Part shown: positions 1-34,273 of the stretch, piece by piece
Layout of the letters: each line of letters begins with the position of its first letter
How positions within the stretch are numbered: the stretch's first letter is position 1
DNA from: a virus
Lineage: Duplodnaviria > Heunggongvirae > Uroviricota > Caudoviricetes
DNA: 34,273 bases
Reading direction: 5' to 3' (one strand)
IMG/VR virus record: IMGVR_UViG_3300013137_000008
Notes under the pieces: model-generated
Seen by the model: the letters and a program-made list of their open reading frames with translations, nothing else
Databases searched by the model: none
Told to the model about the DNA's origin: nothing
Made by a program: the position numbers and the translations under genes

Positions 1-326
1 GGCATAAATCTACGGGGAAATTCTTTCTCTACCCACTTGGAGCAACAGTATTCTATATAATCAGCTACACCTCTTGTGCGTTGTTTAGTGGATGCTTCCT
101 TGATTTGTTTATGGAATTCGTTAACATCAATTATATTAAGTTGTGTTTTCATCGAATCCAAGTAGTGGTTTCGCACAATGTCTAATATTAGCGAACTTAT
201 TTTTTGCTTATCCTGTGAGGCAATTAGTCTTATGCTACGATATACATTCACATCTTCAAAGAAAGGTACGAAACTCATTCCTTCAATTCTCTTCCTCCTA
301 CTTCTTGTTTGCACACCACTTTCCAT
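1..326 (-). CDS. Putative tandem ribbon-helix-helix-like DNA-binding protein (partial, runs off the window start)
   Basis: Not in the ORF track. ATG at 326 has AGGAGA 8 nt upstream, and the frame is open to position 1: MESGVQTRSRRKRIEGMSFVPFFEDVNVYRSIRLIASQDKQKISSLILDIVRNHY...EFHKQIKEASTKQRTRGVADYIEYCCSKW. The two segments have RHH/CopG-like helix patterns; the fold is inferred. Confidence 0.6.
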   Translation of the reverse strand, partial: MESGVQTRSRRKRIEGMSFVPFFEDVNVYRSIRLIASQDKQKISSLILDIVRNHYLDSMKTQLNIIDVNEFHKQIKEASTKQRTRGVADYIEYCCSKWVEKEFPRRFM

Positions 327-348
327 TTTATGTATCTCCTTATTGTTA

Positions 349-396
349 GTTTCGCACTTAGTCTACCATACTGCGAAACCATTGTCAAGTTTCGCC
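349..396. promoter_or_regulatory. Operator array of GTTTCGC(A) half-sites
   Basis: GTTTCGCA (349-356), TGCGAAAC (372-379) and GTTTCGCC (389-396) form two overlapping inverted repeats bracketing the -10 and -35 hexamers. A further GTTTCGCAC lies at 168-176. Confidence 0.6.
360..388 (-). promoter_or_regulatory. Sigma70-type promoter for the leftward RHH-like gene
   Basis: On the minus strand: TTGACA (388-383), 17 bp spacer, TG extension, TAGACT (365-360). Confidence 0.7.
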
Positions 397-620
397 ATCT
401 GGTACAATGATACGTATAAAGACTGAGAGAAAACCGTAAGGTTTTTGGTCGGTTGCCCCTTATTATCTGCAACCGCCAATGGGGTGAGGGTTGTTAAGGG
501 AGAGGGGTTCCGTAGAATTCTCTTTAATATATAAGGGTATCCCCGTTTGTAGTAAAATTTGGCGTGTTTACTATATTTAGGGACTGGTGTTAAATAATTC
601 CCACATAGATTGTCGCAAAG

Positions 621-684
621 TAGTAAATAATTTACTAATATCTGCCATATAATACTTGACAAGATGTATGGCATACCCTATAAT
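621..684 (+). promoter_or_regulatory. Perfect consensus sigma70 promoter with palindromic sites
   Basis: TTGACA (656-661), 17 bp, TATAAT (679-684). GTATG-G-CATAC palindrome in the spacer (666-676). TAGTAAAT-A-ATTTACTA inverted repeat at 621-637. Confidence 0.85.
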
Positions 685-702
685 TAGTAAAATAGATACG
701 GG

Positions 703-1773
703 GTGTTTATCTTGATAAAAGAAGTGGAGAATTTTAAGAAGCTATTTTTTGATAGCTTAGAGATTGATGACATACAGGCGTTAGATATAGTGTTAGCATC
801 CGCTGTTAGTCATAAGATACCTCATAGCGAGATGTTGTGGTTGCGTATTATTGGCTCTTCTGGCTCTGGCAAGACAGAGTTATTAAGGACATTGGCATCT
901 CAGGAAGGGTATTGCTCTACTATGGAAAGCATCACACCAGGAGCTATCAGGCGTGGATACGTTAATAAGAAAGATACCGAAATGCAAAGGCCGTTACTTG
1001 AAAGATTGAATGGCACGTTAGTTATTACAAAGGAATTTGCCATTATTCTTACAAAGGACATGGATACACAGAAAGAGATATTCGGGTTACTCCGTGGAGT
1101 ACATGATGGCGAGCTTGACGCTGATTATGGTAGCGATGAGGGTCATTTGCATCAAGCATCCCGTTTTGATTGGATATTAGGTACTACTCAGTTTGTAGAA
1201 CGGCAACGGCAGTTAGAAACCTTGTTAGGTTCACGGTTTATAGATTTAAAATGGGGTAGACCTATTGAGGATAATATAGCTGTTAGCAAAGCTGTGGATA
1301 ATGATGGGAATATGACTGAAATAAGGGCTAAGTTTAATCAGGCTATAACTGACCTAATCATTAACTGTGTGGTGTACCCAAAGCCCAATTTAGACTATAT
1401 CGCACCTTTGGCAAATGTAGCGGCTCTTCTACGTACCCCTGTTGAGAGAGACACCCGCACTAACGAGATATATGATATCCCTGATATTGAACTCGGTACA
1501 CGTTTTGGGCAATCTATGAGCCGTATTGCGAGAGGACTACTTATGTTAGGGGTTCCTACTACTGATATCAAACCGTATCTAGTACGGTTGGCTATGGACT
1601 GTATGAATAGGAAGCGCAAAGGGGTTATACAAGCATGGCTTAATGGCATAACCAAGCAGCAGGATATAGCTGATGCTACTCACTTATCAGTGTCTTATAT
1701 CAATAGAACAATAGAGGATTTGCGGATATTGGGATGGGATGAGAGTAAATTGGATTTATTGAGGTGCGAATAA
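703..1773 (+). CDS. AAA+/P-loop ATPase (MCM/primase-helicase-like) with C-terminal HTH
   Basis: Walker A IIGSSGSGKT. Walker B-like LVITKEF followed by EIFGLLRGVHDG. C-terminal KQQDIADATHLSVSYINRTIEDL helix-turn-helix pattern. Confidence 0.7.
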   Translation: MFILIKEVENFKKLFFDSLEIDDIQALDIVLASAVSHKIPHSEMLWLRIIGSSGSGKTELLRTLASQEGYCSTMESITPGAIRRGYVNKKDTEMQRPLLERLNGTLVITKEFAIILTKDMDTQKEIFGLLRGVHDGELDADYGSDEGHLHQASRFDWILGTTQFVERQRQLETLLGSRFIDLKWGRPIEDNIAVSKAVDNDGNMTEIRAKFNQAITDLIINCVVYPKPNLDYIAPLANVAALLRTPVERDTRTNEIYDIPDIELGTRFGQSMSRIARGLLMLGVPTTDIKPYLVRLAMDCMNRKRKGVIQAWLNGITKQQDIADATHLSVSYINRTIEDLRILGWDESKLDLLRCE

Positions 1774-2387
1774 TGGCAGATTGGTTTAGATTTAGCCCAG
1801 AGGCGTGGGTATATAGCACTCTACAATGGGAGATGAAGCCTGAACAAGTAATGGTATACATTGGGCTAATAAGTTTATGTGCAATGCGTAAATATGGACA
1901 CACAGGATATATAGCCCATGATAATTTTAATCCACCGAAATATCCGCGCACTAGGGGTGATATCGCTACTTCGCTTGGGTTTAAAGTGGATGTAGTAGAT
2001 AGCACTATTGAAGTACTTGTTAAAACAGGTAGAATGGTTATTGAACCTAATGGGATGATGCGTATTGTTTCATGGGATATAGTAGTTCCTCATGACAGAG
2101 GAAAGGGTTATAGTGAAGGTTTCAATAAAGAATTGAAGTTGCGAATAAAAGAACGTGACGAGTATAAATGTCAACGCTGTGGTATTCATGAAGACGAGTA
2201 TATTAATGGAGCAAAAAGTAAGAAGGGGCTTATCATACATCATATAGATTACGATAAACTTCATACAGATGACAGTAACTTAATTAGTCTGTGCGTGAAT
2301 TGCCATATGGCAGTAAATTACAATAGGGAATATTGGGCTAAAGTTTTTCATGATAAATTAGAAAAGTTCTATGGTGAATTTACTTGA
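1773..2387 (+). CDS. HNH endonuclease fused to an N-terminal replication-initiator-like domain
   Basis: TAATG overlap with the upstream stop and a GAGGTG RBS. CQRC...IIHHIDYDK...NLISLCVNCH HNH signature. N-terminal WFRFSPEAW resembles phage replisome-organiser N-termini. Confidence 0.75.
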   Translation: MADWFRFSPEAWVYSTLQWEMKPEQVMVYIGLISLCAMRKYGHTGYIAHDNFNPPKYPRTRGDIATSLGFKVDVVDSTIEVLVKTGRMVIEPNGMMRIVSWDIVVPHDRGKGYSEGFNKELKLRIKERDEYKCQRCGIHEDEYINGAKSKKGLIIHHIDYDKLHTDDSNLISLCVNCHMAVNYNREYWAKVFHDKLEKFYGEFT

Positions 2388-2471
2388 TTTATTACACGAT
2401 ACTCAGTTTATGGATTTGATACAATAGAGGAGATGACATGAATTATTTTGAGTTTGGTTTGAGGGAAAGAA

Positions 2472-2513
2472 ATGATTAATCCCTATTATCAAGATAAGTG
2501 GGTGACAAGGTGA
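2472..2513 (+). pseudogene. N-terminal relic of an N4/N6 DNA methylase (MINPYYQDKWVTR*)
   Basis: 26/30 nt identical to the start of the methylase at 28484 (MMNPYYQDKG). Its TGA overlaps the GTG start at 2510. Confidence 0.7.
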
Positions 2514-3391
2514 ATATTAGTTTGTTGACTGATGCTCCACGGCATAACCTCGCCTTAATGAAAATATCGGCATGGTATAAAGCCAATGGGGATCATGTCA
2601 CTTTGAATATGATGAACACGGGCTGCGATATTACTTATGGCTCATGGCTTTATGGGCAAAAATATTGTGCCGACATAAATGGTGGGCCTGTTTATCCTGA
2701 CATTAAGCTCGATTCAAAATTTGAACAAATGAAGCCGGACTATGACCTTTATGGATTAGATTATTCAATTGGTTATACATGGCGGTATTGCCCAAATCAT
2801 TGTAAGTTTTGCATTGTACCGAGGCAAGGAAATAGGCAAGAACATCACTCAATATGGGAGTTCCACGATAAACGATTCAAGAAAATTTGTCTATTAAATA
2901 ATAATACGTTCTCTGATCCACAATGGAGGGATACATTTCAAGAGATATGGGAATCCAAATTGCGAGTAATTGACGAGAATGGTTATGACTTACGGCTAAT
3001 GGATCCCGAAAAAGCATTGACGTTACAGCGGACACGTTTTGAGGGGACTGTGCATTTTTCGTGGGACTTAATGTGGAGCGAAAAGCAAATTATACATGGT
3101 TTGGAAATAGCAAAGGAATATATCAAACATCAGATTGTTGTCTATATACTCATCGGTTACAACACAACACTCGAAGAAGATATTTACCGCTGCCAGAAAG
3201 TACACGATTTCGGATTTGACCCATATGTGATGCCATATAACAGGGGGACAAAGGAAAATCGCAAATTCAAGAGGTTCATTGACCTCAGAACATACCGCAA
3301 GTATAAAACGATTACAGAAGCATGGAATGATTACAGACCATCTAAACGATCTAAACGATGCTCTCAAGAAGTTATGGAGTTAGGTCTATAA
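2510..3391 (+). CDS. Phage-type radical SAM protein
   Basis: CxxxCxxC motif YCPNHCKFC, with NLALMKISAWYK N-terminal motif and FSWD / VYILIGY core motifs. Likely start is the GTG at 2510 (GTGA coupling); the ORF track starts at 2498. Confidence 0.85.
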   Translation: MNISLLTDAPRHNLALMKISAWYKANGDHVTLNMMNTGCDITYGSWLYGQKYCADINGGPVYPDIKLDSKFEQMKPDYDLYGLDYSIGYTWRYCPNHCKFCIVPRQGNRQEHHSIWEFHDKRFKKICLLNNNTFSDPQWRDTFQEIWESKLRVIDENGYDLRLMDPEKALTLQRTRFEGTVHFSWDLMWSEKQIIHGLEIAKEYIKHQIVVYILIGYNTTLEEDIYRCQKVHDFGFDPYVMPYNRGTKENRKFKRFIDLRTYRKYKTITEAWNDYRPSKRSKRCSQEVMELGL

Positions 3392-3456
3392 CCCTATGAT
3401 TAAAACATTTTACTACGCTGCCAGTTCTATGGGTGATGACGGACAAGAATTGCTAC

Positions 3457-3485
3457 TTGACTTTCCTGTAAGTATGTGGTATATT
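3457..3485 (+). promoter_or_regulatory. Sigma70-type promoter of small RNA unit 1
   Basis: TTGACT (3457-3462), 17 bp with TG extension, TATATT (3480-3485). Confidence 0.7.
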
Positions 3486-3490
3486 TGAAA

Positions 3491-3562
3491 GTGCCTGACA
3501 AAGCATTTGTGGGGCTGGTGAGTAAGGAACTCCACTAAGTAATTGGTGGGGTTTCTTGTTTA
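3491..3562 (+). ncRNA. Putative small RNA 1 ending in a GNRA-capped terminator-like hairpin
   Basis: AAGGAACTCC-ACTAA-[GTAA]-TTGGT-GGGGTTTCTT (3524-3557) followed by GTTTATT. G-U pairs work only on the plus strand. No ORF; ends are approximate. Confidence 0.55.
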
Positions 3563-3563
3563 T

Positions 3564-3592
3564 TCGACAAGATAGTGGGTATGTTATATATT
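3564..3592 (+). promoter_or_regulatory. Sigma70-type promoter of small RNA unit 2
   Basis: TCGACA (3564-3569), 17 bp, TATATT (3587-3592). Confidence 0.55.
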
Positions 3593-3596
3593 TAGG

Positions 3597-3656
3597 GTGC
3601 AAGTACGCCAATTTGTACAAGGAACTCCGGCAGAGATGTCGGGGTTTCTTGTATTT
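3597..3656 (+). ncRNA. Putative small RNA 2 ending in a GNRA-capped terminator-like hairpin
   Basis: AAGGAACTCC-GGCA-[GAGA]-TGTC-GGGGTTTCTT (3619-3650) followed by GTATTT. Same basal stem as unit 1 with a different upper stem. Confidence 0.55.
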
Positions 3657-3782
3657 AAGCGGTCTTTTTGGCGTCTATCTCTTTGATTTTAGGGCATTAC
3701 GGGCTATGGGTGGTAGGTGATGTACTATTCAACTCTTTGGATTAAGCCTTGGCGTTGTTTGCCCGTGAAAAGACGCTAATTT

Positions 3783-3811
3783 TTCTGTGCCACAGCCCAT
3801 AAATGACTGGA
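3783..3811. repeat. Intergenic repeat R1 (~29 bp)
   Basis: TTCTGTGCCACAGCCCATAAATGACTGGA, directly downstream of the stop of 3816..4223. Confidence 0.9.
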
Positions 3812-3815
3812 CAGG

Positions 3816-4223
3816 TTAACGGCAATTTAATGAACCGCTAATGACTTTGGGATATCCTTCTGAATACCGTTTCACAATGTTTGGAGGGTCGCTAATAGTG
3901 AATAAAATCGTCAATGGTATATCACAATATTCTGGGGTATTCAACCATTCTCTCTTGATATAGTAATGGTCAGGAACAGATAGTATTATTTCATCATCTT
4001 GGATTTTAATTGTATATGAACTAAAGTATATTCTATCTATACCAGTATCTAAATAGAAGTTGGTATTTGGTGGTATATGAATGGCTTGCCCTAATAATAT
4101 TGTCACAATTGCTAACATTGCCCACGCTATATACCATACAGTATTAAATAATTCTTTGGATGCAACTATGTATATTGTTAAACCTATGAACACCGTTGCC
4201 ACGATTGCTATTGCTATCCACAT
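3816..4223 (-). CDS. Small membrane protein with HYYxKR domain (paralog of 15806..16225)
   Basis: Two N-terminal hydrophobic segments followed by PDHYYIKREWLNTPEYCDIP. AGGAG RBS. Confidence 0.75.
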   Translation of the reverse strand: MWIAIAIVATVFIGLTIYIVASKELFNTVWYIAWAMLAIVTILLGQAIHIPPNTNFYLDTGIDRIYFSSYTIKIQDDEIILSVPDHYYIKREWLNTPEYCDIPLTILFTISDPPNIVKRYSEGYPKVISGSLNCR

Positions 4224-4242
4224 AACTACTTTCTCCTATTCC

Positions 4243-4271
4243 TTCTGTGCCACAACCCATAAATGGCTGGA
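4243..4271. repeat. Intergenic repeat R2
   Basis: TTCTGTGCCACAACCCATAAATGGCTGGA; 27/29 identical to R1. Confidence 0.9.
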
Positions 4272-4285
4272 TAGGTTGTTGTCCC

Positions 4286-4612
4286 CTAATGGGCAGGGAT
4301 TCTTTGTACCCCAAAATATTTATCTAACTCAATTAATTCCAATTGCGTTTTAGCATTATTGTTTGGGTTAGCTGTCGCCACCTTGAGCATCACTCGAATC
4401 TGTTCTACGTCTTCAACAGTAAGAGCATAGTATTCAGTATGGAAATCAAAAGGGCCTTCAGCAAAACCTTTGAGGAAACCCCAAAATGATGACATCTCTG
4501 CTCCTTTCTGCACTTTCCCCCATAACTCCGCAGTTTTACTTGTATCTAATAAAGAACGCAGTGTAAATATATACTGACCTGGTATCCCAATGCAACCATT
4601 CTTAGTAATCAT
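4286..4612 (-). CDS. Hypothetical protein
   Basis: 108 aa ORF with ATGA coupling to the upstream gene. Confidence 0.65.
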   Translation of the reverse strand: MITKNGCIGIPGQYIFTLRSLLDTSKTAELWGKVQKGAEMSSFWGFLKGFAEGPFDFHTEYYALTVEDVEQIRVMLKVATANPNNNAKTQLELIELDKYFGVQRIPAH

Positions 4613-4803
4613 TTATCTATATCCTCCAAATCCTCAGCAATAGTCTTAGCGAAAGCCCAAGGTAAAAACCAAATAGCAGCACAGCCAATCAGAATAAGGG
4701 CTACGTCAAAGTTATGGACTGCGTAAGCAAATATGATAGATACAATGAGGATGGCAAGTTCAATAGCAAGCCCCGCAAAGAATATCTTTTCACTCAGTTT
4801 CAT
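4609..4803 (-). CDS. Small two-TM membrane protein
   Basis: 64 aa with two hydrophobic segments; follows R3. Confidence 0.7.
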   Translation of the reverse strand: MKLSEKIFFAGLAIELAILIVSIIFAYAVHNFDVALILIGCAAIWFLPWAFAKTIAEDLEDIDK

Positions 4804-4816
4804 ATTGTCTTATGCC

Positions 4817-4846
4817 TTCTGTGCCACCAACCCATAAATGACTGGA
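4817..4846. repeat. Intergenic repeat R3
   Basis: TTCTGTGCCACCAACCCATAAATGACTGGA; one insertion and one substitution relative to R2. Confidence 0.9.
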
Positions 4847-4850
4847 TGAC

Positions 4851-4967
4851 TTAACGATTAGCGAGATACGAAGTATACCCTATCACAGCCACAATAATTA
4901 AAGTTATTACGATATAGATTACCATCCCCCACGTTAATGGCTCTAATTGCTTGTACCACTTATTCAT
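4851..4967 (-). CDS. 38 aa single-TM protein (not in the ORF track)
   Basis: MNKWYKQLEPLTWGMVIYIVITLIIVAVIGYTSYLANR*, with a GGAG RBS; it fills the R3-R4 interval. Confidence 0.7.
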   Translation of the reverse strand: MNKWYKQLEPLTWGMVIYIVITLIIVAVIGYTSYLANR

Positions 4968-4996
4968 TTCTTTGCTCCTTGCTTTTATTCTACACC

Positions 4997-5024
4997 TTTT
5001 GTACTATAACTCATAAATGGCTGA
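4997..5024. repeat. Degenerate intergenic repeat R4
   Basis: TTTTGTACTATAACTCATAAATGGCTGA; 22/28 to R2, and all 6 differences are transitions. Confidence 0.75.
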
Positions 5025-5029
5025 CTGGG

Positions 5030-5299
5030 CTATTCCGTTCTCTTCATTTTAGATAACCAATATATACCTACGAATAAGATGCCTAATAGGAGTATAACTA
5101 ATATAACAATGAACAATGGGGATAAAAAAACAGCTTCCCAATTTACATAGCCATATTTTTCCCAATATAGAATTATTGCACTTATTGTGGCTAATAATAC
5201 GAACGCTCCACCCAATATTGAACCAACAGGGGATGGGCTATTATCGTACATAGATATATTGTTATCTGGATCATATCCACATTTAGGGCATTTATTCAT
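5030..5299 (-). CDS. Small two-TM protein with N-terminal CxxC
   Basis: Start corrected to ATG 5299 (ATGA overlap, GGAG RBS). MNKCPKCG followed by two hydrophobic segments. Confidence 0.7.
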   Translation of the reverse strand: MNKCPKCGYDPDNNISMYDNSPSPVGSILGGAFVLLATISAIILYWEKYGYVNWEAVFLSPLFIVILVILLLGILFVGIYWLSKMKRTE

Positions 5300-6324
5300 T
5301 TGCTTTCTCCTATATCTTTTTGCGCTACTATCCAAAGGTGTGAACTCAGGTTATTGTCGGCTAAAAACTTCTGGAACTTATCGCCTGTGTTTAAGAGGGA
5401 TTGTAGGAATGGATCAGGGGTATATTCACCGTCTTTAATTTTGTTTTTTACTATGTCTACGTCTAATTTGCCAGGGGTCATAACCTCAAGGACTTTGAAT
5501 TTGCAATTCTTTAAGAGTAGTGATAGGGATTCTATGTTGAATAGTTGTAAGTGCTCAGGATTGATCTGGTCTGATTTCTCTCCTAAAAGGGCTATGTCAA
5601 ATCCATGGCAGTTGGGGGTCGTGAGGATTAACAGGCCGTGGTCATTGAGTATATCGTGGCACTTGTTTAAGAAATCTTTGGGACTGAACAGGTGCTCGAT
5701 TAACTCAAAGGCTGTGATGCAGTCGATGCCTTTTATGTCTAACTTCTCTATGGGTTGATGATAGGTCTTTATACCTCTCTTTGAACATTCCTTGTGAAGT
5801 ATTGATGGCTCTACGGCATAAATCTCATCTATAATTCCGAGTTTCTTTACTTCCTCGCAGAATGTTCCATATCCTGCTCCAACGTCCAGCAGATTATATT
5901 TCTTCTTGTACAGTGTACTCCAATCGCTAACTAACCCCGACACCATCTCTGCTCGTGGCCTGAATATCTGCTCACGTCTTATCTTTTCTGTCTTAGGAAA
6001 TATGTACTTTGACCAGTATTTGTAATGCTCTGAATTGGCGTAGTATTGATCTAATATCTTACGTGATGGCCTTTTTAAGATGTAGATTGTGCCACAACGA
6101 TGGCATTCTATAAACATGAACTTATATTTCACGAACGCATTGTTGTCTTTGAGAAAATATTTTGTCCCGCTTGTGTATAAATCTACTCTTTTACTTATAC
6201 CACAGGCAGGGCAAACGACTGCTTCAAATTCATCTACGTGTTCTAGTAGCCTATCTATGTCTTCCTTGAAGGCTTCTTCTTGACCTGTCTTGAGGTCTTT
6301 TGGTCTGATACCGTACTCTTTCAT
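5296..6324 (-). CDS. Class I SAM-dependent methyltransferase with N-terminal Zn-binding CxxC pairs (glycan-locus type)
   Basis: CPAC...CHRC, LLDVGAGYG motif I, FELIEHL, LLILTTPN. Confidence 0.85.
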   Translation of the reverse strand: MKEYGIRPKDLKTGQEEAFKEDIDRLLEHVDEFEAVVCPACGISKRVDLYTSGTKYFLKDNNAFVKYKFMFIECHRCGTIYILKRPSRKILDQYYANSEHYKYWSKYIFPKTEKIRREQIFRPRAEMVSGLVSDWSTLYKKKYNLLDVGAGYGTFCEEVKKLGIIDEIYAVEPSILHKECSKRGIKTYHQPIEKLDIKGIDCITAFELIEHLFSPKDFLNKCHDILNDHGLLILTTPNCHGFDIALLGEKSDQINPEHLQLFNIESLSLLLKNCKFKVLEVMTPGKLDVDIVKNKIKDGEYTPDPFLQSLLNTGDKFQKFLADNNLSSHLWIVAQKDIGESK

Positions 6325-6333
6325 ATATGTTTC

Positions 6334-6735
6334 CTAATATGCCAGCAGCATCGCAGTTGCAGCAGAACCTATAAATCCGCCTATAAATGCTACTGTCAAT
6401 ACAATAAACATTAAGGTGCTCCAGCCACGCATTGGGGTTTTAGTCAACCAGTCATAGCCTAGGTTTTGGTCTGTAGTATTGTAGAAACCTACCTTTACTA
6501 CATATGTACCGCATATTGGAGTAACAGTTACGCCTTCATCTGTAATAATATAATCACCAAATTTTTCCTGCAAATTAGATACTATGGGGCAAGAATCATC
6601 CACTATGGTTGAGCCTTTATAAAGATATGAGTGTACTGTGTCGCCAACCTCACTACCTTTCATCAATAATACCAACCCAGCAATACATATAATGGTACAA
6701 GCTATTATTATTGCCCACTTGATTCCTTCGCTCAT
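6334..6735 (-). CDS. Membrane protein with N- and C-terminal TMs around a loop domain
   Basis: Hydrophobic termini; TAATG coupling; NTT sequon in the loop. Confidence 0.7.
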   Translation of the reverse strand: MSEGIKWAIIIACTIICIAGLVLLMKGSEVGDTVHSYLYKGSTIVDDSCPIVSNLQEKFGDYIITDEGVTVTPICGTYVVKVGFYNTTDQNLGYDWLTKTPMRGWSTLMFIVLTVAFIGGFIGSAATAMLLAY

Positions 6736-7919
6736 TATCCTACTCCTACTTTAACTTTTCCATATTCACAAGATTCTCCCCAAATATTATCCTTCACCCA
6801 GTATCCGTTTTCAACTCTCCATACTCTTGGATCTCTAAATGTATCACAAATACAGTCAAATTCTTCTTCACTCATGTTTACGTATTTGAGCCAACGTTCT
6901 AAGTCCCTACGTGGTTTAACGCTATCATACTTGTGTACCATCTCAATTCCTTGTTCACGTGTCATATAACCACCACGTATGTCTTTGCAGGCGTGGTCTG
7001 ATGCTCGTCCATATCCTAATTTGATAAATTTGAGATAGTCGTGGATACCGTTTTCGTGCATATCATCAAGGTTTGAGAACATCCTGTAGGTTCTTTCAAA
7101 TGGTTGCCTTGCCCGTTGCCATCCGTATTGTTCTTCGACTATTTTAATCTGTTTATTGGCATCCCAGTTCAGATAGTTGCTCAAATGAAGCCCTCTTACT
7201 CCTACTTCGTCAATCTCTTTGTCTGAGGGATATTGTGCCCACAAAAGGTCATGTTCTTTTAATCCTTCTTTCAGTTCAGGATGCCCAAGTTTTTCAAGCC
7301 CTTCATCAACAAAGTCATACCAGTCATATCCTCTCAGGGCATGTTCAAGCCTATGTTTGGCTGTGAATTCCACGAAGTCATTATAGGAATACATCCCGCC
7401 TAATTCCATGAATCCATGTTCTCCCCACAACATAAGAGGAACCTTGTATCTGACCGCTACTTGGATTGGGGTTGTGTAAATCCCACAATGGGAGTGCCAG
7501 TTGTTATCTCCCTGCAACTTGAACCCTATCCTGTTCATCTTGATTAGGGTCTGCTCACCTGGACGTACTATGATGTGATCGCAGTCAAACACTTTACGCA
7601 TGTTCTGGAGATTTTCTTCGCCCTCTGGTAAGTAATTGTTGCCATGATATGTGACTAAAAGCGGTTTCAGTTTCAATAACTTTGTGACTACATGGGTCTG
7701 GAAATAGCTGTCTTTGCCGCCACCTACGGGCACTAAAATATCGTAGTTGCTCGTAGAGCGATATTGGTTTGTGAGTTTGACTAACTTCTGCCAGCGTTCA
7801 TCCCAGTTTATCTTCTTTTTTTGCTCGGACACTCTACAACCTGAACATACTCCATTTTCATCGAATGTAAGCGGAGTGGCTGCGATTGACGGATATACGC
7901 ATTTTGTGCAGTATTTCAT
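6735..7919 (-). CDS. N-acetyl sugar amidotransferase (WbuX/PseA/AglX family)
   Basis: Start corrected to ATG 7919 (ATGA overlap). MKYCTKCVYP...GVCSGC N-terminus, PP-loop VPVGGGKDS, YLKFIKLGYGRA, IRGGYMTREQG. Confidence 0.9.
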   Translation of the reverse strand: MKYCTKCVYPSIAATPLTFDENGVCSGCRVSEQKKKINWDERWQKLVKLTNQYRSTSNYDILVPVGGGKDSYFQTHVVTKLLKLKPLLVTYHGNNYLPEGEENLQNMRKVFDCDHIIVRPGEQTLIKMNRIGFKLQGDNNWHSHCGIYTTPIQVAVRYKVPLMLWGEHGFMELGGMYSYNDFVEFTAKHRLEHALRGYDWYDFVDEGLEKLGHPELKEGLKEHDLLWAQYPSDKEIDEVGVRGLHLSNYLNWDANKQIKIVEEQYGWQRARQPFERTYRMFSNLDDMHENGIHDYLKFIKLGYGRASDHACKDIRGGYMTREQGIEMVHKYDSVKPRRDLERWLKYVNMSEEEFDCICDTFRDPRVWRVENGYWVKDNIWGESCEYGKVKVGVG

Positions 7920-8692
7920 AGTCTTACTGGCAATCCTGCCATCTTCATGGCTCTCTTTCCACCTTTGTCTGCCATCTCTTTGAAATGCCATATATTAGCT
8001 GCGGCAACCGCTGAAGCTCCTGCTTCTATGCCTTGGGCGTAATCATCATAGTTTCCTACTCCACTACAAGCTATGACCGGAATAGACAATGATGAGCTTA
8101 TTTTGTTTATCAATTCCAAGTCGTATCCCTCTCCCATACCATCACGCTCTATGCTTTGCAATAGTATCTCTCCTGCCCCTCTCTGCTCTACTTCTTTTGC
8201 CCACTCCACTGGATTTAACCCTGTTGGGGTTTGCCCACCATCTATCATAACTTCATTTTGAAATACATCTATGCTTACTACTATTGCCTGACGCCCAAAA
8301 ATTTTAGAGCTTTCTGTGATTAGCTCAGGATTGCGAAATGCTTCGCTGTTCAAAGTTATCTTGTCCGCTCCTCTCTTAAACCGTTCTCTCATATCTTCTA
8401 CCGTCTTAATTCGCCCACCCCAGGTTAATGGTATGAAACAAGTTTTTGCTGCGGCTTCCAATATCTCAAGTGGCTCATTCAAGCCTTTGGTTTTATGGTC
8501 ATTGCGCCTGAGGTCATACTGACCATCTCTTGTTATATCAAGATAGATTATCTCATCTACACTCCATTCATTGAACCTTTGCACTTCATATATTGGATTA
8601 CCGATTACTTGGTGTATCTTGAACTGCTCACTGCGCACAAGTAATCCATTCTGAAGAAGTAAAACTGGAATTAGACGTTTTAAAAGTGGCAT
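7916..8692 (-). CDS. HisF-like cyclase, WbuZ/AglZ glycan-modification type
   Basis: KRLIPVLL (canonical HisF has RIIPCLD), DEIIYLDI, PLTWGGRI, GAGEILLQSIERDGMGEGYDL, IPVIACSG. Confidence 0.88.
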   Translation of the reverse strand: MPLLKRLIPVLLLQNGLLVRSEQFKIHQVIGNPIYEVQRFNEWSVDEIIYLDITRDGQYDLRRNDHKTKGLNEPLEILEAAAKTCFIPLTWGGRIKTVEDMRERFKRGADKITLNSEAFRNPELITESSKIFGRQAIVVSIDVFQNEVMIDGGQTPTGLNPVEWAKEVEQRGAGEILLQSIERDGMGEGYDLELINKISSSLSIPVIACSGVGNYDDYAQGIEAGASAVAAANIWHFKEMADKGGKRAMKMAGLPVRL

Positions 8693-8693
8693 C

Positions 8694-8762
8694 CTACACT
8701 CCGTCTTTGAAGTAGATTCCTGGGCGAGTGTCAGGCTGAACGCATAATTTACAGTATTTCAT
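8694..8762 (-). pseudogene. 22 aa N-terminal relic of a second N-acetyl sugar amidotransferase
   Basis: MKYCKLCVQPDTRPGIYFKDGV* matches the family N-terminus (compare MKYCTKCVYP...FDENGVC at 7919). ATGA-coupled to the upstream gene; stops 2 nt before the HisF-like ATG. Confidence 0.75.
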
Positions 8763-8974
8763 TCACTATCCTCGTAAATCCACAATTTTGCTGTAATATA
8801 TATTACAACCATTGCCAAAGTAATTGGAATGATTGTCCCCCAGATTCCTATAGTTGGAAATATGAATTCCAATAGTACAGCGGTCAACCCTGTAAGCGTT
8901 AATAGCCCCAATGCCATTGCTGATATCAGGGTAAGAAGCAACATGTGTTTTTTCCCCTGCCTAATAATCTTCAT
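8759..8974 (-). CDS. Small two-TM protein
   Basis: 71 aa with two hydrophobic segments. Confidence 0.7.
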   Translation of the reverse strand: MKIIRQGKKHMLLLTLISAMALGLLTLTGLTAVLLEFIFPTIGIWGTIIPITLAMVVIYITAKLWIYEDSE

Positions 8975-8975
8975 G

Positions 8976-9083
8976 CTATCTCCCTATCAATGCAAATATA
9001 ATGAACAATACCAATGCCCCTGCAACTATGAGCAGTATCTCTACTCCAGAGGACGCTACAAACTTATCTAAGATATCACCCAT
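8976..9083 (-). CDS. 35 aa single-TM protein (not in the ORF track)
   Basis: MGDILDKFVASSGVEILLIVAGALVLFIIFALIGR* exactly fills the gap between its neighbours. Confidence 0.65.
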   Translation of the reverse strand: MGDILDKFVASSGVEILLIVAGALVLFIIFALIGR

Positions 9084-9500
9084 CTATTTATTAGTCATCC
9101 TTGATTGTTTATGCTCATCTACTATCATTTTTATTAAAGAGGCTATGAGCAATATAGGAAATGAGCCTATCAATATACAAACAATAGCCCACTCAACTGT
9201 TGGCATGAGCGCTATAAACGATGTTAGTAGTACGCTCAAGAAAAGAAGCGAGATGCCAATTAACCACCCCCATAGATTATCTTCACCGGTAAGTTCTTTA
9301 GCCTTGTGTTTTTTGACTAACTTGCTAATGACAATTAAATCAACTAGCAAGAGGATAGCAGATAGACCAAGCATGATTCTTCCTGCCATTAAATCATTGG
9401 TTGATACATTGAAATTTGCACGTTCCCATATATAGGGAATAAACACTATCGCCAATGCCACTACAGTTGCTGCCATCAATAACCCAAATATCCATCTCAT
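9084..9500 (-). CDS. Four-TM membrane protein
   Basis: 138 aa with four hydrophobic segments; ATGA coupling. Confidence 0.75.
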   Translation of the reverse strand: MRWIFGLLMAATVVALAIVFIPYIWERANFNVSTNDLMAGRIMLGLSAILLLVDLIVISKLVKKHKAKELTGEDNLWGWLIGISLLFLSVLLTSFIALMPTVEWAIVCILIGSFPILLIASLIKMIVDEHKQSRMTNK

Positions 9501-10159
9501 TTTATTTCTCCTTTCTCAAATACCCACCAAGTCATATCGTCAAATACTGTCCCATAAGGATGAGGCTGAGTTCTATCACTGTAGTCTTGCTGCCACAGAA
9601 ATCCATAGCTCACGCACTTGAGGGTAGGATAATTGTCCAAATACCATTTGCCAAAATCCCTCTTAAAAATAAGATTCTCTTTGCCCCTGTAGCTTACCTC
9701 GCATGGTTCATGGGAGAAGTATTCGGTACAGATAACATACTTGCGGGCTACCCGTACTATTTCATCTGTCATACGCTTTAGATTCTCTGGGGATACGTGA
9801 ATTAATACACCATGGGTCATTACTACGTCTATTTTGGAATCTTTGTACGGTAACTGAAATCCATCACAATTAGTAGCCTTTTTTAGTTTGAAAAACGGTT
9901 GACTTGTTAAAATCGAGTACGCTTCTGCGAATGGCTCTACTGCATGTAGTATCTTTTTTCCTTTGAACAATTCGTTGATATACCAGAGATTGAGGCCGAT
10001 ATTTGAGCCTACTTCAAGTAGTGATCGAAATCTCGCGTTCTTGAGTATCTTCTTGAACGCCTTTACCCCCAACGGTAGTTTATAGTCTGCAAAGTTATTG
10101 CGTTCTATGTATTCATGCCCATACTCAGGGCTTGTCCAATGGTTTAACTGCTCGTTCAT
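9497..10159 (-). CDS. Pseudaminic acid biosynthesis-associated methylase-like protein
   Basis: W..PEYGHEYIERN N-terminus, LLEVGSNIGLNL, GVLIHVSP, LIFKRDFG and DDMTWWVFEK are characteristic of this family. Confidence 0.85.
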   Translation of the reverse strand: MNEQLNHWTSPEYGHEYIERNNFADYKLPLGVKAFKKILKNARFRSLLEVGSNIGLNLWYINELFKGKKILHAVEPFAEAYSILTSQPFFKLKKATNCDGFQLPYKDSKIDVVMTHGVLIHVSPENLKRMTDEIVRVARKYVICTEYFSHEPCEVSYRGKENLIFKRDFGKWYLDNYPTLKCVSYGFLWQQDYSDRTQPHPYGTVFDDMTWWVFEKGEIK

Positions 10160-10560
10160 TTATTCTCCTTTGCTAATACAATAACCCCTGCTAGCATTAG
10201 GATGATCCCTATTAAGCCACCAATATAATAAGCCAATGTTCCATCAGAATATCCCCAGATCAAATTATTCCAATAGCTTCGTTCATAGTGTCGAACTAGA
10301 ATAGGTTGTAGTTCTGGTATTTGTTCTTTAGAATAAAAATCATACGACAGTAAAAATTTATTGTCTCTTATATCAACAATATCTCCAATAGATGTATAGT
10401 CTATGTTGAATTTATCGAGTACTATCTCACCTTTATAATAGTTGTCATGCTGCCCTAGATAAGCTACCATTGTAATAAAAGTAGAGAGAACACATGTAAT
10501 GCCACTGACCCATAGCATTGCCCATATTTTGAGGTCTCCATTCTTCTCTATTATATTCAT
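10156..10560 (-). CDS. Membrane protein with two TMs and a loop domain
   Basis: Hydrophobic N- and C-terminal segments; ATGA coupling. Confidence 0.7.
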   Translation of the reverse strand: MNIIEKNGDLKIWAMLWVSGITCVLSTFITMVAYLGQHDNYYKGEIVLDKFNIDYTSIGDIVDIRDNKFLLSYDFYSKEQIPELQPILVRHYERSYWNNLIWGYSDGTLAYYIGGLIGIILMLAGVIVLAKENK

Positions 10561-10613
10561 TTCCTTTTACCTCTATACTCTCCTTATCTCCCACTACTCC
10601 AAATTTTATGAGT

Positions 10614-11033
10614 TTATCCCTTGCATATTACTAATACAAGTAAGCCAGTGAATCCTGACCACACGGCAAGAGCTATCCACCATCCCGCAAACATATTTTG
10701 ATAACCCTCTATATCAGGATGTAGATTCTCCCTAGGATAAAGTAAGAATTCATTATGTGCCACACTTATTCTCCAAGAAACAGTTGGGGGAGAAGTTTTT
10801 ACCAGTTCACATATAAGGGTAGCATCATGAGCAGTAGAAATGTCAGCAAGCATATTTTCATAATTAAGGGCTTCACTCATAGTAGCGAATTGTCTCTGTC
10901 CTTCATATACAAGCGAAAATGAAGATATAAGAGGGAAACCTATCCCAATAAAGACAGCACATGCCAAAATGATTACCAGTAATGATAAACCAATTTTACT
11001 TTTAATATCTAAACCCGTCTGCTGCTTGTTCAT
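10614..11033 (-). CDS. Membrane protein with two TMs and a loop domain
   Basis: Hydrophobic N- and C-terminal segments; GGAGAG RBS. Confidence 0.7.
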   Translation of the reverse strand: MNKQQTGLDIKSKIGLSLLVIILACAVFIGIGFPLISSFSLVYEGQRQFATMSEALNYENMLADISTAHDATLICELVKTSPPTVSWRISVAHNEFLLYPRENLHPDIEGYQNMFAGWWIALAVWSGFTGLLVLVICKG

Positions 11034-11053
11034 TTACTCTCCTATCTTCTCCA

Positions 11054-11425
11054 CTATTTATACTGGTTAAGGAAGTCTACTGCCCCTTGCACTGTATCGA
11101 ATTCCTGAGTGCTTCTCCATGTACCAGCATTTATTGTTATATCTATCTGTATTTTTTTCGTATCTGCACTTTGTTTGGTATCAAGCCTTTGTAGTAATTC
11201 TCTGTTCAACTCCATAAGCTCATCTAATTCATATCTAAGAGCAATAGATGATTGGGATATAGAGAACACTTTCCCTGATATATCTTCTTGGTTATCCAAT
11301 ATTCTGTTCATATTACTATCTATCCTTGTGACTGTAGATTGTACGCTCTTTTCATCATCAGCAAGACAACCGAATAGACAGCCTACCAATATAATTGATG
11401 CCAACATTAAAACTATTTTCTTCAT
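11054..11425 (-). CDS. Putative lipoprotein with coiled-coil
   Basis: MKKIVLMLASIILVGCLFGC signal peptide and lipobox-like end; heptad-like LRYELDELMELNRELLQRL; GGAGG RBS. Confidence 0.7.
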   Translation of the reverse strand: MKKIVLMLASIILVGCLFGCLADDEKSVQSTVTRIDSNMNRILDNQEDISGKVFSISQSSIALRYELDELMELNRELLQRLDTKQSADTKKIQIDITINAGTWRSTQEFDTVQGAVDFLNQYK

Positions 11426-11445
11426 TTGCTTTCCTCCATTGTTCG

Positions 11446-11483
11446 TTTTGTTCTATTATATCATACTTTGCCAGCAATTACAA
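11446..11483 (-). promoter_or_regulatory. Internal sigma70-type promoter (copy B of a shared 25-bp motif)
   Basis: TTGTAA (11483-11478), 17 bp, TG, TATAAT (11460-11455). CAAAGTATGATATAATAGAACAAAA matches 21269-21293 at 23/25. Confidence 0.7.
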
Positions 11484-12534
11484 TCTCGTCACTGAGTTCA
11501 GCCAAGTCCAGACGCGCCTGTATCTGTGGAATATACTGCCCTAATTGAGTGAGTATCTCAGGATTGACTAACGATAATTGAGTAACAAGTTCATAAGCGT
11601 CCATTCCGAAAAACCAGCAGGCCTCTATCTGATAGCCATTATATGCAAATGCTGTAGTGATTGATGAATCCGTGAAACACTGGATATGTCCAAGTGGGTC
11701 AAGGTGGCGAACGATTGAGTTAGGAAAGATTGTCTGTATCTCTGTTGACAGACAATTCCAGCGTGGGACTTCGGCTACTACAAGGTTCTTAGATGATACT
11801 GATTCTTTGGCTAATTTTAGAAACTCTGTGGGATTGGTAACGTGTTCAAGCACTCCCCAAAAGGTTATCACGTCATAGCGTTGGAATTGAGCGTAATCTT
11901 CAAGGAAATCTGCTTCTATTAACTCTACTTGCAGGTTTTCACTGGCAAATTTACGTCCACTTGCGCTTGGTTCTATGCCATTGGCTAATATTCCTGCATC
12001 CCTACAAACCTTAACGAAATGTCCGCTGCCTGCCCCTACATCAAGTATGGTCTTGGGTTTACGATCATAAATGCGCTCGTATTGATTTATTGCCCAGTCT
12101 AATTTGGGTCGAGCTACTTGATCTAACCTTGTTTGAGTTGTCCTTGTATCTGCATAAGTTGATTGATATTCTTTGTTGTTCTGATAGAATGATTTGAGTG
12201 TCTCTGCCCTTGGAATATAGTGAACGAAATAATGTGAGCACTTCTGACATTGTACGTACTTTGCCCCATAGACTTCGAGTTTATCTTTAAACTCTTTTCC
12301 GTTGCAAATTGGACAGTTGATAACTTCTTTCAAGTTACCTTTGTAAAGCTCTATCCTCGATTTCGATATAGAATCTACTTTAGCTTTGAAATCCTCTACC
12401 ATGTTCGCTTTGAGGCTGAGAATGTCGATAGGCTTTCCATGGGTGGTGTGGACATAATGTTTTTTGTTGTTGTATGTCCATACCTGGGGACTATTGGTTA
12501 GGGGTTCTATTGGAATTTCTTTAAACCACATCAA
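11461..12534 (-). CDS. Class I SAM-dependent methyltransferase with N-terminal CxxC pairs
   Basis: CPIC...CQKC, ILDVGAGSG, FWGVLEHVTNP, VVAEVP; same architecture as 5296..6324. Confidence 0.85.
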   Translation of the reverse strand: MMWFKEIPIEPLTNSPQVWTYNNKKHYVHTTHGKPIDILSLKANMVEDFKAKVDSISKSRIELYKGNLKEVINCPICNGKEFKDKLEVYGAKYVQCQKCSHYFVHYIPRAETLKSFYQNNKEYQSTYADTRTTQTRLDQVARPKLDWAINQYERIYDRKPKTILDVGAGSGHFVKVCRDAGILANGIEPSASGRKFASENLQVELIEADFLEDYAQFQRYDVITFWGVLEHVTNPTEFLKLAKESVSSKNLVVAEVPRWNCLSTEIQTIFPNSIVRHLDPLGHIQCFTDSSITTAFAYNGYQIEACWFFGMDAYELVTQLSLVNPEILTQLGQYIPQIQARLDLAELSDEIVIAGKV

Positions 12535-12746
12535 CCTTTACCTTTCTCGTTTTTATCAAACAGAGGCCAAAAATCAAATAGAATTTTGATACTTCCCAAT
12601 ACTCCAATAATATAGAGGAGTACTACAAGAACAATTAGAATATCAATCTTTAATGACATTACTACCATACCTGTTAACTTGCACAAAAACAATATAAATC
12701 CTATTACCAAAAGGGGCCAAACCCAACTCCAAATTGTTCTAATCAT
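12531..12746 (-). CDS. Small two-TM protein
   Basis: Likely start is ATG 12746, just after the GT2 stop; two hydrophobic segments. Confidence 0.7.
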   Translation of the reverse strand: MIRTIWSWVWPLLVIGFILFLCKLTGMVVMSLKIDILIVLVVLLYIIGVLGSIKILFDFWPLFDKNEKGKG

Positions 12747-12747
12747 T

Positions 12748-13422
12748 TTAGTTCCACTCCCTAATACGCCACTCAATTGTTTTCATTATCACGTCAAACC
12801 CATGTTTGAATGGATTTAAGTGGGAATCCTGCTCTAAGTTATGATAGGTACAGGATATGGGGACTTCGGTTATCTTAAATCCCTGTTTACGTGCCTTGAC
12901 AAGTATCTCTATGGTTGAGCCGAATCCATTTTCTTCTAATTTGACTGAGTTGACAAACCTTTTTGAAAATGCTCTAAATCCACTTTGAGCGTCTGTTATA
13001 GGTTCGTGACCAAAATTGTAAGTCTCTGTTATCAACCATACTCCAAAACGTCTGTACTTAGGTATCTTTAAGCCATTGTGTTTATAGAAGCGTGAGCCTA
13101 TAACTACATCGTATCCCTGTTCTATTTTGTTGATTAAATGGGGGATTTCGTCTGGGTTGTGCTGCAAATCAGCGTCTATGGTTACTACGTAATCAAACTC
13201 TTTGGCTATGGCTAATCCTGTCCTTATAGTCGCCCCATAACCATAATTTTTAGGATGACAGTAGACTTCTGCTCCACAATAACGTGATATGAGTGCCGTA
13301 GTATCTCTTGACCCATCATCTACCACTATTACGGTGGGAGTGTATTTTAGACAGTCTTTAATTATCCCACCAATGGTATAGGCTTCATTGTGTGCAGGAA
13401 TGACTACGGCGAGAGTTTTCAT
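12748..13422 (-). CDS. GT2 glycosyltransferase, polyprenol-phosphate sugar synthase (DPM1-like)
   Basis: VVIPAHNE, VVDDGSRD, NYGYGA, IDADLQHNP, DVVIGSRF and DAQSGFRAF motifs. Confidence 0.9.
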   Translation of the reverse strand: MKTLAVVIPAHNEAYTIGGIIKDCLKYTPTVIVVDDGSRDTTALISRYCGAEVYCHPKNYGYGATIRTGLAIAKEFDYVVTIDADLQHNPDEIPHLINKIEQGYDVVIGSRFYKHNGLKIPKYRRFGVWLITETYNFGHEPITDAQSGFRAFSKRFVNSVKLEENGFGSTIEILVKARKQGFKITEVPISCTYHNLEQDSHLNPFKHGFDVIMKTIEWRIREWN

Positions 13423-13604
13423 TTGGATACTTTACCCTCAATAGTAAATGGTTTCAAAAAATCATTCACAGTCTTATCAGATGGTTTCTTTGATTCCATG
13501 TAGACCATTTGGGTTAGAATATTCATAAGGACATCCCTCACAACCTGTTCTGTCATACCGTTTGGGCCTTTCTTTTGGAAAGCCCGTTTTAACCATCTTA
13601 ACAT
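13419..13604 (-). CDS. Hypothetical protein
   Basis: Likely ATG 13604 with GGAG RBS, overlapping the NeuB-like stop; ATGA-coupled to the GT2. Confidence 0.55.
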   Translation of the reverse strand: MLRWLKRAFQKKGPNGMTEQVVRDVLMNILTQMVYMESKKPSDKTVNDFLKPFTIEGKVSK

Positions 13605-14644
13605 GATAGTTTCTCCCATTCTATAGGTTCCCCTGCTTTTATATCTACAGTAGTCCTAAGTCCTATGACTGAATTGAGATATTTTGGTTCTATGCCAGTG
13701 GCTGGTCGGAGTGTATCTATAACGTCCTCTGTTATTATAGCATTGCATGGAATAAATGTCTTTGCGAATAAACTCCGCCTCTGAAGTATGACTGTCTCTC
13801 TCTCAATATCATACAACTGTTTGATATGTGACCCCATGGCCTTTTCCATTTTGCGTATGCCCTCTACTAAAAGCGTCATGTCTTCTCTATCCATGGCAAA
13901 TGGATGATCGGGGCCAATCAACGATTTATCAAGCGTAAAGTGTTTTTCGATTACACACGCTCCATTGGCTACTGCCCCAAGTGATGCGATATATCCCTCT
14001 GAATGGTCTGAAAAACCGACTAAACATCCAAAGGCTTTACGTAGGATATTCATAGCCCTTACATTTGTGTGTTCAAGTGGTGTGGGATATTGAGTTGTGC
14101 ATTGAAGCAAAACTAAATCTCGATTTCCCTGCGAATGAATGACAGATACTGCTTCTGCTATTTCTCCCATATTTGAAGCCCCAGTTCCTAAGATTATAGG
14201 TTTCTTTTTTGAGGCTACGTACTCTAAGAACTTGAGGTTGGTTATCTCACCGCTTCCAATCTTAAATGCAGGAACATTTAATTCGTCAAGCAGGTCTACA
14301 GCTTCTATATCATAGGGGCTGGACATGAAATCTATGTCTATCGCTTCACAATATTGAATCAGGCTTTCGTGCCCTTTGCGTGGCAAACTCGCATCTCTAT
14401 AGGTATCATAGACTGTCTTATTCCATTTGGTTTGGAATGAGCATCTCTGCTGAAAGGCATGGCGATTGATTATCTTATCGGGTATGAATGATTGGAATTT
14501 GGCACAATCACACCCACATTCTTTAGCAGCGTCTATTAGTTCACATGCTTTTTTTAGACTTCCATCAAAGTTTGAACCTATTTCCGCTATGATGTAGGTG
14601 CGGTATTCGTCTCCTATGATTCGATTGCCAAGTTTTAGATTCAT
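13598..14644 (-). CDS. neuB: Nonulosonic acid synthase (NeuB/PseI family) with C-terminal SAF domain
   Basis: YIIAEIGSN, AKFQ, AFKIGSGE, LLQCTTQYP, GFSDHS, VIEKHFTLD, GPDH, RRSLFA and RPATGI. Confidence 0.93.
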   Translation of the reverse strand: MNLKLGNRIIGDEYRTYIIAEIGSNFDGSLKKACELIDAAKECGCDCAKFQSFIPDKIINRHAFQQRCSFQTKWNKTVYDTYRDASLPRKGHESLIQYCEAIDIDFMSSPYDIEAVDLLDELNVPAFKIGSGEITNLKFLEYVASKKKPIILGTGASNMGEIAEAVSVIHSQGNRDLVLLQCTTQYPTPLEHTNVRAMNILRKAFGCLVGFSDHSEGYIASLGAVANGACVIEKHFTLDKSLIGPDHPFAMDREDMTLLVEGIRKMEKAMGSHIKQLYDIERETVILQRRSLFAKTFIPCNAIITEDVIDTLRPATGIEPKYLNSVIGLRTTVDIKAGEPIEWEKLSC

Positions 14645-15495
14645 ATTTCCCCCTTGTATCTCAATAACTCAGCACGAAGCGATGGCATTTTAATCCCCAA
14701 ATCATGCTCTACCTTAGTATAATCAAGAGATAGGTTTTCAGGACGAGGGACTTTATCTTTGCCGTACTCAACCATTACTCTCTGAATCAACTCAGCGTCT
14801 AACTCCATTGTTTTTGCTAACTCTACCCCGAATTCGTATTTACTCCAGCTTCCCTGACAACCCACATTATATATTCCACTCAAGTTTTTATCACACATAC
14901 TGACAATCATATTAGTCAGCGTTACGGCTGATATTGGGGAAAAGTAGACATTGCGATACATGCTTATCTCTTTATGTTTTCTTAGGCTATCTACTACCCA
15001 ATTGGCTAATCTGTCAAAGTAGGCTAACCTGAGTATAAGATAATCCTTAGATATAAGCGCCTTGTGTTCGCCAATAAGTTTTGTTTTGGCGTAAACGTTA
15101 ATAGGGTTGAGTTTTTCATCCTCTTTGTGTATTCCAGTTGAACCGTCATAAACTGAGTCTGTGGAAATATAGACTAACTTAGCTTTGAGTTCCCTGCAAA
15201 AGATTGACACGTTTTCAGTTCCGGCTTCGTTGATTTGCCATGCTTCATGCGGGTTTTTCTCACATTCATCTACATTGGCAAGGGCAGCAGTATGGATTAC
15301 TATCTCTGGTTTGAACTCTCGAAAGACAGCACCAACGTCCCTGTAATCTGTGATATCCATTTTGGCAAATGTTGCTCTATGGCAGGGAACTATTGTGTTA
15401 TGGAATGTTGAGATTACCTGATATCTATCAGATAACTTATTTGTGAATACACGCCCAAGGACTCCACTTCCGCCCGTGATTAGTAGTCGCTTCAC
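14641..15495 (-). CDS. RmlD-like NAD(P)-dependent sugar 4-ketoreductase (extended SDR)
   Basis: LITGGSGVLG, IHTAALANVDECE, YISTDSVY and PINVYAKTK (YxxxK). Confidence 0.85.
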   Translation of the reverse strand: MKRLLITGGSGVLGRVFTNKLSDRYQVISTFHNTIVPCHRATFAKMDITDYRDVGAVFREFKPEIVIHTAALANVDECEKNPHEAWQINEAGTENVSIFCRELKAKLVYISTDSVYDGSTGIHKEDEKLNPINVYAKTKLIGEHKALISKDYLILRLAYFDRLANWVVDSLRKHKEISMYRNVYFSPISAVTLTNMIVSMCDKNLSGIYNVGCQGSWSKYEFGVELAKTMELDAELIQRVMVEYGKDKVPRPENLSLDYTKVEHDLGIKMPSLRAELLRYKGEI

Positions 15496-15780
15496 TTACA
15501 ACAATCCTCCCCCACTATTTGAGAAAACATATTCTGCATACTCGTACCCACATTTACACATGTATCCTCTGTAGGAATATGGCTGTGTTATCATTAGTTT
15601 TCCTCTACATTTAGGGCAGCGGTATCCCGTAAACCATGAATATGCTGGGGAAGGTAATTTATGCGATATTGCTGCTAATTTGATTAATCTTTCATTCTTA
15701 TCTATGCGTTGTCTTTCCCATTCATCATTATCTTGTTTAATTTTTTTAATATGCTCTGCATTTACTTCTTCCTTACTCAT
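15496..15780 (-). CDS. Small protein with C-terminal zinc ribbon
   Basis: Likely ATG 15780 with GGGAG RBS; CPKC...CKC. Confidence 0.65.
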   Translation of the reverse strand: MSKEEVNAEHIKKIKQDNDEWERQRIDKNERLIKLAAISHKLPSPAYSWFTGYRCPKCRGKLMITQPYSYRGYMCKCGYEYAEYVFSNSGGGLL

Positions 15781-15805
15781 ATTGCTTCTCCCTTCAGTAG
15801 TCGCT

Positions 15806-16225
15806 TCACTGGCAACCTCCAACTATATGTGGTTGCGAAACATGTGGTTGCGGAATAGGTCTATGGTCATTAATAACGATGCTTTGACCTTCGGATACTT
15901 CTACTCTAATTGGGGTATCACAGAATTCCCACATGTTAGTGAAACCTCTTTTGACATAGTAATGAGTTGGAATGATTAAATCATTGCCATCTTCTTGATA
16001 GTCTGCAAAGCATATAGGGGAGTTATCAACGTCAATATCATATATTGTCCCAACTGGTATAAAAGCGGGAGCACACCAATAAAAAACACCCCATATAGCA
16101 AGTATCCCTGCCAAAACACTTAACCCAATATATTTACAATCTCCTATAATATTTCTCAAATACAGCACTATCGATACCGCCAATATAATACCTGCGAGTA
16201 CCCACAAAGTAATAGCTAATCCCAT
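15806..16225 (-). CDS. Membrane protein with HYYxKR domain (paralog of 3816..4223)
   Basis: Two TMs followed by PTHYYVKRGFTNMWEFCDTP. Confidence 0.75.
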   Translation of the reverse strand: MGLAITLWVLAGIILAVSIVLYLRNIIGDCKYIGLSVLAGILAIWGVFYWCAPAFIPVGTIYDIDVDNSPICFADYQEDGNDLIIPTHYYVKRGFTNMWEFCDTPIRVEVSEGQSIVINDHRPIPQPHVSQPHIVGGCQ

Positions 16226-16237
16226 ATCATTTCTCCT

Positions 16238-16546
16238 CTACTGTAAATAATATATCGCTCTATTAAACTTAGTCTGATTATCAGTAGGTTCATAAAAATT
16301 GCACGCATCCACGTAGCATTCTTGGTAGATATAATTAGTGATATATATATAGTCTTCATCTTGGGTTGCGTTTTTTGCATAGAACGTAATAAAAGGGCAA
16401 CATATACTTTTAATAGGCTTTACAACATAAGAATACTCATGTACCCTTTCTTTAAGTTTTTCTTGATATTTATAATTTTCTACTACACTACAGGAACTCA
16501 ATATTAAAAAAGACAGGGATAGTAATACAACAATGTTTTTAAACAC
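16238..16546 (-). CDS. Putative lipoprotein
   Basis: MFKNIVVLLSLSFLILSSC lipobox-like start; NAT and NQT sequons. Confidence 0.65.
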   Translation of the reverse strand: MFKNIVVLLSLSFLILSSCSVVENYKYQEKLKERVHEYSYVVKPIKSICCPFITFYAKNATQDEDYIYITNYIYQECYVDACNFYEPTDNQTKFNRAIYYLQ

Positions 16547-17249
16547 TTTTCTGCTCCACGCTTTTATTTATCTCTATCCATTCAGGGTGTTTATTCAGTA
16601 GTTCAAGTACCTGTAGCCATGTAAAATCATCTCGCCTGAAATATCCGTAAATCTTACGCACAAACTCCAAGTCATCTATGGTATCTACCGTCCAGCGAAA
16701 TTGGGATAGATTAACAATATTAGTCAGCGGGAATAGGCTAAACTTGTTTGATAGGTAGATATAAGGCGTGACGTGTTCTCGCCATTTCTTATCTTCTTCA
16801 AATGCCCGTTTTAATGCTCCAAAAGTAAATACTTCCACGTCTAACCCAAGTGGATATGATGGTTCAAGTTTATTACTTACGTAGTCTACTTTATGATAAT
16901 TGAACGTCTCTATAGCAGCATTGATTATCTCAGGCTCTATTAAGGGACAGTCAGCACATATCCTTACGATTACATCTGCATCGTAAACTATTGCAGCCCA
17001 ATAAAATCTATCAAGTACATCCTCCTCATCTCCTCTAAAACATGCCCAACCTTTGATTTGGCAAATACCTGCAATAGCATCATCCATAGAATTACGTGAG
17101 GTAGCGACTACAACTGTATCTACTTTTGAACGTGCCACTCGATTTACGACTCTCTCAAGCATTGTCTTACCACAGATATCTGACAGGACTTTATTCGGTA
17201 GGCGGGTCGCCCCTGTACGTGCCTGGATTATGGCTACGATACGTGTCAT
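16539..17249 (-). CDS. Nonulosonate cytidylyltransferase (SpsF/PseF-like)
   Basis: IIQARTGATRLPNKVL, VVATS, GDEEDVLDRF, RICADCP, PLGLDVE, REHVTPY and RWTVDT. Confidence 0.9.
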   Translation of the reverse strand: MTRIVAIIQARTGATRLPNKVLSDICGKTMLERVVNRVARSKVDTVVVATSRNSMDDAIAGICQIKGWACFRGDEEDVLDRFYWAAIVYDADVIVRICADCPLIEPEIINAAIETFNYHKVDYVSNKLEPSYPLGLDVEVFTFGALKRAFEEDKKWREHVTPYIYLSNKFSLFPLTNIVNLSQFRWTVDTIDDLEFVRKIYGYFRRDDFTWLQVLELLNKHPEWIEINKSVEQKSV

Positions 17250-17459
17250 TTATTTATCCTTGGAGAAAAACTCGTCCCAATATCTAAGAACCACGCCTAC
17301 TATTGCAGCCGCTATCAATGCTACTCCTATCCAAAATAATATGGGTGATAACCACCAAAATAAGCATAGGATGCTGTAACAGATGCCTCCACCTATCCCT
17401 AACGCAACAATAATACCTACTATTGCTAAGATATTATTCCCTAAGTCAGTTTTATCCAT
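17250..17459 (-). CDS. Small two-TM protein
   Basis: 69 aa hydrophobic ORF with GGAG RBS. Confidence 0.7.
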   Translation of the reverse strand: MDKTDLGNNILAIVGIIVALGIGGGICYSILCLFWWLSPILFWIGVALIAAAIVGVVLRYWDEFFSKDK

Positions 17460-17471
17460 ATTGTTCTCCTT

Positions 17472-18215
17472 CTACCATGCCGTCCAACCACCGTCAACTA
17501 CTAAATTATGCCCTGTAATATAAGAGGCTTCATCACTGGCTAAAAATACCACTGGCCCTGCTGCTTCTGAGGGGTTCCCTGTCCTGCCTTTTGGAATTTG
17601 CTCTTCGAGTTTCTGGATGAAATGCCAATCCTTTCTCTGCTCCTCCATTTTGGGAAACGCCCCAAAACTAATACAATTTGTACGTATGTCAGGATAGTGA
17701 CAGGCAAACCATTTTGTAAGAGTGATAATACCACCTTTCCCTGCAAAGTAATACGCAGGGCTTTGTTGAGATTTCTTTGGATAAATATTAGGATGGTCTG
17801 ATATCATGCCGTACATTGAGGCGATATTGATGATCACCCCTTGTTTCATGTAGGGCAGAACTGTCATAGAACAATCATAGACCGTTCCTACTGCCATCTG
17901 TAAGCCTTTGTTGAAATCTTTGTAACCCCAGTTCATGGCATTGTTTACAAGTATATCTATTTTGCTAAACGCTTTATTTACTCGCTTAAAACATGCCGCT
18001 ATGGATTCTTTAGAAGTTACGTTCATCCCTGTGCCTATTGCAAAGGATTTAATATACTTCTCTCTAATTTTTGCTGCGAGTAGCTCACATTTTGCTTCAT
18101 CTCTACTGGCAATTACTATACTTGCTCCTGCCTTAGCCAATCCCTCAGAAATAGCAGAGCCAAGATGACCTGCTCCACCTGTTACGATAGCTACCTTACC
18201 TGAAAGATTGAACAT
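17472..18215 (-). CDS. Classical SDR oxidoreductase (PtmA-like, glycan-locus type)
   Basis: VTGGAGHLG, DILVNNA, IINIASMYG, YFAGK (YxxxK) and YITGHNLVVDGG. Confidence 0.88.
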   Translation of the reverse strand: MFNLSGKVAIVTGGAGHLGSAISEGLAKAGASIVIASRDEAKCELLAAKIREKYIKSFAIGTGMNVTSKESIAACFKRVNKAFSKIDILVNNAMNWGYKDFNKGLQMAVGTVYDCSMTVLPYMKQGVIINIASMYGMISDHPNIYPKKSQQSPAYYFAGKGGIITLTKWFACHYPDIRTNCISFGAFPKMEEQRKDWHFIQKLEEQIPKGRTGNPSEAAGPVVFLASDEASYITGHNLVVDGGWTAW

Positions 18216-18389
18216 TTACTTTCCTCTAAATATATATATCAAATAGAATAACAGTGCACTCGTAGCACTTGTACATAGAATTGCCAAACATACTTCACCA
18301 CTTACCGTTTTAGTAGCAAATAAGATTAACGCTGCCAGTGATAATGTCGCCTGAACTATTATTGGATATACTAGAAACCCTTTGCTCAT
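18216..18389 (-). CDS. 57 aa two-TM protein (not in the ORF track)
   Basis: MSKGFLVYPIIVQATLSLAALILFATKTVSGEVCLAILCTSATSALLFYLIYIFRGK* exactly fills the AKR-SDR gap. Confidence 0.7.
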   Translation of the reverse strand: MSKGFLVYPIIVQATLSLAALILFATKTVSGEVCLAILCTSATSALLFYLIYIFRGK

Positions 18390-18390
18390 C

Positions 18391-19224
18391 TTACCACTTT
18401 CTGGGGTCTATTATTTTCTCAGGAACGTAGCCAAATTCCTTGAGTATGCCATGTCTTAAATCATCAGTCATGGGTGGAGATTTCATAAGTTTGATATTGT
18501 CTAACATTTGAGTTGTGGTTTCTGCCCCAATTACTACACTCGTGACGTTTCCTATGTCTCTTACAAAGGTTACAGCAGCTTCTTTTACTGTTACGCCATG
18601 TTCTTTACATATCTTTTCAAGTTTATCTGTGTACTTTTTCGCTTTGTCTGTGAAGAAAAGCCCCTGCAAATAAACTGAGCGCACAAATACTGTTTTGCCC
18701 TCAAGTTCGCCTAAGTACGGAATGAACCTATGGTCAAAGAGATTGATGGGTATCTGGAACGCAGTTACGTTCTTAAATTTAAGGGCGTATTCAAGTTCTT
18801 TTGTATCGTAAACTGAAACGCCAAGGTTCCTAAAAAACTTCTCTCGTTTCATTGATAGAAGCTCATCATACCAGTTACCCAATTCCATGGCGTTTCTAAC
18901 AAGATAATACTCTATCCCGTTCCCACCTGTATCTAATTCTGACACTACACATTGTAGCCTAACCTTAGCAATATTATCTTTAGTTACCTTAGTTGGTAGA
19001 TTTATCTTGGATATTACCTTGGGCTTATATAGGTAGTCTTTATAAAACTCCCCAATTAGTTTCTCGCTGTTTCCATAATAAGGGGCGGTATCAATACAGT
19101 TTATGCCGTTATCTGTGGCTATCTCCAATATCTTAAAAGCCGTCTCTTTTGATGGTTGGCCTTTGGAGGCTATACCATACTTTTGCCCTAACTGGGCTGT
19201 GCCAAGGGTTAATTTGGATATCAT
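18391..19224 (-). CDS. Aldo/keto reductase (glycan-locus type)
   Basis: LTLGTAQLG..YG, IDTAPYYGNSEKLIG, LGVSVY, QIPINLFD and RSVYLQG. Confidence 0.88.
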   Translation of the reverse strand: MISKLTLGTAQLGQKYGIASKGQPSKETAFKILEIATDNGINCIDTAPYYGNSEKLIGEFYKDYLYKPKVISKINLPTKVTKDNIAKVRLQCVVSELDTGGNGIEYYLVRNAMELGNWYDELLSMKREKFFRNLGVSVYDTKELEYALKFKNVTAFQIPINLFDHRFIPYLGELEGKTVFVRSVYLQGLFFTDKAKKYTDKLEKICKEHGVTVKEAAVTFVRDIGNVTSVVIGAETTTQMLDNIKLMKSPPMTDDLRHGILKEFGYVPEKIIDPRKW

Positions 19225-19227
19225 GGT

Positions 19228-19434
19228 TTAGTCTTTCCTTCTTATAGCCAACCAACTATTTAACCCTACTAAACATACTAACACCCATACAGGGATAAAC
19301 CCCCAACTTGCCCACCAGAGTTCGTATTCTGTTTTAGGTGATGGTTTGTATATACAATAAATCTCATACCCTAATATGAGCAGTTGGATCGCAATCATTG
19401 CGAAGTTTAGCTTAATCTGTGTTAATTTTTTCAT
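19228..19434 (-). CDS. Small two-TM protein
   Basis: Likely ATG 19434 (ATGA overlap); two hydrophobic segments. Confidence 0.65.
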   Translation of the reverse strand: MKKLTQIKLNFAMIAIQLLILGYEIYCIYKPSPKTEYELWWASWGFIPVWVLVCLVGLNSWLAIRRKD

Positions 19435-19808
19435 TTGCATATCACCAAATACCGTGTAATAAACCATATCTGCTTTGAATATACTTTAAACTCATGTTGA
19501 TAGTTGATAAGATATCCTCTGCCGTTGCCGTCAATAAGGGTTACGGTTTCAAACCCGAACCAGCACGGAATGGGTGTATATATGCTTGTTGGGCTAGTTA
19601 TTTCCACATCACCAATCATATATTGGGTATCTTCTGTAATGCCATAGCAATTTTCAATGGTTAGCTTATGTGGATACCCTTCGCCCCTATACTCCCACCC
19701 GTTCAATGTGGGGATAGTAATATTTGCCTCTACCGTTTTTCCTATTACAAAACATAAAGTCAATACTAGAATGAAAAGAATTATACAGAGAATCACGAGT
19801 GATTTCAT
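19431..19808 (-). CDS. Signal-anchored or secreted protein
   Basis: N-terminal hydrophobic segment; NIT sequon; ATGA coupling with pseB. Confidence 0.7.
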   Translation of the reverse strand: MKSLVILCIILFILVLTLCFVIGKTVEANITIPTLNGWEYRGEGYPHKLTIENCYGITEDTQYMIGDVEITSPTSIYTPIPCWFGFETVTLIDGNGRGYLINYQHEFKVYSKQIWFITRYLVICK

Positions 19809-20773
19809 TTATACAACCTCCTCAATTCGTCTTTACTCAGCCAATGTGTATTGTTGTCACTCGTGTACTTAAATCCCTTTGGGAGTGACTTGTACTCAGG
19901 AACGTCTTTGCCCAACCAAAACGGAAACTCTGGCTCAACTACAAAATGAGTTTTGTATTCCCTGGTGTGTCGAGCTTCATCTTCTGTAACGAGAGTTTCG
20001 TTTATCTTCTCACCTGGGCGAACGCCAATTACCTTACGTTTGACCTTGGGGGCTACGGCATCTATTAAATCCATAACTTTCATGGATGGTATCTTGGGAA
20101 CGTATATCTCACCACCTTCCATTGCTTCAAGCGCATCTAAAACTAAATTTACTCCTCTATCAAGTGTAATCCAAAAACGTGTCATGTTTTTATCAGTAAT
20201 GGTTATCAATTTGTTTTCTATCATAAGCGGTAGCAGTTTCAGAATTGAGCCTCTGCTACCTACTACGTTGCCATATCTTACACAGGAAAACTTTGTGCCG
20301 CCTATCCCTGCATAGACATTGGCCTGAGTAATGAGCTTCTCCATGACTAATTTGGTCGCCCCGTAGAGATTTACTGGATTGCAAGCTTTATCACTTGAGA
20401 TTGCTATGACTTTTTCTACTCCACAATCTATTGCTGCGTTGATTACATTGATCGTTCCATTGATATTAGTCTTAACTGCCTCTACTGGATTATACTCTGA
20501 AGTTGGAACCTGTTTTAAGGCAGCGGAGGAAATACAAACATCTGCCCCGTTCATTGCCCGATAGACACGCTCTTTGTCCCTTACGTCTCCAATAAAAAAC
20601 CGTAGCCGTTCATCGTTGAATTTACACGCCATCTCCTGCTGTAGGACTTCACCCCTTGAAAAGATACGCAGTGATTTAGGGTTACAGTCGTCTAATATTT
20701 TACGAGCACACGATTGACCGAAGGAGCCTGTTCCACCAGTTAGTAAGATTACTTTGTTCTTGAGATAGTTCAA
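19805..20773 (-). CDS. pseB: UDP-GlcNAc 4,6-dehydratase (inverting), PseB family
   Basis: LTGGTGSFG, AALKQVPTSEYNP.EAVKTN, STDKA-like SSDKACNPVNLYGATK, VRYGNVVGSRGS, MTRFWITL and GVRPGEK. Confidence 0.93.
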   Translation of the reverse strand: MNYLKNKVILLTGGTGSFGQSCARKILDDCNPKSLRIFSRGEVLQQEMACKFNDERLRFFIGDVRDKERVYRAMNGADVCISSAALKQVPTSEYNPVEAVKTNINGTINVINAAIDCGVEKVIAISSDKACNPVNLYGATKLVMEKLITQANVYAGIGGTKFSCVRYGNVVGSRGSILKLLPLMIENKLITITDKNMTRFWITLDRGVNLVLDALEAMEGGEIYVPKIPSMKVMDLIDAVAPKVKRKVIGVRPGEKINETLVTEDEARHTREYKTHFVVEPEFPFWLGKDVPEYKSLPKGFKYTSDNNTHWLSKDELRRLYK

Positions 20774-21015
20774 TTTTTGTCCTTACTGTCATTACGACTT
20801 GACTTTATTGCGTATACAAAAGAACCTGCAAATATCAAGCATATTCCTACCAAAGCTATCATTAAGAGTGGATACTGTTGTATAGCATTCCAAAACATAT
20901 CCCATACGGGAGGATTGTTAAATAATGTTTGTATCCCCCACACTAATGCTGCTACACATACAATACTAATACCTATACCCATCAATAACTCAGATATATC
21001 CACCTTAATCTTCAT
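20770..21015 (-). CDS. Small two-TM protein
   Basis: 81 aa with two hydrophobic segments. Confidence 0.7.
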   Translation of the reverse strand: MKIKVDISELLMGIGISIVCVAALVWGIQTLFNNPPVWDMFWNAIQQYPLLMIALVGICLIFAGSFVYAIKSSRNDSKDKN

Positions 21016-21023
21016 ACTTGTAT

Positions 21024-21251
21024 CTACCTCACATCAAACAACCAACGATTTTTATACTCACTGCTATCAGATTGCTCATTTCGTGCTACTTCCATGTCCC
21101 TTGCACTCTCAATCATGATTGTGCCATCACCGTTGCATTTGACACAGGTTTCATGTGAGAATACGGACATGTGCGAACTACCCTGCCCATCACATCTAGG
21201 ACATGTCACCATTTCATAACCGTGTTTTGAATATCTCTTTTCTCCATACAT
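21024..21251 (-). CDS. DnaJ-type CxxCxGxG zinc-finger mini-protein
   Basis: CPRCDGQG and CVKCNGDG. Confidence 0.75.
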   Translation of the reverse strand: MYGEKRYSKHGYEMVTCPRCDGQGSSHMSVFSHETCVKCNGDGTIMIESARDMEVARNEQSDSSEYKNRWLFDVR

Positions 21252-21268
21252 GATTCACCTACCTGAGT

Positions 21269-21307
21269 TTTTGTTTTATTATATCACACTTTGTTAGGTA
21301 AAGTCAA
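21269..21307 (-). promoter_or_regulatory. Internal sigma70-type promoter heading the glycan/membrane block (copy A of the 25-bp motif)
   Basis: TTGACT (21307-21302), 18 bp, TG, TATAAT (21283-21278); AGGT RBS-like site before ATG 21251. Confidence 0.75.
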
Positions 21308-21313
21308 CCTATT

Positions 21314-21544
21314 CTATATAGAACCTCTCCAGAACTTATCACGGTTCTTTTTCCCTTGCGTTCTACTGTTGCACTCTTTGCAAAGTAGCGCACCTTTTGA
21401 ATGATGGTAGTTGTAAAGGTAAACCCATCGTCCTTTTTGGCACATAGAACAAATACACCAAATATAGGGATGCCCTGCATACTTGGGACGCCCGATATCT
21501 CTACCGTGTTTTATTTCGCCTTCTTTCACTCTGTTTTTCGACAA
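21314..21544 (-). CDS. Cys-rich mini-protein
   Basis: CSMC...CKEC. Confidence 0.6.
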   Translation of the reverse strand: MSKNRVKEGEIKHGRDIGRPKYAGHPYIWCICSMCQKGRWVYLYNYHHSKGALLCKECNSRTQGKKNRDKFWRGSI

Positions 21545-21714
21545 TTATGAAACTGAAACTTATCTGCAAAATCTCTATACCCGCAGAACTTGCATTCTCT
21601 GATAGGTATGGGCATCTCTTTATCAGGGTCTAAATCTAATAATGGTGTACTTACAACCTTCTCGTAAGAAACGGGTGGTGGAGCAAAATCCGGTTCTTGA
21701 ATTAATCGTTCCAT
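21526..21714 (-). CDS. Cys-containing mini-protein
   Basis: Likely ATG 21714; CKFCG motif. Confidence 0.5.
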   Translation of the reverse strand: MERLIQEPDFAPPPVSYEKVVSTPLLDLDPDKEMPIPIRECKFCGYRDFADKFQFHNCRKTE

Positions 21715-21715
21715 G

Positions 21716-21958
21716 TTAATCCTCTGCCCATACGTATCCGCATTTTTCACATATGGCTTGCCAGTGGTTTGGATAACAACCAGACTTGGTAATTGAACCA
21801 CCACAAAAGCATGGATCAGTGAAATTACTATTGGTTACTCGCTTCTCATAAAAACTATGGTGGCTGTCCATCATGTGTGTAGATTTATCAATCAAGTGTT
21901 CGCTCAAGTCTACACATTCTCCCAATATCTTACCGCAAACTATGCACAATCCTTCCAT
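21716..21958 (-). CDS. Cys/His-rich mini-protein
   Basis: CIVC..H..H, CFC and CEKC. Confidence 0.6.
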   Translation of the reverse strand: MEGLCIVCGKILGECVDLSEHLIDKSTHMMDSHHSFYEKRVTNSNFTDPCFCGGSITKSGCYPNHWQAICEKCGYVWAED

Positions 21959-21959
21959 T

Positions 21960-22271
21960 TTATTTCTCCACCAGTATTCCGTTCTTTCTTACTACCCTCA
22001 ATCCTTTCCTGAGTCTTTGAAAACACGGCTCTATATCTTGCCCATGGTTTTCAAATATCGGATTGCCAGGGGTTGGTTTCCTTGACTCTTTCTCTGGTGA
22101 TGGGGTGATGTTTGAACGGTATAACTCGCCTACTTTCAAGAACATATCGTGGCAGTCTTTTTGGAATCCGCAGTTTTCGCAGGCGTGTTGCTGCTTACGT
22201 TCACAATCATCGAACATCCATACAAATAAGTCGTATTGTGCCTTGGTTAGTTTTATTCTTGTTTCTCCCAT
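21960..22271 (-). CDS. Hypothetical protein with Cys cluster
   Basis: CENCGFQKDC; GAGGTG RBS. Confidence 0.6.
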   Translation of the reverse strand: MGETRIKLTKAQYDLFVWMFDDCERKQQHACENCGFQKDCHDMFLKVGELYRSNITPSPEKESRKPTPGNPIFENHGQDIEPCFQRLRKGLRVVRKNGILVEK

Positions 22272-22275
22272 TTGT

Positions 22276-22437
22276 TCACCTCTTATTTGGGTAATCTCTC
22301 CAATGTCCTTTGATTTTATAGTATTCTACTGAGCACCTGTGGTCACAGAACTTACGTTTGCGGAAGTTGGTGATGTTCTCCATTGGCTTCTGTATTAACT
22401 CTTTTTGGCATTTCTCATGTAGACAATATTTGGTCAT
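22276..22437 (-). CDS. 53 aa Cys-rich mini-protein (not in the ORF track)
   Basis: MTKYCLHEKCQKELIQKPMENITNFRKRKFCDHRCSVEYY...; ATGA coupling. Confidence 0.65.
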   Translation of the reverse strand: MTKYCLHEKCQKELIQKPMENITNFRKRKFCDHRCSVEYYKIKGHWRDYPNKR

Positions 22438-22688
22438 TTGGTATCTCCGTATATCTCTTTGAGTTTAAGTGTATCTTGATACCTAAGCGTCAAGAATACT
22501 CCAAAATCCACACACATTGCGACCAATTGACTATCTGCGTTGTTGGCTGCGGCTATAAGTTGCATTGCTGCATTTGCATGGGGAATCATGCGAACTTGAA
22601 TATGTGTATCGTAGTATTGGCTGTCTTTTACCAGTGAATTGGCTGCCTTTGTTAATAGTTCTTGTGCTTCTATAAGTTTGTTCGTCAT
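22434..22688 (-). CDS. Hypothetical protein
   Basis: 84 aa; TAATG-type coupling. Confidence 0.6.
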   Translation of the reverse strand: MTNKLIEAQELLTKAANSLVKDSQYYDTHIQVRMIPHANAAMQLIAAANNADSQLVAMCVDFGVFLTLRYQDTLKLKEIYGDTK

Positions 22689-22966
22689 TACTTTTCTCCA
22701 ACAATGTAATTAATATTATGTCTCTTGCCATGGCATCGAGTACACAGAACGATACTGTTCTCCAATGTCATTTTCCCACCATGGCTTCTGAATACCCGCT
22801 CGTGGGGGTGCAAACCAGGCCAAAAATCTGGTTCGCCGCACTCTTCGCATCTACCTTGACTTCGCTCATTTAGTTGCTTGCGGATTTCCTTCTCTTCTTT
22901 GATTTGAGCGGCTTTCTTTTTTGAGATAGGATTGATCTTGCTGCGTTTCACCTGTTTAATCTCCAT
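22688..22966 (-). CDS. HNH endonuclease
   Basis: RCEECG...LHPHERVFRSHGG...NSIVLCTRCHGKRH. Confidence 0.8.
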   Translation of the reverse strand: MEIKQVKRSKINPISKKKAAQIKEEKEIRKQLNERSQGRCEECGEPDFWPGLHPHERVFRSHGGKMTLENSIVLCTRCHGKRHNINYIVGEK

Positions 22967-23124
22967 TCATTAATAGCCGCTGCTGATAACCATAGTATTG
23001 AAATCCCTGCCCATACTGTCATAAAAACCCTATCAGGTGGAGATGGGGATAACCATATACCAGCTACCATAGCACCAGCACACAGGAATGATACGGCGTA
23101 TACTATAAAACTAAATACTTTCAT
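22948..23124 (-). CDS. 58 aa two-TM protein, paralog B (not in the ORF track)
   Basis: MKVFSFIVYAVSFLCAGAMVAGIWLSPSPPDRVFMTVWAGISILWLSAAAINEWRLNR*; GGAG RBS. Confidence 0.75.
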   Translation of the reverse strand: MKVFSFIVYAVSFLCAGAMVAGIWLSPSPPDRVFMTVWAGISILWLSAAAINEWRLNR

Positions 23125-23161
23125 TTCTTACTCTCCTCGTTAACTTACCTATAAATTACGC

Positions 23162-23338
23162 CTATTTCTTCAATTTGCGTTCATAGCGGAAAGCTATAAA
23201 CATCCATATTGTTGCTATCCCTACCCACAATGTCATAATAACTCTATCTGGTGGCGTAGGAGATACCCACACAATCACTACCGTGGCGATAGAACACGCC
23301 AACCCTAAAATGAACAGCGCATAACCAAATTTACTCAT
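23162..23338 (-). CDS. 58 aa two-TM protein, paralog A (not in the ORF track)
   Basis: MSKFGYALFILGLACSIATVVIVWVSPTPPDRVIMTLWVGIATIWMFIAFRYERKLKK*; GGAG RBS. Confidence 0.75.
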   Translation of the reverse strand: MSKFGYALFILGLACSIATVVIVWVSPTPPDRVIMTLWVGIATIWMFIAFRYERKLKK

Positions 23339-23350
23339 CTTTGTCTCCTA

Positions 23351-23998
23351 TCAATAACTTAATCCCAAATTTATGAATTGTGGCGAATTCCACATCCTAT
23401 CAAATTCCCGCTGGCATATCTGAGCAAACCAAGGCTCTTGTATAACCACAAAGATTTCATCGTTATCCTCGCTTGCCCCTTTTGAGTAGTTATAACTACC
23501 AGTGGTGGCTAATTTGCCGTCTATAATAGAACATTTGATGTGCATCAAACCTGAGTGGGTTTCGTATTTTATTGGAATCCCAATGGTCAGCAGATCATTC
23601 ATGGCATGTTTCTGTGTATTGCCTGCTGATTGTGTTTTATCTGTAATAATCCGTACTTTGATTCCTCTTTTAAATGCGTCACCTATAGCCTTTACTATCT
23701 GTGGATGTGTGAGTGAATATATCGCTATGTCTATCTTCTGCTCTGCCGATAAATACAGAGCAGGTAAAATTTCAGCAGGGTCTTGACCTTGGCGTGGGAA
23801 ATAGACTTGAACCTTGTATTGTAGGGGGAACCCAACAATTGTATTACTACTCACGGTATCCCACGAACGAGTAACATATACCTCACCATTATCTTCTATC
23901 CCTATTCGATTAGAATTAGAATTGCCGCTTGGCAGATAGATACAGGATGCCACGAGGATTATGGCTGATATTGCAAGAACTATTAAACGTGTTTTCAT
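23351..23998 (-). CDS. Single-HKD phospholipase D-family nuclease (Nuc-like) with N-terminal signal/TM
   Basis: HIKCSIIDGKLATTGSYNYS (HxKxxxxD...GSxN), IDIAIYSLT and GIKVRIITD; likely ATG 23998. Confidence 0.85.
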   Translation of the reverse strand: MKTRLIVLAISAIILVASCIYLPSGNSNSNRIGIEDNGEVYVTRSWDTVSSNTIVGFPLQYKVQVYFPRQGQDPAEILPALYLSAEQKIDIAIYSLTHPQIVKAIGDAFKRGIKVRIITDKTQSAGNTQKHAMNDLLTIGIPIKYETHSGLMHIKCSIIDGKLATTGSYNYSKGASEDNDEIFVVIQEPWFAQICQREFDRMWNSPQFINLGLSY

Positions 23999-23999
23999 A

Positions 24000-24308
24000 T
24001 TAATATCCATCATGATAATCTGAGGGATGTTGCCGCTCTATGATTATTTCCTCTCTTCTTCTCCATACTCGTTTGCCATCTACTTTTAAGCAAATAAGTG
24101 CAAACCTTTCATCCCCTTCATCCCCTGTTATATCTGCCCCACCATATCCAAGTACCCTCCCTTCAAAATAGCTTTCTGTTCCTTTTTCTCTAAACAAATA
24201 CCGCCTACGGATTTCCAAGGATGGACGTGTACTTATCTTGTCTGCCCTTTGTTCTTTATCCATTTCATCTATACTTTGTTGTCTCATTCTCTCAGCAAAT
24301 TCACTCAA
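24000..24308 (-). CDS. Hypothetical protein
   Basis: 102 aa ORF in the operon run. Confidence 0.6.
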   Translation of the reverse strand: MSEFAERMRQQSIDEMDKEQRADKISTRPSLEIRRRYLFREKGTESYFEGRVLGYGGADITGDEGDERFALICLKVDGKRVWRRREEIIIERQHPSDYHDGY

Positions 24309-24322
24309 GTCTGTACTCTCCT

Positions 24323-25012
24323 TTAGATTAACCTCTGGCTCTTGCCTGTTAATTCTATAACATTCTCTTTACACATATCCAATACTCTATCTACGGCATA
24401 TGAACCAAGATAGTTCTTTAATTCTTTTGGCGAATGGTTGGCAGTAAATGCCATAAATCCCTTATTAGAGTAGATTGAGTCAAGTAAGAGATTAAGTATA
24501 TTAGTGGCAAATTCTTCCTTGGTGGTATTGCCATGCCCAAGGTCATCAATCATGACTGCCCCGTTTCTAGCAAACTTAACAAATTCTTGAATATGTTGCT
24601 GAACCGTATCCTCATATCTGCCTGTGTAACAACCATGGAATTCATAAATAAGTTCCTTGGAGTCTACAATACTGGCGGGACAAGATGTGTTATTGCGTAA
24701 ATCTAATTTGTCTATCATATTATTGGCAATAGCATAAAGTAGATATGTTTTCCCTATTCCTAAGTTACCGTAGATATATAAACCTGTACTATCTGCGTGA
24801 TTCTTATTGAATACAACTTGCTCAAATTTATCTATCGTTACTAATTGAGCCTTAGTTAATGATGTGACATTCTGTAAGTTGGCATTCTGATATCTCAGGG
24901 GGAAATCTCTACGCCATGGTGTCTTGTATCTATCATTACAGTAATCACAAAATACTCCACCGTCACATTTTGAGCAATGCACTACTGTTCCTGCTGTATT
25001 TTTATTAAGCAT
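24323..25012 (-). CDS. dnaC: DnaC/IstB-like helicase loader ATPase
   Basis: GLYIYGNLGIGKT Walker A, VMIDDLG Walker B, FTAN and DRV; directly downstream of the initiator. Confidence 0.85.
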   Translation of the reverse strand: MLNKNTAGTVVHCSKCDGGVFCDYCNDRYKTPWRRDFPLRYQNANLQNVTSLTKAQLVTIDKFEQVVFNKNHADSTGLYIYGNLGIGKTYLLYAIANNMIDKLDLRNNTSCPASIVDSKELIYEFHGCYTGRYEDTVQQHIQEFVKFARNGAVMIDDLGHGNTTKEEFATNILNLLLDSIYSNKGFMAFTANHSPKELKNYLGSYAVDRVLDMCKENVIELTGKSQRLI

Positions 25013-25922
25013 TATCTTGCCTCTCTTTGATTTTGCTCATATGTTTATCCACTTGGTCATCGTAGTCGTCTGGTACTCCAGGCTCAAAACGTTTCCTTGG
25101 CATTACTACGACGTTTTTATCCTTTTCATCTTTTCTATCCCAATTAAGTATTGTGGCATAATCTGAAGCATATTTTTTGCCCTTGGATTGCTTATAAAGT
25201 GATAGATTTTCAATTTTATCCTTTGTTTTAGTTTCTCCAAATCGTTCTATTAGCTTATTGTATTCATCCTGTGTTAGTAAAACAAAGGGAGAGAATTCCT
25301 TCTTTTTGTTATTTCTGTTGATTTCTGCGGATTTCTGCGGATTTTCTCCGATTTCTGTTTTTATCCTCTCCTCTACTCTACTATAGTCTACGTTATTATC
25401 TTTAGTAGAAGAGTTACTACCCCTGTCTTTTGTGGGTGATTTCTGCGGATTTTCTCCGATTTCTGCGGATTTTCTCCGATTTCCAACACAGTTATCGTTA
25501 GTTAAACTATTTTCTCCGATTTCTGTGGATTTCTGTGGATTTAAAACAATTTCTGCGGTGGGTTTGGAAGGAATATCTGTTGAGCGATGTTTATAAACTA
25601 TAGAAATGCCCTCTATAAAGTTATCTGACCAAATAATCTTGTCTTCCCAAAGATTTTTATCAATTGCGTCTAGTTTTGCTAATGTGTCTAAGATTTCAGA
25701 ACATTTATCGCTAGCAATCTTAGTTTTTGCTTGAAGGAATTCCCATGTTGCTGGTTTATTGCAATCTATGTAATGCCCATTAGATACCCCCAACATCTCT
25801 AATAACTTAAACCAGAAGGCATATCCATCGTTGCCATATTTCTCTTCAATAATGAACATGGTCATTTTGTGTAAGCAATAGTGAGGGAAAAAGTCTACTG
25901 TCTGCTTTGCCTTACGAGCCAT
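25005..25922 (-). CDS. Phage replication initiator (DUF4373/Lin1244-like N-terminus)
   Basis: MARKAKQTVDFFPH...KYGNDGYAFWFKLLE; C-terminal KYASDYATILNW motif; internal repeats. Confidence 0.85.
   Translation of the reverse strand: MARKAKQTVDFFPHYCLHKMTMFIIEEKYGNDGYAFWFKLLEMLGVSNGHYIDCNKPATWEFLQAKTKIASDKCSEILDTLAKLDAIDKNLWEDKIIWSDNFIEGISIVYKHRSTDIPSKPTAEIVLNPQKSTEIGENSLTNDNCVGNRRKSAEIGENPQKSPTKDRGSNSSTKDNNVDYSRVEERIKTEIGENPQKSAEINRNNKKKEFSPFVLLTQDEYNKLIERFGETKTKDKIENLSLYKQSKGKKYASDYATILNWDRKDEKDKNVVVMPRKRFEPGVPDDYDDQVDKHMSKIKERQDNA
25320..25557. repeat. Iteron-like 10-bp repeats inside the initiator gene (putative origin)
   Basis: About a dozen GATTTCTGYG / GATTTTCTCC units in three 10-bp-phased clusters (25320-25357, 25438-25484, 25508-25557). 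Confidence 0.85.
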
Positions 25923-25923
25923 C

Positions 25924-26139
25924 CTATTTCACCTCACCTTGCTTCATGCGTAATTCAATATCTTGAATTGTTATCTCTAAACTTCTTTTTACGGACTTTA
26001 AATCAGTATGCGGTTTAATTAAAACTACAGTTACTGCATTAGCGATGGCTTCTATGTCTCCTGAGTATCCAGCTTTTATCATGTCTGCGGGGATATATGC
26101 TAATTGTGAGTTCTTATTGATAACAATCTTCTTCTTCAA
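25924..26139 (-). CDS. Small AbrB/SpoVT-like regulator
   Basis: SQLAYIPADMIKAGYSGDIEAIANAVTVVL resembles swapped-hairpin regulators; TTG start with GGAGG RBS. Confidence 0.55.
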   Translation of the reverse strand: MKKKIVINKNSQLAYIPADMIKAGYSGDIEAIANAVTVVLIKPHTDLKSVKRSLEITIQDIELRMKQGEVK

Positions 26140-26174
26140 ACGTTCGCCTCCAAATTTGTATTTAGGCTATTTAT

Positions 26175-26203
26175 AATATACCACCATTGGTATAGGTTGT
26201 CAA
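26175..26203 (-). promoter_or_regulatory. Sigma70 promoter with overlapping palindromic operator
   Basis: TTGACA (26203-26198), 17 bp, TG, TATATT (26180-26175); TATACCA-4-TGGTATA inverted repeat at 26177-26194. Confidence 0.8.
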
Positions 26204-26233
26204 TAGGTTTACGATAGATATTTAGTCTTTTGA

Positions 26234-27592
26234 TTAAAACTGCCTGAAAACCCTATCAAGTGCTGTCGCCATGCGCTCGCCGTCCTCGTTAGTCAGGGCA
26301 TCCTCAGCAAGGGCTATGTCACCTTTTGTCCATACTGTGTTAGAGTAAATGGACTCCACAAATTGCTGGGATAGTTCCCTTGTTGCTCGTGGTTGGCGGG
26401 TCTTGTAAACGTGGAATATTGTTTTGGGTAAGTCATTCCACGAACGGATTAGATATACAAGGTGGTCATGGCAGTAGAAGTCGTGGCCTAATGAGATAAC
26501 GGGTTTATCAAAAATCAAGGCTTCAAACCCAGTAGTTGAGTTTAAGGTTATTACTCCTATGGATTTTTTTAAAAGCGATACTGGTGAACACAATGGGTTG
26601 ATAATACGGACGTTGGGAAGTTGCGCTAAGTGGTATAAATCGTGAAAACGTACATCTATCCCGTTGAAGTATGGGTGGGGTTTGATATAGAGTTTTACGC
26701 CTACTGGCAGGCATCTTGAGATACTCTGGGCTAACTCTACCTGGTTGGTGAATGGCTCCATGATTGTTATATTGGAGTCCTCTTCAAAATGAAACGGGTA
26801 AAAGAAATATTCCTCATCTTTCGGCTCCTGCCAGAAGATTCTATTGGAAATACCGCGGATGGTTGACCAAAATAACCTGTCAATTTCGCTTTCTAAGGGC
26901 TGTAGCGCAATTTTTTCATGGGGGCTAATGGTTTCCATTGTCTTTTGTGTTTTAAAGTACTGTAGGGCTTTGGAGGCGTTGTTTTGCAGGTTTTGTGTTG
27001 ACCAGTAGGACTTTAGCCCTGTTCCTTTGACATATTTCTGGTCGGGATAAAGAGATAGGATTTCGTCCCAATTTGCTCTATCTCCGTTCCAGCGGTGGAT
27101 TTGGGAGTAATCGTCCTTGCCGAACATAAAACCTCGCTTGGGGAAGCGTGAGTTCATCAGGTTTACCACGGGGATTTTTAATTGTCTGGCTACGTAATAG
27201 GCCATCAAGTTCCACGGGTTGGATTCAAACGCTATTGTTAGGCAGTCGATTTTGTAGTCTGTGTAAAATTTGAAATACCAGTCGGCTAAAAAGGTCATGT
27301 ACTGGTTTGTTCGTTCTATGTTTTTGTAGTCTTTGCAGTCGTTCTTACTGAATTGCCTCCAGTCTAACGAGCTTATGTATTTGAACGAAAACGGCAGTTG
27401 CCTCTCTATTTCCCGTTGCTCACCTATTGTGTAAATTTTATATCGCTCATTATACATACTGATTATGTTTGGTTGTTTAGTCCTGCCGACTATAAAGACT
27501 TTATGCCCCATCCTTTCAAGGGGGTTTGTCCACGCTAATTTTATGTTAAGGTCGTGGTCACGGCTACCTGTTAGGATTGTGGCTATGTTCAA
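26234..27592 (-). CDS. KpsS/Capsule_synth-like glycosyltransferase
   Basis: YFFYPFHFEED, LYIKPHP and VITLNSTTGFEALIFDKPVISLGHDFY are typical of KpsS/KpsC-like capsule synthesis proteins. Confidence 0.75.
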   Translation of the reverse strand: MNIATILTGSRDHDLNIKLAWTNPLERMGHKVFIVGRTKQPNIISMYNERYKIYTIGEQREIERQLPFSFKYISSLDWRQFSKNDCKDYKNIERTNQYMTFLADWYFKFYTDYKIDCLTIAFESNPWNLMAYYVARQLKIPVVNLMNSRFPKRGFMFGKDDYSQIHRWNGDRANWDEILSLYPDQKYVKGTGLKSYWSTQNLQNNASKALQYFKTQKTMETISPHEKIALQPLESEIDRLFWSTIRGISNRIFWQEPKDEEYFFYPFHFEEDSNITIMEPFTNQVELAQSISRCLPVGVKLYIKPHPYFNGIDVRFHDLYHLAQLPNVRIINPLCSPVSLLKKSIGVITLNSTTGFEALIFDKPVISLGHDFYCHDHLVYLIRSWNDLPKTIFHVYKTRQPRATRELSQQFVESIYSNTVWTKGDIALAEDALTNEDGERMATALDRVFRQF

Positions 27593-27593
27593 A

Positions 27594-27851
27594 TACCCAA
27601 CTCCATAACTTCCTTAGAATATTATTTAGATACTATCTAATTTGCGTCTACATGCCCTACATGTAACCATCCTCTTGTCACGTGTCGCATCCATCATCCT
27701 AACTTCTTTGTCACATAATGAATAGACAATAACTTTCCATCTCGCCGTTCGCCATTCTTTGTTGCCTACCCTAAAATGAATTGCCATATACCTTCCTCCA
27801 TTTGCATAAAGATGACGAGGGTTTTCTTCATATATCCAACTCCATAACTTC
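27594..27851. repeat. Direct repeat of the methylase 3' end (ATA[T/C]CCAACTCCATAACTTC)
   Basis: 16/16 identical core at 27597-27612 and 27836-27851, 239 bp apart. A related CAAGAAGTTATGGAGTT lies on the plus strand at 3365-3381. Confidence 0.8.
27626..27787 (-). CDS. 53 aa Cys-containing mini-protein
   Basis: ATG 27787 with GGAGG RBS; SLC...VTCRAC. Confidence 0.55.
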   Translation of the reverse strand: MAIHFRVGNKEWRTARWKVIVYSLCDKEVRMMDATRDKRMVTCRACRRKLDSI

Positions 27852-28484
27852 TTGTGCCAATCTCTTGACAGCGATTTCGCAATACTTTTCTTCAATATCA
27901 ATGCCAACACATCGGCGGCCAAGCTTCTTAGCGCATACCGCCGTTGTACCACTGCCAAGAAATGGGTCGAGTATCGTTCCTTCCTTAAATAAAGACATCA
28001 AATAAGCCCACAAACTAATAGGTTTAGGGCAAGGATGTTTTTTCTCTTCCCCCTTAGCGAAATTCAAAGTATTAAAATATAAATAATCCTGCGGGAGCCG
28101 TTTGAATGGTTTGCCATATACAAGAATTGGTTCCCAAGCATTATATCCCCCCATCCTGTTGAAAGATACCGCAGCAGGTTTATGCCAACACAATACCCAC
28201 TTAGCTTTTGGGTAATTCCATATATTGCTAATGCCCGATGTAAATACAATATTGCTTGTTACCCCTTGTGCAAACTTAAACCAATCCCTACAAAAACGTT
28301 TATATTCTGAGTCTGTTAATGATGGCATCCCCTTATCGTATTCTCGCTTATTAGGCCCAATATTCTTGGCATTATAATCTGGATCAGTCAACACTATATC
28401 CACAGGCTCAAGTTGTGGCAATATCTCACGACAATCACCGTGATAGATTATTATCCCCTTATCTTGATAATAAGGGTTCATCAA
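27828..28484 (-). CDS. N4/N6 DNA methyltransferase (beta class, phage orphan type)
   Basis: YHGDCREILP; motif IV LTDPDY (variant of DPPY); HPCPKP; motif I ILDPFLGSGTT. Confidence 0.9.
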   Translation of the reverse strand: MMNPYYQDKGIIIYHGDCREILPQLEPVDIVLTDPDYNAKNIGPNKREYDKGMPSLTDSEYKRFCRDWFKFAQGVTSNIVFTSGISNIWNYPKAKWVLCWHKPAAVSFNRMGGYNAWEPILVYGKPFKRLPQDYLYFNTLNFAKGEEKKHPCPKPISLWAYLMSLFKEGTILDPFLGSGTTAVCAKKLGRRCVGIDIEEKYCEIAVKRLAQEVMELDI

Positions 28485-30706
28485 AATCCCCCCGTGTACT
28501 CAAAAAGTTTAACCTCGTAGGTCTGTTTAACGGTCTGCGACATCATAGATAAATCCACTCCACCAAACCCCTTGATTGGTTTTATTTCCTTGACTTCCTC
28601 TAAATCTACACATGGTAAAAATGGGTCTACGCCACCAAATGAGTATTGAGTATCGTCTGTGAGAGGATGTTCTTTCATGTATTTTTGGGCTTCATCAAAG
28701 GATGGGGTGTCTATGATCTTTTGAATCCACTTTTGCCCGTCTATGTCTTTGTAGATGAGTATGGGGCAACCTGGGGATTTGACTGCCTGACCATCAAAGT
28801 TGAATAGTCTGACCACCATGGAGCGATAGTAGTCAGGGTGGAAGATGGTCATCCGCTCGATTTTGTCTTTATTTCCGTAGTAAAAGACTGATATGAACCC
28901 AGGTGACTCCCAACTCCATAAATCCCGTAAATCTTTACTCGCTCTTTCGGCATAAGTAGGCATGGCGGTAAATTTACCAGTTGCTGTTTGATAGTCGATT
29001 ACTATGTAGCGGGACTTGGCCTGTTTGAGTACAGTGACTGCCTTTTCGTTATCTGTAGTTGTTAAAAATACTGCTGGCACGTCACGATTCGTTGAGCCTG
29101 GGTTACAGGTGGGGACTCGATGGGCTACATAAGTAATCCAGTAACCATAGTCCCACCATGACATTACAGAGTAATTTGGTTCTTGGAGGTTGTCCTTATA
29201 ATTAGCGTAATAGTAGTTAGCATCATCAAATGGTTCAGGGGTATTAGAACGCATCCAGAGCATGGCCTGTTCCCATCCAGTGGTGATTGAGCCTTCCAAG
29301 GGATGTGAGAATTGATTGGAAATCATGAAGTTGGGCATGAGGATGAAGGTGAGTATGATAAGCACAAGTAGGATATCCCCCGCTTTGTCAAACCATTTCA
29401 TCTTCTTAAAGTTCTTTTTTAAGTAGTTAGTAGCGATTTCGAGTATCATGACTATTACCATACCTGACAGGATTGCTACGTAAATTGCCAAATAGTATGC
29501 AAACCGTATCATGGCAAGTGTGGAAATTACCATGGTCAACGTTCCTAATATGATGAAAACATAGTTAAAAAGTGTGTGTCTATCAGCGTTTACTATCTTC
29601 TTGATTACTACGCCTATCCCTATTAGGCACATGAATATTGAAGCTGTAAAGTTGCCCCACAACGCCTGTAAACTGAATTCGTTGCCAAATATCAGGATAG
29701 GCCTTTCCTCTGAGGTGTGGGAAATGGCGTTCCATTCTACGATTGACATGACTATACCGTTCACGTATCTGAAGTAGTTTTTGGCGAACATATACAAAAT
29801 AATAAGCGTAACCGCCGCCACTACGATTGAAATGATGAGCAATGCCCACCTATTTCTGTGTAAAAAGAATATCTGTATCAATGTAGTAATAAGCGCAACT
29901 GCAAGGAATAACCCCGATACTAACAATACGTTATTATCCACTGCCCCGTTCAGTAGCTGTGCAATGATAATGTAGAACAGTATAGTTGAGGCAATCATCA
30001 CAAGTGGTATTTGAAGTATTGCTCCGCTGGGAGCCTCACGTTTAAGGGAAAGAATAATCAAATACAGAACATAAGAGACTATGAATATCAAGTAAAGATA
30101 AATTGCTCCTGACCATGACCTCAAATAGACCGCCATTAATACCCCAGCAAGGATAGAAAAAATATAATTTACCCACCCTTTATTGTGGTATCTGACCGCC
30201 ATTATTACACACATAACTACAAATACACATAAGAACGCTTCAAAGCAATGGTAGTCAATATTACCTGCTATGGTACGTGCCATCAATTCTCCGCCCATAG
30301 TGGCAATTAAAAGCGCACCAAATAACCCTGCCCATGCGTTGAATAATAGCGTCCCAATAATGAACACTCCAATCACACACAATACAGCCAAAAGTGGCGG
30401 AATGTAGTAACACGCCAATTCCGTTCCGTTTTGGGGAATTAGCTGTGCTACACCTGAAATAATGGTAGGCCACAGTGTAATATCGGAGAGTGGCGGATTT
30501 CCTGTGGACATGAAATATGGGTCTTTATCCGGTAGGTTTACTCCATGTGAATTTATAAGTTCTATAAAACGTGCCTGGTAATAGGCGTCAACAGTTGGTA
30601 AACGTAACGTTTCGCCATGTAACCACGGGTCGGGTAGTATTACTCTGTAATAGAGGGCAAGGAAACAGATTGCTATGAGGGCAAGGATGATGAGGGCTTT
30701 CTTCAT
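28481..30706 (-). CDS. aglB: Oligosaccharyltransferase, AglB/STT3 family (archaeal-like)
   Basis: DAYYQAR, RTIAGNIDYH..E (DHH-like), HTSEE (TIXE-like), SWWDYGYWI and DYQTATGKFTAM (DK-like); about 13 hydrophobic segments. Confidence 0.93.
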   Translation of the reverse strand: MKKALIILALIAICFLALYYRVILPDPWLHGETLRLPTVDAYYQARFIELINSHGVNLPDKDPYFMSTGNPPLSDITLWPTIISGVAQLIPQNGTELACYYIPPLLAVLCVIGVFIIGTLLFNAWAGLFGALLIATMGGELMARTIAGNIDYHCFEAFLCVFVVMCVIMAVRYHNKGWVNYIFSILAGVLMAVYLRSWSGAIYLYLIFIVSYVLYLIILSLKREAPSGAILQIPLVMIASTILFYIIIAQLLNGAVDNNVLLVSGLFLAVALITTLIQIFFLHRNRWALLIISIVVAAVTLIILYMFAKNYFRYVNGIVMSIVEWNAISHTSEERPILIFGNEFSLQALWGNFTASIFMCLIGIGVVIKKIVNADRHTLFNYVFIILGTLTMVISTLAMIRFAYYLAIYVAILSGMVIVMILEIATNYLKKNFKKMKWFDKAGDILLVLIILTFILMPNFMISNQFSHPLEGSITTGWEQAMLWMRSNTPEPFDDANYYYANYKDNLQEPNYSVMSWWDYGYWITYVAHRVPTCNPGSTNRDVPAVFLTTTDNEKAVTVLKQAKSRYIVIDYQTATGKFTAMPTYAERASKDLRDLWSWESPGFISVFYYGNKDKIERMTIFHPDYYRSMVVRLFNFDGQAVKSPGCPILIYKDIDGQKWIQKIIDTPSFDEAQKYMKEHPLTDDTQYSFGGVDPFLPCVDLEEVKEIKPIKGFGGVDLSMMSQTVKQTYEVKLFEYTGGF

Positions 30707-31401
30707 ATGTTCAACTTCTTAAATTCAATTACCCATGTCCATGGGTTCGATTCCCACGGATATTTCTTGCCATTAATTGAATCCCACAGATGTTGAAACC
30801 ATGTAGTATGATCATTCTCACTGGCAATTAATCCTTGCTTTGGATCGCCTTCTTTTTCAGCATCATCCTCTGTTATATCCTGCACCCTCTCTACTCTGAT
30901 ATTGGTTATTTCAAGAGTGATACGAGATGCCCAACGTGGTATGAACATAGAAGATTTCCAATGAGTAACTTCTCCTCCATCTTTACGATACTCAATGCTC
31001 TCATCCTCTCCAAACCATAGGAAATCAGGGCACTGTTCTATTATTTCTTGATAGTAAATTATGTCTCGTTCGCATCCTTCATAATCTTTAATCTTATGAA
31101 TTGGAATTTCTCCTTTATGCCACCCCAATTCACCCCATTTTTCTCTTACCCATAACCTATCACCCACTTGACCATATGGGCATTTGATACCGTTTTTCAT
31201 GTAGTTTTTGGGATAATTAAAGTCTGGTGAGTCTGCCCACATCCAAGTGCCATCGTCTAACTGTTTCACATAAGGCCACGAATTAGAGTTATTGAAAGGC
31301 CACGCATCCTTAAAACTCACTACTCTGCGTGTCATAGTCTTACGACCATCAAGTATTGCCTTCACCATATCTGTAGAGAACAAAATAGGTCGTTCTTTCA
31401 T
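30703..31401 (-). CDS. Phage ASCH/PUA-like protein (MKERPILF...GRKTMTRR family)
   Basis: Start corrected to ATG 31401 (TAATG overlap). CPYGQVGDRLWVRE, WKSSMFIPRWASRITLEIT and NPWTWVIEF. Confidence 0.85.
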   Translation of the reverse strand: MKERPILFSTDMVKAILDGRKTMTRRVVSFKDAWPFNNSNSWPYVKQLDDGTWMWADSPDFNYPKNYMKNGIKCPYGQVGDRLWVREKWGELGWHKGEIPIHKIKDYEGCERDIIYYQEIIEQCPDFLWFGEDESIEYRKDGGEVTHWKSSMFIPRWASRITLEITNIRVERVQDITEDDAEKEGDPKQGLIASENDHTTWFQHLWDSINGKKYPWESNPWTWVIEFKKLNI

Positions 31402-31589
31402 TACTTCTTCTCCTTCTTCTTTCTGCCAAAGATAAACGTTATAACAAGCAATCCTACAAAGATTGTGAACGCAAAAAACGCAGCAACTGTCATAGAAGCG
31501 TCCGCTGGCATCCAATTATCTGTAAAGGATTTTATCCCACCATAGATAATACAAGTAGCAATGAAATAGAGGACTATCTTAGCTACCAA
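31401..31589 (-). CDS. Small two-TM protein
   Basis: 62 aa with two hydrophobic segments and a basic tail. Confidence 0.7.
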   Translation of the reverse strand: MVAKIVLYFIATCIIYGGIKSFTDNWMPADASMTVAAFFAFTIFVGLLVITFIFGRKKKEKK

Positions 31590-31926
31590 TGGTATCTTCC
31601 TTTACATAGGATTTTAAGACTTTGGCTATGGCATCGGGGCAGGACATTATTTGCTCGCCTTCATGGAATGTAGCTGATGAACAATGAATTTCTTTGAGTG
31701 TCCTATAATATTCCTCTAAGTCCACTCCACTTCGTAATCCTACTGAAATACAACGTGTGAGGGCTTCGGTTTGACAGGCACTACAGCCACCCGCTTTGCC
31801 TAATTTAGCGAATACTTCAAATACGTCACCATCATACTCGTTAATTGTGATGTACAAACTGCCACAACCCGTAGGCATTTTGAATGTCTTGCCCTCTAAC
31901 TCTTTTGGTCTATCTTGTGCTTTCAT
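31579..31926 (-). CDS. Stand-alone TSCPD-domain protein (class II RNR C-terminal/NrdJb-like)
   Basis: TGCGSLYITIN, EVFAKLGKAGGC, ISVGLRSGV and IMSCPDAIAKVL; likely ATG 31926. Confidence 0.85.
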   Translation of the reverse strand: MKAQDRPKELEGKTFKMPTGCGSLYITINEYDGDVFEVFAKLGKAGGCSACQTEALTRCISVGLRSGVDLEEYYRTLKEIHCSSATFHEGEQIMSCPDAIAKVLKSYVKEDTIGS

Positions 31927-32093
31927 AATCTTCTCCATTGCTCTCTGCTATCATTTGGCATTGGTTCAAAATGTTTACAGTTACAACATTTTACTGGTTT
32001 GCCAGTGGATGAGCATTTTAAGTGCTTGTCTCCTTTTTTCTTAACTTTTTTTAAGTGTAACTTGCAGAAACCGTATTTCTGTCTTGCTCTCAT
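31923..32093 (-). CDS. Basic Cys-rich mini-protein
   Basis: Likely ATG 32093; FCKLH...KCSS...CCNCKH. Confidence 0.5.
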   Translation of the reverse strand: MRARQKYGFCKLHLKKVKKKGDKHLKCSSTGKPVKCCNCKHFEPMPNDSREQWRRL

Positions 32094-32119
32094 AATACCT
32101 TGAACCTTCTCCACTTTGA

Positions 32120-32347
32120 TTAATAGATGCCCTTCCCGTTTAACCATTTTATAAGTGGGTATGTGGTAAGAATCATAACACAAGCGGTCAATGCCTGTAT
32201 TAGATTAGCAATAGTGACTCTTCCTGTTTCACTAGCAATCAAAACAGTATCTAATGGTGGTACATTGGGAATAAATGAACCAAGATATAAGCCAATTCCA
32301 GCAGATACCATCATTATAATTATTGTTATGGGGCTTGATGTTGTCAT
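32120..32347 (-). CDS. Small two-TM protein
   Basis: 75 aa with two hydrophobic segments. Confidence 0.6.
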   Translation of the reverse strand: MTTSSPITIIIMMVSAGIGLYLGSFIPNVPPLDTVLIASETGRVTIANLIQALTACVMILTTYPLIKWLNGKGIY

Positions 32348-32353
32348 AATCCT

Positions 32354-32659
32354 TTAAATCTCTCCAAATAAATATGTAGACATCGTGTGCAGTTTGCGCT
32401 TAAGCAGCCACTGACAGAGGCGGTATTTCTTGTAAAGGTAGAGATTATGTAACCACTCTTGATATTTGTATTTGAAGCTGTTTGTGTCAATAGTTAACCC
32501 CATTGCATTTATTATCCCCATAACTATACTTACACCCATCATGACAGGGATAAGCTCAAGCACAGGGTTAATAAGTTTATTCCCTGTTAGCCAATAACTA
32601 CGTTCACTGCGTATGTCTATGTTTACTCTGCCAAATACTAATTTATCAATCCAATCCAT
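32354..32659 (-). CDS. Small membrane protein
   Basis: 101 aa with one central hydrophobic segment. Confidence 0.6.
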   Translation of the reverse strand: MDWIDKLVFGRVNIDIRSERSYWLTGNKLINPVLELIPVMMGVSIVMGIINAMGLTIDTNSFKYKYQEWLHNLYLYKKYRLCQWLLKRKLHTMSTYLFGEI

Positions 32660-32674
32660 TTAATTTAAACCTCG

Positions 32675-33034
32675 CTACTTTTGAGTTTCAGTTTCTCTAT
32701 ACTTTGATTCCCAATGTTTTATTTCGTCATCTGTATCGTTAGCCATGTTCATGCATTCAGAATTATTCGGGGCATTAAAGAAAACTGGGAGAATCAAGAA
32801 TAGCATACATCCTGATCCTAGTAGAATAGACCCTAAATTGTATAAATCATAAATTGTTATTACGCTTATTATTATTAGTATGAACCCAGCAACTGAGATG
32901 CCACCAAATATAAATGAAAGTATATTTTCAACCAAATATGATTTATGTAAGCTTGCCCATCTCTTGAATCCTTTCTTGGCTAAATCTTTTTGTTCGGGTG
33001 ACAGTTCGCTCCATGGTATAGTTTCTAATTTCAT
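32675..33034 (-). CDS. Two-TM membrane protein
   Basis: Start corrected to ATG 33034 (ATGA overlap). Confidence 0.7.
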   Translation of the reverse strand: MKLETIPWSELSPEQKDLAKKGFKRWASLHKSYLVENILSFIFGGISVAGFILIIISVITIYDLYNLGSILLGSGCMLFLILPVFFNAPNNSECMNMANDTDDEIKHWESKYRETETQK

Positions 33035-33387
33035 AATCCTTTGAACCTCTCTACTCTTTCTCTTTGGCAAGCCCTGCATTGTCTAAATCCCTTTGATGTT
33101 ACGTATGTATTTGAAGGCGTGAATTTGTGACCACTTTTGCAATGATTACCATAATCCATTCTTCTATGGCAACTGGCACATAAAGGCATCCAATCCCTTC
33201 TATCTCTTTGATAGGTATGGGATAAACAAGCCCATTCTACTGATAAATCTGTCCTACCACACTTCTGGCACTTTGTAGCTTTCCCATAATGTTCGTATAT
33301 CCAGTTGTGTTTTGCGGCATAAGTGGCGTCATCGCCTTTCCAGTTGTTGGCGTTTTCGCCAGTTTTGTTTGTGAAGGGTTTAATCAT
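33031..33387 (-). CDS. HNH-type homing endonuclease-like protein with C-terminal Zn domain
   Basis: NANNWKGD, CQKCG...EWACLSH...LCASCH and CKSGHKF...CRAC. Confidence 0.75.
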   Translation of the reverse strand: MIKPFTNKTGENANNWKGDDATYAAKHNWIYEHYGKATKCQKCGRTDLSVEWACLSHTYQRDRRDWMPLCASCHRRMDYGNHCKSGHKFTPSNTYVTSKGFRQCRACQRERVERFKGL

Positions 33388-34273
33388 TCATTCCACTCTG
33401 TATCTTAATCATGCCAATGTCCAAAGGAACGCTTTCATACTGTCCGTTCAATAACTCCAATCCGTTCTCAGGTTCACTCAAATACTGTCGTTTCATCTCT
33501 GAATGTATATCAATAGTCTTGGTGATCTCCTCTATATCCCCAATTCTATCATATTGCCGAAGATTAATACACTTTGCGATTGTAAGAGGGCTTAATTTTG
33601 TTTCAGGATATTCAGTTGCATCAGGATTATTCTTTATTTGCTCTATCAACCAGTTGTAATCCATGCCAAATTCACCTTTGCCCAACTTATCTTGAATAGC
33701 TACGCATCCGCTTGAAATTACAAGTGAAGGGCAATTTGCTTCCAATCGCCATTCCCCAGGTTGCTTTTCCTTTGATCTATCTACAAAGGAAACTGGTTCG
33801 TCTGTAAGTACGCCATCAACAGCTACATGCAATACTTTGCGTCCTTCATCAAAGGCTTTCATACAGAATCTAAATACATCCAATCGGCATTTCATTTCCA
33901 CATAGGCTCCCCATACAGGATTAAAGTGTTCTCCAACTTGCTCGCCTCTTTTTATTTGCAGGAGCATCCCCCACATACCGTTCAGAATACGTTTTACAAA
34001 TTCTTTGTCAAATCCTTCATACTCTGATTTCAAACCTGAGAGCCATTTGATTGGATATGATAGGGGCTTCACAGGCCGTTTGCAAGTCCACCAGAAACCA
34101 TCTTTTATTTCGTATGTGCCAAGTTTGAACTCGTCTATTATATCCAGTTCCTGTTTCTGTATGGCGTAGTTTTCATAGAACCCTATAGGAGTGTAGTGAT
34201 TTTCTACATCGGTATTGTAAAGTATCGGGTGAAACGGGGCAGTCATTCTCAGGTCTGCTAAACAAAATCCATA
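33380..34273 (-). CDS. Family B DNA polymerase, C-terminal part (5' end outside the window)
   Basis: The frame is open upstream of ATG 34246 to the window edge (YGFCLADLR). Motif B-like KRILNGMWG..Q, FNPVWGAYV, motif C-like LHVAVDGV, and PGEWRLE. Confidence 0.75.
   Translation of the reverse strand, partial: YGFCLADLRMTAPFHPILYNTDVENHYTPIGFYENYAIQKQELDIIDEFKLGTYEIKDGFWWTCKRPVKPLSYPIKWLSGLKSEYEGFDKEFVKRILNGMWGMLLQIKRGEQVGEHFNPVWGAYVEMKCRLDVFRFCMKAFDEGRKVLHVAVDGVLTDEPVSFVDRSKEKQPGEWRLEANCPSLVISSGCVAIQDKLGKGEFGMDYNWLIEQIKNNPDATEYPETKLSPLTIAKCINLRQYDRIGDIEEITKTIDIHSEMKRQYLSEPENGLELLNGQYESVPLDIGMIKIQSGMND

Follow-up and report, generated by a model that had tools for sequence, protein, structure and literature searches.

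Comparison of sequences confirmed that the two ends of a DNA methylase gene make up what appears to be a recurrent swap slot in a group of viruses of anaerobic bacteria, and that the radical SAM gene of the window (the whole analysed stretch of 34,273 nucleotides, a densely packed, virus-like sequence) is one of its many passengers; the arrangement is more general than the single replacement first described. The reading that we prefer, with a probability of about 0.7, is that the methylase ends act as linker sequences, which supply ribosome sites as well as short homology for the exchange of gene modules.

A radical SAM gene framed by methylase ends

The radical SAM gene belongs to a plus-strand operon and lies between a head arm and a tail arm, which correspond to the first and last codons of a phrog_67 methylase and together form a shell around the passenger. 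An intact member of the same methylase family resides on the opposite strand of the window. The features concerned are as follows:

656..684 (+), predicted sigma-70-type promoter with 12/12 consensus positions (pattern match only), heading the ATPase–HNH–radical SAM operon
703..1773 (+), opening gene of the operon, a P-loop ATPase carrying an HTH at its C-terminus; synteny anchor
1764..2387 (+), HNH-domain gene, immediately 5′ of the shell
2472..2513 (+), head arm: 13-codon mini-ORF from the first ~12 codons of the phrog_67 methylase
2510..3391 (+), passenger radical SAM gene (293 aa, phrog_9298) with a Rossmann-like N-terminal domain and a radical SAM barrel; natural end of the family at about residue 277
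2789..2812 (+), CxxxCxxC iron-sulfur motif (C94, C98, C101), invariant in 44 aligned homologs
3340..3357 (+), 9-bp tandem duplication adding three residues, private to the window copy
3351..3391 (+), tail arm: last ~13 codons of the phrog_67 methylase, fused in frame to the radical SAM gene
27828..28484 (−), intact resident beta-class N6/N4 DNA methylase (PF01555, phrog_67)

The mini-ORF of the head arm is identical to the start of the resident methylase (28484, minus strand) at 25 of 30 nucleotides, one fewer than the 26 counted in the initial annotation, and the chance expectation of this match in the window is about 8e-6. The translational coupling was found as described: the stop codon of the mini-ORF overlaps the GTG start of the radical SAM gene at 2510, and an SD-like stretch lies within the arm, 6 nt 5′ of this GTG. 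The 17-nt exact match reported for the tail was likewise reproduced (3365–3381 vs. 27838–27854; chance expectation in the window about 5e-6), and the tail arm also carries a GGAG. The resident methylase matched PF01555 (E = 2e-23) and phrog_67 (E = 5e-47), and its catalytic motif, DPDY, precedes the SAM-binding FxGxG, which is the order of the beta class. It is of the same family as the arms but represents another allele. Since the arms of the window are closer to the family consensus, and to the arms on other passengers (L062, L088, L098, L148), than to the resident gene, they were not derived from it, and the resident methylase was rejected as their source in favour of better-matching alleles.

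The 9-bp duplication, which had been placed at the junction between passenger and tail, is present but has nothing to do with the junction. The nearest homolog, P0001 (75% identity), has the tail without the repeat; judging by this comparison, the duplication is a later slip in the window copy that followed the arm fusion. Its interpretation as a target-site duplication or junction scar was rejected, as it is tandem, occurs on one side only and is absent from P0001; nor was a transposon-type target-site duplication found flanking the insert at the radical SAM locus.

Distribution of the tail in the radical SAM family

The gene product matched the phrog_9298 profile over its full length (residues 1–280 against positions 1–296 of 305, E = 5e-46), while its PF04055 score (13.4 bits) lay below the gathering cut-off of 29.5 bits, and 12 of the 44 family members gave weak matches to this domain. 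No description of the function of phrog_9298 was found in the literature searched. Among the best 120 of 906 radical SAM homologs, the methylase tail was present on three close relatives (P0001, P0004 and P0005 with 75%, 65% and 64% identity, respectively), attached where the family naturally ends, and nearly all of the 120 end at or just past a conserved W..Y motif near residue 275. The structure model (pLDDT 92) gives no support to the tail, an appendage whose pLDDT stays below 50. On these alignments the tail is evidently not part of the radical SAM family proper. No methylase arms were found at other viral loci of the family; the copies in phiCT453B, vir215 and BKO1-TP3 belong to the same family as the window gene but lack them. 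The proposal that the gene ends are true methylase remnants was upheld, and these ends are absent from the family at large. In a tree calculated with the tails cut off, the tail label requires at least two changes: the window copy with P0001 and P0004 with P0005 are split by the tail-less P0002, P0003 and P0006, so that the tail was gained at least twice or lost three times.

In annotated phages phrog_9298 is found as a solitary gene in early/replication regions, and it was solitary in all genomes seen. At 39 distinct radical SAM loci, five of 142 neighbouring genes were methylases, which corresponds to the background rate, and no conserved neighbour was detected among these loci. A methylase-biased neighbourhood of the family was accordingly rejected.

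Methylase ends enclose many unrelated passengers

Scanning of viral contigs, metagenomes (at least 120 loci) and genomes with head and tail patterns yielded at least 68 full and 35 orphan heads as well as about 44 distinct orphan tails. About 60 passengers in public viral and metagenome contigs were framed by two arms, a head of 20–44 nt and a tail of about 35–55 nt. The passengers were typed by PHROG and Pfam matches in a manual census. They include methylases of other families (phrog_799, phrog_11619, phrog_116, phrog_363, phrog_757 and a permuted phrog_67), Mom-like proteins (phrog_1384, PF25680), PAPS reductases (phrog_424), GNAT acetyltransferases (phrog_1249), a nucleoside deoxyribosyltransferase-like protein, sugar enzymes, small membrane proteins, HNH nucleases (seven of 60) and about 17 small uncharacterised ORFs. 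The Thoeris inhibitor Tad6 (PF25188, E = 2e-57) was found inside a complete methylase shell (L145:4851–5360, minus strand), and a second radical SAM family of ~315 aa, similar to phrog_1802, occupied the slot in L020 (5762–6700, minus strand), L193 (283–1242, plus strand) and L147. Two passengers of 165–176 aa (L069:6998–7525, minus strand; L133:1616–2110, plus strand) have a DPPY and a C-terminal F.G.G motif with no Pfam or PHROG match, and they probably represent a very small unnamed DNA methylase family, as their motifs suggest. In L034 the shell is empty, with nothing between the arms.

Orphan heads were compared with those of control genes in the same viral collection. Six of 16 distinct phrog_67 heads were orphans, vs. 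none of 71 for a replication initiator (p = 2e-5) and two of 81 for another accessory methylase (p = 2e-4), control genes which span more phage lineages than the methylase and one of which is essential. Profiles were built from 57 full heads and 79 full tails, and by their scores each of the 34 true orphan heads retained 20–44 nt without extending to the conserved HGDC codons, while 43 of 44 tails kept 8–27 nt before the QEV codons; the lower of these limits were set by the search patterns, the upper ones are independent of them. Conservation in the methylase itself extends far beyond the lengths of the arms. On the 5′ side, the joint falls on the ribosome site or start codon of the passenger, and the head forms either a coupled mini-ORF or an in-frame extension. 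On the 3′ side, the tail is attached to the last codons of the passenger, and 21 of the 44 tails are in frame. In the majority of shells the head contains an SD-like stretch 5–12 nt 5′ of the passenger start, and the GGAG of the tail precedes an ATGA-type start of the next gene. No terminator was found at the arms, and the junction of tail and head forms no hairpin beyond those of shuffled sequences.

These data allow the arms to be viewed as passive scars of a very common and often lost phage methylase, where deletions leave stubs that are kept only for their translation signals, and where no exchange system exists. The empty shell of L034 is a plain core deletion, heads occur alone (L047, L091) as do tails (L107, L144, L004, L005), and the spread of the joints over about 25 nt, together with the missing hairpin, speaks against a site-specific recombinase. 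We consider this explanation doubtful, however, as complete two-arm shells are numerous, unrelated passengers bear the same arm variants, long remnants were not seen, and near-identical direct repeats in L003 (see below) point to recent recombination at the arms.

The HNH passengers raise another possibility, namely that homing nucleases cut the conserved methylase ends, the HNH genes being the founders, and that break repair then copies whatever lies between the arms of a co-infecting genome. Several HNH genes stand directly 3′ of an intact methylase and are followed by a second tail (L092, L112, L144), and the shell of the window is itself preceded by an HNH-domain gene. Yet the joints are not at one fixed site and most shells have no HNH gene inside or alongside, which makes such a drive improbable. 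It is less probable still, to the point of being hardly credible, that the shells are assembly chimeras formed at repeated methylase ends: although all data come from metagenomic assemblies, the joints between arm and passenger share too few bases for k-mer chimeras, identical shells occur in separate records (L054/L121, L038/L163, L066/L127), and the layout is common to diverged homologs (window and L003; 75% aa identity).

For annotation this has a practical consequence: the C-terminal tag that recurs on many otherwise unrelated viral proteins here should be read as a scar of recombination and not as a domain.

Replacement, tandem arrays and synteny

In situ replacement, which the initial annotation had proposed for the radical SAM gene, was shown for other passengers at one orthologous slot. 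This slot, recognised by a small gene on its upstream side and members of one gene family on its downstream side, holds the full methylase in L063, L120, L121, L160, L168 and L189, a GNAT gene in L106 and a phrog_799 methylase in L171, while L195, which shares the downstream flank, carries a deoxyribosyltransferase-like gene and a PAPS reductase. Tandem arrays were found in L095, L133, L107, L144 and L148; in L095 the order is HNH with tail, methylase, PAPS reductase between head and tail, and methylase again. In L003, the contig of P0001, a methylase tail is followed by a head of 11 codons whose joint differs, then by the radical SAM gene with its tail and by a full methylase, and the tail–head junction is duplicated on both sides of the radical SAM gene with 46 of 50 nucleotides identical. 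Here the radical SAM gene stands in tandem with an intact methylase, so it can adjoin a methylase and does not only replace one.

For the window locus itself replacement was only partly supported. Because relatives of the upstream ATPase were not found in viral contigs and no record was found for the HNH gene (1764..2387), synteny was traced through metagenome proteins. A relative with a methylase in the same operon is L264: downstream of its 75%-identical ATPase by 1.7 kb, on the same strand and behind different small genes, it carries a full phrog_67 methylase with similar ends. L261 (92% ATPase identity, short contig) and L262 (80%) show neither methylase nor radical SAM gene, and exact synteny was not found among these three relatives. 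A contig of this type of virus (L263/L264, GCA_022868165.1) has been assigned to a Patescibacteria MAG, probably through a binning error. Three MAG contigs of Dehalococcoidia (L205, L207, L208) are among the named genomes with true tail matches, and named relatives of the window ATPase include Chloroflexota and Dehalococcoidales; considering these tail-bearing contigs and the taxonomy of the ATPase relatives, the hosts are probably Dehalococcoidia.

How the slot may work

If the methylase ends are linkers in the early operons of these viruses, a passenger would be captured initially by infrequent illegitimate recombination, with one joint at its ribosome site or start codon and the other within its last codons. 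These joints would survive only where the upstream stop, the initiation of the passenger and the ribosome site of the next gene stay intact, and the 4-bp gene overlaps within operons would force them into the methylase ends. The head would retain the stop of the upstream gene and give the passenger an SD-like site and coupling, while the tail would preserve the ribosome site for the following gene. A passenger that has been framed could then change places with methylase alleles of any kind, or with another passenger, via the 30–90 nt homology of the arms, possibly by phage single-strand-annealing proteins. ERF and RecT genes adjoin shells in L159 and L038, and repeats of tail and head form tandem arrays. 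Red-beta requires about 30 bp of homology (PMC3945230), and for Rad52-like phage recombinases short, diverged homology is enough for mosaic formation (PMC3945230, PMC2327257). Such relaxed recombination would account for the trading of framed passengers in these viruses but not for their first capture.

Linker-based modular exchange has been described for Botstein–Campbell linkers, T4-type PeSL cassettes and the T-even IP loci (PMC2839356, PMC4122927). Like these, the methylase arms are short conserved sequences that flank variable non-essential genes, bring expression signals, offer homology for insertion, deletion or replacement, and occur in tandem units. Short conserved sequences were found on both sides of interchangeable modules, and for other passengers the same flanking genes enclose different modules, which holds only partly at the window locus. 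In contrast to PeSL, the linkers here consist of the coding ends of an enzyme gene, of which an intact copy persists among the alleles. They supply translation signals instead of promoter–terminator pairs and have no stem-loop (a PeSL-type promoter with a stem-loop terminator was not found in the arms), and the passenger gains a mini-ORF and frequently a C-terminal tag in frame. No published description of a swap slot made of methylase ends was found in the literature searched. The shells are a plain example from nature of the long-standing linker model of phage mosaicism, with the peculiarity that coding ends of an enzyme gene have been reused as linkers.

Integron cassettes are arranged in tandem arrays, and each consists of barely more than a single ORF with its ribosome site and stop codon. 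Shell passengers resemble them in this one-ORF content and in the arrays, but the shells have variable joints and no attC-like hairpin, and no integrase is implied. An attC-like site was rejected on the grounds that the junction folds no better than shuffled sequences and that the joints vary.

Does the slot imply DNA modification?

After removal of the radical SAM genes and the empty shell, 52 of the 60 passengers in the census remained. Methylase or Mom-like proteins make up 16 of them (14 if two typed by the DPPY motif alone are dropped), or 21 together with the PAPS reductases, for whose homologs a role in DNA modification is merely presumed (PMC11437467). Methylase-like genes account for 25 of 688 nearby co-directional genes, or 25 of 311 when only genes of 120 aa or more are counted; the enrichment is therefore 31% vs. 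4–8% (Fisher's exact test, 1e-9 and 2e-5, respectively). The slot leans towards DNA modification without being anywhere near restricted to it. It marks a site rich in DNA protection, which is no proof that the radical SAM enzyme modifies DNA, and since many unrelated passengers (HNH, sugar enzyme, small membrane proteins, or nothing) share it, the shell gives only a probabilistic hint on function. The earlier view that the radical SAM enzyme and the methylase occupy the same functional slot survives to this extent.

In its strong form, this view holds that the radical SAM gene replaced the methylase by doing the same job, the modification of viral DNA, in a function-specific slot. It fits the share of methylase/Mom-like passengers above nearby-gene rates, the occurrence of a second radical SAM family (phrog_1802) as passenger, the solitary gene, its basic and conserved C-terminal region, and a fold like that of radical SAM methylases. 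Nevertheless, over half of the passengers fall outside DNA modification (HNH, Tad6, sugar enzymes, 17 small uncharacterised proteins, empty), radical SAM and methylase genes are both present in L003 and in the window, the methylases among the neighbours of the family are at background, and the nearest folds act on protein (MgmA, RimO), tRNA (MiaB) or small molecules (AprD4). A function-specific slot is a minority possibility, and exchange of modules through linkers remains our preferred account.

The model of the radical SAM protein contains a partial TIM-barrel core, and its chain ends in short helices near residue 277; its last 40 residues are basic and conserved. No solved structures related by sequence were found. 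In the structure search 37 chains reached a Z of at least 8, and the listed ones are radical SAM enzymes. MgmA (9ccb; Z 17.0, rmsd 3.8, 267 residues aligned), MiaB (Z 16.6, rmsd 3.5, 262 aligned) and AprD4 (Z 15.8, rmsd 3.8, 274 aligned) matched nearly the whole chain, and RimO (Z 15.6) and TsrM (Z 14.9) were also matched. The alignments of the top seven matches begin at residues 1–3, and all seven have an N-terminal Rossmann-like domain, which in the window enzyme comprises only ~75 residues. The two-domain fold is thus held in common with cobalamin-dependent radical SAM enzymes and methylthiotransferases (MgmA, TsrM, CysS, TokK, AprD4, MiaB, RimO), although the window enzyme is about 130 residues shorter, shows 11–17% identity to them, and lacks the N-terminal cysteine triad, the TRAM domain and a Pfam B12-binding match. 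PF02310 (B12-binding) matched none of 44 family members, while a nearby Atlas cluster carries it on 33% of its members. A methylthiotransferase of the MiaB/RimO/MtaB kind was rejected, as there is no conserved Cys before C94 and no TRAM domain.

Going by the model, the protein is most likely a stand-alone cobalamin-type enzyme that acts on a ubiquitous macromolecule, the latter because its gene is solitary. The single best guess for the substrate is phage DNA, which is tentative; modification of DNA by the enzyme is plausible at the same low level of confidence. Protein and tRNA taken jointly are a slightly stronger candidate, still short of an even chance, and in our judgement a nucleotide or other small molecule takes up the remaining probability. 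A bolder combination, in which the arms delimit an actively traded slot for DNA protection and anti-defence and phrog_9298, a family widespread in phages, is a miniature cobalamin-type enzyme placing a new chemical mark on phage DNA, is rather unlikely; if it were true, the 17 small uncharacterised passengers would be candidate anti-defence genes, as the Tad6 passenger suggests. Two short motifs suffice to retrieve genes traded against the methylase; DNA-modification genes are over-represented among them, and one is an established anti-defence gene. The passenger list thus offers a cheap nomination of candidate defence-evasion proteins, the two uncharacterised radical SAM families included.

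Further remnants and repeats in the window

A second framed ORF follows the resident methylase, and it includes a third methylase tail that is absent from the initial annotation:

27766..27831 (−), remnant of an AglB gene start, 21 codons, coupled to the methylase stop
27626..27787 (−), second passenger of the window, an uncharacterised ORF of 53 aa flanked by the AglB-start remnant and by the third methylase tail
27589..27620 (−), third methylase tail, out of frame
30703..30716 (−), end of a phrog_874 gene, before AglB, where a fourth tail may persist in eroded form (inference)

The segment 27626–27831 after the methylase stop can be described as a hybrid shell with an AglB head, the 53-aa ORF and a methylase tail, whose GGAG precedes the TTG start of a capsule-synthesis gene. 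The AglB-start remnant shows that genes besides the methylase can leave such remnants. In L164 a full methylase tail lies before a near-identical AglB start; AglB is also found 3′ of a methylase tail in L004 as well as in L164. Before the head arm of the radical SAM gene (2432–2479, plus strand), further mini-ORFs of 2 and 13 codons form a chain in which each overlaps the start of the one that follows; they may represent older remnants.

Directly 3′ of the radical SAM operon (3457–3660, plus strand) there are two promoter-like sites, each followed by a hairpin. Between small minus-strand membrane genes at 3783–5023, a repeat of ~30–45 nt occurs in four copies, which adds to the methylase arms a boundary repeat of an unrelated kind. 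The minus-strand region 5296–30706 encodes an AglB/STT3 oligosaccharyltransferase, PseB, NeuB, WbuX/HisF and other sugar genes, with small membrane genes interspersed. Two neighbouring paralogous 58-aa membrane proteins are encoded at 22948–23338 (minus strand; 77% identity over 66 nt), and a homolog lies 3′ of the shell in L148. Finally, short tandem peptide repeats within the replication-initiator gene (25308–25558) are likely origin iterons.

Follow-up and report, generated by a model that had tools for sequence, protein, structure and literature searches.

An AglB-type oligosaccharyltransferase gene in the replication region of a phage-like lake-water element, with a co-conserved module of sugar genes

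Oligosaccharyltransferases (OSTs) of the AglB type use lipid-linked donors, and their active site faces outward. In solved OSTs, the Ser/Thr of the sequon is bound by WWDYG and DK-motif residues. In the Agl pathway of Haloferax volcanii, AglJ primes Dol-P and AglB carries out the transfer, while in Methanococcus maripaludis the acetamidino group is formed by AglXYZ; AglXYZ/WbuXYZ proteins make acetamidino sugars. Archaeal-type AglB is also used by Chloroflexota/Dehalococcoidia-type bacteria themselves. KpsS/KpsC enzymes work with a CMP-Kdo donor and lipid acceptors. In the gtrABC system of Shigella and Salmonella phages, a GT2 enzyme charges polyprenyl phosphate and, outside the membrane, a GT-C enzyme alters the host surface and blocks superinfection. 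To our knowledge, chloroviruses encode no STT3/AglB OST. The viral UDP-sulfoquinovose synthase AMG is a single donor-pathway gene (PMC7785012).

The stretch of DNA analysed here (the window) is 34,273 nucleotides long, and all of its features described below lie on the minus strand. An AglB/STT3-type OST of 741 aa, with about 12-13 TM helices and a C-terminal globular domain, is encoded at 28481..30706. The protein matched Pfam AglB_core-like (1.2e-21) and STT3 (9.1e-12), as well as NCBIfam TIGR04154 (E 1.5e-110) with 371 bits, under the curated cut-off of 450. It aligned with A. fulgidus AglB-L (PDB 3WAJ; E 9e-31, residues 9-589) and showed full-length homology with Dehalococcoidia AglBs at 27-30% identity. 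Residues D40, D151/H153, E333, WWDYG 517-521 and D571/K578 aligned with the catalytic residues of AfAglB, and the catalytic motifs did not vary across 18 relatives. With a dN/dS of about 0.06 against the 76% relative, at a dS close to saturation, sequence comparison indicates strong purifying selection on AglB, and the OST is apparently functional. The AlphaFold model (pLDDT 76) had 7E9S (AfAglB) as its top Foldseek match (E 2e-19, TM 0.66), and the AglB fold is present in this model. The family matches, motif alignment and fold thus bear out the intact-motif AglB-type OST proposed in the sequence-only reading. An AglB-like GT-C enzyme that had switched to acceptors other than protein (polysaccharide or lipid), as in ArnT or the O-antigen ligases, would share this fold, which is common to GT-C enzymes; ArnT and PMT did appear among the weaker Foldseek matches, and the TIGR04154 score is under the cut-off. 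We regard such retargeting as highly improbable, since the sequon-binding WWDYG and DK-motif residues are invariant across the clade and the best structural matches (19/19) were all AglB, STT3 or PglB.

An AglB phylogeny, suggested as a check together with the original proposal, did not nest the OST among host orthologs. The 18 relatives formed a single long-branched clade (support 100%) on a long stem, and its sister group was the cellular TIGR04154-type AglBs of Dehalococcoidia and other cells. The clade has so far been found only on phage-like contigs. Compared with archaeal AglB (A. fulgidus AglB-L, PDB 3WAJ/5GMY/7E9S) and with the TIGR04154 'archaeosortase A-associated' OSTs of Dehalococcoidia, other bacteria and Methanocellales, the element AglB has the same fold, the same catalytic and sequon-binding motifs and a similar length, but differs from both in its separate clade and in its score. 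It also differs from cellular AglBs in its location, which is a replication module and not an envelope locus. In 5/5 contexts (43-100% identity), AglB had a DNA polymerase on one side and the replication initiator on the other, and this gene order indicates that AglB belongs to the core genes of the element lineage. In the window, the C-terminal half of a distant DNA polymerase (554 aa) occupies 33380..34273, and this gene precedes AglB in all relatives. The initiator (Lin1244_N; phrog_2562) at 25005..25922 marks the module as phage-like, and a DnaC-like helicase loader follows at 24323..25012; PHROGs matches supported both of these earlier assignments. The GC content was even across the region.

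The glycan-building genes all lie on the same strand as AglB. A KpsS/KpsC-like (Capsule_synth) glycosyltransferase at 26234..27592 matched Pfam PF05159 (1.7e-14), KpsC (PDB 6MGD, 5.5e-6) and the LipB/KpsS Atlas cluster (0.98). Its ortholog in relatives, 65% identical, adjoins AglB, and this arrangement was seen in 3/5 contexts. The enzyme probably transfers a CMP-activated ulosonic acid onto a lipid-linked acceptor. The sugar module comprises an inverting UDP-GlcNAc 4,6-dehydratase, PseB (19805..20773; TIGR03589, 449.6 bits, above the cut-off of 407.75), an RmlD-like 4-keto-sugar reductase (14641..15495; PF04321, 1.3e-49; TIGR01214, 1.5e-52, under its cut-off), and a NeuB-family nonulosonate synthase with a SAF domain (13598..14644; PF03102, 1.1e-90), which scored 355 bits for NeuB and 311 bits for PseI, each under its cut-off. 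Profile matches further identified an aldo/keto reductase (18391..19224), a short-chain dehydrogenase/reductase (17472..18215) and a CTP_transf_3 cytidylyltransferase of the KdsB/NeuA/PseF-like type (16539..17249). A soluble GT2 resembling polyprenyl/dolichyl-phosphate glycosyltransferases (AglJ, PpgS) is encoded at 12748..13422 (1e-34). Modification enzymes include WbuX, an N-acetyl sugar amidotransferase (6735..7991; TIGR03573, 319 bits, above the cut-off of 203), a WbuZ/AglZ HisF-like acetamidino-modification protein (7916..8692), a pseudaminic-acid-biosynthesis-associated methylase (9497..10159; TIGR03587, 144 bits, above the cut-off of 112) and two Methyltransf_23 methyltransferases, one at 5296..6324 and one with an N-terminal extension at 11461..12534, the HisF-like protein and the latter two being assigned by profile match. 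The syntenic relative has all of the sugar enzymes, at 50-89% identity.

Profile matches therefore agreed with the earlier identification of the KpsS-like enzyme, the polyprenyl-phosphate GT2, PseB, the NeuB-type synthase, the cytidylyltransferase, the amidino pair and the methyltransferases. Its description of the system as 'near self-contained' was overstated, because profile searches of the window found no flippase, PseC, PseH, PseG, NeuC or HisH-like partner (WbuY). With the Pse/Leg pathways (PseBCHGIF; NeuB/NeuA) the element shares PseB, the NeuB-family synthase, the cytidylyltransferase and the Pse-associated methylase, but it lacks PseC, PseH and PseG and has the RmlD-like reductase instead. 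The product is therefore more likely not canonical Pse, and these gene matches do not allow the nonulosonate to be called pseudaminic acid; more likely candidates would be a mono-amino 9-deoxy nonulosonate or two separate sugars (6-deoxy-L-HexNAm and NulO).

The element shares an AglJ-like GT2, a WbuX/AglX-like protein, an AglZ/HisF-like protein and AglB with the Haloferax volcanii Agl and Methanococcus maripaludis AglXYZ systems. Unlike these, it lacks an AglY/HisH-like glutaminase, an AglR-like flippase and further Agl glycosyltransferases, in place of which it has the KpsS-like enzyme and the NeuB-type synthase, and its genes are on a mobile element whose host is probably bacterial. Like phage gtrABC O-antigen seroconversion, it combines a phage-borne GT2 with a GT-C membrane enzyme using a lipid-linked sugar; here, however, the GT-C enzyme is a protein-Asn OST and not GtrC, GtrA flippase was not found, a whole nucleotide-sugar module is present, and the target is presumably protein and not O-antigen. 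Chloroviruses, giant viruses and the UDP-sulfoquinovose synthase AMG likewise involve virus-borne sugar-nucleotide or glycosyltransferase genes, some tied to N-glycans, but those systems rely either on soluble glycosyltransferases or on just one gene of a donor pathway, and none of the giant-virus and UDP-sulfoquinovose synthase systems compared had an STT3/AglB OST.

We consider it slightly better than an even chance (about 55%) that the element lineage keeps its own AglB as a core early/replication-region gene and glycosylates exported proteins with it. In the order that we infer, the AglJ/PpgS-like GT2 would put the first sugar on host polyprenyl phosphate at the inner membrane face, and a CMP-ulosonic acid, produced by the NeuB-type synthase and the cytidylyltransferase, would then be added by the KpsS/KpsC-like enzyme. 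PseB, the RmlD-like reductase, WbuX/WbuZ and the three methyltransferases would provide 6-deoxy, acetamidino and methylated sugars or decorate them. A flippase, either of the host or one not recognised here, would turn the lipid-linked glycan outward, after which the element AglB would transfer it onto Asn of N-x-S/T sequons in exported proteins.

An N-glycan on virion or host-surface proteins had been proposed at the outset. Since AglB has its active site on the outer side of the membrane, glycosylation of virions, which are assembled in the cytoplasm, is unlikely, and only the host-surface part of that proposal stays plausible. Plausible acceptors are exported proteins, either host surface or S-layer proteins, where the benefit would be receptor masking or superinfection exclusion, or the element's giant signal-peptide FN3/DUF2341 proteins, which are C-terminally membrane-anchored. 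Such giant exported proteins were found on the relative; their sequon density was not above expectation from their own composition.

The sugar module is connected with AglB on the basis of their common strand and co-conservation. Replication genes separate AglB-KpsS from the sugar module by a gap of about 5.5 kb, and the two seem to be transcribed as distinct units, probably with separate promoters. Near-consensus, sigma-70-like extended -10 sites, identified by consensus match only, fall in intergenic gaps, one separating the AglB-KpsS unit from the replication genes (26175..26203; TTGACA-17-TGnTATATT) and one upstream of the sugar module (21278..21307). These two sites agree with the sigma70 promoters claimed earlier, but such sites were no commoner in the sequence (45) than in shuffles (65). 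OST and sugar module might then be functionally separate, with AglB drawing on lipid-linked glycans made by the host, for instance to strengthen or redirect host N-glycosylation, and the sugar genes feeding hydroxymethylated DNA (TAGT-type), surface polysaccharide or lipid. Consistent with this, a PF20691 TET-associated glycosyltransferase (7.6e-45) lies between NeuB and GT2 in the 76% relative, and in L174, the most divergent relative, AglB had no KpsS neighbour, with the 6 kb downstream free of sugar genes. Hypermodification of DNA with a variety of glycans is known in phages (bioRxiv 10.1101/2023.12.21.572611). However, no TAGT homolog was found in the window (tblastn best E 0.2), and neither the window nor 81 kb of the relative showed a TET/JBP or hydroxymethylase gene. 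The KpsS-like enzyme is the direct neighbour of AglB in three contexts, and a GT2 of the polyprenyl-phosphate-charging type and a KpsS-like enzyme acting on lipid acceptors fit a lipid-linked route, not DNA. We therefore think separate functions quite unlikely and favour glycosylation of exported proteins by one connected pathway.

The lineage is one of large virus-like elements of freshwater lakes, the source here being lake water, and the host is probably a Chloroflexota/Dehalococcoidia-type bacterium. Gene content supports a mobile, phage-like carrier and not a cell chromosome. Relatives carry DnaB, SSB, RepO/DnaC-like, HNH and TnpB genes, their own DNA polymerase and a 32-tRNA array, and no housekeeping genes were found over 81 kb. 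Several of the HNH genes are free-standing, the TnpB genes number four, YopX is also present, and small ORFs are densely packed. Strong PHROG matches included phrog_874 (2.6e-67) and a radical SAM protein (phrog_9298, 1e-45) besides the initiator and loader. The bacterial virus proposed earlier stands in this respect, but not in its structural hallmarks: capsid, terminase, portal and tail families were absent from the window and the 80.9-kb syntenic relative contig, and because no capsid, terminase or portal gene was found, 'phage' is a name that we infer. No lineage member was found in IMG/VR, and comparison with 50,697 phage records gave no similarity for the DNA, for AglB or for the polymerase. 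A megaplasmid-like, other extrachromosomal or integrated host element would account for these absences, and the finding would then be a mobile cellular glycosylation island, not a viral function. We judge this unlikely given the phage-like gene content, and both contigs are probably incomplete. If the carrier is viral, it would be a case of an AglB-type OST carried by a phage without published precedent found; the earlier statement that no phage-encoded OST with its donor pathway is known stands, as the phage records and literature searched gave none.

The two genes that flank AglB in the window are variable neighbours. The gene at 30703..31515, earlier labelled 'ASCH-like', matched no Pfam family and belongs to the function-unknown family phrog_874. 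The N6/N4 DNA methyltransferase at 27828..28484, already recognised as a DNA methylase, overlaps the AglB stop; it is missing from relatives and lies outside the glycosylation system. ATGA overlaps had been described on both sides of AglB, and the upstream junction with the phrog_874 gene is a true ATGA at 30706-30703, whereas downstream the genes meet at TGATG, or at TTGA with a TTG start.

The gene at 28481-30706 (minus strand) encodes a 741-aa membrane protein of the AglB/STT3 oligosaccharyltransferase (OST) type, with Pfam matches to AglB_core-like (1.2e-21) and STT3 (9.1e-12). In profile searches NCBIfam TIGR04154 (oligosaccharyl transferase, archaeosortase A system-associated) matched the full length of the protein (E 1.5e-110); the score of 371 bits stayed under the curated cut-off, which is 450. 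A. fulgidus AglB-L (3WAJ; AfAglB) aligned to residues 9-589 with an E value of 9e-31. In this alignment D40 corresponded to AfAglB D47 (first acidic motif, external loop 1), D151 and H153 to D161 and H163 of the second DxD/DxH motif, E333 within H-T-S-E to the E of TIAE (AfAglB E360; TIXE/SVSE motif, external loop 5), W517-G521 to the WWDYG motif, and D571, K578 and M582 to the DK region. The DK/MI motif binds the +2 Ser/Thr of the sequon. When 18 relatives were aligned, D40, D151, H153, WWDYG, D571, K578 and M582 did not vary, nor did T331, E333 and E334. Hydropathy analysis revealed 12 clear TM segments, and the protein had the GT-C architecture of GT66 OSTs, for which about 13 TM helices and a C-terminal globular domain are expected. 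An AlphaFold model built on the 18-relative alignment reached a pLDDT of 76, with low confidence in external loop 5. Its best Foldseek match was 7E9S (AfAglB; E 2e-19, TM 0.66), and the top 19 matches were all AglB, STT3 or PglB, AfAglB being followed by eukaryotic STT3 and PglB. The OST with intact motifs proposed in the sequence-only reading was thus recovered, with all tested motifs present and a fold matching that of AfAglB. Against its 76%-identical ortholog the gene had a dN/dS of about 0.06, dS being near saturation. Taken together, motifs, homology, model and dN/dS indicate that the gene is real, intact and constrained; transfer of a lipid-linked glycan to Asn is its predicted activity.

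About 22 proteins at 43-87% identity formed a discrete AglB group, below which identity fell to 30% or less. AglB was located between the polymerase and the replication initiator in all five contexts available (the window and its relatives L002, L003, L174/L175 and the P0007 contig), and AglB is a core gene of this lineage of elements. The adjacent gene was the KpsS-like glycosyltransferase gene in the window, L002 and P0007, and a gene for a 277-aa HTH protein in L174. On the P0007 contig (ENA ERZ1426827) an extra gene lies beside AglB and overlaps its start; it encodes a 680-aa DUF2206 membrane protein, which may be a second lipid-linked-sugar transferase.

A tree was constructed from 18 element sequences and 69 cellular AglBs. 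All 18 element AglBs fell into one clade with 100% support and a stem length of 0.83, sister to and outside the TIGR04154 group of Dehalococcoidia, other bacteria and Methanocellales. An OST nested among host orthologs would have spoken against the sequence-only reading; the phylogeny placed the element proteins as a sister clade instead. The nearest cellular AglBs were those of Dehalococcoidales (27-29% identity, full length). Because of this affinity, the bacterial-type replication genes and the lake-water metagenomes from which the DNA came, the predicted host is likely a member of the Chloroflexota. Homologs of PseB were uninformative about the host, since PseB was 63-68% identical to many unnamed proteins.

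In order to characterize the carrier of these genes, we reconstructed the complete 80,856-bp contig of the relative whose AglB is 76% identical (NCBI GCA_043956535.1, JBINNZ010004845.1; L002, L004-L010). It showed synteny with the window, whose sugar enzymes were all conserved (50-89% identity). The contig encodes DnaB, SSB, DnaJ, Phage_rep_O, a DnaC-like loader, a PLD nuclease and a distant DNA polymerase, the C-terminal half of which corresponds to the last ORF of the window (86% identity); several HNH genes, YopX and four TnpB genes were also identified. Two very large exported proteins are encoded: one, a DUF2341 protein of 1506 aa, has a signal peptide and is anchored by several TM segments at its C terminus; the other, of more than 781 aa, contains FN3. 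No housekeeping gene was found on the whole 80.9-kb contig. Beside the genes for the giant exported proteins, 32 closely packed tRNA genes form an array that serves most amino acids (L008 4110-6875 of JBINNZ010004845.1).

In the window, PHROG families matched the replication initiator (5e-24), the DnaC-like loader (1.8e-22), phrog_874, a radical SAM protein (phrog_9298, 1e-45) and HNH genes. The initiator and DnaC genes seen in the sequence-only reading were therefore both confirmed, and the PHROG matches support a phage-like origin. The proposal of a phage-like element stood as far as phage-type replication and accessory genes are concerned, but capsid, portal, terminase and tail families were not found in the window or the 80.9-kb relative, both contigs being probably incomplete. 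Weak PHROG matches to a terminase (7e-4, in a Cys-rich 361-aa protein) and a minor tail protein (2e-5) were the only ones of this kind and were too weak to count as structural genes; the 356-aa P-loop protein of the window is unrelated to the Cys-rich protein. Structural genes may be located beyond the sequence of the two contigs; alternatively, the virion may belong to an unrecognised type. On balance the element is probably a virus, with a probability of roughly 0.7. The two contigs were assembled independently, yet each of them, that of the relative at the start of L010, ends no more than about 1.4 kb from one and the same gene (window 703-1773). The C-terminal third of this gene matches the first 400 bases of the relative contig. 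This common break near window 1-1400 could be a genome terminus or a repeat.

The element lineage was absent from IMG/VR in scans with AglB alone, with the AglB alignment and with the polymerase alignment, which gave only four contigs, each with distant STT3-like genes and none with the HK97 capsid family. A scan of metagenome contigs did not recover the lineage itself; all AglBs that it gave were of the cellular type, at identities no higher than 30%. Among 50,697 phage records no match was obtained to 25 kb of the DNA by megablast or to AglB or the polymerase by tblastn; DnaB matches in the phage records were generic (31-34%), and the NeuB-type synthase was matched by only three records. The earlier statement that no phage-encoded OST with its donor pathway was known agreed with these results and with the literature, in which we found no paper on virus- or phage-encoded AglB/STT3. 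The nearest report (PMC7785012) concerned a viral AMG for UDP-sulfoquinovose synthase and its link to N-glycosylation.

One of the four IMG/VR contigs with STT3-like genes, IMGVR_UViG_3300025655_000107, is a viral genome of 38,167 bp that is unrelated to the element, has terminal repeats and is rated as complete. Its STT3/AglB-like protein (L001 9580-11373) is 597 aa long and contains WWDYG. About 1.5 kb downstream, an FN3 protein of 2035 aa is encoded (L001 12929-19036), which has a signal peptide and is anchored by several TM segments at its C terminus. The latter has the same architecture as the giants of the element, with weak repeat-motif similarity (E 0.002).

The GC content of the window was uniform (0.35-0.43), and from about 3.8 kb to the right end coding was almost entirely on the minus strand, where all of the following genes are located. 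The KpsS/KpsC-like Capsule_synth gene (26234-27592) matched KpsC (PDB 6MGD, 5.5e-6) and Atlas KpsS clusters (0.98). PseB (19805-20773) scored 449.6 bits with TIGR03589, above the equivalog cut-off of 407.75. Family-level assignments were obtained for an aldo/keto reductase (18391-19224), a short-chain dehydrogenase (17472-18215), a CTP_transf_3 cytidylyltransferase (16539-17249; 1.2e-32, the PseF model giving 26 bits only), an RmlD-like reductase (14641-15495) and two Methyltransf_23 proteins (11461-12534 and 5296-6324). The NeuB-family synthase (13598-14644) scored 311 bits with PseI and 355 with NeuB, below the respective cut-offs of 340 and 400. For the soluble GT2 (12748-13422) the best models were AglJ, PpgS and haloarchaeal Dol-P-hexose transferase (1e-34 to 1e-26). 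A Pse-associated methylase (9497-10159) and the amidotransferase WbuX (6735-7991) were above cut-off, while the HisF-like WbuZ/AglZ (7916-8692; 245 bits, E 4.5e-73) was below its cut-off of 300.

All glycan gene calls of the sequence-only reading were thus borne out at family level, but its description of the system as near self-contained was overstated. No DegT, GNAT or PseG family was detected in window ORFs of at least 80 aa, so that PseC, PseH and PseG were not found; NeuC, a HisH-like WbuY/AglY partner and a recognisable flippase were likewise missing from the window. PseC, PseH and PseG were not recorded on the 76% relative either, and a GNAT is present on the P0007 contig. A 4-TM ORF (9084-9500) was rejected as flippase candidate, as it had no family match, was absent from the 76% relative and was deleted in co-occurring strains. 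Since these pathway enzymes are missing, the sugar cannot be named as pseudaminic acid. The combination of PseB and an RmlD-like reductase without an aminotransferase makes it more likely, judging from known pathways, that the product is a mono-amino 9-deoxy nonulosonate, or a 6-deoxy-L-HexNAc/HexNAm together with a separate CMP-ulosonate.

Not all products of the sugar module (the sugar-nucleotide and decoration genes) need go to proteins, as DNA bases may also serve as acceptors. The sugar module of the 76% relative contains a TET-associated glycosyltransferase (TAGT; PF20691, 7.6e-45, in L007), a family whose members add sugars to modified DNA bases, whereas the window lacks TAGT and neither a TET gene nor one for a hydroxymethylase was seen. 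The TAGT gene and a DUF5131 radical-SAM-like gene occupy L007 9118-10035 and 7081-7809, and neither occurs in the window.

For protein acceptors, the gene set would form a minimal archaeal-style route. The GT2 would charge polyprenyl phosphate in an AglJ-like manner, and the KpsS-like enzyme would add a CMP-activated ulosonic acid. KpsS/KpsC use CMP-Kdo on lipid acceptors. A flippase, supplied by the host or of another kind, would turn the glycan outward, and AglB would transfer it to Asn. AglB uses lipid-linked donors, and its active site faces outside the membrane, as known from AfAglB, PglB and STT3 structures; therefore the acceptors must be exported proteins. The glycosylation of virions suggested earlier is accordingly improbable for virions assembled in the cytoplasm. 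Candidate acceptors would be host surface or S-layer proteins, or the giant anchored proteins of the element itself. Sequon density in the giant exported proteins was 1.06-1.28 per 100 aa vs 0.40 in other proteins, a 2.5-3x difference on the 76% relative, but this was rejected as evidence because the density did not exceed that of composition-matched shuffles. The logic resembles seroconversion by phage gtrABC, except that the version of the element would be aimed at proteins. GtrA gave no match in the window, so that of the three Gtr components only the GT2 and the GT-C enzyme have counterparts.

A more specific, and in our estimate unlikely, form of the viral reading is that the element, instead of being a tailed phage, is a membrane-containing virus or vesicle-former of wall-less, S-layer-clad Chloroflexota, whose own OST N-glycosylates its own FN3/lectin-like giant "spikes", which are membrane-anchored at the C terminus. 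This would fit the failure to find tailed-phage structural genes in about 180 kb (the 98,273-bp contig of the window and the relative) and the complete IMG/VR virus, in which an STT3-like gene precedes the 2035-aa FN3 giant by 1.5 kb. It would also fit the dependence of haloarchaeal membrane-containing viruses and plasmid vesicles on N-glycosylation (PMC10384203). Such an element would be the bacterial counterpart of the glycoprotein spikes of enveloped eukaryotic and archaeal pleomorphic viruses.

To our knowledge, viruses are thought to borrow the OST of the host, and we know of phage surface conversion for O-antigens and teichoic acids but not for protein N-glycans. If a conserved, mobile AglB with donor-sugar genes of its own acts as predicted, a virus whose bacterial host bears an S-layer could change the glycans on the proteins that coat the cell, or glycosylate the proteins that the virus itself has exported. 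Such an AglB would also partly explain the scattered archaeal-type OSTs in bacteria. It would furthermore offer compact, divergent OST and glycan cassettes for glycoengineering and a way to approach how viruses and uncultured Chloroflexota hosts recognize each other.

The junctions of AglB with its neighbors had been described as ATGA overlaps. The upstream junction is a true ATGA, but the downstream one is TGATG, or TTGA with a TTG start. The upstream gene, taken for ASCH-like, had no Pfam or PDB support and belongs to phrog_874 (2.6e-67). The genes on either side of AglB vary: in the 76% relative, different small ORFs take their place and the methylase is missing. Of the sigma-70 promoters proposed, matches were not enriched overall, but two near-consensus extended -10 sites were located in intergenic regions of the minus strand, at 26203-26175 before the replication genes and at 21307-21278 before the sugar module. 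AglB-KpsS is probably transcribed as a unit separate from the sugar module.

In the same lake runs and in others, contigs joined cleanly across window 17238-17470, 17589-18141, 18209-18559, 15495-16542, 9066-9510, 8757-8976 and 4273-5347, and strains without the small membrane-protein ORFs between the sugar enzymes therefore co-occur. Among the absent genes were three ORFs between the RmlD-like and cytidylyltransferase genes and the 4-TM ORF. The cassette ORFs between sugar enzymes had no homolog in the 76% relative, and the small membrane-protein ORFs are variable inserted cassettes rather than components of the pathway. Variant contigs from two runs bypassed the radical SAM gene (2498-3391), with joints at 2503>3357 and 2501>3353.

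Four copies of a repeat of roughly 28-51 nt with the core CCCATAAATGRCTGG were found at window 3770-5034 (4 matches vs 0.12 expected), bounding small membrane-protein genes in the manner of a cassette array; they did not recur elsewhere in the window, including between the sugar genes. The small proteins encoded at 3816-4223 and 15806-16225 are paralogs with two N-terminal TM helices and a common C-terminal motif. The former lies in the cassette array, and the latter lies inside the sugar module; the 76% relative encodes a homolog of the latter at 35% identity.
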